Under the pieces are notes generated by a model. The model worked only from the letters and a program-made list of their open reading frames with translations. It had not been told where the DNA came from and searched no databases. Below are positions 1 to 64,000 of a stretch of 64,000 bases of DNA, piece after piece. The DNA comes from a virus (Duplodnaviria; Caudoviricetes). Both the position numbers and the translations under genes were made by a program. The stretch covers positions 64,001 through 128,000 of IMG/VR virus record IMGVR_UViG_3300021133_000001, one strand, 5' to 3'. Positions within the stretch are counted from its first letter, which is position 1, and every line of letters begins with the position of its first letter.

Positions 1-286
1 GTGGTCTTGCCAGTCTACGCTCTTGACTCGGATCATTAGGTTGAGCAAAGTAATGCAAACATTCCTTATCTAACTTTATTGCATTTTTCTTATTAAAGTC
101 TTGCAGTTCTTTATCAGTTGGATTACTCTTGTTGAGCTTAACACGATTAGGTACCTTTTTACCTATCATATTATGGAAAGTCTTTGCAGTTTCAACAATA
201 CGTTTAATCTTCCTGCGGTATATAGGTGAGCCATATAACTTCAGAACTTCAGGGTGTAGTTTAGATGGATTGTTTTTAGTTGCCAT
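1..286 (-). CDS. Hypothetical protein, partial (runs off the window start)
   Basis: ATG at 286 opens MATKNNPSKLHPEVLKLYGSPIYRRK... with no stop before base 1; a TTGATA-16-TATAAT promoter lies 7 nt upstream. Confidence 0.7.
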   Translation of the reverse strand, partial: MATKNNPSKLHPEVLKLYGSPIYRRKIKRIVETAKTFHNMIGKKVPNRVKLNKSNPTDKELQDFNKKNAIKLDKECLHYFAQPNDPSQERRLARP

Positions 287-293
287 ATGTAGT

Positions 294-321
294 ATTATAA
301 CGTATTATTTTTCTTTATCAA
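294..321 (-). promoter_or_regulatory. Sigma70-like promoter TTGATA-N16-TATAAT, probably leaderless transcript
   Basis: Read directly; ATG 7 nt downstream of the -10 box, no Shine-Dalgarno. Confidence 0.6.
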
Positions 322-538
322 TATCTTTTTTACTGTATGTGGGTATGTTCATTAACATTTGCCAATCTTTATCAGAGAAATCGTTTTCGATACCATCGTA
401 AAACTTATCCTGCTTAAAAATTTCTAATATACATCTATGCTCGTAATCAGTAGTTAAGATCCATTTAGGTTCTTCTCCTCTAAGCATAACAACGGTATAA
501 TCCTTACCATGCTTAGAAGCTCTTCTTATTACTATCAT
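305..538 (-). CDS. Hypothetical protein
   Basis: 77 aa ORF coupled (TAATG) to the upstream dehydrogenase. Confidence 0.7.
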   Translation of the reverse strand: MIVIRRASKHGKDYTVVMLRGEEPKWILTTDYEHRCILEIFKQDKFYDGIENDFSDKDWQMLMNIPTYSKKDIDKEK

Positions 539-1728
539 TACCTTGTTTTGCCGTAATGTATTACTTTAACTCTTGGATCGTATTTCTTGTCTTTACGCCA
601 AGGATCAATCACTATACTACCATATGGGAAGTCTATTTCATTTACCCACCAGCTCCAATAACCAATTAAATAAACATCTGCTTTAGAATCAAAAGTAGAG
701 TCCCCGGTATTAGGATCGTAATAAGTTACTTTACCACCATGCTTTTCAATGTAATGAGCTACTAACAAACTATAAGAACCGTTAGTATAAGGTACATCTG
801 GTTTATAAGCTTTACCCACAACACAAACCTTTTCACCTTCTTTAACACATCGTAGAGCTAAGTTTTCAGCTTGTATTTCTCTACTAGTCATAATACTGTC
901 AAACAAGTCGTAACCTAACTCTAAACGCTGTGCTAACCAGCGTAAAGCAATATTATCTCTAGGGTGACACGCACCACCATCACCCATACCAGCAGTCATA
1001 TAAGCTGGACCCATAATACGGTAATCACTGTCTTTTAAAGCATTTGTAACTATATCTACATTAATATTACCATTCTTTTCAGCAACATCTTGTATCATGT
1101 TAACTAAAGCTAGCTTAGTAGATATAAATGTGTTGTAAAATATTTTAATACATTCTGCTTCATCCCAAGTACCGTGTACATAACGAGTATCGCAATCGAT
1201 TATTGTTTCATAAAACTCTGATAACTCTTGTACATCTGCATTGTCTTGTGAACCATCTTTACTGCCCATAATTACCATTTCTGGTCTAACCATATCTTCT
1301 TTTATAGTACCCATCGCTATTAAGTACGGGTTATAAACAAAACGTTTATTAGGTATTAAATTGATAAGCTGATTTCTAACAGTACCAGGCAATACAGTAC
1401 TAATAAGCACGATTAACTGTTTATTAGTAGTCCATAAATTAACTTGACGTAATACGGTTTTAACAATAGAATAATCAAAGTCTTTAGGTTCTAAACGACT
1501 TGTGGGAGTTTCACCACCATATGCAGGATCGTGTGGGGTGGGTACTGCTACAAAGATAATATCTTTACCCTCTATAGCTTCTTTAATGGTATCAACAATC
1601 TTTATGTGTTGAGACTGTATGTTTTTATTGGTGTCGTAACCGTACACTTTATGACCCGCTAAAGCCATAACATCAGCGCAGTCTTTACCAAGCTTACCAA
1701 TGCCAATCATTGCGACTTTTTTACCCAT
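538..1728 (-). CDS. ugd: UDP-glucose/GDP-mannose dehydrogenase family protein
   Basis: GIGKLG Rossmann motif, FVAVPTP, STVLPGT, AECIKIFYNTF, GGACHPRD catalytic Cys motif, AYKP; start moved to ATG 1728 (MGKKVAMIG), which follows TAAATA. Confidence 0.9.
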   Translation of the reverse strand: MGKKVAMIGIGKLGKDCADVMALAGHKVYGYDTNKNIQSQHIKIVDTIKEAIEGKDIIFVAVPTPHDPAYGGETPTSRLEPKDFDYSIVKTVLRQVNLWTTNKQLIVLISTVLPGTVRNQLINLIPNKRFVYNPYLIAMGTIKEDMVRPEMVIMGSKDGSQDNADVQELSEFYETIIDCDTRYVHGTWDEAECIKIFYNTFISTKLALVNMIQDVAEKNGNINVDIVTNALKDSDYRIMGPAYMTAGMGDGGACHPRDNIALRWLAQRLELGYDLFDSIMTSREIQAENLALRCVKEGEKVCVVGKAYKPDVPYTNGSYSLLVAHYIEKHGGKVTYYDPNTGDSTFDSKADVYLIGYWSWWVNEIDFPYGSIVIDPWRKDKKYDPRVKVIHYGKTR

Positions 1729-1767
1729 AAATCTATTTATCTCAACAGGTACTATGTGCAACAACTA

Positions 1768-2424
1768 CTAGTGTTTATGCTTAGCTTTACCGGCTTTCAT
1801 ATTAGCTAACCAGTGAGCCATACGTGCTTTTTCACCTGAAGAGTGTTTCGCAACATTACGTAACGTACTCACACTTGCTTTAGTATTAACACCTGAGCGT
1901 TTAGCTAAACCCTTACGTTCAGGATGTTTACCATCCATGAAATTTTCTCCTTCAATGCCCTGAGTTACAGCTGCATTTACAGTCGGATTATCCCCAGGAG
2001 AGCTCTCATCTTCGTACTTTAGAGGATCATCTGGGGCTTCTTGGTCCTGGGTTGTATCGTAGTATTTGTCGCTACTACCATAACCTAGAGTACTGGTTGT
2101 GCTCTCTGCAGTAGCTGTAGTATCATCAGTCACTTTTTGACTACCATCTAAACCATTTGCATTTTCATCCCAATAATCTTTAAAAGATTTAAATTTCTTT
2201 CTGTTGTATTTTGTTTTGCTTACAAAAGCTTTAGAAGGAGGTGGCATATCTTTACGCACACCAGCCATCACGTCTTTTTGTGTAATTTTACTAGGTGTTT
2301 TCGATTCATCGTGTACATTAGCATGTAAAGCAGCTAGATACTTTTTAACAGGGCCAGTTGTACAACCAACTTTCTTACCTGTATCTTTACGGTATACACA
2401 TTTTCCTCGAGCGACGTACGGCAT
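1768..2424 (-). CDS. Hypothetical, probable head-internal/virion protein
   Basis: 218 aa; basic ends with an acidic middle; TAAATA late-type motif upstream; KFKSFKDYWDE segment. Confidence 0.7.
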   Translation of the reverse strand: MPYVARGKCVYRKDTGKKVGCTTGPVKKYLAALHANVHDESKTPSKITQKDVMAGVRKDMPPPSKAFVSKTKYNRKKFKSFKDYWDENANGLDGSQKVTDDTTATAESTTSTLGYGSSDKYYDTTQDQEAPDDPLKYEDESSPGDNPTVNAAVTQGIEGENFMDGKHPERKGLAKRSGVNTKASVSTLRNVAKHSSGEKARMAHWLANMKAGKAKHKH

Positions 2425-2446
2425 ATTAGATATTTATTATAAACAT

Positions 2447-2505
2447 TAAAAAAGCCGGTAGCTATAAACACCTATTTCACACCCACTAAAAATAGCTACC
2501 GGCCA
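2447..2505 (-). ncRNA. Candidate ~58-nt hairpin small RNA ending in an intrinsic terminator
   Basis: Perfect 12-bp stem (2454-2465 with 2492-2503), 26-nt loop, U6 tail; promoter-like TGGAAT-N16-TAATTA at 2511-2538; no minus-strand gene upstream to terminate. Confidence 0.4.
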
Positions 2506-2557
2506 ATACATAATTAAGAAGTTATCTATAATATTCCACTATATAGTAAATATTAGT

Positions 2558-3943
2558 ATGTTACTATTGGCAATTATACTGCTTTTAGCTTCTCTTGCTA
2601 TAGCAGCAGTCGGGGCATATTTTAGTATTATAGGTTTGAGTCTGTTATTCGTAGGAGCAGGAGCTTCTATCATGATTATGGGTACCACTTTAGAAGTAGG
2701 TAAACTCGTGGCAGTTACGTTTTTACATCAATATTGGGAAAAAATGAACGTAATGCTAAAAACCTATCTTATAATAGCTTGTTTGGCATTAATGACTATT
2801 ACTTCTTTGGGTATATATGGTTATCTTGCTTCGGGATATAATACTACTTCTATTAAAGTAAAAGATTTGCAGGAACAAATTGAAAATAATAATAAACAAA
2901 TAGAAGTTTATAAGAGCGACATAACCACTCTTTCTATTATACCTAATAATGATAAAGATGTAGTTTTAATTAACATTAATAAAGATAAGCAAGTAGAACA
3001 GGTTACTCAGTTTATAAAACAGAAAGAACTACATATTACTGAAATTAAAGCTACTATTGAGAGTGATAAAAAGAAAGCTATGGAGAGTGTTGCACTTAAT
3101 AGAGCTCAGCTTGACACGAGTGTTAATAGAGTATCTGAACAAATAAAACTTTATAATGATAGGTTATCTATATTAGATAAAGAAATACAAACTTGGTTAG
3201 ATAAAAATGATGATGGTGGTTTCTTTAAAAAGAGCAGTCTTGACAAAGCTCGTATAGTAAAGGAGCAACAAGCTGCTGAAAGAGCTCAAATAGATGCTCA
3301 AATTAAAAATGTACAGGACAAAATAGACAAGCTACATGCAGATAGTGATAAACAGATTAGTTTAATTAATGAGGAGTTAATTGCTTCTGTAAAAGCTAAT
3401 GAAGCTCAAGTAATACAATTGCAATCAGAAATAATCAAAGATAAACAAGACTTTGAACAAATACAAAGTGTTGCTGATACTCGTATTGCTGGGTTAATGT
3501 CTTTAAAAGAAAATAAAATAAAAACTAATCAAGTTAAGGCTAAAGAAGACGAAGCTAAAATAATTAAGTTACAATCAGCGAATAACGTACTTCAATCAAA
3601 GATACTCACTACAGACGTAGGTACATTTAAGTATGTTGCTAAGAACTTAAATTTACAGCTCGATCAAACTGTTACTTGGTTTATTTGGTTAATTATGTGT
3701 GTATTTGATCCGTTAGCGGTATCTTTATTGCTATGCTTCAATGTAATTATTAAAAATTACAGAATGAACAAAGTAGTTAAAAAGATTGAACCTAAGCCAG
3801 AACCTAAACCTTTAGAGCCTGAGAAAACAGACACTACCCCTGTTACAGCTATAAACCCAGAAGAGTTTAAGCTGTTAAAGCAAGTAATAGAAGAGCGTAA
3901 AAAGCAAGAAGCGGTTATCAGCAAGCCAATGGGCAAGCTTTAA
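2558..3943 (+). CDS. Membrane-anchored coiled-coil protein (3 N-terminal TM, long coiled coil, C-terminal TM)
   Basis: Hydrophobic N-terminus with LEVGKLV and YGYL motifs, heptad-rich middle, VFDPLAVSLL helix. Confidence 0.8.
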   Translation: MLLLAIILLLASLAIAAVGAYFSIIGLSLLFVGAGASIMIMGTTLEVGKLVAVTFLHQYWEKMNVMLKTYLIIACLALMTITSLGIYGYLASGYNTTSIKVKDLQEQIENNNKQIEVYKSDITTLSIIPNNDKDVVLININKDKQVEQVTQFIKQKELHITEIKATIESDKKKAMESVALNRAQLDTSVNRVSEQIKLYNDRLSILDKEIQTWLDKNDDGGFFKKSSLDKARIVKEQQAAERAQIDAQIKNVQDKIDKLHADSDKQISLINEELIASVKANEAQVIQLQSEIIKDKQDFEQIQSVADTRIAGLMSLKENKIKTNQVKAKEDEAKIIKLQSANNVLQSKILTTDVGTFKYVAKNLNLQLDQTVTWFIWLIMCVFDPLAVSLLLCFNVIIKNYRMNKVVKKIEPKPEPKPLEPEKTDTTPVTAINPEEFKLLKQVIEERKKQEAVISKPMGKL

Positions 3944-4167
3944 CCTCTATAGCCAAGCTTTTGTATACCTGAACGGTGACCTGGTCTAGCCATATACTGC
4001 TTAGCTTGTTTAAAGCTATCACCAGTCATTACTTGACAAGTACCTGCAGTCTTATGATCCCACACCATCACACCAAACCTATTTGCTACCTTTTCCCTTG
4101 GAACGTAGTTTGGATCGGGAAGTATTCCCATTTCGATTAGTTTTTTCACCTTTTGGTCTGTATTCAT
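3940..4167 (-). CDS. Hypothetical protein
   Basis: 75 aa ATG ORF overlapping the 3' end of the upstream gene. Confidence 0.55.
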   Translation of the reverse strand: MNTDQKVKKLIEMGILPDPNYVPREKVANRFGVMVWDHKTAGTCQVMTGDSFKQAKQYMARPGHRSGIQKLGYRG

Positions 4168-4597
4168 TTAATATTGCGAATGTTTTTTTCTGTTTCTCAA
4201 TACGATTATATAACCTTCTAGCGAAGTGCAAACCTTTATTTTCAAAATATCTAGCATCTATTTCTAATGGATGACGGTAGTATAGCTTTTCATAATCCGC
4301 TGTCATTGGTACGTGCAATATCTTATCTTGTACGAAATGCCTAAATTCATGTATTATGACTCTGTGAAACTGGCCTATTCTTAAATCAGGTACAATAACA
4401 AAATATGCTCCATCAGAATCATAGTTGTACCAGTTCCATCTACCGTGTTTTACACCTCTTATCTTGATAACAAAGTTTCTTTTCTTTTTAGCTTTGTATA
4501 CAGGATCAAGTATTGCTGAATATACAAGGGAAAGCGTATCCCAGTTAATCATAGGATACGCTTTTCTAATGAGTTTATTTGGTTTGAATATAACCAT
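4079..4597 (-). CDS. Putative HEXXH zinc metallopeptidase-like protein
   Basis: IIHEFRHFVQ followed by YYRHPLEIDAR (third ligand Glu). Confidence 0.7.
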   Translation of the reverse strand: MVIFKPNKLIRKAYPMINWDTLSLVYSAILDPVYKAKKKRNFVIKIRGVKHGRWNWYNYDSDGAYFVIVPDLRIGQFHRVIIHEFRHFVQDKILHVPMTADYEKLYYRHPLEIDARYFENKGLHFARRLYNRIEKQKKTFAILNEYRPKGEKTNRNGNTSRSKLRSKGKGSK

Positions 4598-4599
4598 AA

Positions 4600-4765
4600 A
4601 AATGAAGGCCTTTATGAAATTCTACAGCCCCGTATTTTTGCTATAGTTGCATCGCGAAGGTATACGTTATTGCGCGGGGATCAGGCTCTGACAAAGCCTC
4701 GTGCTCTGTTGAGAAGAATCTCTGTTAATGTAAGCGATTAAACTTACAAAGTGTTTAAAGAACAA
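4600..4765 (-). ncRNA. Candidate structured RNA / 5' leader with boxA-like element
   Basis: Locally GC-rich intergenic region with several stems, downstream of a promoter; begins TGTTCTTTAAACA. Confidence 0.4.
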
Positions 4766-4770
4766 AAATG

Positions 4771-4798
4771 ATTATAGTGCCTAATTAATTAAGATCAA
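4771..4798 (-). promoter_or_regulatory. Sigma70-like promoter TTGATC-N16-TATAAT
   Basis: Read directly in the intergenic region. Confidence 0.6.
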
Positions 4799-4804
4799 GC
4801 ACTA

Positions 4805-5257
4805 TTATTTACTTGTTAAAACTTGAAAGGTATCGGGATTGCTCGAAGGCCAGATATACTCTAATCCCTCTGGTGCATCTGGAAACTCTTGTTTATAATG
4901 ATCCGGATATTTCTTTATTAGCATTGATTGATGTGATAAATGTATATCTAACATACCTAACCACCAAGGATACGTTGTAGGTTTGGATTCATTGTAGTAA
5001 GCACGTATTTTCTCATAACAGGTATCTTTATAACCACGCTCTTTCCATACCTCGCATATAACCATACCGTATAACGCTAATGCATTTTCGTGGCCACGCC
5101 ACATTTCCCGGCAAGGATGGTTTTTCCAACCTTTATAATCAGGTTTATGAAACGAATTGAGAAGCTGTAATACTTCAACACGCTGCTTACCGAGTCTTTT
5201 CATATCAAGACTTTTAGCAGATTCTCGAAAATTAGCGAATGGTAAAAATGTTTGCAT
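4805..5257 (-). CDS. Pyrimidine-dimer DNA glycosylase / endonuclease V-like (MSMEG_6728-type)
   Basis: MQTFLP...LDxKRLGKQRVE...W.NHP...MW...SH.S.L..K.P..Y family signature. Confidence 0.8.
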   Translation of the reverse strand: MQTFLPFANFRESAKSLDMKRLGKQRVEVLQLLNSFHKPDYKGWKNHPCREMWRGHENALALYGMVICEVWKERGYKDTCYEKIRAYYNESKPTTYPWWLGMLDIHLSHQSMLIKKYPDHYKQEFPDAPEGLEYIWPSSNPDTFQVLTSK

Positions 5258-5260
5258 AGT

Positions 5261-5554
5261 TTATTTGCGTCCTTCTATTACTTGTTTATCCCATACTTCA
5301 CGAATATAGGCAACATATTTGTGTAAAAAGTTTTTAGCTTCATCTAATGTATTAAGTTGATGATAGCCTTCTGGTGGTAGATCTGCACCGGGCATACTTA
5401 AATCAGCCATAGCACCGATCATTGGTTTGAATTTACCATTATCAAGTTGACGTATGACAAGATAGCAGCAACGATAGTCCCACCGTTCCCAGATACCGCA
5501 TTGTAAGTCTTTCCACTTAGATGCGGCTTGTCTACGTAAGAATGCTTTATTCAT
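5261..5554 (-). CDS. Hypothetical protein
   Basis: 97 aa ORF with its own promoter 7 nt upstream. Confidence 0.75.
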   Translation of the reverse strand: MNKAFLRRQAASKWKDLQCGIWERWDYRCCYLVIRQLDNGKFKPMIGAMADLSMPGADLPPEGYHQLNTLDEAKNFLHKYVAYIREVWDKQVIEGRK

Positions 5555-5561
5555 AGTACCT

Positions 5562-5589
5562 AGTATGGTACTTTATTAGACTAGTGCAA
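5562..5589 (-). promoter_or_regulatory. Sigma70-like promoter TTGCAC-N16-CATACT, leaderless
   Basis: Read directly; ATG 7 nt downstream. Confidence 0.5.
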
Positions 5590-5592
5590 GCT

Positions 5593-5844
5593 TTAAGCTG
5601 AAGCTGATCCGAATGCTACTTTATTACCGCGGAAATTCGTGATAATCCAATCAATATTAGCTGCAGCAGATAGACTACGTAAAGCAGGAAGGTTAGGTAG
5701 TACTTCCTTGCCTTGAGTTACGAAGTCTTTTGCATCAGCAACAAGGTAATATATACCTGTTGTAATATCAGCACCGTCATTGTAAAGAGCTTTCTGCTCT
5801 GCAGCAGTTAGCTCGTTAACATTACCAATTATTGTTATTGTCAT
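5593..5844 (-). CDS. Hypothetical protein
   Basis: 83 aa ORF in a tightly packed run. Confidence 0.7.
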   Translation of the reverse strand: MTITIIGNVNELTAAEQKALYNDGADITTGIYYLVADAKDFVTQGKEVLPNLPALRSLSAAANIDWIITNFRGNKVAFGSASA

Positions 5845-5853
5845 TGTTCTGTA

Positions 5854-6099
5854 TTAAATAAAATCTCTATAATCACTATTATCTATGCTTTTCTTAGGAG
5901 GTCCACTAAAAAGTATCGCATCAGGATTATTTATGTGTAACCACTCTCTAAAACTACGAGGAAAATCAGCAGCAAACAATTTTACTGTTTTAATATCTAT
6001 TGTTGTATCTTTTTCGATACATAACAAAGCTCTAACTGCATCTTGCTGAAAAGATGCCAACTTACATTCAAACGCAATATCAATAAATTTTACTGTCAT
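5854..6099 (-). CDS. Hypothetical protein
   Basis: 81 aa ORF in a tightly packed run. Confidence 0.65.
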   Translation of the reverse strand: MTVKFIDIAFECKLASFQQDAVRALLCIEKDTTIDIKTVKLFAADFPRSFREWLHINNPDAILFSGPPKKSIDNSDYRDFI

Positions 6100-6102
6100 A
6101 GT

Positions 6103-6137
6103 AAAAAAGGGGCCTACTATGTTTAGTAATAGGCCCC
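6103..6137 (-). terminator. Intrinsic terminator
   Basis: GGGGCCTATTA...TAGTAGGCCCC stem followed by T6 on the minus strand. Confidence 0.8.
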
Positions 6138-6155
6138 TCTGTGTTGTATTAGTTA

Positions 6156-6380
6156 TTACTTAGTCTCCCGAATCTTTGCCCAACGACCTTTTGAGTCGCG
6201 TACGTTGTAGAAACGTGGTTGAAGCACTACTTGACTTGTACGATTAATAAAACCAAGCACATTGTACTTAGTTGGATTAAAACGACGAGTTACTGCATTC
6301 ATACGTTGTTCAACGCTCTCGTCACCGAGAGTACGAGTGTTGATATCTTTAATAATAACATTTTCAGTTAGCGTTTGCAT
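6156..6380 (-). CDS. Hypothetical small basic protein
   Basis: Probable start MQTLTEN at 6380, after GGAGG and a TAGAAC-N16-TATACT element (6401-6428); C-terminal RDSKGRW motif. Confidence 0.65.
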   Translation of the reverse strand: MQTLTENVIIKDINTRTLGDESVEQRMNAVTRRFNPTKYNVLGFINRTSQVVLQPRFYNVRDSKGRWAKIRETK

Positions 6381-6495
6381 GGGTGTATTAATTCCTCCAT
6401 AGTATAACATAGTTTTTCTAAAGTTCTACTAGATATATTAAGATTTGTTATAAATAATTGTATAATTCGATATAACACTTTTTAATGACTAAAAT

Positions 6496-6711
6496 ATGAA
6501 CAAATATATTGCCGCTTTAGGCATCGTCGATGATTTCCTCGGTGAGGAGATTCCACTAAAAGAGATAAGTGTTATAGCAAAAGATCAGTACGAAGCACAT
6601 AAGACTGCTTTGTTTAAATGCAATTTAGGTAATAAGGAAACTGTCTTTAAAATTAAAGAAGCTTCTACCGGTATTGTAAGGTTTGATCACAAAACCGGTT
6701 TTAGTTCTTAA
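6496..6711 (+). CDS. Hypothetical protein
   Basis: 71 aa ATG ORF convergent with the structural block. Confidence 0.65.
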   Translation: MNKYIAALGIVDDFLGEEIPLKEISVIAKDQYEAHKTALFKCNLGNKETVFKIKEASTGIVRFDHKTGFSS

Positions 6712-9700
6712 TCATTCTTTTCGAAGTAGGCTGTTATTGTCTTGTTACCGTCTACATAGACTGTAGCTATAGAAGTAGAAGCTGCACTCTCATTACCAAA
6801 CGAGGCAGGGTCTTCCTTAACAGTTAAATTACCACCTGTGTAATGTACAGAACCGTCGCCACCTAGTGGGTAAATACCAACATCCCAGCATCCTGGCCCG
6901 TCAACTATTAAAGGAGAACCCTTAGAAGCACCGCTATGGGTTGTACAACCTGGTATACTACCATATGCAGTTAAATATGTACCCACATTACGTATAGTAG
7001 CAATACTACCTGCTATATACGTGCCACCACCAGTTACAAAGCCGTTACCCTTACCTATGACTGCTGCTTGAGTTGTAATAGTGTATCTAGGGGCTGCTAC
7101 AGTGACTGGTATTGTTCTACTATAACCTAAAGTTACTTCAGTTTCGCCTGGACAAGTTGTACGGTTTACTGTTAAGGTTGAACTTGTTAAGCTTGCTGGG
7201 GTTAATTGTAGTACAGGGTTATTTGGGTATGTGCTGCTTGGTACTCCATCAATACTCCAAGTATGAGAAATGTATGGGTTGTTATTAATATAACCACCTA
7301 AACTATTGTTAGATATACCTGCATATGCAGCTGTACCGCTTAACTTATAGACTGTCAATGTACCTGTTGACATACCAAGTGGGCCTGCACTTAAGCCGTT
7401 AGTAAAGTTAGTATCATACAGATAACCTTCAGATACCGAAGCTACTACTCTTGGTACTATAGAATGACCCGCTGTAATACTACCTAGTGATAGATCTACA
7501 CTGAACTTACCTGAATATGTACCAGGATAACCGTCAGGTTGTACGGTATTACTATCTGTAGTGAGATATGTGCTTAATGGTAATACAAATATTGAAGAGT
7601 TACTTGTAGATGTAGTTAAAATAGGTGTAGTATCTTGATTGATAGTAACGTATACACTATTTGCGAAATACCAAGGTGAAGCACCGTATGTTTCACACAA
7701 GTTAATAATTAAGCTTGCAGATAACGGGGCATTTAATACGTTAAACTTAAAGTTATAGTCATTACCGTAACGTGAAGGTAAGCTATTAGGTAAAGCACTA
7801 TATAAGTTACCGATAGCAGCTGCTGAAGCAAATGCAAACAACGTTTCAAGTGTTACATCTAGATAACCCTGACCGTTACTATATACTACACCAGCTGCAT
7901 CTGCAGCAGAACATGAATAATAACCGATATCTGTTAACTGCGCGCTTAATACTGTATATGTAGAGCTAGAAGCGGCTAACGTCTCAATAGGCATACCATT
8001 ATAGAACCACTGATAACCGTAAATAGAGTCTGGGCCACCTGCTGAAGAAACACCAAACGTAAATGTAGCGTCCTGACCAGCGGTTACAGCAACTAAACCA
8101 GGCTGTTCTGTTACTATTGGTTGTGGTTGAATGTATTGGTAGTATGTATATGCACTAGCCGCTGTTGTCCTACCTAATAAATTGTTTATGTAAGAGGGTG
8201 GTTGTACTACATATTCTGGAGTAACTGCAGAGAGTATTGCTGTTTGTATGTTGTAAATTCTGTCAATAACACGATTAATAACTGCAGAACTTAATATTTC
8301 ATTAACATGTACAAAGTTACTTTCATCTGCACTTAAAGAGTTAATTACGTCTGATGCAGAAAGCTGTCTTGTATCAAAAGAAACTAAATTATTACTTTGA
8401 TCTACTGTAATAACATATTTACCTGCAATACTTTTAGCTAAAATTTCGTGATTTTTAAGTACTGCATTTAAAGACTTGTTGTATACCCAGTCCTGTATAA
8501 GTTCATCAGAACCAATAGTATAAGCAGATAGTAATGTATACTGATTACCTATCTTGTCTATATCAAATAGTGTTGATGTACTAGGTAAGTCAATAAACTT
8601 AAATAAGCGCGTACCGGTAGCTACATAGAAGTAACTTCTGTCATCAATAAATGCAGTTACAATAGGTTCATTTAAAGCGTTATTATTATAACTTGGACTG
8701 TTAATACGGTTTACAAATAGACCGGTTGTAGTGTACTTGTAAATGTACTCACTTGTAACAATATAATAGAATACCCCTGTAGGTTCTATTAACAGTTTAA
8801 GTATTTTTGCATTAGCAGGTACTTCAGGTACTTCTAAAGTGTTTAATAAGTTGTTATTTGTGTCGAATACAAACACCTTATAAGGAGAAGGGAATACATC
8901 TTGGTTAGGTGTAACTAAAGGCGAGCTTGGTGCAGAATCATAACCTGCACCATACATACTCATTGCCTGTACTACAAAGCTAACGTAATTTTGAGTAGAG
9001 TCAAATATATACTTGGTTAACCTTGGAGGATTGTCAAGATTGACTGCTGGTGAATAGAAGTTATCTATTTCTAAGTAGTTACCACCGTTACCCTCTACTT
9101 CCCCGTATATAGTGAAGTTTGCACTTACACCAAACACACTAGCTAAACGTAAACCGTCGTGATCCCAGGTGACAGCGTATTGTGTGGTAGCTGCATCTAC
9201 TGCAGATGTCTGTACTGACACGATAACAGGAGCGTTAGGTGCTTTGAGTGTACCTAACATGAGAATATTACCTGTATTTTGATCTATATCAAATGGTGTA
9301 ATTTCGTAACCAGTTAAAGCGCTGGTATAGATTGTATTAACATATGTTAAAGCAGAATTATAAACTTTAATACAGTTATTACTCTTATCAGCTACGTAAA
9401 CTTGATTATTATAGAGTTTAATATCTGTAGGTACATCGGTATAATTTTGACCAGCACCAAAATAGTATTGATCTGTTAATACACCACCAGTACCATCGGG
9501 TTTAGCACCACCAATCTGATTAATAATTGTAGCTGTAGCGCTACCTGCATTATAGTTTAGACCAAACCGATACAAACTAGTAATACCGTAAGGATATGTA
9601 TCAGAAGCTAATACATACAAGTTATTACCACTTACATCTGCTGTATAAATGTTGATATTGTCATTACCAGGTACAACCGCACTTAACAGCGCTACCCTAT

Positions 9701-11678
9701 CATTAGTAAAGTTATTTCTTCTAACTTCTAAGAAACTGTATGAACTATCTGAAGTATAAACAATAAAATTATAATAATCTGGTGCACTATACGGAGACTT
9801 ATATGACTTAAAGTCTCTAATAACACCCGGTACATTACCGTAGTTATATGTAGAAGATAAATCTGTATAAGTGTTTGAACCAGATAAGAACGTATTACAA
9901 TATGGGAATTGTAGAAAATCTCCTACCCATTCGATTAATTCAAATTGAGGTGTCTTTCTTATGGTTTTAGTAATACCGTTTAAATAACTAAAGTTATTAT
10001 CAAGCTTAGTTAAAGCAGCATTAATGTTATCTGCAGTAACCCATTCATTTGAACCAATCTCAACATCGCTTTGAGTGTAAGGCAGTACTGGAACTGTTCC
10101 TTCTAATGTTTTAGCGTAGTCAGCTAAACTAATCTCTGGGAAAGTGTCTTGTACGTAGAACTGCGCGCTTAAAGTAGCAGTCATTAATGGTATTACACCA
10201 GGAACTGCAGGTTTACCGAAATCGGAAGATTGAGAGTAAGCAGAAAGAGTAACTGTATAAGGGTTATTTCTAGCTTTCGTATAAGAATGTGTAAAATATA
10301 TAACCCCGTTAGAAGTTGTAGATGTATCTACTCTATCTGGACCTGTATCATCCCCCCAAGTTACAACATAATAAGGATAACCAGATGGGTGATTAGCATA
10401 AGGAGGTACTGTTTGTATCCAAAATGGTTGATTGGTTTTTAAGAAAGTGTATGGGGTATACAGTTTAAGAGGCGTTGCAGCGGCTGTTAAAGGGTTAGTA
10501 ATAACAGAGAAATCTATAATAGTATCTATTATATTAGAGCCATATGGGGTACCAGCCGTAGATGGGTCTATTTGACCGAAACCAATCTCTGGCCCATAAG
10601 TTGGTATACCAGTTGAAGCCAGTAACGTGCCGTAGTTAGGGTTTTGAAAGCCCTGGCCGTTTAGTCTGTATGTAAAGTGTTTGCTTATAGTAAGCGGGTT
10701 ACCATTTAGGTCTAAAAAGTCTGAATATCTTAAATATGTATTGTTTGCATTACCACCGGCAAATAAACCCGTACCGTAATTACCTACATCTGGACCAAAT
10801 ATGTTAGCATGGTTAGAACCCTCAACAATACGTGCAGTACCTGCAGCACTTAGGGTTGTAACTGGAATCCAGCCTGTTCCTTGGTTATCCATAGAAACAC
10901 TTGCTGTAAAAATTGGGGTAGCATTAGTAGGGGTATAATAAAGATTTATGCTATAAACTGTACCGGAAGTGCTCTTATCTCCTGTATAAAATGAGTGTAA
11001 AACATTACCATCAACATCATACAACTTAACTGTAGTGCCTTTAGGTATAGCGTTACCGTTAATGTCAATAACGTTTAATATAATAGGTTGATTTACACAG
11101 TTAATAAACTGCGCTCCAATAGTTTGCTCATATGTAACAGTAGAAGTAGGTAAAGACATATAGCATATGCCTTGAATGTACTTAAAGCTATTAGAATCTG
11201 GGGTAGGAGAGGGAAAAGTTGGAGCTGTTTGCGGTGTAGATGGTTGTACTACAGCGGCTGTAATGGTTATGTTATATGTTTGGCTGCCTTTATTACCTGC
11301 ATTATCTGTTACATTAATAGTTACAGGGTAAACTTTTGCAACAGCATCACTTGCTACATTACCTTCTAATATATTTGAAACTAGTGAAAGACCTTTAGGT
11401 AATGTAGTAGAATCTACTGAAAATGTGTACGGACTAACACCACCTGTAGCTGTGAATGTTACAGAGCTATAAGCTGCACCCTTAACCCCGTTATTTAAAA
11501 CAGAAGGGAAAATAGTAATAACAACACCAGTAGGTTTTGTAGAAGGTGCATTTTCATCTATACTTAACGCAATATAAGAAGCATTACCAGGTATGTATGA
11601 GTATGTAACTGTACTAGTATACCCGTTTGTACCGGTATAGTTAAAAGTAACTGGATTGTTGGTTATACTAGTTGCCAT
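6708..11678 (-). CDS. Large virion structural protein with Ig-like (He_PIG/PKD/I-set) and NHL-type propeller segments
   Basis: ATGGVSPYTFSV...LPKGLSL, TWGDD...HSYTK, VYVADKSNNCIKVYN, YQWFYNG...DIGYYSC. Confidence 0.75.
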   Translation of the reverse strand: MATSITNNPVTFNYTGTNGYTSTVTYSYIPGNASYIALSIDENAPSTKPTGVVITIFPSVLNNGVKGAAYSSVTFTATGGVSPYTFSVDSTTLPKGLSLVSNILEGNVASDAVAKVYPVTINVTDNAGNKGSQTYNITITAAVVQPSTPQTAPTFPSPTPDSNSFKYIQGICYMSLPTSTVTYEQTIGAQFINCVNQPIILNVIDINGNAIPKGTTVKLYDVDGNVLHSFYTGDKSTSGTVYSINLYYTPTNATPIFTASVSMDNQGTGWIPVTTLSAAGTARIVEGSNHANIFGPDVGNYGTGLFAGGNANNTYLRYSDFLDLNGNPLTISKHFTYRLNGQGFQNPNYGTLLASTGIPTYGPEIGFGQIDPSTAGTPYGSNIIDTIIDFSVITNPLTAAATPLKLYTPYTFLKTNQPFWIQTVPPYANHPSGYPYYVVTWGDDTGPDRVDTSTTSNGVIYFTHSYTKARNNPYTVTLSAYSQSSDFGKPAVPGVIPLMTATLSAQFYVQDTFPEISLADYAKTLEGTVPVLPYTQSDVEIGSNEWVTADNINAALTKLDNNFSYLNGITKTIRKTPQFELIEWVGDFLQFPYCNTFLSGSNTYTDLSSTYNYGNVPGVIRDFKSYKSPYSAPDYYNFIVYTSDSSYSFLEVRRNNFTNDRVALLSAVVPGNDNINIYTADVSGNNLYVLASDTYPYGITSLYRFGLNYNAGSATATIINQIGGAKPDGTGGVLTDQYYFGAGQNYTDVPTDIKLYNNQVYVADKSNNCIKVYNSALTYVNTIYTSALTGYEITPFDIDQNTGNILMLGTLKAPNAPVIVSVQTSAVDAATTQYAVTWDHDGLRLASVFGVSANFTIYGEVEGNGGNYLEIDNFYSPAVNLDNPPRLTKYIFDSTQNYVSFVVQAMSMYGAGYDSAPSSPLVTPNQDVFPSPYKVFVFDTNNNLLNTLEVPEVPANAKILKLLIEPTGVFYYIVTSEYIYKYTTTGLFVNRINSPSYNNNALNEPIVTAFIDDRSYFYVATGTRLFKFIDLPSTSTLFDIDKIGNQYTLLSAYTIGSDELIQDWVYNKSLNAVLKNHEILAKSIAGKYVITVDQSNNLVSFDTRQLSASDVINSLSADESNFVHVNEILSSAVINRVIDRIYNIQTAILSAVTPEYVVQPPSYINNLLGRTTAASAYTYYQYIQPQPIVTEQPGLVAVTAGQDATFTFGVSSAGGPDSIYGYQWFYNGMPIETLAASSSTYTVLSAQLTDIGYYSCSAADAAGVVYSNGQGYLDVTLETLFAFASAAAIGNLYSALPNSLPSRYGNDYNFKFNVLNAPLSASLIINLCETYGASPWYFANSVYVTINQDTTPILTTSTSNSSIFVLPLSTYLTTDSNTVQPDGYPGTYSGKFSVDLSLGSITAGHSIVPRVVASVSEGYLYDTNFTNGLSAGPLGMSTGTLTVYKLSGTAAYAGISNNSLGGYINNNPYISHTWSIDGVPSSTYPNNPVLQLTPASLTSSTLTVNRTTCPGETEVTLGYSRTIPVTVAAPRYTITTQAAVIGKGNGFVTGGGTYIAGSIATIRNVGTYLTAYGSIPGCTTHSGASKGSPLIVDGPGCWDVGIYPLGGDGSVHYTGGNLTVKEDPASFGNESAASTSIATVYVDGNKTITAYFEKND

Positions 11679-11917
11679 TATGGTAGAGCTGAAAAATTAG
11701 AAGGTGTTTGCGGGTTATACACTGGTGGTGGTATAACACCTGGGGTATTATTGACTGAACCTGTTGAAGAAACTAAACCTGGTGCTATAGTTGCAAGCGC
11801 TTGTAAACAATCTGCTTTTTGCTGTGGGTTTAAAGCAGTACTACCGGTAACTTGCGCGACAATATCATTATACGCATCGTTATAGTTGTAATATGTTGTT
11901 GTTTGAAAGGTTGTCAT
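11678..11917 (-). CDS. Hypothetical small virion-associated protein
   Basis: 79 aa, translationally coupled on both sides. Confidence 0.7.
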   Translation of the reverse strand: MTTFQTTTYYNYNDAYNDIVAQVTGSTALNPQQKADCLQALATIAPGLVSSTGSVNNTPGVIPPPVYNPQTPSNFSALP

Positions 11918-11918
11918 G

Positions 11919-14900
11919 TTATTGCCAGATTATTTGATTTAACTGCGTGTAAGCAGGGGTCGTTTTACTTAATGAAGATAATATGTTTTTCTCTATAATA
12001 CTTCTAATACCTGGATCGGTAATATTAGAGTTTTTAATTTTAATATTATATAAATGAGATTTAGCACCAGGTAAACGATGAGGGAAGAATCTATCTATTT
12101 GTTCTATATAATAACGAGTGCCTGCAGGAGCAGCCCAAGTTAAATCTGAATAACTGTTTAAAGTAAAGCGTCTTTGTAGTGCAACAATATCAGCTCTTTC
12201 TAGAGCTTGAAAATAGAACCGTACATCTGCGATGGCTCCGTTAAAACTGTAAGGATCTATTGTTTGCTTAGTAAACTCAGATAATGTTTGAGTTTTAAAG
12301 CTAGATGTACCTACTACTAAGTCTACATTGTTACGCTGATTGTATATCCTGTATACACCTGCAGAAAGATCTCCAACAGAGGTACTTGTTGCTAAATTAC
12401 CGTCAACGTACAGATTTAACATGTTGTACGGATCAATACTAATAGCAAAATGGTGCCAACCAGGCATTAAAATAGATGAGTTGTAGTTTAACTGATAAAC
12501 TTTATTATCTCTCTTTAAAGTAGCTGTATTATTAACGTTTGCTTTTACTGTTAATAATGTCTTACTGTTATTCTGTATGTAATTGTATTTGCGCTGATAA
12601 TCATAACCGGTAGCATCACCAATTTGAGTAATATAAAGTGGCGCTGAACTTAAAGTACCATACATGGCTGTAGTAGCGTTATAAGTTGCTAGTATCTTAC
12701 CACTTAATGGTTCTACCTTAAACACGTTTTGTGTTTTACCATCTATAACAACTGCATTGTATACAATAGAATTAGAGTTAGGGTCAAGCTCTGCAGAGAA
12801 ATTAATAATACGAGACGAATTTCTAGGTTTACCGTTAACTGCAAATACTTGATCGCTTGTCAAGCTGATATCCCATATTAATCTACCGTAATTGTCTAAT
12901 TTGCATAGATTGCTACCAGATAAGCCACCGTATAACAACCAAAGATTGTTTTGGTGATCACATGCTACATATTCTGCATGGTAAGCAGATAATATAAACT
13001 GTGGGCTGTTAGTATTAAGATTTCTTACTAATATATCACCAGATAGGGCAAATACTACATTATTACTATCTACTGTACCGCTAGTGGTACCGTTAAAGTA
13101 AGAAATATTACCACTTAAGTCTAAAGCATAACTAGTAAACCCTGCATTTGAGTTACCTGTTAAGAAAGTACCGTTTGGGTCGAACTTATACCAATAAACT
13201 GTGTTATTGTAGTATGTAAACACATACAATTTACGTATATTGTTTTCATATATTAAATGTGCATTCATTAATGCACCTAATAACTCTTGACCACTGCTGT
13301 TATATAAATGAAACTTCTTAAGTAGGGTGCCGTCTTGATCGTATTCAAATACGTCTTTTTGTACGTCTATAATAAAGTAACTTTCATTGTAGTTACCTTT
13401 TAATACGATACTATTACCGCTAGCTGGCGCATTAGTAGTAGTGTGTAATGAAGATAACTGAGTGTTTAAAGTCTGTATCTTAGTTTTATCACCAACCAAT
13501 GTAATGAACGGTGTAATGAGAGGGTTATATTTAAACAAACCGAAACCACCATTATAGAAATTGCCTATAATCTGATCTCCACGAAAATTACTCCAATCAT
13601 TGTTATATGCTTGGAATGCTAGTGTAAAACCTGGTACATATAGGTCATTATCCGTTAAGTTTAACTTAGCATAACTAACTGAAGTATTTAAAGCCTGATC
13701 TCTTGTACCTGTATAAGTTTGAGTTGAGTTACTAACTAAATTATATACATATCCTGCACTTAAACCTGTAACATTGTTAACTAATGGGTTAGTCCATGTT
13801 GTTATTTGATGTGTTAGTGTGCCTGAAAGATTATCAACAACCATTAAGTTATCGTTATCCCCTATTTTATGATAAACGTATAAGCTTTCAGGGCATAATA
13901 CTTGTGTAGTAGGGGTATCCCAAATAACATTAGGGTAATTATTATTACTAGGACTGACCCCAGGAGAATTTAACACTAATGCAGGACCAACTTTGTTAGG
14001 ATCAAAGTACCTATCCATCCATACCGGTTCTGCACCTATATCTGATGCAGATAACCAAGAACAGAATAATGTACCTGGTTGAGAGCTTAAAGCATTGATA
14101 TAATTGCCCCAAGGTGTGTATTTTCTATAATTTGCTTGTTTAACAAATATACGATCTGAACGCCAAGGCGATGAACCTGGAGTCGCACCAGACTTAGCTA
14201 ATGTACTACCAGACAATGCTATATTAACAGCACTTACAGGATAATGAAAATATGTATCCTTATTTTTATAGAAGGTCTGAGCTGCTTGATTGCCTAGATA
14301 ACTTAAATAAATTTTGTCATAACCTTCTTCAGTGTTTAAACCAGTGAAAATCTTATTATACAATCTTGACTGTGCACTTAAAGTAGGGGTTTGAATATAT
14401 TCCGGAGAATAATAATTCTTTAAAGGTGTAATGTTATAATCTAGCTCGTCAGATATAGAAGCAATATCTTCATAAGGAGCTGTAATTAAATAATTGTAAG
14501 GTAGTTTTGAAGTTGCTACGCTTATATCAATACTATTGGGTGTATTGACGTATTTTACGTTACTACTATCACCTACAGATTTATATGCTGTTTCAGTAAA
14601 TCTATTTAAAGTAAAAACGTTAGTATTAGTGTTAAAGCCTAAGAATGTACTTGTTTTTAAATATGTGTTATCAATATCACTAACTACATACCCGTTTTCT
14701 GAGCCACCATTAACAAATAAACTAATATTGTTTTTATAAAGATTATAATGCAGTACATAAGCTGTACTAGACATTCTCAAACCGCCATCTATATTTGTAA
14801 AACCGTTTACATAAGCAACATAGTTATTGTTGTATGTTACAGCAACTGTATTAGCGCTTGTTACGAACGTTAATGTGAATAAAGTAGCTTTAGTAGGATC

Positions 14901-15212
14901 GGTAATGAACTGTATTTTGCTACCACTGTATGTACTTGCAGAAAGATAATAACTGCCTATACTTAAAGTAGATGTAGTTATATAGTTTGTACCGTCAAGA
15001 AAAGAAACAGAACTCAAACAATCCGATAGAACGAGATTGTTAGATAATATGTTTAACGAGTTTTGATTAAACGTTACGTCTTTTGCACCTGAAAGTAACG
15101 GGGATAAACTATAAAAAATCCCATCTGAAGTCGAAAACCCATTGAGAAGGGTACTTACGTTTGAACCGTAATTGTAGGTCAAATTAACAGGGTAAGTACT
15201 AACAATCGACAT
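11919..15212 (-). CDS. Virion structural protein with beta-propeller and LamG/ConA-like domain
   Basis: GWHHFAISI...LYVDG...FNGAIADVRFYFQAL LamG signature near the C-terminus. Confidence 0.75.
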   Translation of the reverse strand: MSIVSTYPVNLTYNYGSNVSTLLNGFSTSDGIFYSLSPLLSGAKDVTFNQNSLNILSNNLVLSDCLSSVSFLDGTNYITTSTLSIGSYYLSASTYSGSKIQFITDPTKATLFTLTFVTSANTVAVTYNNNYVAYVNGFTNIDGGLRMSSTAYVLHYNLYKNNISLFVNGGSENGYVVSDIDNTYLKTSTFLGFNTNTNVFTLNRFTETAYKSVGDSSNVKYVNTPNSIDISVATSKLPYNYLITAPYEDIASISDELDYNITPLKNYYSPEYIQTPTLSAQSRLYNKIFTGLNTEEGYDKIYLSYLGNQAAQTFYKNKDTYFHYPVSAVNIALSGSTLAKSGATPGSSPWRSDRIFVKQANYRKYTPWGNYINALSSQPGTLFCSWLSASDIGAEPVWMDRYFDPNKVGPALVLNSPGVSPSNNNYPNVIWDTPTTQVLCPESLYVYHKIGDNDNLMVVDNLSGTLTHQITTWTNPLVNNVTGLSAGYVYNLVSNSTQTYTGTRDQALNTSVSYAKLNLTDNDLYVPGFTLAFQAYNNDWSNFRGDQIIGNFYNGGFGLFKYNPLITPFITLVGDKTKIQTLNTQLSSLHTTTNAPASGNSIVLKGNYNESYFIIDVQKDVFEYDQDGTLLKKFHLYNSSGQELLGALMNAHLIYENNIRKLYVFTYYNNTVYWYKFDPNGTFLTGNSNAGFTSYALDLSGNISYFNGTTSGTVDSNNVVFALSGDILVRNLNTNSPQFILSAYHAEYVACDHQNNLWLLYGGLSGSNLCKLDNYGRLIWDISLTSDQVFAVNGKPRNSSRIINFSAELDPNSNSIVYNAVVIDGKTQNVFKVEPLSGKILATYNATTAMYGTLSSAPLYITQIGDATGYDYQRKYNYIQNNSKTLLTVKANVNNTATLKRDNKVYQLNYNSSILMPGWHHFAISIDPYNMLNLYVDGNLATSTSVGDLSAGVYRIYNQRNNVDLVVGTSSFKTQTLSEFTKQTIDPYSFNGAIADVRFYFQALERADIVALQRRFTLNSYSDLTWAAPAGTRYYIEQIDRFFPHRLPGAKSHLYNIKIKNSNITDPGIRSIIEKNILSSLSKTTPAYTQLNQIIWQ

Positions 15213-15238
15213 ATAAAATACTTAGTATTAGGGTTTGT

Positions 15239-16084
15239 TTATACTACCTTATCTGGAAAGCATTTTTTAGCATCATCATGCAATAATTGTATATTTTGCA
15301 TGGTGGTAAACTCTTTAAAATGCTCAATAATTGGAGTAACATCTAAACCAAGCTCTATATGCCCTATAAAATAGTTTCTAATTTTATTCTCTAAAGTAAG
15401 CGGATATTTTACACCATTAGGTCTGCCAAATCTATGCATCCATCTCAAAAAAGGTAAACATAAAGTTTTTTTACCAGCTCGGCGATATTTCTCATGTATG
15501 TAACCTTCTTCCCCACCAAAACCTCTAAAATTTGGATTGAAGCCTAGCCAACTATCTTTTCTACAAGCAAATAGCCCTAAACCCTGCGCGGGTATCTCAA
15601 ATGGTTCATTGTTAAGGTTTTTAGCACGTTCATTTGTTGCCCATATACCCCACATTTGGCTTCTCCACACTAAATCAAACTGAGTGGCTATATTTTTTAA
15701 ATCATCATATAACATTGGGCCCTGTAACAAATTACCGCTATCTTTACTTTGATCAAAAAAATCAATTAATTTTTTTATTGCGCCTGACTCTAATAATATA
15801 TGGCAATCAATACACATTACGTAAGGAGTAGTTGCAAGCTCGAATATTTTTGTTCTTATAGCAGTACTGTTATATTCAGTAAATGGTACATATGTAACTA
15901 ATTGCGGAAAAGAATATGTTAGGTTTTTAACCGCGGTACCATGAGAACTATTCGGGTTGTTATCTATTATTATAAATTCAATATCATTTAAAACTTCTGA
16001 ATGATACATACGTATAGCTTGTATAGTAAAGTATACTCCATCATAATCATCATATGTAGTAAAACCTATAGTGAGTTTTTTCAT
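15239..16084 (-). CDS. Glycosyltransferase family 2
   Basis: EFIIIDNN, YVMCIDCH (DxH), GLFACRK, GFGGEEG. Confidence 0.85.
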   Translation of the reverse strand: MKKLTIGFTTYDDYDGVYFTIQAIRMYHSEVLNDIEFIIIDNNPNSSHGTAVKNLTYSFPQLVTYVPFTEYNSTAIRTKIFELATTPYVMCIDCHILLESGAIKKLIDFFDQSKDSGNLLQGPMLYDDLKNIATQFDLVWRSQMWGIWATNERAKNLNNEPFEIPAQGLGLFACRKDSWLGFNPNFRGFGGEEGYIHEKYRRAGKKTLCLPFLRWMHRFGRPNGVKYPLTLENKIRNYFIGHIELGLDVTPIIEHFKEFTTMQNIQLLHDDAKKCFPDKVV

Positions 16085-16129
16085 TCTTAATTATAACTTA
16101 TTATTAGTAATGAATTAAGCCAATATAGC

Positions 16130-16354
16130 TTAGCTGCGTAACTCTATCGTATCAGTGTCTTTTACGGTTAAATAAGTTTTATCCGGAGATAAAATAACGT
16201 TTAGTATGTTATCTTTCTCTGTATAGGTAATTCCTGAAATTACAGTACTTGTACTATCTCTAACTATATAAAGTTTACTAGTAGAACCTTTAACCAAACT
16301 GCTTTTAAGAGCAGTTATAATAGCGTCTTTAGTTTTATCAATCGTAGTTGTCAT
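16130..16354 (-). CDS. Hypothetical protein
   Basis: 74 aa ORF in the operon. Confidence 0.65.
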   Translation of the reverse strand: MTTTIDKTKDAIITALKSSLVKGSTSKLYIVRDSTSTVISGITYTEKDNILNVILSPDKTYLTVKDTDTIELRS

Positions 16355-16365
16355 TTTTTTATATA

Positions 16366-17799
16366 TTAACAGGAGCCGGTAGAACCATATGAAACTGAAC
16401 CTTGTAATATGCTAGCGCTATTATCAGCTGCACAACCATTAAATGTAAATGGACCGCCTTGAGAATCAAAGTAGTATTGTGCACTACCGCCACATGGGGT
16501 CCAGTAGAACTCTACTTCATAATCGTCGCTATCATAGTTGTAAGTAGAATCCACACTTATCGTTAAACATGTCGAAGGCGGTGGTGTTGATGTAGTGGTG
16601 GTTGTCGTAGTGGTGGCGGCATTTACGGTTACATATATACTACCACTGCTTGTAATAGATGTATTTTCAGCAAGTCTGACATAACAAGTCCAAGTACCTG
16701 CATTATTTGTTTCAACAGGGTTCCAAACAAATTGATGTTGATTTGCATTTATGTTGCCTGTTTGCCAACCAGTTATATTACCGCCGTTTTGATACCAATC
16801 AAATTGTGGGGTATAACCATCTGTGTGAGAAACTGTGCAACGTATTGCATATGGACCGACACCAGCTGTATAGGTAGGGTTACCAGACTGCCAGTTACTA
16901 CCATCAAAGTATTCCATAGCTGTAACTGAAATAACAGGTGGTGGGGGTGTAGTTGTGGTCGTAGTAGTAGTTGTGGTAGTAGTTGTTGTAGTAGTAGTTG
17001 TTGTGGTTGTTACTGCAACGAAATTAGCTGTAATTGTACCGTTACCAGTAAGTGTTACTCCGGAAGTTGCATTATTTGGACTTGCTATAGAAACTCCACC
17101 AGTGCTCGTCCAATTACTAAATACATAACCTGTACCTGCAGTAGCATGAATAATATTTGGCCCAGTTTCTGACTGATTAGATGTGTTATTACATTGAGTA
17201 CCGTTTATACAAGCTGTTGAAGAACCGCCACCGTTTGCAGCTACCATAGTAATACTATATGTAGCAGGCGTGGTTGTAGTAGTGGTAGTGCTACCAGCAT
17301 AATTAGCTGTCAAAGTAACTGGCCCGCCATTAATGGTTACGTTTGTTGAGGTACTGGAAGCATTAGCAAAAGTAGCATCTCCAGAAGGAGTAGCTGTCCA
17401 ACCTGTAAATGTACCTGTACCGGTTGCAACTAATGAACCTACGTGACCGACTTGTACACCAAGTATAAATGTACTACCGTCCATAGTACCGTTAACGACA
17501 GTTACAGAATACAAAGGCGGGTTAGTAGTGGTAGTTGAAGTAGTGGTAGTTGTAGAAGTAGTGGTAGTTGTAGAAGTAGTGGTAGTTGCATTAATATCTT
17601 TAAAAACATACCTCATATCAGTACCACCCACTTTATAACCTGTGTTATAGCCTAAATCTCCACCACCAGCTGTTTCATATCTTTGAGCAAAATCCTGACC
17701 GTTTACTTTATAACCAGTATTAGACCCAGCAGTCCCTACTCTTGCCATAAAAACACTGTCAAGATCAGTACCGTTGGAAAGTTTGTAGTTCGAGGCCAT
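16366..17799 (-). CDS. Virion appendage protein: beta-sandwich domains joined by poly-Thr mucin-like linkers
   Basis: Four Thr tracts (the longest over 20 residues); FTGW/FSNW...TANY/F repeat domains; Ig-like WYQNG...GTWTCYV. Confidence 0.75.
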   Translation of the reverse strand: MASNYKLSNGTDLDSVFMARVGTAGSNTGYKVNGQDFAQRYETAGGGDLGYNTGYKVGGTDMRYVFKDINATTTTSTTTTTSTTTTTSTTTTNPPLYSVTVVNGTMDGSTFILGVQVGHVGSLVATGTGTFTGWTATPSGDATFANASSTSTNVTINGGPVTLTANYAGSTTTTTTTPATYSITMVAANGGGSSTACINGTQCNNTSNQSETGPNIIHATAGTGYVFSNWTSTGGVSIASPNNATSGVTLTGNGTITANFVAVTTTTTTTTTTTTTTTTTTTTTPPPPVISVTAMEYFDGSNWQSGNPTYTAGVGPYAIRCTVSHTDGYTPQFDWYQNGGNITGWQTGNINANQHQFVWNPVETNNAGTWTCYVRLAENTSITSSGSIYVTVNAATTTTTTTTSTPPPSTCLTISVDSTYNYDSDDYEVEFYWTPCGGSAQYYFDSQGGPFTFNGCAADNSASILQGSVSYGSTGSC

Positions 17800-20700
17800 T
17801 ATCTAGCTTCAAGTACTTTAACTCTTTCATTTAATGTCTTAACCGCTTCAATTAATAGCGCTGTAAGACGGCCGTAATCAACACCTGTAGCTTCTCCTGT
17901 ATAAACATCTTTACTTACTACTGTAGGTAATACTTCGTTTACGTCTTCAGCAATTAAACCAATATCATTTACCACATCTTTATTATTCCAATCAAAAGTG
18001 ACGCCTTGTAATTTTGTTACAGTTTCAATTGCACTTACAATAGGTGATATATTAGTTTTCCATTTACGAGAAGAGCTTGTATTATATGTACCTGCTGTAA
18101 CTGTTCCTGCTACGTTTAAATTACCTGCATTACTACCATTTCCATTGTTTTGTATATCAACTAGACCGTCATAGTTGATTTTCATTCTGATTGTGTTTGC
18201 ACCACCACCTAAATCCGGACCAGTAGCAAATCTTATGTAACCGCCAGAGGCAGCACCTGCATTAAGACTTAATACGCCCGGTACAACACTACTATTACCT
18301 GCAAAGTCAATTTGCGCGCCATTACTAATACCGTTGCTTTGACCACCTGTGACTGTTAATACCCCGCTATTATTTATATAACGTAAACCTACATAAGAAC
18401 TTACTATAACGCCGTCATCTGTTTGTATACCGTGTATAGATAGGTTACTACCATCCCATCGCATATAACTACTAGAGTTACCGATATCAAACTTAGCTGT
18501 ACCGCTAACATCTCCTAACCAGAAACCAGTACCAGAACCGTAACTTGATTTACCTTGATATACTGCATTTCCACTATTATTAGCTATAGCAACACTACCA
18601 TTAATAGTTAATGTAGATGTGTCCCAAGTTAAGTTGCTACCTAATGAGAATTTACCAGTATTTTCAGCATAGAAACCAGCAACTCCATAGCCACCGGAAC
18701 CAGCCATTAAATATGTACTTGCTATTGTAATGCCACCTACTGAACCGCCAGTTAGACCTAAGCTCTTACCTGTTTGTCCGCTTTGTAAAGCAGAGTTAGC
18801 ATTGTTAATAGACGTTGAAGTTACTTGCGTACTACCACCAACATAAATCGTGCCTTTTACTGTTAAAGTTGAACCATCCCAGTATATTGAATTTGCACCA
18901 GTACCGTTAAATGCAAAAGTACCATCATTCTTTATATATGTGTTAAATGCACCGCTAGTATAATAACCCATATAGGTTTGACCTAAAAATAAACCGCTAC
19001 CAGAAGGAGCTGCATCAATTACTAGCTTACCGTTACTATCGGTCTTTACTTTACCGGATAATGTGGATACGTTACTATTAGCTGTATTAGCAGTACCTAA
19101 AGCTGTACTTGCATTACTATTAGCTGTACTTGCGTTACTATTAGCTGTAGCAATGTCTGTAGCAGCTTGACCTCCAGTTATATTAATAGCACCATTAATA
19201 GTTAAGTAACCGTTTGCCCAGGTTAAGGAATCTCCGTTAGGACCAGATAGGTAAAAGTTACCATTATTGGCCATATACGTTTTCCATGCACTACCATTAT
19301 AATAACCTAAATTATTAGAGCCTAAATATAAACCTGCAGTGCTTGGACTTGGAGTTTTTACGATAGCACCTGTACTATCAGTGAATACTGCAGAAGCCGT
19401 TGGTGAAACCGCGTTATTAGCAATAGTTGTAGCGGTTGATGTACTTACTGCAGCAGAACCGTCTGTTAAATATAAGCTACCTTTAAGTGTCAAGCTAGAA
19501 CCATCCCACCATAAATAGTTTCCTGTAGCACTAAGTGTATAACTACTTGTTAAGCCTGTACTACCTAATAACATATTAAATGTAGGGGTAGAAGTACCAG
19601 CTTTTTTGTACCATTTAAATGAATCGCCTAGATAAAGTACTGCTTGACTTACATTTGAACGATCTGAAGCAGCTGTAGTACCATTTAAAAAGAATGGAGT
19701 ATCTGCTGTACCAGCTGCACTTGGAACACCGGTATATAATGTATTTTGATACATACCCACACCAGCAATAGAGCCGTATGTAGCAGTAATACCACCAGAT
19801 ACGTTCATGTAGTTTGTTCCGCCTGCTCTAAAATACTTTAAGGTATTACCTAATGTAAAATAAGTACGATCTGAAGTGCCGTTGTCGTAGGAACCGTTTA
19901 AATAGAATGGTGTGTCAGCAGAACCAGCAGCTGAAGCAACACCTGTATATACTGCACCTGTAGCAATACCAACACCACCGATGGAACCGTATGTAGCTGT
20001 TATACCACCAGATACGTTCATATAATTTGTACCACCCACTCTAAAATATTTTAGAGTGTTACCTAAAGTCATGTATGTACGATCTGAATAACCATCATCA
20101 TATGAACCGTTAACGTAAAACGGAGTGTCTGCTGTACCAGCTGCACTTGCAACACCTGTATATATTGCACCAGCTGCAATACCAACACCACCGATGGAAC
20201 CGTATGTAGCTGTTATACCACCAGATACGTTCATATAATTTGTACCACCGGCACGGAAATACTTTAACGTATTACCTAAAGTCATATAGGTACGATCTGA
20301 ATGACCGTCATCAACTGTACCGTTTACATAAAATGGAGTATCTGCTGTACCAGCTGCACTAGCAACACCAGTATAAATAGAACCTTGTGTTAAACCAACA
20401 CCACCAATAGAACCAGCATTTGCAAATATAGTACCAGATAGTTGTAACTGACCAGTATCTCCTCTATATAAGAAACCGTTGTTTGGATAGTTACCTACAA
20501 AGAAATAAGCATTACCATCAGTGTAGTTACCCATCCACACTCCATGTGAACCGGATGTGCCTGGCCAATCTGCATTAGCTGTACGAATAAAACCAGCAGA
20601 AAGGTCCCCTACTGTACCTAATACAATACCTTGAGTAACTGATACGTCTTGTGCTAATAATAAGTCTGTAGCTACACTTGCGAAGTTTTCACCAAATGAA

Positions 20701-21395
20701 GCCCAATCAGCTGTATCTACTCCTGGTATACCCCAGCCTGTATAGCCTGAGAACGAATCGCTACTTAAAGTGGTACTTCTAGCTATATAATAATTAATTT
20801 TACCACCACCAGAATAACCTGCAACGTCAACCCGAGAAGGTGTATCGTAGTAAATGTAATTTGGACCTCTATAATAACCTGTATAAACTAAGCCAGGTCC
20901 TGGGTTACCATTATTTGCACCAGGCGGTCCTGAAAAACCTGATTTACCGCTTACACCACTAAAGCCTGAACTACCAGTAAAGCCTGAAAAACCTGAATTA
21001 CCGTTAAAACCAGAATAGCCTGTTGAACCTTGAAAACCAGAAAAGCCTGAATTGCCTTGAAAACCAGAATAGCCCGTTGAACCTTGAAAACCAGAAAAGC
21101 CTGAATTACCGTTAAAGCCAGAAAACCCTGAACTACCAGGAATACCTTGAGGTCCAGCTGCTGTACTTGCTGCACCTTGTGCACCTGTTGATCCTTGAGC
21201 GCCTGGTGCTCCAGAAAAACCAGAAATACCTGTACCACCTGGGCCTATACCTTGAGTGCTTAACCAAGCTAACGTCTGTGCCAAAGACATTCTGTATGTT
21301 TTTGGATCTGTTTCGCTCTTAGAAACTGGTATTGAAATATCCTGAGAAACTGTTCCAGTTGGAACTGGTGGTAAATCTGTAATTTTAAGAGGCAT
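17799..21395 (-). CDS. Tail fibre with GxS/GAQ repeats, 71-aa internal repeats and C-terminal S74 chaperone
   Basis: SSRKWKTNI...GLIAEDV...[17 protein letters not shown]. Confidence 0.85.
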   Translation of the reverse strand: MPLKITDLPPVPTGTVSQDISIPVSKSETDPKTYRMSLAQTLAWLSTQGIGPGGTGISGFSGAPGAQGSTGAQGAASTAAGPQGIPGSSGFSGFNGNSGFSGFQGSTGYSGFQGNSGFSGFQGSTGYSGFNGNSGFSGFTGSSGFSGVSGKSGFSGPPGANNGNPGPGLVYTGYYRGPNYIYYDTPSRVDVAGYSGGGKINYYIARSTTLSSDSFSGYTGWGIPGVDTADWASFGENFASVATDLLLAQDVSVTQGIVLGTVGDLSAGFIRTANADWPGTSGSHGVWMGNYTDGNAYFFVGNYPNNGFLYRGDTGQLQLSGTIFANAGSIGGVGLTQGSIYTGVASAAGTADTPFYVNGTVDDGHSDRTYMTLGNTLKYFRAGGTNYMNVSGGITATYGSIGGVGIAAGAIYTGVASAAGTADTPFYVNGSYDDGYSDRTYMTLGNTLKYFRVGGTNYMNVSGGITATYGSIGGVGIATGAVYTGVASAAGSADTPFYLNGSYDNGTSDRTYFTLGNTLKYFRAGGTNYMNVSGGITATYGSIAGVGMYQNTLYTGVPSAAGTADTPFFLNGTTAASDRSNVSQAVLYLGDSFKWYKKAGTSTPTFNMLLGSTGLTSSYTLSATGNYLWWDGSSLTLKGSLYLTDGSAAVSTSTATTIANNAVSPTASAVFTDSTGAIVKTPSPSTAGLYLGSNNLGYYNGSAWKTYMANNGNFYLSGPNGDSLTWANGYLTINGAINITGGQAATDIATANSNASTANSNASTALGTANTANSNVSTLSGKVKTDSNGKLVIDAAPSGSGLFLGQTYMGYYTSGAFNTYIKNDGTFAFNGTGANSIYWDGSTLTVKGTIYVGGSTQVTSTSINNANSALQSGQTGKSLGLTGGSVGGITIASTYLMAGSGGYGVAGFYAENTGKFSLGSNLTWDTSTLTINGSVAIANNSGNAVYQGKSSYGSGTGFWLGDVSGTAKFDIGNSSSYMRWDGSNLSIHGIQTDDGVIVSSYVGLRYINNSGVLTVTGGQSNGISNGAQIDFAGNSSVVPGVLSLNAGAASGGYIRFATGPDLGGGANTIRMKINYDGLVDIQNNGNGSNAGNLNVAGTVTAGTYNTSSSRKWKTNISPIVSAIETVTKLQGVTFDWNNKDVVNDIGLIAEDVNEVLPTVVSKDVYTGEATGVDYGRLTALLIEAVKTLNERVKVLEAR
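19660..20415 (-). repeat. 213-bp (71-aa) tandem repeat, three copies plus a partial
   Basis: GSIGGVG...TADTPFY.NG...SDRTY.TLGNTLKYFR.GGTNYMNVSGGITATY repeated. Confidence 0.9.
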
Positions 21396-21426
21396 TGTTA
21401 ATATTATTTAGTTGTTATGTATAGTA

Positions 21427-21897
21427 CTATCCATTATAATTTAACAGTAAATAGTTCGGGTTTTTCGTTTCTAAAGCTATTATTTGACTGTTATCTGGAC
21501 CCCAAGCTTTCATTTTAACTAAGTGTACTTCCTCAAAAGCATAAGGTTCAGCATTTGCAATAGGATTTTTAGTAAACTTAGGTAAAACATTAGTTACTGT
21601 GAAGGAATATATATAAGGATCGTAATGATCTGGACCTACATAAGCAGATATGCTAATAGTTAATGGAGAGTTACTATTAGGCACAGTATATACAAAATCT
21701 GATCTACAATCATCACCACTGTAATTAGAAGAAACAAATGTATTAACTTTTGTTACTACTTTATCAGGAAAATGATATATAACTTTACTTAAAAACTGAG
21801 AACCTGTTAGCGGTACAAATATAGGTTGAAACGTTATAGTTAAAGGTGTATAACCTGAAACCGATGAAGTACTGTCAAATTGGTAATTAATATTCAT
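21427..21897 (-). CDS. Hypothetical virion protein (PKD-like N-terminus)
   Basis: SGYTPLTITF motif; operon context. Confidence 0.65.
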   Translation of the reverse strand: MNINYQFDSTSSVSGYTPLTITFQPIFVPLTGSQFLSKVIYHFPDKVVTKVNTFVSSNYSGDDCRSDFVYTVPNSNSPLTISISAYVGPDHYDPYIYSFTVTNVLPKFTKNPIANAEPYAFEEVHLVKMKAWGPDNSQIIALETKNPNYLLLNYNG

Positions 21898-21954
21898 ATT
21901 ATACGGCTACAATGTTGTGGTAATTAATATTCATATTATACGGCTACAATGTTG
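21881..21954. repeat. Perfect 37-bp tandem duplication spanning a gene junction
   Basis: TGGTAATTAATATTCATATTATACGGCTACAATGTTG at 21881-21917 and 21918-21954. Confidence 0.95.
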
Positions 21955-23495
21955 TTTCCTGTATCTGTTACAATTGGTACTACTGCTTCATTTACTAAAA
22001 CTTTACCTAGAGTTGCTTCTTTAGTATTGTAGCTTATAATCTTGAAATTTTGATTGGTGTAAGCTACAAAATCTATAATATATGAAGTAGTGTCTTGATT
22101 ATACGAAATGAGAGGTGGTTCAATATAAGTTAATAACTCTTGATCTAGGTTAACCGAACTAATACCTCTATTATAAAAAAAATAGCTATAATCTGTATTG
22201 TTAGTAGGGAATATTCTTACTCGTTTACCAGGATGATTAATATCGTACTGATATAACACAGGAACTACTAAAGCAGAAGCAGAATTGGTAGTAGCAACGG
22301 CAGCTGATAACAATAAACAAGAAGTTATCTTTTTATTTGTTTCATCATACCAATTACCACCATAATACACAGCAGCTGTATCGTTAATTTTAATACCAGT
22401 TAAAGAAGCACTTGAAAGTATACGAGTAGAAACGTTTTGATGATAATCTAACGTTAAAAAGTCTTGATTGGTTGTAATGATTTGACCGGTTGTGTAGTCA
22501 AAGTTAATCTTCTCAAATATGGTGTAACCGCTTAACTCAAATACTAATGTATCAAAAAATACCTCAAAGTTTTTAATGTTATTGGCAGATAACTGAGCAT
22601 ATATAGCATGTTCATTGATATGCTTGTTATATATTGCAGAAAGTATATCGGTAGCAGTATAAACTATACCATCAACTGTTTTTACCCATAACTCTCCATA
22701 TGCATTTTGCATATTATAAATAGTGCGGTCTCCAGTAGGTAATTTATATAATGCATATTGATTACCATACACATCTGTTTGCCAGCTGTATAGCTCTTTA
22801 TTAGAATTAATTAAAAGCTTACTAACACGAGTATCAATATCAAAATACCGTAACCAATCTTCTTCAGTAAATTTGTTTGTAGTTAACCAGATGTTTTTCT
22901 GATCTCCAGTCCAAAATTCGTAATCATTATGTACATCGGTAACACCATTACTGTCTAGTTTGGTTGTTTCAAAGTTAGATTGGTAAGGAATGAATTTTTG
23001 ATAAGTATCTGAACCGACTACTTGACCGTCAAAAGCAGTACCAGTATTAGAGGCTTTTAACCAACTTAAATTCTGCAAATGAGTTATAATATTATCTTGA
23101 TCATTTTCAGTTAAGCCTCTACCTTTGTTAAATTTGTTTGGATCTACATACCTATATGTATTACCAGGTGTAATTTCGTTAATGTTAATTAACGGTGTTA
23201 AATTTTTAGCTAAATAAGTAGAAACACCTAAATTATTAGGAGTAAAATAACCACCTAGCTCGGCTTTTGTCTTAATGTTGTTACCGCTTTGTGGTAATGT
23301 AGCAACTGTAGGATAGTATCTATTAGCTAAGTTGCTCCAAGGTGCAAGAGGTGTTATCTCAGCACCAATATATCCAGTAGTCGTACCAGATAGTACATAT
23401 TCTTTATTACCTAAATACTTTTGAGATAATGTTACTAACTGAGCATCAATTTGCCCAGAAGTTGTGTTTACATCGACTTGTGTTGCAGATAGCAT
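21936..23495 (-). CDS. Hypothetical virion structural protein
   Basis: 519 aa, T/N/Y-rich, WQTDVYGNQYALYK motif; operon context. Confidence 0.75.
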   Translation of the reverse strand: MLSATQVDVNTTSGQIDAQLVTLSQKYLGNKEYVLSGTTTGYIGAEITPLAPWSNLANRYYPTVATLPQSGNNIKTKAELGGYFTPNNLGVSTYLAKNLTPLININEITPGNTYRYVDPNKFNKGRGLTENDQDNIITHLQNLSWLKASNTGTAFDGQVVGSDTYQKFIPYQSNFETTKLDSNGVTDVHNDYEFWTGDQKNIWLTTNKFTEEDWLRYFDIDTRVSKLLINSNKELYSWQTDVYGNQYALYKLPTGDRTIYNMQNAYGELWVKTVDGIVYTATDILSAIYNKHINEHAIYAQLSANNIKNFEVFFDTLVFELSGYTIFEKINFDYTTGQIITTNQDFLTLDYHQNVSTRILSSASLTGIKINDTAAVYYGGNWYDETNKKITSCLLLSAAVATTNSASALVVPVLYQYDINHPGKRVRIFPTNNTDYSYFFYNRGISSVNLDQELLTYIEPPLISYNQDTTSYIIDFVAYTNQNFKIISYNTKEATLGKVLVNEAVVPIVTDTGNNIVAV

Positions 23496-23498
23496 TTA

Positions 23499-26400
23499 TT
23501 AACTTGCTGATAAGGATTGTTTTAGTGTATTTACTTCAGCTTTAAGCTCTTTCACGGCTTCAATTAATAATGCTGTTAAACGAGTATAATCAATACCTAC
23601 GCAAACTTCTCCTGCACTTGTAGCACTTGTTGATACTACTTGTGGTAGTACTAATTTTACATCTTCTGCAATAAGACCTATATTATTAGTATCAGATACA
23701 TCATATGAACTATCATACATTACACCTGATAGCTGTTCAGTAACTGTTAAAGCATTGCCTATTGTGGTTGTTAAAGGTCTAATATTGGTTTTGTATCTCT
23801 TAGATGAAGTAGTAGTATATGATACAGCAGTAACATCTCCGCTTGAAGCTAAAGTAATGTGTACACCCGCTCCTGACCCTGTACCAAAGTAAGCAGTGTT
23901 TGTGAATAGAGATATGTTGTTTTGAGTTAAACCACCAGCATTAGTAATACCAGCTGCACCTATATAAGCACCGTAACCGCTAACATTACCACTACCATCT
24001 ATACCATAACCGGTAGAAGCAATACCTAAACCACCCGGGCTAGTATTAACACCAGCAAAGTTTACATATGAATTTGTGTTTAAGGTTTGGTTTGCAGTAA
24101 TTCCTTGAGCACCGGTAGCGCCTTGTGCACCAGTAGAACCCTTACTACCTTGAGCACCAGAAGCTCCTTGAGCTCCAGTTGCACCTTGAGCTCCGGTAGC
24201 GCCTTGTGGTCCGGCACCCTGAGCACCCTGAGCACCTTGAGCACCCTGAGCACCTTGTGCGCCTGTAGCTCCTGTAGAGCCTTTTAATCCAGAATAGCCT
24301 GAATAACCTGAAGCACCTTGTGTGCCTGTAGCGCCTTGTACTCCGTTGACACCAGAATAGCCAGAATAACCAGAAGCACCTTGTGCTCCTGTAGCTCCTT
24401 GAGGCCCGGTACCTTGAGCTCCGGTCGCGCCTTGTGCACCCTGTGCACCTTGTAGACCTGTAAAACCTTGAGGTCCTACTGGACCGGAGTAACCAGAATA
24501 ACCACTTGTACCTGTAGTACCTTGTGCACCTATAGCGCCTTGTGCTCCGTTAATACCTGAAAAACCCGATATACCACTAAAACCGCTTATACCAGTAAAG
24601 CCTGAAATACCAGTAAAACCAGAATAACCTGAAATACCGCTAAAGCCGCTAGTACCGCTGAAACCAGAATAACCAGAAATACCACTGAAACCAGAAAAAC
24701 TTGAATAACCACTATATCCTGATATACCAGATGTTCCAGATATACCGCTAAAACCACTTATACCGGTATAACCTGAATAACCAGAATTACCTTGTGCGCC
24801 TGTAGCTCCTTGTACTCCGTTAATACCTGAATAACCAGAAACACCTGAAGCTCCTTGCGCGCCTTGCGGTCCAGTACCTTGAGCGCCAGTAGCGCCTTGT
24901 GCACCTACAGGCCCACTGTAACCACTATAACCAGAAGTACTATTACCACTAAAACCAGAATAACCAGAACTGCCTTGAGCGCCTTGTGGGCTACCTGCAG
25001 CACCTTGTGGTCCTTGATTACCTACAAAACCTTGAGGTCCTTGAGGGCCGGAAAAACCAGAATAACCAGAAATACCTGAAGTTCCTTGTGCGCCAGTAGC
25101 GCCTTGAGCACCTTGTACGCCCATAATACCTACACTACCTTGAGTACCCTGTACACCTTGAGCGCCTACTGCACCGGAAAAACCAGAATAACCAGAAGTA
25201 CCAGCATTACCTTGCGCACCTACAGAACCGACCGAACCTTGTGCACCTGTTGCTCCTTGAGTTCCCTGTGGACCAGTAGCTCCTGTTGAACCTTGTCCGC
25301 CAGTAGCACCTTGAGCTCCTTGAGCACCTTGTGCGCCAATAAAACCTTGTACACCAGACAATCCTGAGTAACCCGAGTAACCAGATGTACCGGAAGCACC
25401 TTGAGCACCCTGTGAACCTTGATTACCTTGAGCTCCTGTAGAGCCGTTTATACCTGAATAACCAGAAGGACCGACAACACCTTGTGCACCTTGAGCTCCT
25501 GTAGAGCCTTTAGCACCAGAGTAGCCAGAAACCCCTGAACCACTAAAACCAGAAATACCGGTATAACCAGAAATACCTGAAAAACCACTATAGCCTGAAA
25601 TACCACTAAGACCTTGTGCGCCGATTTGGCCACTAATACCGCTAAACCCGGAAATACCGGAAGTACCACTATAGCCAGATATACCACTAAACCCACTTAT
25701 ACCGCTAAAGCCTGATTGACCGCTAGCTCCAACAGCACCACTAAAACCCGATGTACCGCTAAAGCCTGATTGACCGGAATAACCTGAAAAACCAGATAAA
25801 CCTAAACCACTAAAGCCTGATACACCGCTAAAACCCGATGTACCGCTAAAGCCTGAAAAACTTGAATAACCTGAATAGCCAGAACCACCTATACCACTAA
25901 AGCCTGAAAAGCCAGAAGCACCGGAAACACCTTGACCGATAGGTGTACGTATTACTGTATATACTGAGCTACCATTATATTGATAGGAAGCTGAAACAGG
26001 CGTGGAACTTGATGTATATGCTGCAATCTGTAACAAGATACGATCAGTAGCAGATAAAATAGTTACATTATTTGATACAGCCCCTACTTTTTGAAATGTT
26101 GATACTGTATCTGTTACTACACCAGAATCTGCACTTAAGATAAATGCACTTGTGGCACTAGTTGCCATTGAATATGTATAGACACTGAATACAAAATTAA
26201 CTGGGCCACCTAGAGCGTAACGGTAAAATTCAATATCCCATAATCCAGCTGGTATTTCTACTACACCAGGCTCTCCAGGAGGTGTTAAATACCAACCAAA
26301 TGCACTAATACCGTTTGTATTAGTAATTACAACTTGGTCATCATTTACAGTTGTACCGCCGCCACCTGGCTGTAAAGCCATTACTTCAAACACTGCAGGG

Positions 26401-27119
26401 TTTTGGTCACTCGTTACTTCTTCTAAAAAGTATGTTCTACCATATAAAGAACCACCTGCAGGACCAGAAACACCAGACCAACCACTAATACCTGAAAAAC
26501 CAGAAGCACCTGAAAAACCAGAAGTACCATTTATACCAGAAAAACCAGAAGTACCGGTGTAACCAGACACCCCACTAAAACCAGACCAACCACTTGTACC
26601 ACTATAACCTGATTGCCCGGTGTAACCGCTTATACCAGAAAAGCCTGATATACCAGAAAAGCCTGATTGACCGCTATAACCTGTAAAACCACTTGCACCA
26701 CTAAAGCCAGAAGTACCGCTAAAACCGGAAACACCTGTATAACCACTTATACCACTGTAACCGCTAAAACCAGAGCTACCTTGAGCTCCTTGTGTGCCTT
26801 GAGCACCTTGTGGACCGGTAGCACCCTGCGGACCAGTACCTTGAGCACCAGTTGCACCTTGAGCTCCCTGTGCACCATTAATACCATTTGTGCCATTAGT
26901 ACCGTTTTGACCGGAGTAACCTGATAACCCAATACCTTGTGCACCTTGTGAGCCAGTTAAACCACTGTAACCTGATTGACCACTATAACCTGAAGTACCG
27001 CCAGGAGCGCCTTGCACGCCTGGAAAACCAGAAGCACCAGAAGCACCAGAATAACCGGAAAAACCTGAAGCTGCTGCAACAGGTACCATCTCAAGATTTG
27101 TTATTGTTGTTAGTGCCAT
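23499..27119 (-). CDS. Fibre protein with G-[F/Y/I/W]-S and GAQ collagen-like repeats and S74 chaperone
   Basis: Gly every third residue over most of the length; SSKRYKTNI...[17 protein letters not shown]. Confidence 0.85.
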
Positions 27120-27120
27120 A

Positions 27121-28149
27121 TTATGTGAGAGGTGCTACAATAACTATTTCTGAATTAGTAGGAGGAACTCCTGTAAAGGTTACGTTATGATTTGGTACAC
27201 TAATAGTATACGCCATACCAGGTGTTTGCAATAACCCGTCAATGGTAACTCTATATTGAGAGGCATCAGTATTAGTAATACTGTTCAAAGGGAACGAGGT
27301 ACTTTGACCATCACCGGAATAGACGTAAACATTGCTCATTGTTGATGTAGTATTATTACTTACAGTTGTACCTACAAAGCCGGATACGCCATAGCAAGGA
27401 TTTAAAGTATTAGCAGCTTGTAGTGCTTGGATAATTAAATTTAAAATATACTCTGAAGGAATATCATATATCGAGGTTTCATAATCACTTGCACTTAAAC
27501 CAGCCCCAAACGTAGTATACTGAGATATATCCACTCTAGGATCTCTATCAAAGTAATTTGCTGTATCGTAAAGTTCTTCAATTTCTACACTAAAAGAATC
27601 CGTTATATCATTTAAATTTGGCAAATACTGTAATAGATCACCATTTGTAATAATGATTTTGTCTGGATCCGGTTTAATGGTAAAAACATTTAATATATAA
27701 GTGTAAAACAAACTAGTGAGATATTCACTAGTACCAATTAAGTTATATTTTAACTTGGAATAAACAATACTATTACGTTGTTCTGCTAGGTAGCGTGATA
27801 CATCTTTTAACTTACGTGCATAATAAACAATAGCTGTTTGTAAGTCTAAATCGTTTGTATAGTTAACAGTACTAAAAAAACGCTGCTCTTCTGGATTACG
27901 TGTTGATAAACCTAGTTGCTGTAAAAAGTTTATATAAAGATTTTTTACATATAACAACTGACCAGCTGGTGTGTTTGCACGGTTTTTATACCAGTTCTGC
28001 AAGTATGTATTATATTGAGCAACCTGAGTCTTACTATCAATATTACTATTATTTTGTAACCATTGTTGATACGAATACGGATTTCCTGTATCGGTTTCGG
28101 TAGTTAATCCGGTGGGTTTTGCAAGGGACTGTATGTTAATAACAGGCAT
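27121..28149 (-). CDS. Hypothetical virion structural protein
   Basis: C-terminal GDGQSTSF...[10 protein letters not shown]...VTFTGVPP module typical of T4-like structural proteins. Confidence 0.7.
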
Positions 28150-28177
28150 TATTAATACTTACAGTCAGAGTGGTGTT

Positions 28178-28411
28178 TTACCATTTTGAGGCGGGGCATT
28201 TTGACCCCTCTAACCTCACCTTTAAATTCATGTAGCAACCACAAAGACTACATCTACTATTTTCTCCTAAATTAGGACAAGCTGAACATACTTCTATACG
28301 GGCGGTTTGCTTGGCTTCATTCGCAAGTATAGCGCCTTGCTGTTTATACACTTTTACAGTGTTTATTAACGTCTCGGTTAAGTTGAATACGCTTGTTTTA
28401 AGTGTAGCCAC
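28178..28411 (-). CDS. Small Cys-rich protein (DUF6171-like)
   Basis: R..VC..CP...C..CGC.M..K......CP..KW; GTG start. Confidence 0.7.
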   Translation of the reverse strand: MATLKTSVFNLTETLINTVKVYKQQGAILANEAKQTARIEVCSACPNLGENSRCSLCGCYMNLKVRLEGSKCPASKW

Positions 28412-28427
28412 ACTTTAATTTACCTTA

Positions 28428-29348
28428 TTATGGTAATTTTGCACTAAGCTGATCAACCTTGGTTGAAAGAGTCTTAACTGCTTCAATTAAGAGAGCTGTT
28501 AAACGACCGTAATCAATACCAACACAAGAACCGTCATCATTAGTTAAAACTACTGCAGGTACTAATGGGAGTACGTCTTCAGCAATAAGACCAATTTCGT
28601 TAGTTGCTGTTAAGTCGATAAGACTATCATAAGCAACTGCACTTAATGCTTTGGTTGTTGCAAGAGGATCGCTAACAACAGCTGTAATTGGTCTAATGTT
28701 TGTTTTACCTGTACGAGAAGATGTTGAAGTAAACGAAAGAGCTGTAATACCAAGCGAGGTAGAAATTGCACTACCGTTATCAGTAATAGAACTGTTTGTT
28801 AATGTAGTTGCACCAGAAAATTTAGCAACTAAATTTGATGTACCACCAGGGCTTACACCAGTAGCACCTTGCGCGCCTTGAGCACCAGTTGCACCCTGCG
28901 CACCTGTTGAACCAGTAGCACCTTGAGCGCCTGTTGCACCTTGAGCGCCAGTTGAACCAGTAGCACCTTGAGCACCGTTAGAACCATTTGTACCTGAGGC
29001 TCCTTGTGCGCCTTGAGCACCGGTTGCACCTGTAGAACCTTTTAAGCCAGAATAACCAGAAGCGCCTTGTGCGCCGGTAGAACCTGTAGCACCTTGTGAA
29101 CCAGTAGCTCCTTGATTGCCTTGAAAACCTTGTGCACCTTGAGCGCCGTTAGCTCCAGAAAAACCAGAAATACCTTGTGCGCCTTGCGCGCCTGTAGCGC
29201 CTGTAGCGCCTTGAGCACCAGTAGAACCCTTACTACCTTGAGCACCGTTTGTGCCGTTTAAGCCTGTAGCGCCTTGAGCACCTTGTGCTCCTTGTGCGCC
29301 TGCGCCTGAATATCCTGAGTATGCGTTTGCTGGATTAAAGTATGCCAT
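28428..29348 (-). CDS. Short collagen-like (GAQ/GAT) fibre with S74 chaperone
   Basis: About 50 Gly-X-Y triplets; GLIAEDV...[15 protein letters not shown]. Confidence 0.85.
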
Positions 29349-29406
29349 AATAGTATTGGTTACATATTATTTAGTAAACCTAATACTATTTTAACTTATT
29401 ATTTTA

Positions 29407-30060
29407 CTATATAGTTTGCCTTAAACGCTGCATTGGATATACAGGTACATCTAGTCTGCTTATAAAGAATACTAAAGTTAATCTTTCAGTTGTATCTTCC
29501 CCTACATATTCATTAGCTGTATGATATAAATGGGAGTCAAATGAAAGCAGTCTATTAAATTTATTTTTAATAATAATAGAATCAGTAAATTGATTGTTAT
29601 TTTGCTGTCTAAGAGTATTGATATCCCCTTTATAATTCTTAGGGTCTGCAATAAATTTACGCTTTTCTTCTCCGTTAATTAATTGTGTACCAGGTACTTT
29701 AGGTTCACATATAGAAGTACCTGAATTTTCATCTCCATCCGGGTTAAGATACACAATACCTGTTATAATATCATTATCTTTATGTACCCAACCAGATTTA
29801 AAATCCTTGTTTACTTTTTGAAAATATGCTTTAGCAAAGTAATTTTTTATATCCGCAATAGGGTAATATATAGAAAGAAACTTAAAAATAGTATAATAAT
29901 GTAAATTTGCGTTAATATTTATTAATAAATCCGATCTGGTTCCAGGCCACATTTTGTTGGGGTCTGGCGAAAAGTTTTGTACTAATGCAAACTCTCTTAC
30001 TTTGTAAGGATCTTCAAAGAATCCGTCTATAACTGAAGTAGGAATAATATAATTTTGCAT
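29407..30060 (-). CDS. 2OG-Fe(II) oxygenase (DUF6445-like)
   Basis: IDGFFEDP...WPGTRS, WVHKD, GIVYLNP, NRLLSFDSHLYH, RLTLVFF (HxD...H...R). Confidence 0.8.
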   Translation of the reverse strand: MQNYIIPTSVIDGFFEDPYKVREFALVQNFSPDPNKMWPGTRSDLLININANLHYYTIFKFLSIYYPIADIKNYFAKAYFQKVNKDFKSGWVHKDNDIITGIVYLNPDGDENSGTSICEPKVPGTQLINGEEKRKFIADPKNYKGDINTLRQQNNNQFTDSIIIKNKFNRLLSFDSHLYHTANEYVGEDTTERLTLVFFISRLDVPVYPMQRLRQTI

Positions 30061-30077
30061 AGTTCTATGATAAGTTA

Positions 30078-31454
30078 TTATTTTGAATAGTCAATACCGT
30101 ATAGGTCTAATTCTTGTCGAGCTAATTCTGGTGTAATTTTATCTATACCTGCAAGTATCCAATTATAGAGAGATGCCCCTACACTGCCATAATAGTAATC
30201 ATATTGCAATCCACCAGGTACTGTATGTTTACATCTTTCTAATAGATCAGCCACAAAAGGTGTTATAGTTTTGCCTGATTTTATATAACGCCAAAACTCG
30301 GAATCATCTCTACCGCCTTGATAGTGTAGTACTAAGAAATCTAGTACATCATCATATAATTTACACATTTTTTTATTATAATATTTTCTGTTAACGTCAA
30401 TTAATGTACTCGTCGCGTCCGGTCTTAAATATTCCATAAACGTTAATAATTGTACTATTGTGGTGTGAATAGAAGTAGCCTCTAAAGGCTCAGCAAATGC
30501 TGCAGCTAGACCTAACACTAAGCAGTTACTTTCCCACAAAGTTTCGCACCTACCGCTATCAAAGCTTATATGTCTTATAGGCTCTATTTTTCTACCCAAT
30601 GCAGTTTCGACCTCTTGCTGTGCTTGATCAGGTGTAATGCAGTTTGATTGATAAACATACCCGCAGCCTATTCTTTCTGTGGTAGGTATTTGCCACATCC
30701 ACCCCGAACTTAATGCATGTGCTATGGTTACCGGTCTTGGGCGGTTATCTTCATCTATAGGTAATAAAAATGGCATTGCTCGGTCAACAGGCAAATGAGA
30801 AGCATATGTTTTCCATTTAACTTCTAGAGCATTCATTAGTACTCTCTTAAAACCGGTACAGTCCACGAAAAGATCTCCTTCAAGTTCTTGGCCGTTGTTT
30901 AAACGTATTTTTGTTATTACGTTCTTTTCGTTAATCCCCACATCATTAACAACAGCATCAATTACTGTAATATCGTCTTTAAGTACTTTTTTAAAATGTG
31001 CACCTATTTTAAATGCATTAAAATGATACGCAGAAATAAGAGATATATTACCTTCAGAGTAAATTTTACCAAATTCTGAGGCTTTATGCATACCTTCTTT
31101 GCCTTCTTTAATAAAAGATTTTAAGAAATGTATATCAGGGCTTGATGTGCCGGTTCTCGTGCCGTCAAGCGGTGCAAAGTAACTATCTCCAGCTGGTGTC
31201 CAGTTTTTATGTAATATACCTAGTTTAACTGTCCCGTCAACGTCGTTTAAAAAGTTAGATATAGTAGTACCAGTTTTAAACCAGTGATTTGATAGTACGT
31301 TTACCAGCATTCCAGTTGAGCCTTCTCCAGCACCAATAATACTAATTTGACTAGACTCAACAACAGTGACTTTGTGCTTACCTAATTGTGCTTTAGTAAA
31401 AAATAAAGCAGCAAGCCACCCAGCTGTACCACCACCCACTATTACTATGTTCAT
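30078..31454 (-). CDS. Flavin-dependent (tryptophan) halogenase family protein
   Basis: VGGGTAGW, GAGEGS, KLGI catalytic Lys context, FVDCTGF, GWMWQIP, FAEPLEATSI. Confidence 0.9.
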   Translation of the reverse strand: MNIVIVGGGTAGWLAALFFTKAQLGKHKVTVVESSQISIIGAGEGSTGMLVNVLSNHWFKTGTTISNFLNDVDGTVKLGILHKNWTPAGDSYFAPLDGTRTGTSSPDIHFLKSFIKEGKEGMHKASEFGKIYSEGNISLISAYHFNAFKIGAHFKKVLKDDITVIDAVVNDVGINEKNVITKIRLNNGQELEGDLFVDCTGFKRVLMNALEVKWKTYASHLPVDRAMPFLLPIDEDNRPRPVTIAHALSSGWMWQIPTTERIGCGYVYQSNCITPDQAQQEVETALGRKIEPIRHISFDSGRCETLWESNCLVLGLAAAFAEPLEATSIHTTIVQLLTFMEYLRPDATSTLIDVNRKYYNKKMCKLYDDVLDFLVLHYQGGRDDSEFWRYIKSGKTITPFVADLLERCKHTVPGGLQYDYYYGSVGASLYNWILAGIDKITPELARQELDLYGIDYSK

Positions 31455-31460
31455 AACTAT

Positions 31461-31488
31461 ATTTTAATATAGTTTTTTATTTTTTCCA
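31461..31488 (-). promoter_or_regulatory. Promoter-like TGGAAA-N16-TAAAAT for the halogenase-oxygenase pair
   Basis: Same 28-bp geometry as the other promoters; ATG 6 nt downstream. Confidence 0.45.
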
Positions 31489-31491
31489 GCT

Positions 31492-31758
31492 TTAAGCTTT
31501 AGCTGACAAATTATACGACCAAATAATTCGATTTTTAATATAATTTATTTGGCCTATGTAATCTATAACTTCTGTGGGTAGATCGACTACGTTATCTGGC
31601 ATAGCTACTAAACCAGTAGCCTCGTAAGCTGAAAGTGGCATGTTACCTGATGATAAGCTTATTGAATCGGTGTACAGTTGCATCGCAAACGCAGATAACA
31701 ACGGTACATTGTAATAATCTTGTATATGATTTACGTATGAGTTTGGTATATTGGCCAT
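31492..31758 (-). CDS. Hypothetical small protein
   Basis: 88 aa ORF in the operon. Confidence 0.7.
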   Translation of the reverse strand: MANIPNSYVNHIQDYYNVPLLSAFAMQLYTDSISLSSGNMPLSAYEATGLVAMPDNVVDLPTEVIDYIGQINYIKNRIIWSYNLSAKA

Positions 31759-31762
31759 ATTA

Positions 31763-32764
31763 TTACCTTACATAAAGTTCTACTCTTGCTGATCTGTTTA
31801 TACCGGTTTGATTTTGACAGCAAGCAACATAGTCTCCAGCTGAATAATTACCGAAATTACCTGCCATTCCTAAACCACCAGAAACGTCGTCAGAACCAGC
31901 AGCTCCACTATTAAACAATGTAGAAGGGTCACTATATTGCCCTTCACCGTTTTCATTCCAACCAAACCCCCAACGCACCGCTGCCCCACCACCGTAACCC
32001 CAGTCCCCTGCATTAATAAAGTTATATCCGTAAAAGTTGATATCGTTTTGAGATGAAAAGATACCAGTTTGAAAACCATTAAAACCGGATGCCCCACCTA
32101 GAAAGTCACCACCTGCACTACCAGAACCGTCATCTTGATACGTACCAGCATTGCTAAAAAAGTTTAAAAGAGTTGTTGTGCTACTAACATTAGGGCTGTC
32201 TCCTTGACCTGCAAAATTATTTTGCAGCCAAGACCAGCAACCATACGGATTACTACCTAAACCACCACCATTAGTACCAATATCAGGCCACAACGCCATC
32301 ATATCTGTAACGTTAGCATAATTAAAGACCTGAAACTTTGCATCTCCGTCATTACGGTTAGTTGCGCTCGTGTTTAAAGTATTATTGCCTGTCCAGTAAC
32401 CAGAATTATAATTAAAAGTAGTACCACGAGTTGCTTTTAACGCCATCATCCATCCACCACCGTTTGCGCCAGAGTTTAATAAACAGTACACCGGGGTTGA
32501 ACCTACACTAGGTAAATTAATATAATACACTCCGTCAGTACGATACCCGGCATTGTATAATGCTTTAGCTGAAGAAGCAGGGTTTCCAGCTGTACCTAAT
32601 GTATTAGTTTTACCGTAAAAGTTATTTAATGCTATTTGTCCAGAAGCTATACCCGCTAAATTACGAGCAGTAGAATCATTAAGTGTAAGAGCTGTAGTAG
32701 CTGTACTACCAAGCTCCACATCTATATTACTCATTGATATAGTACCTGATGATTGTAACGTCAT
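31763..32764 (-). CDS. Putative receptor-binding/fibre-tip protein with fibrinogen-like domain
   Basis: MTLQSSGTISMSNIDVELG...FYGK adaptor N-terminus; DGVYYI...VYC......GGGWM fibrinogen-like motif. Confidence 0.7.
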   Translation of the reverse strand: MTLQSSGTISMSNIDVELGSTATTALTLNDSTARNLAGIASGQIALNNFYGKTNTLGTAGNPASSAKALYNAGYRTDGVYYINLPSVGSTPVYCLLNSGANGGGWMMALKATRGTTFNYNSGYWTGNNTLNTSATNRNDGDAKFQVFNYANVTDMMALWPDIGTNGGGLGSNPYGCWSWLQNNFAGQGDSPNVSSTTTLLNFFSNAGTYQDDGSGSAGGDFLGGASGFNGFQTGIFSSQNDINFYGYNFINAGDWGYGGGAAVRWGFGWNENGEGQYSDPSTLFNSGAAGSDDVSGGLGMAGNFGNYSAGDYVACCQNQTGINRSARVELYVR

Positions 32765-32775
32765 TTATTATATAT

Positions 32776-33843
32776 TTAGTGTACGAAAGTAAATATAGCT
32801 GCAGTTAATAAAAGTAAGAACGCCCAAGTGCCTAATGCTTTGTAGTATGTAGATAAAGGCGTACCAAAGTAACGTTTACCAATCATAACACATTCATGCA
32901 TAGGTGTTAATAAATACCCACAATAATCTAATGCAAAGAACCATAACAGATACTGTTTACCGAATACTGTTGTAGCTAATACAGTTAATGCGGCAAATTT
33001 ACCGTCACTACCCATACTAAAGCTAGCAGCAAATAGTAGCATACTAATAATATACATACCACTAAATGTATGCGGGTCTAAACCCCAGTTTCTCACTGCG
33101 TGTTCAATCCAGGCTCTATGTTCTTGCATATAACCCGATGTAAAAAAGATAACACCAATTAATGCAATAGTAGTCCAGTTGACATAACTACTAATCTTTT
33201 TCCAGCTATAGGTCTTAGTAATATACAGATAATAAGCTAATAGAGTACCGAAGATAGGAAACACTAACTCTGGGCCTTCTCCTCCAAGTAGCATATACGT
33301 AAGAACAGCAGCAATAAACGGTATTACGTTTTTGATAAAGCTACTAGCACCGAGATTTTCTTGAGGTGTAATTTCTATCTCATCTTCTTTAATAACAAAG
33401 AATAAATAGTAAAAAATAAATGCAGCACTAACAGCTATTAACGGCCATAACATTTTTAACCATACTGCATATGTAATACCGAACGCTGCCATTGGTAATA
33501 TTACTGGTTTCTCAATAGGAGACCACATATAATAGTGATGAGTAGTAAGAAAGTCAATAGGTCCAAGCTTTTGACGTGCTTTTACATCTTTTTCCTTTGA
33601 GGCTGTTGCAGTATCTAGTATACCTGCACTAACTGTACTTCTACCTTCTAGAGGTAATATACCGCTAATAAGACTAATAACAGCAATAACTAACTTGTTA
33701 CTTTTAAGTTTAAATTTTAACCATCCATACGTACATCCGAATAGGTTATGCTCTTTGGCAATACCCGCTACTACCATAATAGTAAAGAGTACAAAGAGAT
33801 AGATTTCGTCTCCGAGATAAAAACGGTCTAAAAAGTCACTCAT
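32776..33843 (-). CDS. Polytopic membrane protein, ion-transporter-superfamily-like (DUF401/CitMHS-like)
   Basis: About 9-10 hydrophobic helices; GILPLEG, HHYYMWSP, GYLLTPMHECV...YF motifs. Confidence 0.65.
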   Translation of the reverse strand: MSDFLDRFYLGDEIYLFVLFTIMVVAGIAKEHNLFGCTYGWLKFKLKSNKLVIAVISLISGILPLEGRSTVSAGILDTATASKEKDVKARQKLGPIDFLTTHHYYMWSPIEKPVILPMAAFGITYAVWLKMLWPLIAVSAAFIFYYLFFVIKEDEIEITPQENLGASSFIKNVIPFIAAVLTYMLLGGEGPELVFPIFGTLLAYYLYITKTYSWKKISSYVNWTTIALIGVIFFTSGYMQEHRAWIEHAVRNWGLDPHTFSGMYIISMLLFAASFSMGSDGKFAALTVLATTVFGKQYLLWFFALDYCGYLLTPMHECVMIGKRYFGTPLSTYYKALGTWAFLLLLTAAIFTFVH

Positions 33844-33857
33844 AGCTATATTTTATA

Positions 33858-35492
33858 TTATTTCTTTACAATAGCCAGGTAAAAACCATTCCACCACATA
33901 TCAGGATCTTCTAAATCATTTAATAATATCTTATCGTATATTACTTCTAAACCAGCATCAGCAATACCGCGTTTAGCACCGCTAACTACTCCATCAAAAT
34001 TTGCATCGTCAAATATAAGAACAGCTTCATCTACTAGCTTATCTGCAAAGTACATTATAGCTTGATAGTTAGCTTCTTCGCTATGATCTGCATCATAAAA
34101 GAAAAAGTCTATATTACCAATATCAGACTTGTCGACTTGTAAAAAATGGCTATTGAATACCTTTAAAGTGTTACTACCTTTATACTTTTTAGCATTCTCA
34201 ATAAATTTTTCTTTTGAGGATTCAAGATCAACTTTACCGTTAGCAGACTTGGTTTGTTCTTGCCAATGATCGACTGCATAAGCTCTAAGATTGTTATCTT
34301 TAATAGTAGCACAAAACGTACCACCGTTTAACACACCCACTTCAAGGTAACCTGTCGATATTTTACCAATACCGTTTAATAGCTGTTTCATTTTGTCTGA
34401 AGTAATACCTTCTACAGTATCTCCTATTGGTTGATTAACAGTGTCTATTAGTAATTGAGCAACCTTTTCAACCTTCTTGTTGTTTTTATTACCTTTAGCT
34501 CTCCATACTTTTGTACAGTAATCACAATCCCAACAATTAAATTTACATGTCTTAATCTTTTGACGCCAAGCATTTATAGGTTTTTCTATTAAGTTAGTAT
34601 CTTCAATATAAGGCTTAAACCCGTCAAATAATAACTCTTCTTTATTAGCGAATCTACGAATAATGTCCATAGTTTCGTTTAAACGGTTACTATTCTCTCT
34701 ACCGTGCATTTTAATCGTATCAATACCTAACTCTAAAAACTCTAACCAATCTTCTCTCCAAGGTGGAAAGTTAGCATTAGTTAACTGTACAGCTGAATCT
34801 TGAGTCTGCCATTTAGGACAACTAACTCTACTAATAGGGTCTGTAAAGTACTGATTACCTGTTGTTCTAGTATTATTAAAGTGGTAATGCTCATCCATAA
34901 CAGGACACCCACCTACACAACCTTCATTAGCTAATAAAGATAGCTTGATACCGTATTTGTCTTTAACTCTTTTTATCTCTCTAAGTCTATCATGATCTCT
35001 CATGAGTACTCGATCAAGATTAACATAGTTAAAACCAGCCTGTGCTAAAGCTGCTACTTCTCTTGGTTCTTTTACACCTCTAAGAATAGTGTTCTTGACA
35101 AATAACTCTGGAAAGTTATGTTTAACTTGCTTAGTTAACATCCAGTGAGTGTGTGGTAACGTGCAAGATCTTATACCAGCGTCATACAACGGTTTAAAGT
35201 TCTTTATCCAGGTTTCTAAGTTCTTTTGATCAGCTCGTACTGATATATTGTTAAACGTAGCTGATACAGTTATACCAGTTTCTTTCTGTACGTATAAAGC
35301 TGTTTCAATAGCAAACTGATGTGCTTCTTTTTGTACAAACACATCACCCATAGCATCCTGTAAAAAAGGATCTATTCGACAAGTAAAATAAATGTCGTAA
35401 ATGTAATCCTTATACTCCTTACAAAACGCTAAAAATGAATAGAACTGTTGTTCTGTAAGTTTAGGATTAAGCGGTATGCTAAATATCTTCAC
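33858..35492 (-). CDS. U32-family (Fe-S, TIM-barrel)-like protein fused to a class I SAM methyltransferase
   Basis: LLANEGCVGGCP, SCPKW, IKMHGRE, CKFNCWDCDYC; then YLEVGVLNGGT, FYDADHS, LIFDD. Confidence 0.7.
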   Translation of the reverse strand: MKIFSIPLNPKLTEQQFYSFLAFCKEYKDYIYDIYFTCRIDPFLQDAMGDVFVQKEAHQFAIETALYVQKETGITVSATFNNISVRADQKNLETWIKNFKPLYDAGIRSCTLPHTHWMLTKQVKHNFPELFVKNTILRGVKEPREVAALAQAGFNYVNLDRVLMRDHDRLREIKRVKDKYGIKLSLLANEGCVGGCPVMDEHYHFNNTRTTGNQYFTDPISRVSCPKWQTQDSAVQLTNANFPPWREDWLEFLELGIDTIKMHGRENSNRLNETMDIIRRFANKEELLFDGFKPYIEDTNLIEKPINAWRQKIKTCKFNCWDCDYCTKVWRAKGNKNNKKVEKVAQLLIDTVNQPIGDTVEGITSDKMKQLLNGIGKISTGYLEVGVLNGGTFCATIKDNNLRAYAVDHWQEQTKSANGKVDLESSKEKFIENAKKYKGSNTLKVFNSHFLQVDKSDIGNIDFFFYDADHSEEANYQAIMYFADKLVDEAVLIFDDANFDGVVSGAKRGIADAGLEVIYDKILLNDLEDPDMWWNGFYLAIVKK

Positions 35493-36189
35493 TCTTGGTC
35501 TTAGTCTCGAGTTTCAACTGGTCCTTAGCAACATCATCAATATAAGCTAAATCTGTTCCTGCTGAACTCATTAACTGTTTCATTGTTGCTTGACCGATTG
35601 CATCAAGTCCTTTACCTAAAACCCCATTATATTTAATAGCAAGACCAAGTGTTTCTTTAACATCTGGCATCGGCATCATTAATATTGAGTCTAAGTTACC
35701 TTGACTAATACGTCCAATAGTGTTTAAGTCCATTGCAGCCTGTTTAGCCATTCTCGTTATCCAGTACTCCCGTTCTAATTGTTCATTATGAGTACCGAAT
35801 TGTTGTAACGCTTCTAAGTTAGGTACAACTGCTTTTACCATGTTAACAAAGTTATTAAGTTCATTTTGAACCATAACTTCTTTTTTGTCATACATATGAA
35901 TGTCCCAATCTGCTTGATCAATATCAACTTGAATAAGTTGTTTCTTTAACTCGTCTGGTTCATTTGCAATATCGCGTTCTAATATTTGCTTTTCTATCAT
36001 GCGCTTTCTGCGCTGACGTTCAATTTGCTTTTGTGAACCAATACGAGTATCAATTTCTAGTAAAGCTTGACGCACTCTACGGTAATCTGTTACTTGTGAA
36101 TTTACAACAAAGTAACGAGATTGAAAATCAGACATGCCGAGAGAGTTTTCGTTCTCATCGACGAATTTAATAATATCATTATATTCCAT
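35479..36189 (-). CDS. Hypothetical coiled-coil protein
   Basis: 236 aa, helical and charged; overlaps the start of the U32 gene. Confidence 0.75.
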   Translation of the reverse strand: MEYNDIIKFVDENENSLGMSDFQSRYFVVNSQVTDYRRVRQALLEIDTRIGSQKQIERQRRKRMIEKQILERDIANEPDELKKQLIQVDIDQADWDIHMYDKKEVMVQNELNNFVNMVKAVVPNLEALQQFGTHNEQLEREYWITRMAKQAAMDLNTIGRISQGNLDSILMMPMPDVKETLGLAIKYNGVLGKGLDAIGQATMKQLMSSAGTDLAYIDDVAKDQLKLETKTKSEDI

Positions 36190-36192
36190 ATA

Positions 36193-36858
36193 TTAGAACT
36201 GGTAACCGAATTTTACTGCACTTAATCTTGCGTTTCTTGTATCGTTCCAATGACCTCTACGCACTGCGAGGTCTTTTGGCATTTCTATACCGAAAGTCAT
36301 TTCACGTTCATAATGCAAGTCGTCTATTGTCGACAAGCTATCTATTAAAGTATGTATTCTGGCATGCGTGTCTGCATCGTAATCAGGTCTCGGATAAAGA
36401 GTATCTGTATTCGGTAGACCTAACTTTCTATCTTCCATCTCTTGTTCAAGGTGTAACTTAAGAGATTTTTTCATTAATGAAACAAGATGCGGTGTTAAAT
36501 CTACAGCATCTGCAGAAACAGCTGCAAAGTTTGCGTTGTTTAAGTATACTTTTGTTTTTCTTTTACCTTTAGCTAATTCATCTGGATCAGAAGGTAAACC
36601 TTCAACATCGGAATAAGCTTTACGGTAAGGACGAGTTTCTCCATAATGCTTGCATGCAGAAAGTTCATATTGAGTAATCTCAACTAAAGGTATATATTTT
36701 TTTACTCCTTGAAATGGAAATGCTTCCATAGAACTTACTGCAGCGTATGCGGTGTCAGTTGTAAATTCAACGACATTGAAGTTATCAAATGATGTAACTA
36801 CTCTCATACCGTCTATGGTAGGTATATATCGAAAGAATTTTGCAATGTAGTATGACAT
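36193..36858 (-). CDS. Hypothetical protein
   Basis: 221 aa ORF in the operon. Confidence 0.75.
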   Translation of the reverse strand: MSYYIAKFFRYIPTIDGMRVVTSFDNFNVVEFTTDTAYAAVSSMEAFPFQGVKKYIPLVEITQYELSACKHYGETRPYRKAYSDVEGLPSDPDELAKGKRKTKVYLNNANFAAVSADAVDLTPHLVSLMKKSLKLHLEQEMEDRKLGLPNTDTLYPRPDYDADTHARIHTLIDSLSTIDDLHYEREMTFGIEMPKDLAVRRGHWNDTRNARLSAVKFGYQF

Positions 36859-36871
36859 GGTTTAAAGTTAT

Positions 36872-37936
36872 TTATATATTAGTACCCATTGTTCCACCTA
36901 ATAGTACTGCACTACCTGTAGCACAACCGCCAGAAGAAGTACCTCCATGACCTTTCGGTTGCATAGTTGAACCACCTGTCACTAAAGTATCACTTGTATA
37001 GTATTGTTTAAAAGAGTTATTATTTTGCACCCCATTGTAGTTACCAAGTTCATAGCCCCAATCCTGACCTATTTCGTAATTTTCTTCTCCACCGTTGTCT
37101 CCACGGTTAATAGTAGAAATATAAGACAAAGTAACGTCGTTAAATTTATAATAATTTACACTAGCTGTATTGCCGCCACCTGCATTATAACCAACACCCC
37201 ACTTACTAGACAAACCGTGATTAATACCATCTAGACCGTTTAGATACGTCCATGTACCAGTAGTCCAAGTATCAGTTGACCATGCTAAAGATGCTGAAGA
37301 GCTACTATTAGCAATAGTACCGTAATATTGACCGAAAAAGCCTGCGCCGCTTCCTGCTGAACCACCAGACGTTACACCGTTGTAACCAACTGTACCTGCT
37401 GCAAACATTGTATCAGTTATTGTACAAAATTTATCTGTAGAAGCAGATGAACCGCAGCAAATATATACAGCTGTATTACCAGCGTTCATTAAGGTTTTGC
37501 TCTGCATACGATTATTTTTCATGTTCCAGTTATCAGTATGTGTTCTTAACGCCTCAGTTTGCATGTTCATTGATGAACAATACGAAGATACTCCTTGAAA
37601 TCCTGCATCAGGCCAAACATATGAATAATAATCACTAAAACCTACATCTATATACGCAGCACCGTTATCCATCATATCTCCTAAGTTAGTTGTAGTATCT
37701 GTGTTATGCATTGTACGGTTAGTGTTTCTCCAAGGAGAACTATTTTGATAACCACAGTGCATATACCCACGAGTGTATATTGTGCGATAAAGAAATAAGT
37801 TATTATTAGGGTTTGGATTAATATCAACGCCTGTTGCCATCCAGCTATATCCGTCAAACACATATGTATTGTAACCGTTCGGGTTTAAGTACCGAGTGCC
37901 TGTTGATGGGGATGTTGGAAAGCTTAATACTGACAT
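36872..37936 (-). CDS. Putative beta-propeller fibre-tip protein, paralogue 2
   Basis: FPTSPSTG...FDG..W adaptor; G/S/T/Y-rich blades; aligned end to end with the next gene. Confidence 0.65.
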   Translation of the reverse strand: MSVLSFPTSPSTGTRYLNPNGYNTYVFDGYSWMATGVDINPNPNNNLFLYRTIYTRGYMHCGYQNSSPWRNTNRTMHNTDTTTNLGDMMDNGAAYIDVGFSDYYSYVWPDAGFQGVSSYCSSMNMQTEALRTHTDNWNMKNNRMQSKTLMNAGNTAVYICCGSSASTDKFCTITDTMFAAGTVGYNGVTSGGSAGSGAGFFGQYYGTIANSSSSASLAWSTDTWTTGTWTYLNGLDGINHGLSSKWGVGYNAGGGNTASVNYYKFNDVTLSYISTINRGDNGGEENYEIGQDWGYELGNYNGVQNNNSFKQYYTSDTLVTGGSTMQPKGHGGTSSGGCATGSAVLLGGTMGTNI

Positions 37937-37937
37937 A

Positions 37938-39005
37938 TTATATTGTAGTACCTAGTACTCCTCCTAAGATTAAACAGCTACCTGTACCACAAGCACCAGA
38001 AGACGCGCCTCCGTGACCTTTCGGTTGCATAGTTGAACCACCAGCTACACATGAGTCTGTTGTATATGAAACTTTTGTAGAGTTATTTGTTTGTCCACTT
38101 CCGTTGTAAGAACCTATAGTATAACCCCAATCCTGCCCTACTTGACAGTTTTCTTCACCACAAGTCTCTGGACGACTTATACTTGATACGTATGTTCTAG
38201 TTACATCGTTAAATTTATATAAAGTTGATGAACCAGCATATGAACCAGGCGCATTATACCCGTATCCCCATTTACTCGACAAACCTTTTGGTTGTCCGTC
38301 TGTACTACTATAACCTGAAAAAATATTTTGACTGGTCCATGTTTCTGTACTCCAGGTAAAATAACCACCACCACTATTAGCGTTTATAATACCGTAATAT
38401 TGACCCCAAAAACCACTAAGACCACCAGCTGTACCACCAGAAGATGAGCTAGCAGCTACTAAGTTAGCTGCTATCATAGTATCTGAAGCTGTAATAAATT
38501 TATCTGTTGAAGAATTATTACCACCCGTAATGTATATTGCAGTGAGATCAGCATTCATTAACGCTTTACAGTTTTGACGACTTACCGTTGTATTCCAGAT
38601 ACTATTATACGATCTCAAGCTTTCTGTTACCATACTCATTGACGAAGTGTAAGCAGAGGTTCCTTGCACACTACCTGAGTCGTTAAATACATACGTGTTG
38701 TAGTCGCTAAAACCACCGTCAATATACGATGCACCGCGGTCCATCATATCCCCTAAGTTAGTTGTAGTGTCTGTTACATGTAAAGTTCTATTAGTATTTC
38801 TCCAAGGAGAACTATTTTGATAACCGCAGTGCATATACCCTCTAGTGTACATTGTACGATAAAGGAAAGGGTTAGCGTTAACCGGGTTAGTACCTAATGA
38901 TTGACCAGTTGCACACCAGGTATAACCGTCCCAAAAGTAAAAATAACCGGTATAGGCATTATACCGGTTACCAGTTGAAGGAGAACTTGGAAAGCTAAGA
39001 GCCAT
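37938..39005 (-). CDS. Putative beta-propeller fibre-tip protein, paralogue 1
   Basis: Shares YTRGYMHCGYQNSSPWRNTNRT and GGSTMQPKGHGG with the previous gene. Confidence 0.65.
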   Translation of the reverse strand: MALSFPSSPSTGNRYNAYTGYFYFWDGYTWCATGQSLGTNPVNANPFLYRTMYTRGYMHCGYQNSSPWRNTNRTLHVTDTTTNLGDMMDRGASYIDGGFSDYNTYVFNDSGSVQGTSAYTSSMSMVTESLRSYNSIWNTTVSRQNCKALMNADLTAIYITGGNNSSTDKFITASDTMIAANLVAASSSSGGTAGGLSGFWGQYYGIINANSGGGYFTWSTETWTSQNIFSGYSSTDGQPKGLSSKWGYGYNAPGSYAGSSTLYKFNDVTRTYVSSISRPETCGEENCQVGQDWGYTIGSYNGSGQTNNSTKVSYTTDSCVAGGSTMQPKGHGGASSGACGTGSCLILGGVLGTTI

Positions 39006-39008
39006 GTC

Positions 39009-40187
39009 TTACTTTTTAACTAAACTTTTTAGTTCTTCTATTTGAGCTTGCTGTTCTTTTATTGCTTCAATAAGAAGAGGTATAATTTTTTCGTACTGCA
39101 CTGTTTTAAAGTTATTACCGGACTTAGAACTAATTGTACCGTCGTTGTTTACTAATACATCAAACGGTGCAGGTTTAATTACTTCTGGTAATACTTCTTC
39201 TACTTCTTGAGCAATAACACCTACTTGTAATTCATCGGAAGTATAACCGTACTGTTTAGCGGTTTCGTTATTAGTGTAATATACACCGTTTAAAGATAAT
39301 ACTTTAGGTAGAGCACCGCTAATATTACTCTTAATATCTTTAAGTCTCTTATCTGAATAGTAAGCTGCAACATTGCCTGTTGCATATACACTACCGTAAA
39401 CTGTTAAACTACCAGAAACACCTACGTTACCGTAAATGTTACCACCAGATGTTCTAAAAATTAGAGAAGGATCAACTACAGGTGTAGCTGCAACCCATTG
39501 ACTGTTGTACCAAACGTTTAATACGCCTGTATCTGAATTCCACCACAGGTAGCCGTTTGCAGCACCGCTAGGGGTACCGTTATTAACACCACTTTGTACT
39601 ATAGCATTATTACTAATGCCTTGAGAGCCTTGAGCGCCCTGCGCTCCTGAACCAGTTGCACCTTGAGAACCAGTGGAACCAGTAGCCCCTTGAGCTCCTG
39701 TTGCTCCTTGTGCGCCAGTAGAACCAGTGGAACCAGTAGCCCCTTGAGCTCCTGTTGCTCCTTGTGCGCCAGTAGAACCAGTTGAACCAGTAGCCCCTTG
39801 AGCTCCTGTTGCTCCTTGAGCACCATTAGATCCGTTACTACCTGTTGCGCCTTGAGCACCGGTGGAACCTTTAGCTCCTTGTGCGCCTGTAGCCCCTTGG
39901 GCACCTGTTGCACCTGTAGCACCTTGAGCACCGTTTTGCCCGGTTGTACCGTTAACACCTTGTGCTCCTTGAGCGCCTGTAGCACCTTGAGCGCCGTTTA
40001 AACCATTTACGCCTGATATACCTTGAGCACCTTGAGCACCTTGTAATCCGGTATAACCTTGAGGTCCAATTGCGCCTTGTGCACCTTGAGAACCAGTTTG
40101 TCCTGTTTGACCGGTTGCACCTTGCGGGCCTTGAGTGCCTGAAAATCCTGAAGCTCCTTGTATACTATATGTAAACGGTGTAGCCAT
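39009..40187 (-). CDS. Collagen-like fibre with canonical S74 chaperone
   Basis: GAQ/GAT triplets; YSDKRLK...GVIAQEV...[14 protein letters not shown]. Confidence 0.85.
39667..39818. repeat. 54-bp near-perfect tandem repeat (about 2.8 copies)
   Basis: 39667-39720 identical to 39721-39774; third partial copy has one mismatch. Confidence 0.9.
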
Positions 40188-40196
40188 ATATTATAT

Positions 40197-43121
40197 TTAA
40201 CTTAATCTTGCACTTAACTGTGCTATTAAAGTATTTTGATTATTTATTTGTACTTGTTGTTCTTTAATAGCTTCTACTAGTAAAGATGTTAAACGACTGT
40301 AATCAATACCGATATAGTTTCCGGCGCTATCTGGGTCATCATAAACTACTTCTGGAACTATATTTACTGTATCTTCTGCAATAAGCCCTATATCGTTTGG
40401 ATCGGTTTTAAGAGTGTTATCATACCATACACCAGATAATTGTAGTACTCTATTTAAAGAATTGGTTAATGGTCGTATATTAGTCTTAAAACGTCTAGAT
40501 GAAGTAGAAGTAAATGAATAAGCTGTAATACCAAGAGATGTTGATATAGCACTACCATTATCAGTAATAGAACTATTAGTTACTGTGGTTGAACTGTTAA
40601 ACTTAGCAACAACATTTGAAGTACCGCCTGAACCAGCAGCTGCACCTTGTGCGCCTGTAGCTCCCTGTGCACCTGTTGATCCTGTAGCACCTTGTGCACC
40701 GGTAGAGCCTGTAGCACCTTGTGCGCCTGTAGCACCTTGTGCGCCGTTAGAACCGTTTGTACCAGCTGCACCTTGTGCACCATTCGTACCAGCTGCACCT
40801 TGAGCGCCTGTAGAACCAGTAGAGCCTTTTAAGCCAGAATAACCTGAAGCGCCTTGAGCGCCAGTAGAGCCTGTAGCGCCTTGAGCGCCTGTTGCACCTT
40901 GAGCGCCAGTAGAACCTGTAGAACCTGTTGCACCTTGAGCGCCAGTAGAACCTGTAGAACCTGTTGCACCTTGAGCTCCTGTAGAGCCTTTAGCACCAGA
41001 GTAACCAGAGTAACCAGAGTTTGATCCTGCTGCTTGAATTTGTGAACCAGGATACTCAACAATTAAACCTGCTGTAGTACCTATACCGATCATAACCGGT
41101 TTAATGATTGAACCTACAGCTGATGGGGGTGTTGTGGTCATTAGACCTGCTGTTGCGTCTGAAAGATAATATTGTGCAGCATCTACTATACCTGTAAAGC
41201 CTGAAGTATAACCGTTAGCTACATACTGGAAAGAAGTACCAGTAGCGCTTACTACTACACCGATAATATCTGACGTGCTTGGGCTGTTGGCTTGTGCTAA
41301 TGCATAACCACCAGATGTCTTGTATATAACATTACCCGGACTAAAAGAGTTGCTATATGTTACATTTACATTAGTAGCATTTAAACCGCTTATACCAGAA
41401 AAACCAGATACACCTGAACCACTAAAACCACTAAAGCCTGAGTAACCAGAAACACCGCTAAAGCCTGAAATACCGCTAAAACCTGATTGACCAGAAATAC
41501 CACTGAAACCAGATATACCACTAAATCCTGAAATACCTGTATAGCCAGAATATCCTGTAATACCGCTAAAGCCTGAGATACCAGAGAAGCCTGATATACC
41601 ACTAAAACCGGACCAGCCTGATATACCGCTCGCTCCTGATATACCGCTAAAACCACTAATACCTGTAAAGCCTGAATAACCAGAGATACCGGAGAAACCT
41701 GTTATACCACTAAAACCGGACCAACCACTGATACCGCTAAAGCCTGAAATACCGCTGAAACCACTTATACCTGAAAAACCAGAAAAGCCTGTGAAGCCAC
41801 TATAACCAGATATACCGCTAAAACCTGAAATACCTACACCAGAATAACCTGATGTACCAGACACACCCTGACCGATTGGGGTACGTACTACAGTAAACTG
41901 CGAACTACCGTTATATTGGTAAGCAGCAGTAAGTGTTGTTGTACTTGTTGTATAAGCTGCAACTTGTAATAAGATACGATCTGTTGCAGAAAGAATTGTA
42001 ATATTGCTTGTAGCGTACTGTACTTTTTGATAGGTTGAAGTAGTATCTGTAACGGCACCGGAATCGGCGCTTAAAATAAATGCACTCGTGGCACTAGTTG
42101 CCATTGAGTAACTATAAATGCTAAATACAAAATTAGCTGTACCACCTAAAGCGTAACGATAAAATTCTATATCCCATAAACCTGCAGGTATTTCTGTTAT
42201 ACCAGGTTCACCGATTGGTGTTAAGTACCAACCGAAAGCACTTGGACTGCCTGGACCTGCTGTAGTAGAATTAAGAGCTAGTTGGTCGTCATTAACTGTC
42301 GTACCACCACCGCCTGGCTGTAAAGCCATAACTTCAAACACAGCAGGGTTTTGATCACTAGTTACTTCCTGTAAGAAATACGTTCTACCATATACAGATG
42401 CGCCTGTGCCACCTGACCAACCCGAAATACCACTAAAGCCGCTGATTCCGCTAAAACCACTTATACCACTAAAGCCAGACCAGCCTGATACACCACTTGC
42501 ACCAGATATACCGCTAAAACCGGATATACCACTAAAACCGCTGAAGCCAGAATAACCGCTGACACCACTGAAACCACTTATACCTGTATAACCGGAATAG
42601 CCAGAAATACCTGTAAAACCTGAATAACCTGATATACCGCTAAAACCAGACCAGCCTGATATACCACTAAAACCTGATACACCACTCGCTCCTGATATAC
42701 CGCTGAAACCACTTATACCTGAAAAACCAGATATACCACTTGCGCCAGATATACCACTGAAACCAGAAAAACCTGAAATACCTGTATAACCGCTATAACC
42801 GGAAATACCGCTAAAACCACTTATACCTGAAAAACCAGACCAACCGGATATACCGCTAAAGCCTGAAATACCTGTATAACCACTATAACCGGATATACCA
42901 CTAAAGCCAGAAAAGCTCGAGTAACCGCTATAACCGGAAATACCAGAGAATCCACTTATACCACTAAAGCCAGAAAAGCCTGAAATACCAGTAAATCCAG
43001 AATAACCGGAAGCACCCTGTGCACCAGTAGAGCCTTTTGCACCTTGCGCACCTGTTACGCCAGTAGTACCTGAGTAACCAGACTGTCCCTTAATCGCTGT
43101 GTATACAAATGTATTGCTCAT
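40197..43121 (-). CDS. G-[F/Y/I/W]-S repeat fibre with shared globular modules and S74 chaperone
   Basis: Two long SG-repeat tracts, GAQ tract, SSRRFKTNI...IDYSRLTSLLVEAIKE. Confidence 0.85.
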   Translation of the reverse strand: MSNTFVYTAIKGQSGYSGTTGVTGAQGAKGSTGAQGASGYSGFTGISGFSGFSGISGFSGISGYSGYSSFSGFSGISGYSGYTGISGFSGISGWSGFSGISGFSGISGYSGYTGISGFSGFSGISGASGISGFSGISGFSGISGASGVSGFSGISGWSGFSGISGYSGFTGISGYSGYTGISGFSGVSGYSGFSGFSGISGFSGISGASGVSGWSGFSGISGFSGISGFSGISGWSGGTGASVYGRTYFLQEVTSDQNPAVFEVMALQPGGGGTTVNDDQLALNSTTAGPGSPSAFGWYLTPIGEPGITEIPAGLWDIEFYRYALGGTANFVFSIYSYSMATSATSAFILSADSGAVTDTTSTYQKVQYATSNITILSATDRILLQVAAYTTSTTTLTAAYQYNGSSQFTVVRTPIGQGVSGTSGYSGVGISGFSGISGYSGFTGFSGFSGISGFSGISGFSGISGWSGFSGITGFSGISGYSGFTGISGFSGISGASGISGWSGFSGISGFSGISGFSGITGYSGYTGISGFSGISGFSGISGQSGFSGISGFSGVSGYSGFSGFSGSGVSGFSGISGLNATNVNVTYSNSFSPGNVIYKTSGGYALAQANSPSTSDIIGVVVSATGTSFQYVANGYTSGFTGIVDAAQYYLSDATAGLMTTTPPSAVGSIIKPVMIGIGTTAGLIVEYPGSQIQAAGSNSGYSGYSGAKGSTGAQGATGSTGSTGAQGATGSTGSTGAQGATGAQGATGSTGAQGASGYSGLKGSTGSTGAQGAAGTNGAQGAAGTNGSNGAQGATGAQGATGSTGAQGATGSTGAQGATGAQGAAAGSGGTSNVVAKFNSSTTVTNSSITDNGSAISTSLGITAYSFTSTSSRRFKTNIRPLTNSLNRVLQLSGVWYDNTLKTDPNDIGLIAEDTVNIVPEVVYDDPDSAGNYIGIDYSRLTSLLVEAIKEQQVQINNQNTLIAQLSARLS

Positions 43122-43152
43122 AGTTCATTGAAGCAATAATATTTATATACCA

Positions 43153-46100
43153 TTATACTATAAACCAGTTAGTACCGTTATATACAATAGTGGTTGCTTC
43201 GTAGTTATAGTTTAATAGATAAGTAGCTTGACCGTCAATTGTTACCCCTGCACCAGATAACGTAATGTTATTTGTGCGAGCTGCACCAGATTCGTCTTTA
43301 ATTGTTATAAATGTACCTTGATTTAATGGTAGAGCTGGCAAGTATAATAAAGCACTTCCAGAGACATTAACACCTACATATTCGTCAGTTGACTGTAATA
43401 CGTTTGGTGAAGTTGTTACTAATCTTACACCTTGAACGTTTGGATATATAATCTGTGAATTATCGAGATTTAAGTAACCACGTTCGTTTACAACAACTGC
43501 TGTTGTAGATGTAACAGCTCTCATGATTGGCTTCGACACTGTACCGAAAGCACTTGGTGAAACTGTTGTAACACTACCTGCAATAGTTGGTGATAGGTAA
43601 TAACATTCCCCTGGTGTCAAGCTTGCAAGACCTGTAATTAAGCCCATGTATACGATTGTAAATGTTGTACCTGTTGAAGATTGAACAACACCGGTTGCTT
43701 CAGCATCTGTTACATTGTCTGCTTGAGCTAAGAACCAACCACTTGAACCGTTGTCAAGACGTACCACGTTACCAGCACTGAATGTGTTGGTATATGTAAT
43801 GACTTGACTTGAAATGTTTACTGTAGTACCAGAGATACCTGAGAAACCAGATATACCGCTAAAGCCGCTATAACCGGAAATACCAGAGAAGCCCGATATA
43901 CCAGAAGCGCCAGACCAGCCTGAAATACCACTAAAGCCTGATATACCGCTAAAGCCGCTAATACCGCTAAAGCCTGAAATACCAGAAAAGCCGGAGTAAC
44001 CAGAAATACCCGAGAAACCAGATATACCGCTAAAACCGCTGTAGCCACTAATACCGCTAAAGCCAGACCAGCCGCTAATACCTGAGAAACCGCTAATACC
44101 AGTGAAACCACTGATACCTGTAAAGCCTGAATAACCAGACCAACCAGAGATACCGCTAAAGCCGCTTATACCGCTAAAGCCGGAGTAGCCTGAAATACCA
44201 GAGAAGCCGCTATAGCCACTTATGCCACTAAAGCCAGACCAACCACTGATACCGCTGAAACCGCTAATACCGGTAAAGCCTGAGAAGCCAGAGTAGCCTG
44301 AGATACCAGAGAAGCCTGAGATACCACTAAAGCCGCTATAGCCACTAATACCGCTAAAGCCCGATATACCAGAGAAACCAGAATAACCTGACCAACCACT
44401 GATACCACTAAAGCCTGATATACCAGTAAAGCCTGAGAAGCCGCTTATACCGCTAAAACCACTATAGCCTGAAATACCGCTAAAGCCTGATATGCCCGAG
44501 AAACCGGACCAACCGCTAATACCAGAGAAGCCTGAAATACCAGAGAAGCCACTTATACCGCTAAAGCCAGAGTAACCAGATATACCGCTGAAGCCTGACC
44601 AACCAGAAATACCTGAGAAACCAGATATACCAGAGAAGCCAGACCAACCAGAAATACCACTAAAGCCTGAGGTACCAATACCGCTAAAGCCGGAGAAACC
44701 TGAACTACCACTTACACCTTGACCGATTGGCGTACGTAAAGCGGAATATATTGAACTACCATTGTAATGGTAAGTAGCAGTAATTGTTGATGTGCTTGTT
44801 GTATAAGCTGCAACTTGTAATAAGATACGATCTGTTGCAGAAAGCTTTGTAATCGTGCTTGTAACGTAACCTAATTTTTGGAAAGTTGAAGATGTATCTG
44901 TAACAGGACCTGAATCAGCACTTAAGATAAATGCGCTAGTAGCGCTTGTAGCCATTGAGTAACTATATACGCTAATAACAAAGTTTGCTGCGCTAGCAGA
45001 AACGTTACGATAGAAATCGAATTCCCACAAACCAGCTGGAATTTCAACTAAGCCTGGTTCCCCAATTGGTGTTAAGTACCAACCGTAAGCGCTTGGGCTA
45101 CCTGGACCTGCTGTGGTAGAGTTAAGAGCTAATGCGTCATCGTTTACGTCTGTACCACCACCGCCTGGCACTAACGACATTACTTCAAATACTGTTGGGT
45201 TTTGATCGCTTGTTACTTCTTGTAGGTAGTATGTTCTACCGTAAATGGATGCACCGGTACCACCAGAGACACCAGACCAACCACTAATACCACTGAAACC
45301 ACTAATACCGGTAAAGCCACTATAACCGGAAATACCACTAAAGCCTGAAATACCGCTAAAGCCGGAGTAACCAGAAATGCCTGAGAAACCGCTAATACCA
45401 GTAAAGCCTGACCAACCGCTAATACCTGAGAAACCTGAAATACCAGTATAGCCAGAATAGCCTGAAATACCGCTAAAGCCGCTTATACCGCTAAAGCCTG
45501 AGATACCAGAGAAGCCAGAATAACCTGACCAACCGCTAATACCGCTAAAACCACTTATACCTGTATAGCCTGAGTAGCCGGAAATACCGCTAAAGCCTGA
45601 CCAACCAGAGATACCAGAGAAGCCAGACCAGCCTGATATACCGCTGAAACCGCTTATACCTGTAAAACCTGAAATACCAGAAAAGCCTGAGAAGCCAGAA
45701 TAACCTGAAATACCAGACCAACCAGAAATACCGGTATAGCCTGAATAACCGCTAATACCCGTAAAGCCGCTATAACCGGAAATACCTGTAAAGCCGGACC
45801 AGCCTGAAATACCACTAAAGCCGGAAATACCAGAGAAGCCCGAGAAGCCAGTGTAACCACTAAAACCGGTGAAGCCAGAAATACCGCTAAAACCGCTAAT
45901 ACCAGTGTAGCCAGAATAACCTGAAATACCTGTAAAGCCTGAATAGCCTGAAATACCAGAGAAGCCGGACCAGCCACTAATACCGCTGAAACCGCTTATA
46001 CCTGTAAAACCTGACCAACCTGAAATACCACTAAAGCCGCTAATACCTGTAAAGCCTGAAATACCAGAAAAGCCACTATAGCCGGAAATACCGGAGAAGC

Positions 46101-46269
46101 CGGACCAACCAGAGGTACCACTGATACCACTAAAGCCGGACCATCCGCTAATGCCTGAGGCTCCGGAATAACCGCTTGTGCCGGTTGCGCCTTGTGCACC
46201 TGTTGCACCGTTTGCGCCAGAGAAACCTGATTGACCTCTAATTGCTGTGTATACGAAGGAATTTGCCAT
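43153..46269 (-). CDS. G-[F/Y/I/W]-S repeat fibre (no S74 domain)
   Basis: Roughly 600 of 1038 aa are SGISGF-type repeats; three globular modules shared with neighbours. Confidence 0.8.
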   Translation of the reverse strand: MANSFVYTAIRGQSGFSGANGATGAQGATGTSGYSGASGISGWSGFSGISGTSGWSGFSGISGYSGFSGISGFTGISGFSGISGWSGFTGISGFSGISGWSGFSGISGYSGFTGISGYSGYTGISGFSGISGFTGFSGYTGFSGFSGISGFSGISGWSGFTGISGYSGFTGISGYSGYTGISGWSGISGYSGFSGFSGISGFTGISGFSGISGWSGFSGISGWSGFSGISGYSGYTGISGFSGISGWSGYSGFSGISGFSGISGFSGISGYSGYTGISGFSGISGWSGFTGISGFSGISGYSGFSGISGFSGISGYSGFTGISGFSGISGWSGVSGGTGASIYGRTYYLQEVTSDQNPTVFEVMSLVPGGGGTDVNDDALALNSTTAGPGSPSAYGWYLTPIGEPGLVEIPAGLWEFDFYRNVSASAANFVISVYSYSMATSATSAFILSADSGPVTDTSSTFQKLGYVTSTITKLSATDRILLQVAAYTTSTSTITATYHYNGSSIYSALRTPIGQGVSGSSGFSGFSGIGTSGFSGISGWSGFSGISGFSGISGWSGFSGISGYSGFSGISGFSGISGFSGISGWSGFSGISGFSGISGYSGFSGISGFSGFTGISGFSGISGWSGYSGFSGISGFSGISGYSGFSGISGFSGISGYSGFSGFTGISGFSGISGWSGFSGISGYSGFSGISGYSGFSGISGFSGISGWSGYSGFTGISGFTGISGFSGISGWSGFSGISGYSGFSGISGFSGISGYSGFSGISGFSGISGFSGISGFSGISGWSGASGISGFSGISGYSGFSGISGFSGISGTTVNISSQVITYTNTFSAGNVVRLDNGSSGWFLAQADNVTDAEATGVVQSSTGTTFTIVYMGLITGLASLTPGECYYLSPTIAGSVTTVSPSAFGTVSKPIMRAVTSTTAVVVNERGYLNLDNSQIIYPNVQGVRLVTTSPNVLQSTDEYVGVNVSGSALLYLPALPLNQGTFITIKDESGAARTNNITLSGAGVTIDGQATYLLNYNYEATTIVYNGTNWFIV

Positions 46270-46325
46270 GGTGGTATATTATTGTAGATTACTTATTATT
46301 CTTGAAATGTTTTTTTTGTTGTTTA

Positions 46326-49300
46326 TTAAACTAAATTCCATCTATTGCCGTAATATACTAAGCTTATTGTTTCATACGGGGATGTAATTTGGTCAAAAGT
46401 GTATCCGTCAATGGTGTCTGGATATGTAGCAGATATTGTAATAGTATTTGTAGTATCATTAGCTAATCCTGTCATATCTTTAATAGAATATGCTTTACCA
46501 TTATAACCAACTGGTAGAGTAATGGTAGAAGGTCCGTTGTATTGTACACCAATGTAATAGTCTGTAGGTACAGCTGTATAGTATTGATTAGTAACGCCTG
46601 TTACGTTTACAGAACCACCTAATGCAGAGTCGTTTGAATTTAATATACCTCTTTCATTAACAACAACACCCACATTTGATGTAATTGCACGTAGTATTGG
46701 TTTTGAAACAGTACCTGTAGCACTAACTACTGCAGTTGTAATAGCACCAGGAACATCTGGGGATAAGAAATAGCATTCCCCTGGATTTAATAGTGGTTGA
46801 TCAAATGTTATTAAACCGTTATATACTATATAGAAGTCGTAAGCAGAAGCATATTGTACAACACCAGTTGCTTCAGCATTTTGAGGTGTATTAGCCTGGG
46901 ATAAGAACCAACCGCTATTACCGTTATCAAGTCTTACTACTTGACCTGCACTAAAACTATTACTATAAGTTATTAACTGACTAGAAATATTAACAGGCGA
47001 GCCACTATAACCGGATATACCGCTAAAGCCCGAGAAACCAGAAATACCGCTATAACCCATTATACCGGAATAACCGCTAAAGCCAGACCAACCAGATATA
47101 CCTGAGAAACCATCTATACCGCTATAACCTGAAAAACCGCTTATACCAGAAAAACCTTGTACACCTTGATAACCACTAAAGCCTGACCAACCACTAGAGC
47201 CTGAAGTACCGGAATCGCCTTTTACTTGACCAACATTAGTCCAGGTACCACCAGCATGTACCCATAAATCACCAGAAGTTTCATCTATAACACCGTTACC
47301 GTCAACTGCTGATGAGAACGCGGCGTTTAAAGTTTGTTGTGGGTCGCCAGGTGGGTTAACATTAGCGTCTGGTACAGTACCAATAATAGCAACTGAAGAA
47401 CCGTTAACACCAGAGTAACCAGAAAGACCTACATCGCCTTGTGCACCTTGCGGTCCAATATCTCCTTGAGAGCCTTGGGAACCTTGGAAGCCTTGATCTC
47501 CCTGTGCACCTTGGGGTCCGGTATCGCCTTGATTACCTTGCGGTCCAATATCACCTTGAGCGCCTTGTGGGCCGAAGTCGCCTTGTGCACCTTGATAACC
47601 TTGTGCACCTTGTGAGCCGACATCCCCTTGATAGCCTTGAGGTCCTATATCCCCTTGCGCACCTTGTGGGCCGAAACCTGAATAACCAGATACACCAGAA
47701 CCGCTAAAACCTGAGAAGCCAGATATACCAGTAAAGCCTGAGAAGCCACTATAACCTGACCAACCAGATACACCTGTATAACCAGAATAACCCGATATAC
47801 CACTATCCCCACTGAAACCGGAAATACCGCTAAAGCCACTAAAGCCGCTTGTACCGGTAAAACCGCTTATACCGCTAAAGCCTGAAAAACCAGAATAACC
47901 TGAAATACCAGACCAACCAGAATCACCTGTGAAACCTGATATACCGCTAAAACCGGACCAACCAGATGTTCCAGAGATGCCCGAAAAGCCTGATATACCA
48001 CTGAAGCCTGACCAGCCGCTTATACCACTAAAGCCTGATATACCTGAAGCACCTGAAATACCGCTAAAACCAGATATACCGCTAAAGCCCGACCAACCGC
48101 TTATACCTGTATAACCAGATATACCGGAGAAGCCTGATATACCTGAAAAACCACTTATACCGCTAAAGCCTGATTGACCAGAATAACCAGAATAACCTGA
48201 TACACCAGAACCACTGAAACCAGATATACCTGATTGACCAGAGAAGCCTGAGTAACCAGAAATTCCTGAGAAGCCAGATATACCACTAAAACCGCTTATA
48301 CCTACAAAGCCTGAGTAACCGCTAAAGCCTGAAATACCGCTTGCGCCAGACCAACCAGAGGTACCAGAGTCACCTTTTACTTGACCTACATTAGTCCAGG
48401 TACCGTTTGTATATACCCATAAATCGCCAGTATTTTCATCTATAACACCGTTACCGTTTACGGCGCCTGGGAATGCAGCGTTTAAAGTAGCTTGTGCGTT
48501 ACCACCTACAGTAGGTACTGTACCAATAATAGTAACTGAAGTACCGTCTTTACCACTATAACCAGACTTACCACTAGTACCACTAAAACCACTTATACCA
48601 CTAAAACCAGAAATACCTGAAAAACCTGAGTAACCAGATATACCAGAAAAGCCTGATATACCGCTAAAGCCTGATATACCAGAAGCACCGCTAAAGCCGC
48701 TATAACCAGTTATGCCGCTAAAACCGGACCGACCCGAAATACCGCTAAAGCCTGAAGTGCCGGAAGCGCCACTTATACCACTAAAACCACTAATACCGCT
48801 AAAGCCTGATTGACCGGTATAGCCCGAGTAACCAGATATACCACTGAAACCTGATATACCACTTGCGCCAGATATACCACTAAAGCCCGAGTAACCAGAA
48901 GTACCTGAAGCACCACTTATACCGCTAAAGCCTGACTGACCCGAATAACCTGAATAACCAGACCAGCCTGAAATACCGCTAAAGCCTGATTGACCGCTGT
49001 AGCCACTATAGCCAGAAATACCACTAAAACCGGAAATACCTGATTGACCGGTAAAGCCTGAGTAACCGCTAAAACCTACATAACCGCTGAAGCCGCTGTA
49101 GCCGGAAATACCGCTAAAGCCCATATAGCCGGAGTACCCAGAAAAGCCTGAATAACCAGACGTACCGGAGTAACCCATATCACCGCTATAACCGGAAATA
49201 CCGCTATAACCAGAAGTACTATCACCACTAAAACCTGAAATACCTTGATCGCCTTGTGCACCTTGAGGGCCTGTAGCACCACTATAACCAGACGCGCCAT

Positions 49301-50330
49301 CTTTACCATCTGAACCTAAAGTAAGGTTAGTTACAAACCTACTATAATGATTTGTACCAAGATACCAATATGTAATGTCAACACCACCACCTGCATTAGG
49401 GTCTGAGGTATCTGTTGTTTGACCAAATACGCTTATCTTAATTCTGTCAGATAAGTTTAAAGGTATTGGGGTATCAATATAATATGATGTTCTTTGGAAT
49501 GTCGGTGTAGGTGTTCTTGTTAATGCATCACCTGTTACCGAAAACAACATTGTTTCATTGTCGCTTGGATCTACCTTGTAAACAGCGTAAGTTAAATGAG
49601 TATTAACGCCTGGATCCATTGCATGTGGACCAGACATTGAATAATACGTATCAAAGTACCAAGTACCAGTATTAATTAACGACTTATTAGGAGAACCTGT
49701 AAGCGTAATTGTATATAATATTGGAGCAGGGTTTTGAAGGTAATTAAAATAACCGGAATCATCTGCAGCTTCAGCAGCATCTTGAGGCTCTGGAGTTAAA
49801 AATACATCGTTTGGTACGTCTGCAGCAATATTAGTTGGGTATAATATTAGACCAACAACTGATTGACCAGAATAGCCAGACTTACCACTATAACCGGATA
49901 AACCTAAACCTGAAAAACCAGAATAACCACTAGCACCGCTTATACCACTAAAACCAGAAGTACCGGAACTGCCTTGTGCTCCTTGTGCACCTTGTGCTCC
50001 GTTAATACCGGAGTAACCAGATGCACCAGTGTCTCCTTGCGGACCGGTAGGTCCTTGAGGGCCCATGTCACCTTGCGCACCAGGAGGCCCACCTGCTGAC
50101 AAAGCAGAAATTGCTACCGAGTAAGTTGTATATGAACCGTCATTATTGACTTGCTCCAAGAACGTTAGATCGTTCGTTGTAATGTTTGGGGCTTGAGAAA
50201 GTTCGTGTGGAAATACAATAGACGGTACTACATTGCTTCCGGCTGTAGTTGTTGCACCCGAAACACCATAATCATTAAGTGCGGATAATTCGTTTACATA
50301 TACTATAGTGGGGTATTGCGGAACCGGCAT
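46326..50330 (-). CDS. G-[F/Y/I/W]-S and GPQ/GAQ repeat fibre (no S74 domain)
   Basis: 1334 aa; SG repeats, acidic collagen tract, duplicated GDLWV...WTNVGQVKG knob. Confidence 0.8.
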   Translation of the reverse strand: MPVPQYPTIVYVNELSALNDYGVSGATTTAGSNVVPSIVFPHELSQAPNITTNDLTFLEQVNNDGSYTTYSVAISALSAGGPPGAQGDMGPQGPTGPQGDTGASGYSGINGAQGAQGAQGSSGTSGFSGISGASGYSGFSGLGLSGYSGKSGYSGQSVVGLILYPTNIAADVPNDVFLTPEPQDAAEAADDSGYFNYLQNPAPILYTITLTGSPNKSLINTGTWYFDTYYSMSGPHAMDPGVNTHLTYAVYKVDPSDNETMLFSVTGDALTRTPTPTFQRTSYYIDTPIPLNLSDRIKISVFGQTTDTSDPNAGGGVDITYWYLGTNHYSRFVTNLTLGSDGKDGASGYSGATGPQGAQGDQGISGFSGDSTSGYSGISGYSGDMGYSGTSGYSGFSGYSGYMGFSGISGYSGFSGYVGFSGYSGFTGQSGISGFSGISGYSGYSGQSGFSGISGWSGYSGYSGQSGFSGISGASGTSGYSGFSGISGASGISGFSGISGYSGYTGQSGFSGISGFSGISGASGTSGFSGISGRSGFSGITGYSGFSGASGISGFSGISGFSGISGYSGFSGISGFSGISGFSGTSGKSGYSGKDGTSVTIIGTVPTVGGNAQATLNAAFPGAVNGNGVIDENTGDLWVYTNGTWTNVGQVKGDSGTSGWSGASGISGFSGYSGFVGISGFSGISGFSGISGYSGFSGQSGISGFSGSGVSGYSGYSGQSGFSGISGFSGISGFSGISGYTGISGWSGFSGISGFSGISGASGISGFSGISGWSGFSGISGFSGISGTSGWSGFSGISGFTGDSGWSGISGYSGFSGFSGISGFTGTSGFSGFSGISGFSGDSGISGYSGYTGVSGWSGYSGFSGFTGISGFSGFSGSGVSGYSGFGPQGAQGDIGPQGYQGDVGSQGAQGYQGAQGDFGPQGAQGDIGPQGNQGDTGPQGAQGDQGFQGSQGSQGDIGPQGAQGDVGLSGYSGVNGSSVAIIGTVPDANVNPPGDPQQTLNAAFSSAVDGNGVIDETSGDLWVHAGGTWTNVGQVKGDSGTSGSSGWSGFSGYQGVQGFSGISGFSGYSGIDGFSGISGWSGFSGYSGIMGYSGISGFSGFSGISGYSGSPVNISSQLITYSNSFSAGQVVRLDNGNSGWFLSQANTPQNAEATGVVQYASAYDFYIVYNGLITFDQPLLNPGECYFLSPDVPGAITTAVVSATGTVSKPILRAITSNVGVVVNERGILNSNDSALGGSVNVTGVTNQYYTAVPTDYYIGVQYNGPSTITLPVGYNGKAYSIKDMTGLANDTTNTITISATYPDTIDGYTFDQITSPYETISLVYYGNRWNLV

Positions 50331-50342
50331 ATTATATTATAT

Positions 50343-51347
50343 TTAATTGTTCGTACTTGGAAAACCGAGATAAGTTAGAGGTCTTCCTTCAACACCAGCG
50401 GCGCTAGCGGCCGGGTGTAGTAAATTACCACCATACAGATCAACTAATGTAATATTGCTTTCATAAGAACCGTATACTCCTGTATCAGGTTTACCAGTTG
50501 TGCCACTGTTACCACTATAACTTAAATATCCAGATAATGGTGCGTTATGGTTAGTTGTATAGTTATATACAGTATTTTTTGTGAGATGATCAACATTTTG
50601 TGGATATGCTTTGTCATCAATAACACGAGCATTAAATCCATTACTACCTGTATTGAGAGGTATTAGACCGTCAACTTTATTATCATACACTTGATCACTA
50701 AAGTTTTCACGAGGTGCTTCTGGTTCAAATGTATATTCATAACGCTTACCTTTAATCGTCCATATATAATGACCTAATAATTGATTACGATCTCCACCTT
50801 TTTGATCAACACGCTCTGTTATTTCAAATATTTGACCCGATCTACCATTTGGTCTTGTTGCACCATACTCAACTAACTCTATTACATCCCCTGCTTTAGG
50901 TTCAAAATTGTATTGAGATGTTACACTACTTAAAGATGATGTTGATAGAGCGTTGGTAAACGTATTAATAGATATAACACCGGTTATATCAGCTTCACCC
51001 TGTAAACCGAACTTACTTAATATAATACTATCATTATTAAGTGTTATTGCCATTACCAAATTAAATGGTGGTAAGAATCCAGCTAGAGGTTGTTCACCGT
51101 AAAAGAAATCGTGGCCAGAAAGTGTATAATTGTTAACATAATAATATACAAGCATTCCGTATTGGCTTATTTGCTCGTTCCACCAATTATTAAATAATTG
51201 GATTTCATATGCATTAGTTGTAATGTCTAAATAACGCAAGTTTCCTATACTACAGGATGCAGCTCCAGGTATGTTTGTTCCGACTGGGTTAGTGGTACCT
51301 GGTGGTACATAAGGACCTGTATCCACACAATATTGCGATATTGACAT
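50343..51347 (-). CDS. Neck/head-closure protein (T4 gp14-like)
   Basis: EQISQYG..V.Y, FYGE, LSKFGLQ, PKAGDVI, IFEIT; start moved to ATG 51347 after TAAATA. Confidence 0.65.
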   Translation of the reverse strand: MSISQYCVDTGPYVPPGTTNPVGTNIPGAASCSIGNLRYLDITTNAYEIQLFNNWWNEQISQYGMLVYYYVNNYTLSGHDFFYGEQPLAGFLPPFNLVMAITLNNDSIILSKFGLQGEADITGVISINTFTNALSTSSLSSVTSQYNFEPKAGDVIELVEYGATRPNGRSGQIFEITERVDQKGGDRNQLLGHYIWTIKGKRYEYTFEPEAPRENFSDQVYDNKVDGLIPLNTGSNGFNARVIDDKAYPQNVDHLTKNTVYNYTTNHNAPLSGYLSYSGNSGTTGKPDTGVYGSYESNITLVDLYGGNLLHPAASAAGVEGRPLTYLGFPSTNN

Positions 51348-51402
51348 AAAAATATTTACAAAAAGTATAGAATTAATCTGTAATATACTAAATAATATTA
51401 TA

Positions 51403-52395
51403 ATGAGCAAATTAAAGAACCTATCCGATCTGGACTCTCTATATAATATGGTCCAAGAAAACGCTGCTAAAATGCCAGCTATTCAAAACGGTAACAAGCA
51501 GCCTGATATTCTTTTAACAGATGCGTCAATGTACTTACCTACATCCTCGAAGCAAGAAGCTCTTAATGAAAACGCCCCTAAAGTAGGAGAAGGTTTTGGT
51601 AAGAAAGAAGAAAAGCTAGCTAAAGGTACAGGTCCTGATGCAGCTGAAGGCTTTAAGAAGAACGAAGCTAAAGAAAAACAAGAAGCAGCTAAAGAAACAA
51701 AGCAAGAAGAAGGAGATATGGAAGCTGCAGAAAAGAATGAAGAAGCTCCTGAAAAAGAAAAAGTAGAGGAGACTGTAGATTCTAGTTCCAGAACTCCTAA
51801 ATATAATAAACAACATTTTACTATGCCTAAATCAAAATTCCAAAAACTATATGAGGACGCAGTTAATGGCGTGCCTTTCGTTGCTCAAGAAGAAGAACAA
51901 ATCGCTCCAGTAGAGCCAGCTGCTGATCATGAAGAACCAGCAATGGGTGGTCCTGAGGGTGATGAAGGTGAAGAAGCATGCTGCACGCATGAAGAAGCTA
52001 TCGAAATGGTAGAAAAACTTTTAAAGTTCCTTAAAAAGGATACAGCATATGATAAAGAACATGGTGATTTAGGTGATGAAGATCAAGCATTCACCGGTGG
52101 CGGTGAAGAAGAAGAGGGTGCAATGGGAGAAGCTGTTGAAGCTGAAGACCTAGGTCACCCGCTCGAAGGTGCTAAATCAGAAGAACTTAAAGACGGTCAC
52201 AAGATTCACAAAGTCGGTGGCGCTGGTGTAACTAAAGTTAAAGGCGCTGCAACTGAACAAGGTGCAAGCTTTAAGAATGAGCCAGCTCCTAAGAAAGAAA
52301 AAGAATCAGCTCACTTAAAAGACGGTCATAAATTACATACAGTAGGCAATCTTACACCTGACAAAGGTGAAGGTGCAAACATATTCACGAAGTAA
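51403..52395 (+). CDS. Highly acidic protein, possible prohead core/scaffold or internal head protein
   Basis: Glu-rich and low complexity; two LKDGHK.H.VG repeats; own TAAATA promoter and strong terminator. Confidence 0.6.
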   Translation: MSKLKNLSDLDSLYNMVQENAAKMPAIQNGNKQPDILLTDASMYLPTSSKQEALNENAPKVGEGFGKKEEKLAKGTGPDAAEGFKKNEAKEKQEAAKETKQEEGDMEAAEKNEEAPEKEKVEETVDSSSRTPKYNKQHFTMPKSKFQKLYEDAVNGVPFVAQEEEQIAPVEPAADHEEPAMGGPEGDEGEEACCTHEEAIEMVEKLLKFLKKDTAYDKEHGDLGDEDQAFTGGGEEEEGAMGEAVEAEDLGHPLEGAKSEELKDGHKIHKVGGAGVTKVKGAATEQGASFKNEPAPKKEKESAHLKDGHKLHTVGNLTPDKGEGANIFTK

Positions 52396-52417
52396 TTTTA
52401 AGGCATAGATAATTCAC

Positions 52418-52445
52418 AAAGCCCTTAGCAATAAGGGCTTTTTTT
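52418..52445. terminator. Intrinsic terminator between convergent genes
   Basis: AAAGCCCTTA-GCAA-TAAGGGCTTT followed by a T run. Confidence 0.85.
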
Positions 52446-52453
52446 ATGGCTAC

Positions 52454-54238
52454 TTAATAAGGTCTATCGTTTATAAACCTTTTATCTAACATACCAGCAG
52501 CTGGACTACCATGAGGCAATCTCCAGCCCTGTTCAAATAATTCATCCATATCAGGATTAGCATTACTCGGACCTTGAGATATAATAACAGGGTTACGTGC
52601 AGTAATATCCGGTTCTTTATTTTTATTAAATTTATTATACATCTCAGAAGGCTTTGGCATACTAACTACAAACGGGTCCCAATTGTTAGGTATCATATGT
52701 AATGGTTTACCATTGCTATCTTGCTGAGTCACTTCGTAAAATTGTTCTACTACTTTAGGGTCTAATATAAACATTGCCCAAATAAGAGCTTCTACTCTAT
52801 CATCCAAGTACTTGTCAGATTGTTTTTTCCATACTCCGTTTGGTTGGCGTATATACGTTTTAAACTCTTCTATAGTCTGCTTGTCATATAACTTGACACA
52901 CCTCAATACATTCATCCAGTACCTAAAATTAGCCATGGAGTTGAACTTACTGTTGGTATGAGAATAAACACCTAGACGGTTATCCTTTTCTACCTTTTCA
53001 GTAAACGAACCCATACTCGGGGTATACTTTACTATGTTGGGGTATTGGTGAGTATTAACTAAAGCATCTACTACTGAGGCTCCGCAGTTGTTACGCTCTA
53101 CTAATAATGGCGGGTTACCCCATTGACCGGCTATTTCTACGAGCCTCCCAGCAAAATTAAATGGGTCTAGTTTATTATTAGCGTATGTAGCTACTTGTTC
53201 TATGTTAGTTAAATCTGTAACATCCACTACTTGTATAACTGAGTTAGCTCTACCAATACCTTCGCCAACGTCAACCCCAATACTATAGAAGTGACCATCT
53301 ATATGATCTTTATATATTTTAAAAGTACCATCATCATCTTCATAAACGGGATCTGGAGCATTAGTTGTTAATTCGTCTAACTGATCTTTATCAAAAATGT
53401 TTTCACCTGCAGCTCTAAACTCGTTACCATACTCTTGGTTAAATGACTCTTCTGAACCAAGAGCTCTCATTGTCATTTCTTTCCATTTTTCATCTCTACC
53501 TGGAACCTCGTGCCAATCTACACGCTCATGGTGCCATCCATTTTTACCCGCTACTGCATCGGTATAAGTATTAAAGAAAAGATTACCCACACCGTTAGGG
53601 GTAGATAACATAAAGATTTTAGACTTCTTAGAGGATGAAATAACAGGAAATACTGATTCCCAAAAGTCGTCCATAAACTCTGGCGGAATAAATGCAGCTT
53701 CGTCCAAGAGTAGACAGTTAATAGACTCACCTCTAGCAGCATCAGACGTTGTAGTACTAATACCAATAGAGGAACCGTTCTCTAGTTCCATACCTTCTTT
53801 TGCGTAAGCCACTACACCTGGTTTCATATAGTTAGGTAGCATTTCGTACGCTAGTTTAATACGTTTAAAAATGTTTTTAGCAGTTTCCTGTTTATTAGCA
53901 ATTAGTAGTACTCTATAATCGTCATGAAAACAAATCATCCACAAAGCAAATATGGTTAAGATAGTTGTTTTACCAATCTGTCTAGAAGCTAATACAACAT
54001 TAAACCTGTTCTCTACCAACGCTTTAAGTACTCTCTTTTGAAAGTTATAAAGCTTAATTGGTTGCTTACCTTCGTCCAAACTAACAATGTAAAAGAAACG
54101 AGAAAAGTGTAAAATAGACTTGCGCGCTCTTTCTAGATCTTCCACCATCTCTGGTGTCCAATTAAATTGAGTTTCCGGCACGGGTAAGTTTTTATTACCC
54201 AAATAATACGTTGTCTGATCTCCTTTTGCTTTTGCCAT
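52454..54238 (-). CDS. terL: Terminase large subunit (T4 gp17-like)
   Basis: YLGNKNL, ASRQIGKTT (Walker A), LLLDEAAF (Walker B), STPNG, FNQEY, GVDVGEG, DDRVEAL. Confidence 0.95.
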   Translation of the reverse strand: MAKAKGDQTTYYLGNKNLPVPETQFNWTPEMVEDLERARKSILHFSRFFYIVSLDEGKQPIKLYNFQKRVLKALVENRFNVVLASRQIGKTTILTIFALWMICFHDDYRVLLIANKQETAKNIFKRIKLAYEMLPNYMKPGVVAYAKEGMELENGSSIGISTTTSDAARGESINCLLLDEAAFIPPEFMDDFWESVFPVISSSKKSKIFMLSTPNGVGNLFFNTYTDAVAGKNGWHHERVDWHEVPGRDEKWKEMTMRALGSEESFNQEYGNEFRAAGENIFDKDQLDELTTNAPDPVYEDDDGTFKIYKDHIDGHFYSIGVDVGEGIGRANSVIQVVDVTDLTNIEQVATYANNKLDPFNFAGRLVEIAGQWGNPPLLVERNNCGASVVDALVNTHQYPNIVKYTPSMGSFTEKVEKDNRLGVYSHTNSKFNSMANFRYWMNVLRCVKLYDKQTIEEFKTYIRQPNGVWKKQSDKYLDDRVEALIWAMFILDPKVVEQFYEVTQQDSNGKPLHMIPNNWDPFVVSMPKPSEMYNKFNKNKEPDITARNPVIISQGPSNANPDMDELFEQGWRLPHGSPAAGMLDKRFINDRPY

Positions 54239-54286
54239 TATATATACTTACTATGGATCTACTACTAGTCAAAAGTAAGTTATAGT

Positions 54287-54961
54287 ATGAAAAAGCTAAC
54301 TTTAACGGATAATAAATTTAACCCTATTGGATACTGGAGTGTACCTATTAAAGCTTTTGAAGATTTTCCTACTGCTGGGCATATGCCTGTATTACCAGGG
54401 CCTGAATTTTTAGAACTGTTCGATCAAGAAGGGTATGTTATGACAAAGTTAGAACAGTGGTACGCGTATGATAGTAAAGAAAATTTATCAACTCACTACC
54501 CGGATCAACAGTGTTTACGTAGACCGTGGATTGTACAAGAAGGTGTAGTGTTTGAAGGAGCTAACCTTAACCATAGCTTACTGTTTGAACGTAGAGGTTT
54601 TACTGGAAAAGCACTAGATAGACTTAAACTGTGGTCTGAATGGAATACCCAACTATACAAGCTTATTAAGTTAAAACCAAAATGGGGGTTAGATTTTTCA
54701 ATAGATTATACAGATAAAGAGGGTAACTGTATAGAAGTTTTACACTATGAACATGATGAATTTAGCTATGAAAAAATAGAAGAAAGAAGGCTCTTAGTTG
54801 AACCTCTTTTTTTAAATACTGATTGGGATGATGTAGCTAAACAAATACTAAAGCGTAAAGATGAATGGATTAATTTAGACATATTTGCACAAGGAGATTG
54901 GAAGTGTGCGTATTTAGGTATACCTACAGATAGTCAAAAAATGATTTCTTGGGAAACCTAA
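54287..54961 (+). CDS. Hypothetical protein
   Basis: 224 aa; preceded by TGGATC-N16-TAAGTT. Confidence 0.75.
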   Translation: MKKLTLTDNKFNPIGYWSVPIKAFEDFPTAGHMPVLPGPEFLELFDQEGYVMTKLEQWYAYDSKENLSTHYPDQQCLRRPWIVQEGVVFEGANLNHSLLFERRGFTGKALDRLKLWSEWNTQLYKLIKLKPKWGLDFSIDYTDKEGNCIEVLHYEHDEFSYEKIEERRLLVEPLFLNTDWDDVAKQILKRKDEWINLDIFAQGDWKCAYLGIPTDSQKMISWET

Positions 54962-54994
54962 TATAATTAAATAATACGTAAGTAATTGTATAAC

Positions 54995-56062
54995 ATGTTG
55001 CCTTCTGACAAGCTTACGTTTGAATATCACGATACTCTCAATCCTTTAATATGGGATGGAGGTACTATTAAACCGGAAATTAAAAATAAGCTATTAGAAG
55101 TTGCTGAAGCATTTTTAGAAACAGTAGAAATTCCGGTAGATGTAGAGGATATTACTTTAACTGGTTCTTTGGCTAACTATAACTATACTGAATATAGCGA
55201 TTTTGATTTGCATATTATAACAGATTGTAGAGATTATAATATAGACGAAGCTTTACTTAAAGATTATTTTAAGGCTAAAAAGACTGTTTGGAATAGTACG
55301 CACGAAATTAAAATTAAAAACTATGACGTAGAAGTATATATACAAGATATACTTGAACCTCATCATTCTACAGGTGTATATTCATTAAAAAACGATGCTT
55401 GGGTACATAAACCTCAAAAATCAGACCATATAGATAAAAAAGAGATAGCTAAAAAGGCTGAAGCAATGAGACATATGATTGACCATGCTTTGAGCGATAA
55501 ATGTGATTTGGAGTGTGCTGAAAATGTAAAAGATAAAATTTTAAAAACTAGACAGGCTGGTTTAGTTAAAGGCGGAGAATACTCTATAGAAAATTTAGCG
55601 TATAAAGAGTTAAGACGTACTAAAGATATTGATAGGTTAATACAAGGCGTAATAGCTAAAAGAGATAAAGAGCTATCTTTAAATCAAGAAGCTGAAACTT
55701 TTAAGACGTTTATGTCTCAACCAGGCATAACTAGCGGTAAAGGTAGTCGTGGTCCAAGACATCAATCTCCTACGGCGGGTATGAGCAAATTAACTAGGCA
55801 CGATACAAAATCGGTCAGTATTATTGCTAAGACTCACAGAGAGATGGAGACTCCTTTTCCTGAAATTGAAAACTTAAAAAAGAAACCACGTGGTAAAACA
55901 TATATTATACCTCAAACCGCTCAAGCAATTGCTCGTTTTTATAGTATGAATATGGATAAGGTAAATACCGAGCCTCGTGGTCTAAGTACTAGTGGCATTG
56001 TACTCGGTTTTGATCCAATTGTAAGAAGACACTATTTAGAAAAGAAAGAAAAAGGCAAATAA
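54995..56062 (+). CDS. Pol-beta-superfamily nucleotidyltransferase domain protein with C-terminal extension
   Basis: LTGSLANYNY...SDFDLH and DVEVYIQD; ATG at 54995 preferred over TTG at 54986. Confidence 0.75.
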   Translation: MLPSDKLTFEYHDTLNPLIWDGGTIKPEIKNKLLEVAEAFLETVEIPVDVEDITLTGSLANYNYTEYSDFDLHIITDCRDYNIDEALLKDYFKAKKTVWNSTHEIKIKNYDVEVYIQDILEPHHSTGVYSLKNDAWVHKPQKSDHIDKKEIAKKAEAMRHMIDHALSDKCDLECAENVKDKILKTRQAGLVKGGEYSIENLAYKELRRTKDIDRLIQGVIAKRDKELSLNQEAETFKTFMSQPGITSGKGSRGPRHQSPTAGMSKLTRHDTKSVSIIAKTHREMETPFPEIENLKKKPRGKTYIIPQTAQAIARFYSMNMDKVNTEPRGLSTSGIVLGFDPIVRRHYLEKKEKGK

Positions 56063-56673
56063 TGGCACTCGGACCTATAACACAACAGTCTATTCTTAAT
56101 AAAAGTAGAAAAGATAAATTTCTACTCACGTTAAACCTGCCTGACGCTCTTAAGAAGATTAATATATTAAATCAAAGCGACAGAACAAATGATGGAGTAT
56201 ATCTAGATTCTTTGCAATATTCGGTTTACGGTACAGTTGTACCCGCTACCGCAATAAATCCTGTCGATTTACCATTTTCCGGTCAAACTTTAAGCGTAAC
56301 TTCTAACAAAAGAGAGAAGTACCAAAACATTACTGTAAACTTTACAGTAGATAACAATTATAACAACTGGTGGGTATTATGGAAGTGGTTGGATTATATA
56401 AACGGTGTTACAAGTAGTACTATGGATCCTGATAACTTAACACAATTACCTCAAACACCAACTCAGTATGCAGGCTTAGCAAATCTACAGCCTTACCAAA
56501 CAAGTGTGGTGGTGGAGGGGTTGGATGAATATAATAATAAGAAAATCCGTTGGACGTATAGCAAAGCCTTTATTACAAATTTAACAGGCATAACTTATAG
56601 TTATAGAGATGCTGATCAGTTAGAGTCTTCATTTACGTTCTCGTTCAGCCAGTTGACTTCAGAATTACTGTAA
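56062..56673 (+). CDS. Tail-tube-fold protein (tail completion/terminator, gp3-like)
   Basis: VNFTVDNNYNNW..L.KW, AFITNLTGITY, F.FS C-terminus. Confidence 0.6.
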   Translation: MALGPITQQSILNKSRKDKFLLTLNLPDALKKINILNQSDRTNDGVYLDSLQYSVYGTVVPATAINPVDLPFSGQTLSVTSNKREKYQNITVNFTVDNNYNNWWVLWKWLDYINGVTSSTMDPDNLTQLPQTPTQYAGLANLQPYQTSVVVEGLDEYNNKKIRWTYSKAFITNLTGITYSYRDADQLESSFTFSFSQLTSELL

Positions 56674-56722
56674 AACAACAAGGTTTTCTCGCGGAAAAGC
56701 CTAAATAATAGTAAATACTACT

Positions 56723-59005
56723 ATGGCTACTTTACGTCAAATACAATCCCCTGGTGTACAAATTAATGAAATCGATCTAAGCCAAACAACAAGCGTACCT
56801 AATGGTACTAATGTGTTTATTGCAGGTTTTGCTGCTCAAGGTCCTGCTAATGAAATTATAAGCCTTACAACAGGTAACGATTTTACTAATATTTTCGGTA
56901 CACCTACTAATGCAGCCGAACGTTATTTTTATTATTCCGTACAACAACAGTTTAATGCAGGTACAAACGCTCAAGTAAGTGTTTATCGTTTACCTTATGG
57001 TGGTGGAATGGGAGATGGTTATGCAGCTAACAAATACAGTGCTTTAGTATTCCCAGTACTACCAGCTTTAACACCAAGCACAACTACAGCAGCTGCAGCT
57101 TCAACAACTACAGCATTCATGAGTGCAAGTACATATTATCTTGCAGCCCCACAACTTATTGAACTTTCTCAAGACGATTACGTAACTTTAAAACAAAACG
57201 GTATTAACTGGAGCACAACTGGCGGTGGTGCAGCTCCAACTATTAATAGTGTTGCTGATTTAACAGCAAACGGTATCGGTTTAGTAGTATTAAACGAATC
57301 TCAAACAACTATTAACGAAAAGTTTGAAGGTCTTTATTTAAATCTTGCTGACAATCTCAACTTAAACCCAACGACAGCAATGTCTGCTGTTCAAAACGTA
57401 TTCAGTATTACAGCTGAACAATCATCGTTTGGTTTAACCGGTGCTAATGTTTATCAAGAGATTCCATCAAGCCGTTTAAGCTTCCAATTATCAGCTACAG
57501 CAGCAGATCCAAAGCCAAGCGTTTCACAGTTAATCGAAAACATTCCACAATACGACATTTCAAATGTAGGTGGTACAGGCTTTGATGACTTAGCGATCGT
57601 TTCTCTTATTAAAGTAAGAACATCTCCTTTCGGTAATAACCCATTACAGTTATCATATAGCTTACAAGAAGGTTATGCTACATCGTTCTATGCTAACCGT
57701 ACAGTACAAGACAAAAACGGTGGTGCAGCTAAGAGCGACTTTATTGAAACAGTAATCAACAATACTTCACCTAACTTAACAGTATTCCTTAACCCTAACA
57801 TTTCAAACAATATTAAATGGTTAGACAATGACGGTAATGCTGCAAAACAAGTCAGAGTATTAACTCCTTTTAATCAAACAGGCAACTATAATGCAGCAAC
57901 TAGCCTATTCCCATTAGGTGTTTATGCTCCTTCGTTAGATACAACTAACGTAAAGACAATCGGTGATGTTGGTGCAAAACTTGATAACGCTTTAAGTTTA
58001 GCTGGTAATGCAGATGTATACAATATTGACGTTGTAGTAGACGGTGGTTTATCGACTGTTGCAGCTATTGCACAAACAGGCACATTTGATGATACAGCAT
58101 ACGGTACAGCAGTTCAATCTGCAGTAGACAATTTAACAGAATCTGATGGTAACTATACACCAGATACTATTGTCGGTACTTGGTCTCAAATTACTCAAAA
58201 GTTTGTAGACTTTACTACATTCCAACGTAAAGATTGTATCTTTATTTCTGACCCATTACGTCAAATTTTCGTACAAGGTGCAGACTTCAAGACATTAAAA
58301 GATCCTTCAACAAACTTCTCAAGCAACATTTACTGGCCGCTACGTAACTCCTATCAAGGGGTTAATACAAGCTATGCTACAACATATGGTAACTGGGTCA
58401 AAGTTATTGATTCATTTACTTCAAAAGCTACTTGGTTGCCATTCTCTGGTTTTGCTGCAGCAATCTATACAAGTAACGATGCAGTAGCTTATCCTTGGGC
58501 AGCACCTGCTGGTGCAAATCGTGGTACCGTAACTGGTATTGTTGATATTGCAGTTAACCCAAATCAAAAGCAGCGCGATTTACTTTACAAGATTGCAATC
58601 AACCCAGTAGTAAACACTCCTGGTGCTGGTTTCTCAATTCAAGGTCAAAAGACTTTATTACAGACACCGAGTGCATTTGATCGTATTAATGTTCGTCGTT
58701 TATTCCTCTTCTTAGAGAAATCAGTACTTAATACAAGCAAAGCATTCTTATTTGAACCAAATACAACGTTTACTCGTAACAGATTAACTAATACGATTAA
58801 GCCAGTATTTGAACTAGCTAAGAATACTCAAGGTGTTTACGACTACTTGATTGTATGTAATGATACAAACAATACTCCAGATATTATTGACGATAACTCG
58901 CTTGTTGTAGATATCTACATTAAGCCAGTACGTACAGCAGAATTTATCTTAGTAAACTTTTACTGCACTAAAACATCTCAAAACTTCCAAGAGCTATTAC
59001 AATAA
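56723..59005 (+). CDS. gp18: Contractile tail sheath protein
   Basis: SPGVQINEIDLS, FGTP, PWAAPAGANRG, GQKTL, FDRINVRRLFL, FEPN, IYIKPVRTAEFI. Confidence 0.95.
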   Translation: MATLRQIQSPGVQINEIDLSQTTSVPNGTNVFIAGFAAQGPANEIISLTTGNDFTNIFGTPTNAAERYFYYSVQQQFNAGTNAQVSVYRLPYGGGMGDGYAANKYSALVFPVLPALTPSTTTAAAASTTTAFMSASTYYLAAPQLIELSQDDYVTLKQNGINWSTTGGGAAPTINSVADLTANGIGLVVLNESQTTINEKFEGLYLNLADNLNLNPTTAMSAVQNVFSITAEQSSFGLTGANVYQEIPSSRLSFQLSATAADPKPSVSQLIENIPQYDISNVGGTGFDDLAIVSLIKVRTSPFGNNPLQLSYSLQEGYATSFYANRTVQDKNGGAAKSDFIETVINNTSPNLTVFLNPNISNNIKWLDNDGNAAKQVRVLTPFNQTGNYNAATSLFPLGVYAPSLDTTNVKTIGDVGAKLDNALSLAGNADVYNIDVVVDGGLSTVAAIAQTGTFDDTAYGTAVQSAVDNLTESDGNYTPDTIVGTWSQITQKFVDFTTFQRKDCIFISDPLRQIFVQGADFKTLKDPSTNFSSNIYWPLRNSYQGVNTSYATTYGNWVKVIDSFTSKATWLPFSGFAAAIYTSNDAVAYPWAAPAGANRGTVTGIVDIAVNPNQKQRDLLYKIAINPVVNTPGAGFSIQGQKTLLQTPSAFDRINVRRLFLFLEKSVLNTSKAFLFEPNTTFTRNRLTNTIKPVFELAKNTQGVYDYLIVCNDTNNTPDIIDDNSLVVDIYIKPVRTAEFILVNFYCTKTSQNFQELLQ

Positions 59006-59025
59006 CCTCAACATAAATATTTAAT

Positions 59026-59547
59026 ATGTCACAAACAATACAAGACTTCTACAGGGTAGCACAGCAAAGAGATTTCGCTCGTGACTACATGCTACGAGTA
59101 ACTTCTCTAGGTAATAATATTTTTAACGAAGACGATTTCGTATATATTACTACAGCTACTCTACCTTCAAGAGACATTCAAAATCAAACAGCTACCTATA
59201 TGGGTCTTGATTTTAACTTCCCCGGTACCGTAAAATACCCTGGTAGTAATGCTTGGACGGTTGAGTTTCGTGCTGACAAAGCTAGTCTTATCCGGCAGAA
59301 ACTCGAAGCTTGGCAAAGAGGTCAAGTATTCAATGATTTAACAAGTACTGGCGACTTATCAGTAAGAGGTCCTGAAGCACTTATCACTCTTGTACAAGTT
59401 GATGATAAGTTAACAGAGATCAACAAATACAACCTATACGGAGCTTATATCCAAAAGCTCGGTGAAGTAAAATATGATATTACTGGTACAGGTAAACCTT
59501 TAACGTTTACTGCTACATTAGCGTATCATTATTGGACCCAAGGTTAA
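59026..59547 (+). CDS. gp19: Tail tube protein
   Basis: Follows the sheath; ATLPSR...Y.G..F.FPG...WTVEF..D....IR..LE.W, F..TLAYHYW; followed by a terminator. Confidence 0.85.
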   Translation: MSQTIQDFYRVAQQRDFARDYMLRVTSLGNNIFNEDDFVYITTATLPSRDIQNQTATYMGLDFNFPGTVKYPGSNAWTVEFRADKASLIRQKLEAWQRGQVFNDLTSTGDLSVRGPEALITLVQVDDKLTEINKYNLYGAYIQKLGEVKYDITGTGKPLTFTATLAYHYWTQG

Positions 59548-59570
59548 TATCCAATAAAGTTTATATTATT

Positions 59571-59595
59571 AAACCCGGCGTAAGTCGGGTTTTTT
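59571..59595 (+). terminator. Intrinsic terminator after the tube gene
   Basis: AAACCCGGC-GTAA-GTCGGGTTT followed by a T run. Confidence 0.85.
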
Positions 59596-59619
59596 ATTGT
59601 TCTAAGCTTAAGTATTAAT

Positions 59620-60180
59620 ATGGCCTTGCAGGACTTCATTACAGCAGCTAATACATTAGGATTTGGAAAGAAATATAACTTCCAAGTTGCTGATATTAAA
59701 GGCGCGCCAGCAGGGATAGTAATAGGTGATTCGGTTTTGTTATACGTAGAAACTTTTACTTTACCTTCAAGAAAAACAAATATTACAACAGTACCTTATA
59801 AAGCGTTTGATTTTAATGTACCTACTAATGCAAGTTTTCCGGAATCTAGTAGATGGAGAGTAACGTTTTTTTCAGATGAAAACTTATTAATTAAAAATCT
59901 ATTCGAAAAATGGAGTAATTCTCTTTACGAACCAGTTAATAACTATAGTGACTCAAGTATATATGCAAATCCTGCTAATGCAGCAGATCTGTTTAACGGG
60001 CCGTTTGGAGATTGTGAATTAACTTTAGATTTAAAAAACGATAAAGACGTAACTGTTAAAACAATTACCTTACATGGGGTATTTCCAGTACTTGTAGAAG
60101 GTATTGAATACAACGTAGGAGATAACGGAGAAACAGTAGCTAGATTACCAGTAACATTAGCATTTCAATATTTTACATAA
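59620..60180 (+). CDS. Tail tube-like paralogue
   Basis: TLPSRK...W.VTF.SD...FEKW...GVFP...VTLAFQYF. Confidence 0.7.
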   Translation: MALQDFITAANTLGFGKKYNFQVADIKGAPAGIVIGDSVLLYVETFTLPSRKTNITTVPYKAFDFNVPTNASFPESSRWRVTFFSDENLLIKNLFEKWSNSLYEPVNNYSDSSIYANPANAADLFNGPFGDCELTLDLKNDKDVTVKTITLHGVFPVLVEGIEYNVGDNGETVARLPVTLAFQYFT

Positions 60181-60182
60181 TC

Positions 60183-60860
60183 ATGGCTGATACTACTCAA
60201 AATTTACAACAATTTTACCTAGCCGCTAGTGAGTTTGGGTTCTCAAGAGATTTTCAAGCAAGAATTGACTTAATAAAACTTAATGGTTTCGAATTTTTTC
60301 TTACAGGTAAAGCTAATGATACAGCTTATTTGTATATTAAAGAGTTTTCTTTACCCGGAACAAAAAAATCAATTGCATCAGTAAAATACAAAGGGGTAGA
60401 CATAAACGCACCTAGCACAAGAGACTTTGGTAACAGTAAAAGCTGGGAAGTAACGTTTTATGTAGATACATATTTACGGGTAAGGTCTTGGCTTGAAGAT
60501 AGACTTATTGAATCGGCAGCTAACACCCCTGGTACTATAAACCATATACCAAATGAAGCTAAAGACGTTGCACAAGTATCAGTATACGATGATTTGTTAA
60601 ACCAAGTAATTACGTACACTATAAAGGGGTTATTTATAAAAGAATTACCTAATCAAGGTTATAATGTATCAGGTAGCGGCAAAATACAAGAAGTAAAAGT
60701 GGTCTTCGGTTATCAAACTTGGGAATCTGAAATAAAAGTACCTGTTAATGAAAACCCAGATGATAAATACCCGGGTGGTGCACCAGGTTCAAACGGGGTA
60801 CCTGACGTAAAAGAAATTAAACCTTTTCAGTTATTTTCTTTAAACAATCTTTTCAGTTAA
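60183..60860 (+). CDS. Tail tube-like paralogue
   Basis: FSRDFQ, SLPG, WEVTFYVD, V.FGYQTW. Confidence 0.7.
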   Translation: MADTTQNLQQFYLAASEFGFSRDFQARIDLIKLNGFEFFLTGKANDTAYLYIKEFSLPGTKKSIASVKYKGVDINAPSTRDFGNSKSWEVTFYVDTYLRVRSWLEDRLIESAANTPGTINHIPNEAKDVAQVSVYDDLLNQVITYTIKGLFIKELPNQGYNVSGSGKIQEVKVVFGYQTWESEIKVPVNENPDDKYPGGAPGSNGVPDVKEIKPFQLFSLNNLFS

Positions 60861-60861
60861 A

Positions 60862-61503
60862 ATGATAATTTCAAACATAAGTCAATTTTTAAAATCTGTA
60901 TTAGCTAGTCCTGACTTTCATATACCTATAGAGGCAAACTTTGTTGTAGGGTTTGACAATTTAGATCATATTATAGGTAATTTAAACTCTACAATACCTG
61001 ATAGAATAATTAAAACCGGGGATTGGGGTATAGTTAAAGAGGGGTACGATATTTTCTTTGCAAATGGTGTTACTATACCAGGGGAAACAGTTACTTCTAG
61101 TAAAGCTGGGTTTTCTGCAGGAGGAGACGGACTGTATGGTGGTTTACTTTCAGGCCCAGTTTTAACCGGTCGTTCAAACTTAACTAATTTCGAAATAGTG
61201 TTTTTAGAAACAAGCCAGTCGTTTGCAGATCAAGTCATAAGGCCATGGATAGTTAATGCAGCTCATTACGGTCTATTTGCTAGAAAAAAAGATTCAAAAC
61301 AAAATTTTAAAACAGATGTAACTGTTGCTTTTAAGAAAAACACGTCATCTAATTCTAACGACCCGGTAAATCGTAAAACTATAGTGTTTAAAGATGCTGT
61401 ACCAACAAGTATAGAAGGTTATAGTGCAAGTTATGGTGGATCTAAAGTTACTGCTCGTAATATTAAGACTACATGGACATACTCTACATATGAAATAAGT
61501 TAA
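60862..61503 (+). CDS. Baseplate-tube junction protein (gp54/gp48-like tube fold)
   Basis: VTIPGE, FLET..SF.D.VIRPW, FKDAVPTSI, WTYS.Y. Confidence 0.55.
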   Translation: MIISNISQFLKSVLASPDFHIPIEANFVVGFDNLDHIIGNLNSTIPDRIIKTGDWGIVKEGYDIFFANGVTIPGETVTSSKAGFSAGGDGLYGGLLSGPVLTGRSNLTNFEIVFLETSQSFADQVIRPWIVNAAHYGLFARKKDSKQNFKTDVTVAFKKNTSSNSNDPVNRKTIVFKDAVPTSIEGYSASYGGSKVTARNIKTTWTYSTYEIS

Positions 61504-61508
61504 TATAA

Positions 61509-62429
61509 ATGTCTTTTAAGTTAAATGCATACTTGCCTAGCAAAAAGCAGGAAGTATTAATAAGCGAGCTTCATTACAAACAATATAGAGATCTTGTGAA
61601 AAGCTTGCATAATACTGATAAAAAAGAAACTATATTACAGTATAACGCTACTTTAAAAGATCTTTGTCCGGATATAGCTGGATATGATATTACTTTTGAA
61701 GATAAGTTATCCTTGCTTTTAACCATACGTAATTATTGCGTAAGTCCGGATTTAAAACTTAAATGTAATTTACAAGATGGAACGTCTTATAGTTTTACAG
61801 TACCAATAGAAACTATATTAAGTAAAGTTAAAAGTATTAATAAATCCAGTACAGTTGTTTGCAACGATATTACTGTGCAATATTCTAGTTATAAAGTTAG
61901 AGACGAACATGTTTTCCTTAGTAACAACAGAGATACATTTGTTAATTTAGCTTCTATTATAGATAGCCTTAAAATAGAAGAAACGATCGTTATATTCAAG
62001 GATTTAACATTAGAAGCTAGAGTTAAAGTAATACAAGAGTTACCACTTATAGTAATTAAGGCTATTGTAAGGGATATTGAAAAAACTGATCATTTATATG
62101 ACACTGACTTACTTCTAATAAAAGACCCTAATACTGGTAGTATTATATTAAGATTTAATTGTAATATAACATTTGAAATGTTGCAAAAAATGGTAGAGTT
62201 TTTATATACTGAAAGTTTAAATAACATTTATAGAACTCTTTACAACGTAGTAAAGTATCTAGGGTTTTCTGCAGAATATGCAGATAACATTACCCCTATT
62301 GAATTGCAGGTTTACTGGATGTATTTTATGCAAGATAACGCCAAGCAGCAAGAGCAAAACAATGCAGTAAGACCGAGTGGCGGATTAAACATGCCTACCA
62401 GTACACCTAATTCAGAACTAGGCTTTTAG
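61509..62429 (+). CDS. Baseplate hub assembly protein (gp26-like with gp51-like C-terminus)
   Basis: LPS, DK..LLL.IR; C-terminal L.N.Y.....V.YLGFS.EY.D..TP.E..VY. Confidence 0.55.
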   Translation: MSFKLNAYLPSKKQEVLISELHYKQYRDLVKSLHNTDKKETILQYNATLKDLCPDIAGYDITFEDKLSLLLTIRNYCVSPDLKLKCNLQDGTSYSFTVPIETILSKVKSINKSSTVVCNDITVQYSSYKVRDEHVFLSNNRDTFVNLASIIDSLKIEETIVIFKDLTLEARVKVIQELPLIVIKAIVRDIEKTDHLYDTDLLLIKDPNTGSIILRFNCNITFEMLQKMVEFLYTESLNNIYRTLYNVVKYLGFSAEYADNITPIELQVYWMYFMQDNAKQQEQNNAVRPSGGLNMPTSTPNSELGF

Positions 62430-62450
62430 TATAATGATGTAAGTACTTTT

Positions 62451-63191
62451 ATGTCTGATATAAATGAATTTATTGCAAGTATTAACGCTAATGCGGTAAA
62501 AAACTCTATAGAGGTGTTTCTACCTAGCTTTCAAAGAGTGATAAAGTTTAAACCTGTTAGTACAAAGCAATATAAAGATCTATACGCTTGTATCAAAGAC
62601 AACATACTGTATAATACTAAGTTTATTATAGTAACATATAACATTATTAAAGATAACTGCTTAGAACCAGATATACTAGATCAAATAAATATTATTGATA
62701 GAGCGTTTATTTTATTAGCATTAAGAAGAAATATTTTAGGTACTACCGTAAAAAATATCGACTTTAATTCTAACTTAGCACTTGCTTCAACTATAGTATT
62801 ACCTGAAGAAGAGTTGTTGACTGTTAGCAATATAAAAATTAGCACTCAAATACCTACTTTAAAAGAAGTATACGAGATGGAAGTTGAACTTAGAGGAGAT
62901 CTTAAAGAAGAAACAGTCACTATTGATGCTTTAACTGAAAATCTTATTATCGGGGGTTGCTGTAAGTTTATAAAAAAGATACAAGTTGAAGATACTGATT
63001 TAAACTTTAAAGCTTTTAACTATAAAGAGCGTATAAAACTAGTTGAAAGCTTACCGGCTGCTACGTTAAATAGTATTCAAAATTTTGCAGAAAAAGTAAC
63101 CAGTTTACAGGATAATATTACTAATGTGCTAAATAGTAACGGTACTCGTTCTCAATTCTATATAAATACGGATTTCTTTTTAGCTGAATAA
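62451..63191 (+). CDS. Baseplate hub protein paralogue (gp26-like)
   Basis: LPS....IKFKP..TKQ.K.L, DR.FILL.LR, PTL, E...LVESLP. Confidence 0.6.
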   Translation: MSDINEFIASINANAVKNSIEVFLPSFQRVIKFKPVSTKQYKDLYACIKDNILYNTKFIIVTYNIIKDNCLEPDILDQINIIDRAFILLALRRNILGTTVKNIDFNSNLALASTIVLPEEELLTVSNIKISTQIPTLKEVYEMEVELRGDLKEETVTIDALTENLIIGGCCKFIKKIQVEDTDLNFKAFNYKERIKLVESLPAATLNSIQNFAEKVTSLQDNITNVLNSNGTRSQFYINTDFFLAE

Positions 63192-63223
63192 CATAAAGTC
63201 TGGTTTAGTACCTAAGTATTTTT

Positions 63224-64000
63224 ATGGACGGCACCGCTGGAGAACAATCTGGAAATGAAGCGAAATTCGAAACTGCTTTGAATACGCTCACGGATGCTTT
63301 GGTTAAAGGAGATGAATCGAATCCGTCTTTAAAAGAGTTAATAAAAAATTTAAGCAAAAACGTTGATCAGTTAACTAAAGAAACTAAAGAAGCTTCTGAT
63401 AAAGCTGATATTAAAAACAATACTAGAGAAGATTACAATAAAATTGCTTTAGATTATGCGCAAGCTCATTTAAATGGACGTAAGGCTAAGTTTGAAGATA
63501 AAGGAGAAAATGAAACAGATCGTTCAACTAAAGAAAAGCTAAAAAGAATTGAAGATATAACTTCAGATAAGTTAAAACAAGTAGAAGGCTTTATTGGTAA
63601 ATTTATTCCGAAAACCGTACAAAATATATTAGGTTTTATTGGCGGTAAGGAATTACTTGAAGGTCTTAATAAGGCTATTATAGAAAAATCTCAAGACTTG
63701 TTTGCTGGAGAAGAACTAAAAGAGGCAAATGCAATAAAAGAGTTAGAGAGAAAAATAAATAAAAAATCTGTTGAACAGAAAAAATTACAAGCAATAAGCA
63801 AACAAAATACTGATGTCTTAAATAAAGAGCTTAATGAACAGTACGGTATAACCACTGAAGATAATTTAAGTAATGTTTCTAAGGAAGTACCACCGGTTAA
63901 GGTTCAAGTCGATACTGCTGCTAATGAAAAAGAAAAAGTAGAAGCAAAAACACCTGTAGTTATGCCTGCTAACGGCAACCCTGTTACAGCAACTTCTCCT
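63224..64000 (+). CDS. Probable tape-measure/hub protein, partial
   Basis: ATG 63224 after TAAGTA; open to the window end; K/E-rich and helical; position after the hub genes. Confidence 0.5.
   Translation, partial: MDGTAGEQSGNEAKFETALNTLTDALVKGDESNPSLKELIKNLSKNVDQLTKETKEASDKADIKNNTREDYNKIALDYAQAHLNGRKAKFEDKGENETDRSTKEKLKRIEDITSDKLKQVEGFIGKFIPKTVQNILGFIGGKELLEGLNKAIIEKSQDLFAGEELKEANAIKELERKINKKSVEQKKLQAISKQNTDVLNKELNEQYGITTEDNLSNVSKEVPPVKVQVDTAANEKEKVEAKTPVVMPANGNPVTATSP

Follow-up and report, generated by a model that had tools for sequence, protein, structure and literature searches.

The gene block analyzed here encodes tail fibers and other virion proteins with many short serine motifs, and a glycosyltransferase gene lies within it, which raises the question of whether these motifs form one modification signal on the virion surface. 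The first-pass annotation had assumed a single hydrophobic-Ser-(Gly/Ala) motif for fibers and globular proteins alike. The window (64,000 nucleotides, positions 64,001 to 128,000 of IMG/VR record IMGVR_UViG_3300021133_000001) belongs to an uncultured T4-like phage with unusual collagen-like fibers and, separately, a tenfold excess of Leu-Ser-Ala/Gly in four outer tail proteins. The fibers and the Leu-Ser-small motif (Leu-Ser followed by Ala, Gly, or Ser) are two unrelated features of one block (Table 1).

Table 1. Genes of the window that are considered in the text.
Feature	Position	Strand	Details
Nucleotide-sugar dehydrogenase (earlier "Ugd"), putative specificity	538..1764	(-)	Pfam UDPG_MGDP_dh domains
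1656-aa outer tail protein	6708..11678	(-)	He_PIG/Ig domains and WD40-like β-propeller; 11 LSA
1097-aa outer tail protein	11919..15212	(-)	Richest Leu-Ser-small carrier; 6 LSA, 7 LSG, 5 LSS
Family-2 glycosyltransferase (GT2)	15239..16084	(-)	Pfam PF00535
477-aa protein	16366..17799	(-)	Small Ig-like domains and poly-Thr(-Pro) linkers, run of 21 Thr; upstream neighbor of GT2
1198-aa fiber	17799..21395	(-)	Short N-terminal collagen (35 triplets), long non-collagen body, S74
519-aa protein	21936..23495	(-)	No family assigned; Leu-Ser-small-rich, N-terminus M-L-S-A; 4 LSA
Collagen-like fiber	23499..27119	(-)	263 triplets, C-terminal S74 chaperone domain
Short collagen-like fiber	28428..29348	(-)	50 triplets, mainly Gly-Ala-Gln/Thr; S74
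88-aa protein	31492..31758	(-)	Adjoins halogenase gene; 3 LSA; 4 Leu-Ser-small
Short collagen-like fiber	39009..40187	(-)	57 triplets, mainly Gly-Ala-Thr/Gln; S74
Collagen-like fiber	40197..43121	(-)	165 triplets, C-terminal Peptidase_S74 chaperone domain
Collagen-like fiber	43153..46269	(-)	209 Gly-X-Y triplets; Pfam Collagen
Collagen-like fiber	46326..50330	(-)	238 triplets, mostly Gly-(F/I/Y)-Ser; Pfam Collagen

Collagen-like tail fibers

The hundreds of [F/Y/W/I]-S-G units that had been noticed in the fibers amount to exactly 520 in the seven proteins. Judged from the sequence, this unit is a Gly-X-Y collagen triplet read out of register. The fibers matched Pfam Collagen (PF01391) with E-values from 2e-11 to 7e-102, and together they contain 1017 triplets that are nearly free of proline. 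The X positions are mostly Phe, Ile, Tyr, or Trp (in up to 93% of the cases) or else Ala, and the Y positions are mostly Ser (in up to 88%). In the fiber with 209 triplets, for example, which has uninterrupted runs of up to 110 triplets, the longest in the set, X is Phe 74 times, Ile 73 times, Tyr 28 times, and Trp 19 times, and Y is Ser 184 times. Asp and Glu are almost absent from X and Y, with the exception of one fiber (17 Asp in 238 triplets).

Five fibers (starting at 17799, 23499, 28428, 39009, and 40197) have a C-terminal Peptidase_S74 domain above the Pfam cut-off, and Pfam did not detect this domain in the fibers at 43153 and 46326. The S74 domain is an intramolecular chaperone that folds trimeric phage fibers and then cleaves itself. 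The seven tail fibers are predicted collagen-like trimers, and their Pro-free, aromatic composition is atypical. Collagen-like tail-fiber proteins are described for prophages in E. coli O157 (PMC3368898), and phage and prophage fibers of this type share the Gly-X-Y repeats and Peptidase_S74 with those found here. Bacterial collagen-like proteins, in contrast, are rich in Pro and Thr, which typically fill 19-31% of the X and 32-48% of the Y positions, respectively (PMC8968730). Triplets of the Gly-Tyr/Ile-Ser type also occur in related phages (L009-L012).

The Leu-Ser-small excess in four outer tail proteins

The LSA and LSG counts reported earlier for the four carriers (11 LSA; 6 LSA and 7 LSG; 4 LSA; 3 LSA) were all reproduced exactly, and an exact count likewise found no LSA in the terminase, the sugar dehydrogenase, the GT2, and the nucleotidyltransferase. 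After correction for composition, the block as a whole had 41 LSA where 6.1 were expected; outside the block, the 140-kb genome showed no excess (8 observed, 8.5 expected). Among the block proteins that are not collagen-like, LSA occurred 27 times with 1.98 expected (Poisson p = 1.3e-21) and ranked first among 8000 tripeptides, and LSG occurred 11 times with 2.1 expected. The LSA excess also outlasted correction for composition plus first-order dependence. With the collagen masked, observed and expected LS[AGS] were 18 and 2.4 for the 1097-aa protein, 15 and 2.7 for the 1656-aa protein, 7 and 0.48 for the 519-aa protein, and 4 and 0.18 for the 88-aa protein; for LSA alone, composition predicts 0.81 copies in the 1656-aa protein. 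The postulated contrast between structural and non-structural proteins therefore holds for these four outer tail proteins but does not extend to the sheath, tube, baseplate, and other downstream structural genes, which together had 6 LS[AGS] with 8.4 expected. Two paralogous 354/355-aa proteins in the same module lack the motif as well. The excess is thus confined to four outer tail proteins and not typical of virion proteins at large.

The residue preferences are narrow. Position 1 is Leu, far ahead of Val and Ala, and not Ile, Phe, Tyr, Trp, or Met; position 2 is Ser and not Thr (LTA 0.6-1.4x); and position 3 prefers Ala over Gly over Ser and excludes Thr, Val, Asn, and Pro from the enrichment. 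In the globular proteins, LSA was enriched 8-10x, compared with 0.5-0.9x for ISA, 0.7x for FSA, and 0.6-0.7x for YSG, and a single motif with any hydrophobic residue ahead of the serine had to be abandoned, as the fiber units are collagen triplets and F/I/Y/W are not enriched ahead of Ser-Ala/Gly in the globular proteins. As the motif codons are mixed, with 23 different codon triplets and serine codons of both the AGY and the TCN families, selection works at the protein level rather than on the DNA sequence. Two 9-mers, TTAAGTGCA with 9 and CTTTCTGCA with 7 copies, show some over-use.

The four carriers show no mutual BLAST similarity and no internal repeats. The 1097-aa protein is predicted to consist of an N-terminal β-domain, a β-propeller with some 6-7 blades, and a LamG/ConA-like domain (Pfam Laminin_G_3), and its AlphaFold model (pLDDT 83) matched NHL/YVTN propellers. 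Propeller matches were also obtained with the model of residues 404-1166 of the 1656-aa protein (pLDDT 79). Leu-Ser-(Ala>Gly>Ser) is a short linear motif under selection, carried by four non-repetitive distal tail proteins that are unrelated to one another.

Maintenance of the motif in related phages

Enrichment in related phages was confirmed across the families: the excess holds in about 100 homologues, in which the positions of the motif turn over to a high degree. LSA was observed 308 times in the 1097 family (31 expected) and 122 times in the 1656 family (16 expected), and the motif occurred 31 times in seven homologues of the 519 family (5.3 expected). In the 1097 family, LSA is spread over 62 alignment columns, only one of which is kept in at least half of the sequences; for the permuted controls LAS, SLA, SAL, and ASL, which are not enriched, the number of columns is 10-32. 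Even distant homologues from a phage with 29% GC retain a 3-5x excess. T4 (3 observed, 3.0 expected) and cyanophage S-RSM4 (22 observed, 17 expected) show no motif excess. The LSA/LSG excess is genuine, acts at the protein level, and is kept across a large phage clade.

At the motif columns, homologues without the motif have Leu, Ile, or Val at position 1 and Ser, Asn, Thr, Gly, Asp, or Lys at position 2. The motif leucine occupies mostly a buried hydrophobic position, and the serine is probably exposed, since its position tolerates polar and charged residues. According to the secondary structure of the models, 62% of the motif sites lie outside strands, compared with 40-48% for controls. Motifs also occur at the ends of the proteins: M-x-L-S-A opens 28 of the 98 proteins in the 1097 family, the 519 family begins with M-L-S-A, and three S74 fibers and the 88-aa protein have LSA within six residues of the C-terminus, with one Leu-Ser-small of the 88-aa protein at most five residues from its end.

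A putative reader and the competing explanations

On the same strand, 26 nt separate the GT2 gene from the 1097-aa gene downstream of it, and GT2 is probably transcribed together with this gene and the 1656-aa gene. Its product matched PF00535 with 30.4 bits (cut-off 23.3) and belongs to a family of 2917 relatives, the best 120 of which are at least 59% identical. That a glycosyltransferase is co-located with the motif carriers holds insofar as the order GT2, 1097, 1656 recurs in four independent contigs (the window, L005, L015, and L025), in which the GT2 is about 70% identical compared with 35-54% for the fibers. It does not hold for 7 of 11 distinct relatives (L002, L003, L006, L009, L010, L011, and L013), in which the GT2 is missing beside the 1097 homologue and which are equally motif-rich (LS[AG] mean about 9.4, compared with 11 with GT2). 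No homologue of this GT2 was found in the contigs of four relatives (45-109 kb; 17-58% complete).

D93-x-H95 and H217 are invariant in 30 GT2 homologues, and this D-x-H...H metal site goes along with a faint likeness to polypeptide GalNAc-transferases. A single-sequence PDB search gave weak matches to GalNAc-T7 (E 0.05) and T10 (E 0.45) at residues 147-223, whereas in a profile search these matches were gone and TarP (E 0.0024) and chondroitin synthase were found. Some Atlas neighbor clusters of the GT2 carry PF02709. The poly-Thr 477-aa protein beside the GT2 would be a more conventional acceptor.

Further sugar genes are present in the genome: there are five GT2 hits, and UDP-galactopyranose mutase is part of a glycan island; the transferases found are of the GT2 type only. 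The enzyme first annotated as Ugd does have nucleotide-sugar dehydrogenase domains, but a Ugd specificity is unproven: TIGR03026 scored 170.2 bits, below its cut-off of 189.8, and the Ugd equivalogs remained far below theirs. This dehydrogenase is 84-88% identical in L001 and L002, and its gene lies 13 kb from the GT2 gene, outside the fiber module.

Our leading reading, to which we assign a probability of about 0.4, is that Leu-Ser-small is a serine-centered tag that is read in trans, possibly for O-glycosylation. It rests on the observed enrichment and its specificity, on the way the motif is kept while its positions turn over, and on a gene order that recurs. A trans-acting factor would read the tag, the best candidate chemistry would be O-glycosylation of the motif serine by a phage glycosyltransferase, and the first suspect would be the strongly conserved GT2, whose gene immediately precedes the 1097-aa and 1656-aa pair. 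The stricter version, in which Leu-Ser-(Ala/Gly) would be a genuine O-glycosylation sequon of three residues that this GT2 and/or other phage glycosyltransferases read in the cytoplasm, we consider doubtful; if it were true, the Ser-rich aromatic collagen fibers may be further acceptors.

The main rival, conceivable but rather unlikely in our view, is that Leu-Ser-small is a local structural habit of these β-rich proteins, for instance at strand-to-loop transitions or turns of propeller blades and sandwiches, favored in this lineage by folding or stability without any enzyme as reader. Both large carriers contain β-propellers, several sites fall at equivalent blade loops (699 and 836; 723 and 764), and 42% of the sites lie at most four residues upstream of a strand, compared with 22-29% of controls; on the other hand, the contexts in the models are mixed (mid-strand, including two sites in the 1656-aa protein, strand end, loop, 3-10 turn, and helix end). 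The conserved, buried-type hydrophobic residue at position 1 would suit such a habit, which should, however, also accept Ile/Val and Thr, as used by homologues at the same columns, while neither ISA nor LTA is enriched. Since very distant homologues keep the excess, the trait could be a property of the fold family, and no enzyme tracks the motif among the relatives, but the motif is common to four unrelated proteins and missing from the 354/355-aa paralogues and from the T4 and S-RSM4 fibers. Quite unlikely is an unmodified docking or client tag for assembly, bound by a dedicated chaperone or by the β-propeller of a partner while on unfolded or terminal segments of the fiber-module proteins. 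The restriction of the excess to one assembly module, a leucine that is buried later and could be recognized before folding, and the small genes downstream of the 1656-aa gene, which are 65-98% identical in phages whose fibers are only about 35% identical, are all in line with such a tag, as are the motifs at the extreme termini of several families. No chaperone was identified, however, and PHROGs gave no match for these small genes; 10-18 internal copies per protein are unusual for a docking motif; and within this genome the terminal excess does not significantly exceed what the overall excess predicts (p 0.02-0.08; the three fibers are paralogous).

We regard as highly improbable that one hydrophobic-Ser-Gly/Ala sequon serves fibers and globular proteins, with the fibers as brushes bearing glycosaminoglycans made via UDP-glucuronate. 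The abundance of Ser at Y, the sugar dehydrogenase, and the glycosyltransferases would be compatible with it, as would the O-glycosylation of the collagen-like BclA3 of Clostridioides difficile at Y-position Thr, where its transferase SgtA accepts Ser in vitro (PMC7157674). The residue preferences are mutually exclusive, however, with F/I/Y/W in the fibers and only Leu in the globular proteins, and the dehydrogenase, of putative specificity, is encoded away from the GT2, outside the fiber module. The fiber Ser-Gly dipeptide is a consequence of triplet periodicity. Glycosaminoglycan priming is performed by a eukaryotic xylosyltransferase, usually at sites with acidic flanks, and the repeated dipeptide is the sole likeness to serglycin; the proteoglycan analogy is unsupported. 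The marks of proteoglycan-type attachment sites were not found, as the context of Ser-Gly is nearly acid-free here and the only transferases found are of the GT2 type. Hardly tenable, finally, and already contradicted, is the view that composition, shared ancestry, or a signal in the DNA merely simulates a motif. Some sites are indeed common to paralogous fibers and the two 9-mers are somewhat over-used, but the excess survives both corrections, permuted tripeptides are not enriched, the carriers are unrelated and encode the motif with both serine codon families, and the non-structural proteins of the same genome have no excess.

Returning to the tag read in trans, known glycosylation systems offer partial parallels. 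SgtA/BclA3, like Bacillus anthracis BclA, shares with this phage the collagen-like Gly-X-Y fibers with a hydroxyl residue at Y and a glycosyltransferase gene immediately upstream of the presumed substrate gene. The repeats there are Gly-Pro-Thr instead of Gly-(Phe/Ile/Tyr/Trp)-Ser, and the present GT2 adjoins non-collagen proteins and not a collagen fiber. Virion glycosylation by phage-encoded glycosyltransferases is described for mycobacteriophages Che8, Corndog, and Myrna (Freeman et al. 2023, Cell Host Microbe 31:1216, as cited in PMC11256854). Phage-encoded transferases and virion proteins as actual or proposed acceptors are common to both cases, whereas the glycans of those siphoviruses of Actinobacteria reportedly sit on capsid and tail-tube subunits, and the candidates here come from the distal tail of a T4-like myovirus and share a defined tripeptide. 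TibC is Ser-specific at N-S313-G-G and T-S322-A-A (PMC4358343), and TibC/AAH acting on TibA/AIDA-I resembles our proposal in being cytoplasmic, in modifying many sites on a β-rich surface protein, and in choosing Ser, not Thr, with a small residue next. It differs in its GT9-type enzyme (GT-B fold), its β-helix substrate, and the lack of a need for a preceding Leu. An autotransporter heptosyltransferase (BAHT) system was rejected, as PF01075 of the GT9-family heptosyltransferases had no match in the 140 kb (44% complete), in which no GT41-type enzyme was found either.

If the proposed glycosylation is true, the host-recognition apparatus in a large clade of T4-like phages, aquatic and uncultured, would be coated with sugars at dozens of defined serines.

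Leucine-serine tripeptides in one distal-tail module

The source contig is a single viral contig of 140,180 bp (36% GC; completeness 44% according to CheckV), of which the window covers bases 64001-128000. Its terminase shares 34% identity with the terminases of Synechococcus myophages and is followed by sheath, tube, and T4-type baseplate genes; on gene content, the phage is therefore a distant, uncultured T4-like myovirus. A tblastn search with the 1097-aa protein against GenBank phages returned no homologue and hence no cultured relative. The features discussed are listed in the table.

Features discussed in the text (window positions unless stated otherwise)
Feature	Coordinates	Strand	Remarks
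Small genes	4079-6099	-	81-172 aa, downstream of the 1656-aa gene
Gene of the 97-aa product	5261-5554
1656-aa motif carrier	6708-11678
1097-aa motif carrier	11919-15212
GT2	15239-16084	-	26 nt upstream of the 1097-aa gene, same strand
477-aa protein	16366-17799	-	Small Ig-like domains, poly-Thr(-Pro) linkers, one run of 21 Thr
519-aa motif carrier	21936-23495		Starts with M-L-S-A
S74 fibre	23499-27119	-	C-terminal LSA; LSG after register break
S74 fibre	28428-29348		C-terminal LSA
Halogenase/DUF6445 genes	29407-31758	-
88-aa motif carrier	31492-31758		C-terminal LSA
Tandem paralogues	36872-39005	-	354 and 355 aa
S74 fibre	40197-43121		C-terminal LSA
Most extreme collagen-like fibre	43153-46269
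Collagen-like fibre	46326-50330	-	LSG after register break
Glycan island	genome 39,561-45,398 (L023:5562-11399)		L023, locus of the same genome; about 25 kb before the window

The tripeptide counts of the first-pass annotation were all reproduced exactly. Leu-Ser-Ala (LSA) occurs 11 times in the 1656-aa protein, 6 times in the 1097-aa protein together with 7 Leu-Ser-Gly (LSG), 4 times in the 519-aa protein, and 3 times in the 88-aa protein; no LSA occurs in the terminase, the sugar dehydrogenase, the family-2 glycosyltransferase (GT2), or the nucleotidyltransferase. The excess persisted after correction for composition, with 41 LSA in the gene block of the carriers against 6.1 expected, or against 12.8 when the first-order model used contained the motif's own dipeptides, and with 8 against 8.5 expected in the remaining genome. 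When only non-collagen block proteins were considered, LSA (27 versus 1.98 expected; p=1.3e-21) ranked 1 of 8000 tripeptides by enrichment, and LSG was third. LSA is encoded by 23 different codon triplets, which draw on both serine codon families (AGY and TCN) at near-background usage. This rules out a DNA-level motif, and the signal thus acts at the protein level.

With collagen masked and Leu-Ser-Ser (LSS) included, observed over expected numbers were 18/2.4 for the 1097-aa, 15/2.7 for the 1656-aa, 7/0.48 for the 519-aa, and 4/0.18 for the 88-aa protein; everything else was marginal. As the combined value was 6/8.4 for the sheath, tube, baseplate, and related genes downstream and 25/25.5 for the remaining genome, the contrast is between a distal-tail module and everything else. 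The excess earlier described for structural over non-structural proteins is therefore real but limited to this module. BLAST detected neither similarity among the four carriers nor self-hits, ruling out shared ancestry and internal repeats. PHROGs and Pfam searches assigned no function to the carriers. The Gly/Ser/Thr/Asn-rich tandem paralogues, which are 57-59% identical to each other, showed no LSA excess and thus make a useful internal negative control.

The motif also occurs at protein ends. Of 98 proteins in the 1097 family, 28 open with M-x-L-S-A, and close relatives of the 519-aa protein share its M-L-S-A start. LSA lies at most 6 residues from the C-terminus in the 88-aa protein and in three S74 fibres. 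Judged within this genome alone, the excess at protein ends is only marginally significant.

The residue specificity was determined with 17 homologues of the 1656-aa and 64 homologues of the 1097-aa protein. Across these two families, observed/expected ratios were 7.7-9.9 for LSA, 2.6-5.7 for LSG, 2.6-3.2 for LSS, and 2-3 for VSA, but only 0.5-0.9 for ISA, 0.7 for FSA, 0.6-0.7 for YSG, 0-0.4 for WSG, and 0.6-1.4 for LTA, with LST, LSV, LSN, and LSP at about 1. A helix N-cap motif was ruled out, as LSP, LTA, LDA, and LNA are not enriched. Apart from weak preferences for hydrophobic residues at -3, +5, and +8 from Leu, the wider context showed nothing.

The excess was present in every related viral contig fetched, with LSA at 308 versus 31 expected in the 1097 family and 122 versus 16 in the 1656 family, and LSA, LSG, and LSS together at 31 versus 5.3 in the 519 family. 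In the 1097-family alignment, LSA occupied 62 columns, only 1 of which was conserved in at least half of the sequences; the permuted controls LAS, SLA, SAL, and ASL occupied 10-32 columns. The motif positions thus turn over within the family. We dropped the idea of a clade-specific trait, as distant homologues from a phage with 29% GC retained a 3-5-fold excess when LSS and LSG were counted. A general property of T4-type fibres was likewise ruled out, as neither T4 (3 versus 3.0 expected) nor the cultured cyanophage S-RSM4 (22 versus 17) showed an excess.

In the distant contig k141_31537 (ENA; 29% GC), a T4 gp15-like gene comes first, then the 1097-type gene, and then genes for products of 257, 311, and 536 aa, the last with a Gp38 adhesin domain. 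This gene order suggests that the 1097 family belongs to a long-tail-fibre-like module. In phages whose fibre proteins share only about 35% identity, the small genes beyond the 1656-aa gene reach 65-98%, and the 97-aa product is mostly 92-98% identical, but down to 29% in four relatives. These genes had no match in Pfam or PHROGs; their products could be assembly factors.

Collagen-like fibres

Seven proteins matched Pfam Collagen with E values down to 7e-102, and five of them carry a C-terminal Peptidase_S74 domain, an intramolecular chaperone typical of trimeric phage fibres. They contain 1017 Gly-X-Y triplets in runs of up to 110, and the 520 [F/Y/W/I]-S-G units counted across them are recognizable as such collagen triplets in a shifted register. 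The collagen X residues are precisely the ones that show no enrichment in front of Ser-Ala/Gly in the globular proteins, and the fibres rarely have Leu at X. As the two preferences do not coincide, the single hydrophobic-Ser-Gly/Ala motif of the first-pass annotation falls apart into two separate phenomena.

In the most extreme fibre, the 209 triplets have mainly Phe (74), Ile (73), Tyr (28), and Trp (19) at X and Ser (184) at Y, and proline is near-absent. Gly-Tyr/Ile-Ser collagen also occurs in relatives. In typical bacterial collagen-like proteins, Pro makes up 19-31% of the X residues and Thr 32-48% of the Y residues (PMC8968730), so that the fibres can be described as compositionally unusual collagen-like sequence. 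Pro-free Gly-(Phe/Ile/Tyr/Trp)-Ser collagen with runs of more than 100 triplets would challenge the usual rules of triple-helix stability.

In two fibres, the triplet register is broken by one residue ahead of several LSG (G-L-G-L-S-G or G-I-G-L-S-G), and different fibres show this interruption at similar places. Two genes lie between collagen fibres with Trp at X positions, one for a flavoenzyme of the tryptophan-halogenase family (Pfam E 7e-86) and the other for a DUF6445/2OG-Fe(II)-oxygenase-like protein; the gene of the Leu-Ser-rich 88-aa protein adjoins them.

Glycosyltransferases and potential acceptors

The order GT2, 1097-type gene, 1656-type gene is also found in three relatives' loci (L005, L015, and L025), where the GT2 is about 70% identical but the neighbouring proteins only 35-54%. 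The GT2 family comprises 2917 mostly viral relatives, the best 120 of which are at least 59% identical, and D93-x-H95 and H217 were invariant over 30 homologues. Among solved structures, the best single-sequence matches were polypeptide GalNAc-transferases 7 (E 0.05) and 10 (E 0.45), whereas a profile query instead returned TarP and chondroitin synthase. The GalNAc-transferase matches were not significant and disappeared with the profile; the likeness may serve as a lead only. In seven of 11 distinct relatives, GT2 is missing from that position, yet these are equally motif-rich, and four relatives' contigs, all fragments, contained no homologue of this GT2, which argues against an obligate link between GT2 and the motif.

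On its side opposite the 1097-aa gene, GT2 adjoins the 477-aa poly-Thr-Pro protein, which looks like a mucin-type candidate and a more conventional O-glycan acceptor. The genome has four further GT2 hits, one at genome 62.3-62.9 kb and three (40.6-44.6 kb) in a glycan island that also encodes a UDP-galactopyranose mutase, a DUF6445/2OG-oxygenase-like protein, and an APS-kinase/cytidylyltransferase-like protein. One island GT2 has a weak TPR-like tail; a search of the contigs of five relatives did not recover this gene. One relative retains part of the island, with two GT2s at the syntenic place of a 109-kb contig. The enzyme earlier named Ugd is a nucleotide-sugar dehydrogenase, but its score lies below the curated cut-offs. 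The thymidylate-synthase/dCMP-hydroxymethylase family, a possible hint of sugar-modified DNA, had no match in the 140-kb contig.

Structural setting and possible roles of the motif

The model of the 1097-aa protein (pLDDT 83) comprises an N-terminal beta domain, an NHL/YVTN-like propeller, and a LamG domain, and the core model of the 1656-aa protein (pLDDT 79) includes a WD40-like propeller. Mapped onto the secondary structure of the models, motif sites lie at strand ends (90, 387, 723, and 741, and 665 in the 1656-aa protein), in loops or short turns 2-4 residues before a strand (40, 278, 699, 764, 836, and 949), at a helix end (1149), and in mid-strand (478 and 503 in the 1656-aa model). Family-wide, 62% of the sites are outside strands versus 40-48% for control patterns. 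As motif-less homologues have L/I/V at position 1 (59-67% hydrophobic) and S/N/T/G/D/K at position 2, with a small residue at position 3, we infer that the Leu position is probably of the buried and the Ser position of the exposed type.

The reading that we favour, with a probability of roughly 0.4, is that Leu-Ser-small is a recognition tag centred on the serine; its most plausible use would be O-glycosylation by a transferase of the phage. A structural motif instead of a tag is somewhat less probable, although the blade-equivalence of some propeller sites fits it. A tag for assembly or a chaperone is improbable, and the earlier proteoglycan analogy was not supported. For O-glycosylation, one of the three closest precedents is the virion glycosylation that mycobacteriophages reportedly undergo. 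In the SgtA/BclA3 system, Ser is accepted and the transferase gene adjoins that of a collagen-like glycoprotein (PMC7157674), and the heptosyltransferase TibC is specific for Ser followed by Gly/Ala (PMC4358343). Unlike in these two systems, no GT41 or GT9 enzyme was found in the 140-kb contig, which is 44% complete.

A tenfold excess of a single tripeptide that is maintained by selection is rare, and here it sits in unrelated receptor-side proteins; we found no published explanation for it. If the motif is structural, it would amount to a new sequence rule for fibres rich in beta-propellers. If it is instead a sequon, the minimal Leu-Ser-Ala tag and a small soluble transferase would make a useful glyco-engineering tool, and phages abundant in lakes and oceans would be decorating the machinery with which they adsorb, with a bearing on host range, evasion of host defences and grazers, and particle stickiness.

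Follow-up and report, generated by a model that had tools for sequence, protein, structure and literature searches.

Three tandem genes of an uncultured freshwater (lake) T4-like myovirus encode virion fibre proteins with long tracts in which Gly, a hydrophobic or aromatic residue and Ser alternate without a break (G-phi-S triplets). These tracts probably form trimeric collagen-type shafts of unprecedented composition, possibly O-glycosylated at Ser, even though a chain of Gly, greasy or aromatic residues and Ser is bad for collagen by textbook rules. The genes lie within the window, by which we mean the whole stretch of 64,000 nucleotides analysed, and all three reading frames translate free of stops (Table 1). 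P0002 is the purest example of the repeat class. P0003 is composed of an N-terminal domain, GPP/GPQ collagen, a divergent D1 knob, G-phi-S tracts, two copies of a mini-domain of ~55 aa, a GPQ tract, a D2 domain and a gp10-like C-terminal domain, and P0001 of two G-phi-S tracts, D1, D2, a conventional GAQ/GAT tract and a Peptidase_S74 chaperone domain. The 43-kb module to which they belong holds seven collagen-like genes and adjoins the terminase, sheath and tube genes. PHROG tail-fibre families match the fibre proteins, which are most likely tail fibres, with neck or head fibres as the alternative.

Table 1. Positions in the window of the fibre genes, their parts and a candidate modifying enzyme.
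Feature	Position	Strand	Basis
P0003, fibre protein, 1334 aa	46326..50330	-	translation, Pfam, PHROG, domain comparisons
P0003 G-phi-S tract, aa 374-598, 75 triplets	48537..49211	-	
P0003 G-phi-S tracts, aa 653-879, 19 + 56 triplets	47694..48374	-	
P0003 conventional GPQ/GAQ/GDx tract, aa 887-979, with Pro and Asp	47394..47672	-	
P0002, fibre protein, 1038 aa	43153..46269	-	
P0002 tract 1, aa 12-341, 110 unbroken G-phi-[S/T] triplets	45247..46236	-	
P0002 D1 knob, aa 342-531, galactose-binding-like beta jelly roll between both tracts	44677..45246	-	
P0002 tract 2, aa 532-816, 95 triplets	43822..44676	-	
P0002 D2 domain, aa 817-937	43459..43821	-	predicted fold
P0002 C-terminal domain, aa 944-1038	43156..43440	-	predicted fold
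P0001, fibre protein, 974 aa	40197..43121	-	
P0001 N-terminal tract, aa 12-242, GAQ/GAK then G-phi-S in register, single break at aa 69-71	42396..43088	-	
P0001 D1 knob, 77% identity with P0002 D1	41835..42395	-	domain comparison
P0001 tract 2, aa 430-570, 47 triplets	41412..41834	-	
P0001 conventional GAQ/GAT/GST collagen-like tract, aa 703-828	40638..41015	-	
P0001 Peptidase_S74 intramolecular chaperone domain, aa 874-927	40341..40502	-	Pfam, 38.4 bits
Fourth family member, 1206 aa, with D1 knob, S74 domain and runs mixing G-phi-S and GAQ triplets	23499..27119	-	
S74 fibre, 1198 aa, with short 27-triplet GFS/GNS tract	17799..21395	-	
GT2 glycosyltransferase in the 43-kb fibre module, candidate modifier, apart from the three fibre genes	15239..16084	-	Pfam PF00535, 30.4 bits

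In tract 1 of P0002, the X residues are chiefly Ile (36), Phe (35), Tyr (17) and Trp (11) and the Y residues Ser (91) and Thr (17). Over both P0002 tracts X is 94% hydrophobic and Y 99% Ser/Thr, and there is neither a Pro nor a charged residue. An earlier note on this DNA had described three tandem genes with Gly at every third residue, Ile, Phe, Tyr or Trp at X and Ser or Thr at Y; these counts bear it out, as do runs of up to 110 unbroken triplets in the window genes (264 in a relative, L072). Gly-X-Y tracts number 57 and 47 triplets in P0001 and 75, 56, 25 and 19 in P0003. The motif is also present, as the note had it, in the 23499-27119 and 17799-21395 proteins, and it does pass in register into GAQ/GAT tracts, both at aa 12-68 of P0001 and in the mixed runs of the former protein. 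"Proline-free" is accurate for the G-phi-S tracts but not for P0003, whose ordinary GPQ/GAQ tracts contain Pro.

Across the family, Ser occupies 92.5% of Y positions and a hydrophobic residue stands at Y in 98 of 9958 triplets, a strict X/Y asymmetry. In 292 tracts, 701 Ile-Ile pairs at successive X positions were expected and 24 were seen; after an aliphatic X there nearly always comes an aromatic one, and the rule is directional. P0002 never has Ile after Ile; one or two aromatic triplets come after each Ile, so that hexads and nonads are mixed. Family-wide, the autocorrelation of Ile is close to zero at lag 1 (0.01), rises to 0.40 at lag 2 and from lag 3 stays at the base rate. Thus, of the hexapeptide register proposed earlier, the local aliphatic-then-aromatic rule stands, but there is no long-range period.

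Several observations bear on whether the tracts are genuine. An assembly artefact was ruled out, as the 110/95-triplet architecture recurs in an independent IMG/VR contig (L030), and Logan contigs from other lake metagenomes carry exact copies of pieces of the P0001 and P0003 tracts. The tracts are not products of chance or slippage, because the two Ser codon boxes (AGY about 40%, TCN about 60%) are intermixed within them and their DNA repeats agree at only 60-80%. The L030 ortholog has identical tract lengths despite about 25% nucleotide divergence, and synonymous changes outnumber nonsynonymous ones by about 3:1, with the identity of X kept position by position. Given the intermixed codon boxes, the equal lengths and the synonymous excess, selection acts on the tracts at the protein level.

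Could the tracts nevertheless be flexible, largely unstructured low-complexity tethers that form no defined oligomeric helix and join the folded knobs as entropic springs or as sticky linkers of the FUS kind? Tract DNA turns over much faster than knob DNA (61-87% nucleotide identity, against 95-100% for D1), the codon box has changed at 45 of 171 conserved Ser positions between orthologs, and AF2 confidence on the tracts is very low (pLDDT ~25 in monomer models, in which the knobs fold with confidence). However, low monomer confidence would be expected for true collagens too, and a tether would not account for a Gly at every third position that hundreds of homologs keep without change along hundreds of residues, for the exclusion of hydrophobics from Y, or for the exact lengths and X residues kept between orthologs. 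Local strings such as SGYSGYS do resemble the SYSGYS-type LARKS of FUS, but FUS lacks a strict Gly period, does not bar aromatics from one of the two positions and is not set among fibre or trimer domains. We therefore consider disordered tethers very unlikely.

The flanking domains place the tracts in a fibre. Pfam Collagen (PF01391) matches the three proteins at 231.6, 292.4 and 324.7 bits (the last for P0003; cut-off 27.2), mainly through the Gly register, and a protein atlas search returned collagen clusters only. Peptidase_S74 (PF13884) is found in P0001 well above its cut-off of 22 bits and also exceeds it in the 23499-27119, 17799-21395, 28428-29348 and 39009-40187 proteins; Pfam gave no such domain in P0002 or P0003. 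The P0002 D1 knob (AF2 pLDDT 85-95) looks galactose-binding-like rather than clearly C1q/TNF-like: its model aligns with the C-terminal domain of cocaine esterase CocE (VIA-align Z 14.6, rmsd 2.7, 162 aa) and with carbohydrate-binding modules (Z ~8). D2, common to all three proteins and many related loci, is modelled in P0002 at pLDDT ~90, with a fold resembling phage capsid decoration proteins and the appendage/head-fibre base domains of phi29 (Z 7-9.5). The predicted fold of the P0002 C-terminal domain matches that of the trimeric XD-type adaptor domains in T4 gp10/gp9 and CBA120 TSP4 (Z 11.6, rmsd 2.1, 93 aa, 20-22% identity), and the domain has no Pfam match; P0003, judged likewise by fold, ends in the same kind of domain.

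A second alternative keeps the order but changes the fold: a polyglycine-II bundle, a hairpin of the two arms folded back around D1, or a cross-beta or beta-solenoid fibre with aromatic ladders. Gly at every third residue suits polyglycine-II helices as well, the tract composition is poor for collagen, and the arms on either side of D1 correlate in length in P0002-type genes (110/97, 92/82, 115/91 and 134/129), which fold-back pairing could explain. In P0003-type genes, however, the arms are very unequal (25-33 against 86-90), P0001 has 77/48, and the flanks in the monomer models are neither compact nor paired; at pLDDT ~25 they give no sign of a compact single-chain fold. Polyglycine-II occurs in the gp38 adhesin of phage S16/T4, itself in a phage fibre, and in the snow-flea antifreeze protein, both with Gly-rich three-residue periodicity. 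Those bundles consist of short looped segments with turns in a compact domain, whereas the present tracts continue for 100-330 residues without interruption, every triplet carrying a bulky X, and no turn motif was found in the P0002 runs of 285-330 aa. A cross-beta fibre does not require a strict Gly period, and ordinary GAQ/GPQ triplets sit within the same unbroken runs. Such a fold is accordingly improbable.

A collagen-type shaft is favoured instead by the strict Gly period, by single unbroken runs in which G-phi-S triplets share register with GAQ, GPQ or GAT triplets, and by flanking domains of types that are trimeric in phage particles, with S74 in P0001. In alignments of the knob flanks, the invariant tract columns are nearly all Gly. 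The earlier note had offered either an unusual fold or material or a triple helix dependent on Ser modification; the triple helix is preferred here in the general form of a collagen-type trimeric shaft, and we found no supporting evidence for the other branch. In the mechanism that we infer, the (Gly-[Ile/Phe/Tyr/Trp]-Ser)n tracts would be the shafts, three chains winding as a triple helix with Gly buried on the axis and each X side chain exposed, covering the small Ser of the chain beside it. Nucleating the chains and keeping them in register would be the task of the D1 jelly roll, D2, the end domain resembling gp10 and, in P0001, the S74 chaperone. The aliphatic-then-aromatic rule would set Ile against aromatic rings of its own and the neighbouring chain, and the resulting continuous hydrophobic ladder may replace the usual Pro, charge or hydration stabilisers. 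If triple-helical, P0002 tract 1 would be about 94 nm long.

The collagen-like fibres of E. coli O157:H7 prophages (EPclA etc.) offer a precedent, having been shown by experiment to be triple-helical (Ghosh et al. 2012, PMC3368898). They likewise place a Gly-X-Y shaft between trimerising phage-fibre domains, but with Pro at ~50% of X and many charge pairs they are opposite in composition to the G-phi-S tracts, which are also 5-10 times longer. The paper draws attention to Cys, Phe, His, Trp and Tyr, apparently as absent from or rare in the prophage collagen domains (PMC3368898).

A 90-nm rod that exposes Ile and aromatic residues on its surface would be expected to aggregate in the absence of modification, and glycosylation at Ser would make such a greasy rod soluble and stiffer. 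BclA of the Bacillus anthracis exosporium and Riftia cuticle collagen are poor in Pro and carry at Y a hydroxyl residue whose O-glycosylation stabilises the helix or decorates it, and collagens of this type have dedicated sugar enzymes encoded nearby. The window tracts share the hydroxyl at Y, with putative glycosylation, but there Y is Thr and X is Pro or small, whereas here Y is Ser and X aromatic; BclA is a weak PDB sequence match to the fibre proteins. Among related loci, 52 of ~128 have a GT2/GT2-methyltransferase cassette, a pair of genes at most two ORFs from the fibre gene. The cassette was found in 0 of the 17 loci of the source phage's own clade, and the loci that bear it are all related to one another, falling into a single cluster at >=50% identity, so that the association may reflect synteny within one lineage. 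In the source phage, the GT2 of the fibre module lies 24 kb from the three fibre genes and is unrelated in sequence to the cassette GT2, and some 20 kb upstream of the window there are two adjacent GT2 genes, of which one shares 30% identity with the cassette enzyme. As none of these adjoins the fibres, GT2 support for this phage is indirect. By association with the cassette, Ser at Y is probably an O-glycosylation site in at least part of the family.

The repeat class is common in environmental phages, occurring in >118 viral contigs and 477 protein clusters. The one cultured phage found to carry it is P19250A, a Methylophilaceae phage likewise from fresh water, in which CDS APC43908 (KX815270, 1201 aa) has long Pro-free G-[Y/F/I/W]-S tracts and shares the ~55-aa mini-domain with P0003. 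P19250A differs in being a small siphovirus, and APC43908 in having Glu or Asp at many X positions and no D1 knob. The gene is mis-annotated, as a "tail length tape-measure protein", and our literature search found no published study of it. No paper on this repeat composition came up in that search either, and the PDB search gave no entry with it, its matches sharing the Gly register alone; these searches thus gave no sign of the earlier structural characterisation that would have refuted the note.

Triplets of the G-Ile-Ser, G-Phe-Ser and G-Trp-Ser kind are reportedly among the least favourable in the host-guest triple-helix scale of Persikov et al. 2000, and the known stabilisers (Pro/Hyp, charge pairs, Gln/Thr hydration) were not found in the P0002 tracts. 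Both points count against a triple helix. It is a tentative and rather doubtful proposal that unmodified (Gly-Ile-Ser-Gly-aromatic-Ser)n itself forms a stable collagen-type triple helix, by an undescribed principle in which an inter-chain Ile/aromatic ladder, encoded by the aliphatic-then-aromatic rule, packs over Ser of the neighbouring chain. If it does, these phages would possess a Pro-free, charge-free hydrophobic collagen of genetically set length, whose aromatic surface might bind host glycans or bundle fibres.

Three tandem genes encode the fibre proteins P0001, P0002 and P0003, which scored 232-325 bits against Pfam Collagen and all match PHROG tail-fibre families. The earlier note had described very long tracts with Gly at every third residue, and this was borne out: residues 12-341 of P0002 form 110 unbroken Gly-X-Y triplets in which X is Ile (36), Phe (35), Tyr (17) or Trp (11) and Y is Ser (91) or Thr (17). 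We refer to such triplets, Gly-[Ile/Phe/Tyr/Trp]-[Ser/Thr], as G-phi-S. The second P0002 tract has 95 triplets, and tracts of the same type in P0001 and P0003 have 19-75. Neither P0002 tract contains a single Pro or charged residue. P0003 also has ordinary GPP/GPQ/GAQ tracts, so the description of the family as proline-free holds for the G-phi-S tracts and not for P0003 as a whole. The reported in-register passage between G-phi-S and ordinary tracts was found at P0001 aa 12-68, where the tract runs out of GAQ/GAK/GST triplets, and in the paralog at 23499-27119 the G-phi-S and GAQ-type triplets are mixed within single unbroken runs. DNA slippage was rejected as the origin of the tracts: tandem-repeat units match only 60-80%, and Ser codons are drawn from both AGY (~40%) and TCN (~60%) in no particular order. 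An assembly artefact was likewise rejected, since an independent contig carrying a P0002 ortholog (L030) shows the identical 110/95-triplet architecture, and Logan contigs from other lakes carry pieces of the P0001 and P0003 tracts with zero differences. Logan contigs aligned to the region break inside repeats and most of their joints are repeat artefacts, leaving exact pieces of up to ~1 kb as the usable evidence; the P0002 tracts were fragmented in these assemblies, as repeats are.

The order of residues at X follows a local grammar. In P0002, Ile at X never precedes another Ile: one or two aromatic triplets come next, so that hexads and nonads are mixed and a five-triplet unit, IFIWF or IFIYF, is frequent. 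We extended this to 292 distinct tracts (9958 triplets) from related viral loci, in which X was Ile in 27%, Phe in 26%, Tyr in 24% and Trp in 3% of triplets; Y was Ser in 92.5% and hydrophobic in just 98 triplets. Ile-Ile neighbours were observed 24 times against 701 expected. Aromatic residues followed Ile, Val or Leu at 1.4-2.3 times expectation and polar residues almost never did, while any residue may follow an aromatic X. Ile autocorrelation rose from 0.01 at lag 1 to 0.40 at lag 2 and did not depart from the base rate at lag 3 or beyond. Thus, the unit has a direction and is local, a G-aliphatic-S triplet preceding a G-aromatic-S one; of the hexapeptide register proposed earlier, the Ile-then-aromatic alternation stands and the long-range period does not.

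Comparison of P0002 with its L030 ortholog gave a gap-free alignment with identical tract lengths. In tract 1, 169 of 339 codons differ (127 synonymous, 42 nonsynonymous), against 10 of 190 in D1, the knob between the two tracts, and synonymous divergence is ~10-fold higher in the tracts than in D1 (37% vs 3.7% of codons). Conserved Ser residues use different codon boxes in the two orthologs (AGY in one, TCN in the other) at 45 of 171 positions in the tracts and at 0 of 45 in the globular parts. Turnover of the tract DNA is therefore rapid, with exchange between repeat units as the probable mechanism; the difference from D1 suggests either such exchange while length is under selection, or that D1 was transferred recently. 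Amino-acid changes in the tracts obey the grammar (S/T, F/Y, W/Y, I/W, F/I). Because the tracts retain their length, their grammar and most residues at X despite this DNA turnover, the comparison favours a defined structure of selected length over a simple spacer. The exact conservation of length, and that of X position by position, between P0002 and L030 is difficult to square with a disordered tether.

The tracts are most likely a collagen-type trimeric shaft, given their strict Gly period, the free mixing of G-phi-S with ordinary collagen triplets, the trimeric fibre domains that surround them and the absolute X/Y asymmetry. For the alternative of a polyglycine-II bundle or fold-back hairpin, the arm lengths around D1 are indeed correlated in P0002-type genes, but they are clearly unequal in P0003-type genes and in P0001, so that matched arms are not a general feature; the tracts also lack turns, and monomer structure prediction (AF2) pairs nothing, leaving this arrangement unsupported. 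In both AF2 models the collagen flanks had pLDDT ~25; these monomer runs, which are silent on trimers, thus offer no compact single-chain fold for the tracts. The established collagen rise is 0.286 nm per residue, and as triple helices the P0002 shafts would be ~94 and ~82 nm long. Such a helix might be stabilised by an Ile-aromatic ladder, at which the grammar hints: by our own geometric reasoning, X in a one-residue-staggered trimer would neighbour the X of the next triplet in both the same and the adjacent chain. Alternatively, O-glycosylation of Ser could stabilise it.

The tracts are embedded in a recurrent set of domains (see table). P0001 and P0002 share an 11-residue start, M-x-N-x-FVYTAI-x, after which the repeats begin at once. 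A similar short N-terminal peptide, M-x-x-x-F-x-Y-x-x-I, occurs in P0001 (43089-43121), P0002 (46237-46269) and the fibre encoded at 39009-40187 (40155-40187). D1 (~185 aa) is predicted by AF2 from a 13-sequence alignment to be an all-beta domain (pLDDT 85-95). Structurally it is closest to the C-terminal jelly roll of cocaine esterase (CocE) and PepX-type hydrolases (162 residues aligned at rmsd 2.7, Z 14.6), and carbohydrate-binding modules rank next (Z ~8). A C1q/TNF-like assignment was rejected, as TNF-family matches were weak (Foldseek rmsd ~12 Å) and the CocE/PepX jelly roll fitted better. A word-index search with the knob found nothing; tblastn on the fetched loci of related viruses recovered relatives, and many proteins of uncultured phages that are labelled collagen or S74 have D1-like knobs. 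D2, the domain after the second tract, has a predicted fold like capsid decoration proteins and phi29 appendage/head-fibre base domains (Z 7-9.5). The C-terminal domain of P0002 and P0003 has the predicted fold of the T4 gp10/gp9 and CBA120 TSP4 XD adaptor domains (Z 11.6, rmsd 2.1, 93 residues, 20-22% identity), in place of which P0001 continues beyond D2 with a conventional GAQ/GAT tract and then an S74 chaperone domain. Purely by inference, the adaptor domains and the gene order P0003 > P0002 > P0001 may reflect end-to-end docking or branching of the fibres, as in CBA120. A mini-domain of ~55 aa in P0003 is 80-90% identical in ten related loci and is also found in Methylophilaceae phage P19250A and in a Bacteroidetes MAG contig.

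Coordinates of the fibre genes, of domains within them and of related genes
Feature	Location	Strand	Remarks
P0003	46326-50330	-	1334 aa, open frame
P0002	43153-46269	-	1038 aa, open frame
P0001	40197-43121	-	974 aa, open frame
gp10/TSP4 XD-like adaptor domains	43156-43440 (P0002), 46329-46620 (P0003)	-	predicted fold
~55-aa mini-domain (…TIIGTVP…DLWVYTNGTWTNVGQVKG)	48375-48536, 47220-47393 (P0003 aa 599-652, 980-1037)	-	interrupts collagen tracts twice
APC43908, 1201 aa	L136:2638-6243 (KX815270, Methylophilaceae phage P19250A)		annotated 'tail length tape-measure protein'
Two GT2, APS-kinase/cytidylyltransferase-like and cNMP-binding protein genes	G000:C1:42475-46134 (L137, outside window)		
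Example non-GT2 neighbour genes of G-phi-S fibres	L085:1499-2119, L044:3561-4640, L019:1745-2194 and relatives		

The phage is a distant T4-like myovirus, with a large terminase ~34% identical to cyanomyovirus terminases and with sheath, tube and baseplate genes nearby. CheckV completeness of the 140-kb IMG/VR parent record, of which the window spans bases 64001-128000, was 44%, and the same phage was found repeatedly in freshwater and lake metagenomes of many studies. The region 6708-50330, in which all large ORFs lie on the minus strand, is a fibre and surface module with seven collagen-like genes, five of them with a Peptidase_S74 domain; a megablast search of cultured phages with the adjoining 12 kb gave no match. 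Two minus-strand ORFs at 6708-15212, of 1656 aa (Ig/Hoc-like and NHL matches) and 1097 aa (Laminin_G_3), probably encode further virion surface proteins. The module also includes, on the minus strand, genes for a DUF6445/2OG-Fe(II) oxygenase (29407-30060), a flavin-dependent Trp halogenase (30078-31454) and a methyltransferase fusion (33858-35492), a group (29407-35492) flanked by genes for Trp/Tyr/Phe-rich fibres.

A pattern search of viral databases, as suggested in the earlier note, found the class to be widespread: degenerate DNA encoding 16 protein letters followed by [FY]S matched more than 118 IMG/VR contigs, a lower bound. The same pattern matched only nine contigs, all from MAGs, in 185,579 prokaryote species genomes. 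A protein search with P0002 tract 1 returned 477 clusters, nearly all metagenomic and with typical fibre-tip domains; their composition is similar, with P0002 the extreme case. Thresholds of ≥30 triplets, ≥60% hydrophobic X and ≥80% Ser/Thr at Y, applied to the fetched loci, were passed by 131 ORF segments in 113 loci, and the longest unbroken run was 264 triplets. In the phage's own clade (~ten loci, terminase 70-87% identical) the fibre genes are fixed beside a neck-like gene and the terminase. Against cultured phages, tblastn with P0002 gave a sole, C-terminal match in Salicola phage SCTP-2, and no repeat matches because the low-complexity filter masks repeats. The 'distant' mode of blastn found P19250A, the one cultured phage with such a gene, whose APC43908 is a collagen-like fibre protein built on G-[Y/F/I/W]-S triplets, its C-terminal domain being rich in beta structure; the tape-measure annotation of this protein looks wrong.

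The largest family of genes neighbouring G-phi-S fibres is a pair of GT2 glycosyltransferases, one member fused to a methyltransferase. In 52 of ~128 loci this pair, here called the cassette, is no more than two ORFs away from the fibre gene. The enzymes of these 52 loci form a single cluster at ≥50% identity and 16 clusters at 70%. None of the 52 falls in the T4-like clade of our phage. The GT2 gene in its fibre module (15239-16084) shows no sequence relationship to the cassette enzyme. Two adjacent GT2 genes and an APS-kinase-like gene lie ~20 kb upstream of the window, one GT2 being 30% identical to the cassette enzyme. With the cassette adjoining fibres elsewhere, none in its own clade and GT2 genes of the phage's own, Ser O-glycosylation of these fibres is plausible but unproven. 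The window's GT2, halogenase, oxygenase, U32-methyltransferase and propeller genes were not found beside fibres in related loci, a weak negative given flanks of ≤5 kb. In other phages, G-phi-S fibres also often neighbour a 207-aa IPT/TIG protein (38 loci); a 360-aa protein that weakly matches F5/8-C and the SU10 adaptor lies beside them in 18 loci, and one of 150 aa in 20, each of which also has the cassette.

The earlier note had allowed that the family might already be structurally characterised, and neither literature-string nor PDB searches returned such a case. No paper in the library searched contained GISGFS-type peptides. The class is also missing from two reviews covering collagens of bacteria and phages; one from 2022, on prokaryotic collagen-like proteins, is silent on serine and on aromatic or hydrophobic residues in such a role. 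The prophage collagens of Ghosh et al. 2012 (PMC3368898) have ~50% Pro at X and many charges, and Phe, Trp, Tyr, His and Cys in these domains are singled out there, apparently as absent or rare. No PDB chain had G-phi-S composition; the chains that did match, animal collagens plus a GAP/GSQ fibril that looks artificial, have only the Gly register in common with the tracts, and protein atlas matches were generic collagen clusters. The literature and PDB negatives thus point to a new composition within phage collagen-like fibres. G-phi-S fibres are a widespread and unstudied class, whose members carry generic labels in public databases.

Rules of collagen stability derive from animal collagens and a few bacterial ones, and by these rules aromatic residues, like a lack of Pro and charge, count as destabilising. 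This composition is used for shafts of 100-260 triplets in hundreds of environmental phage genes. If these are triple helices, they would require a new helix-stabilising principle or a dense Ser-glycosylation system, of relevance to collagen biophysics and to biomaterials, for instance as a designable rod without Hyp and charge. For phage biology, the family presents a modular fibre toolkit of shaft, lectin-like knob and gp10-like adaptor, and it puts right at least one database annotation, the P19250A tape measure; with that phage in culture, direct tests are feasible.
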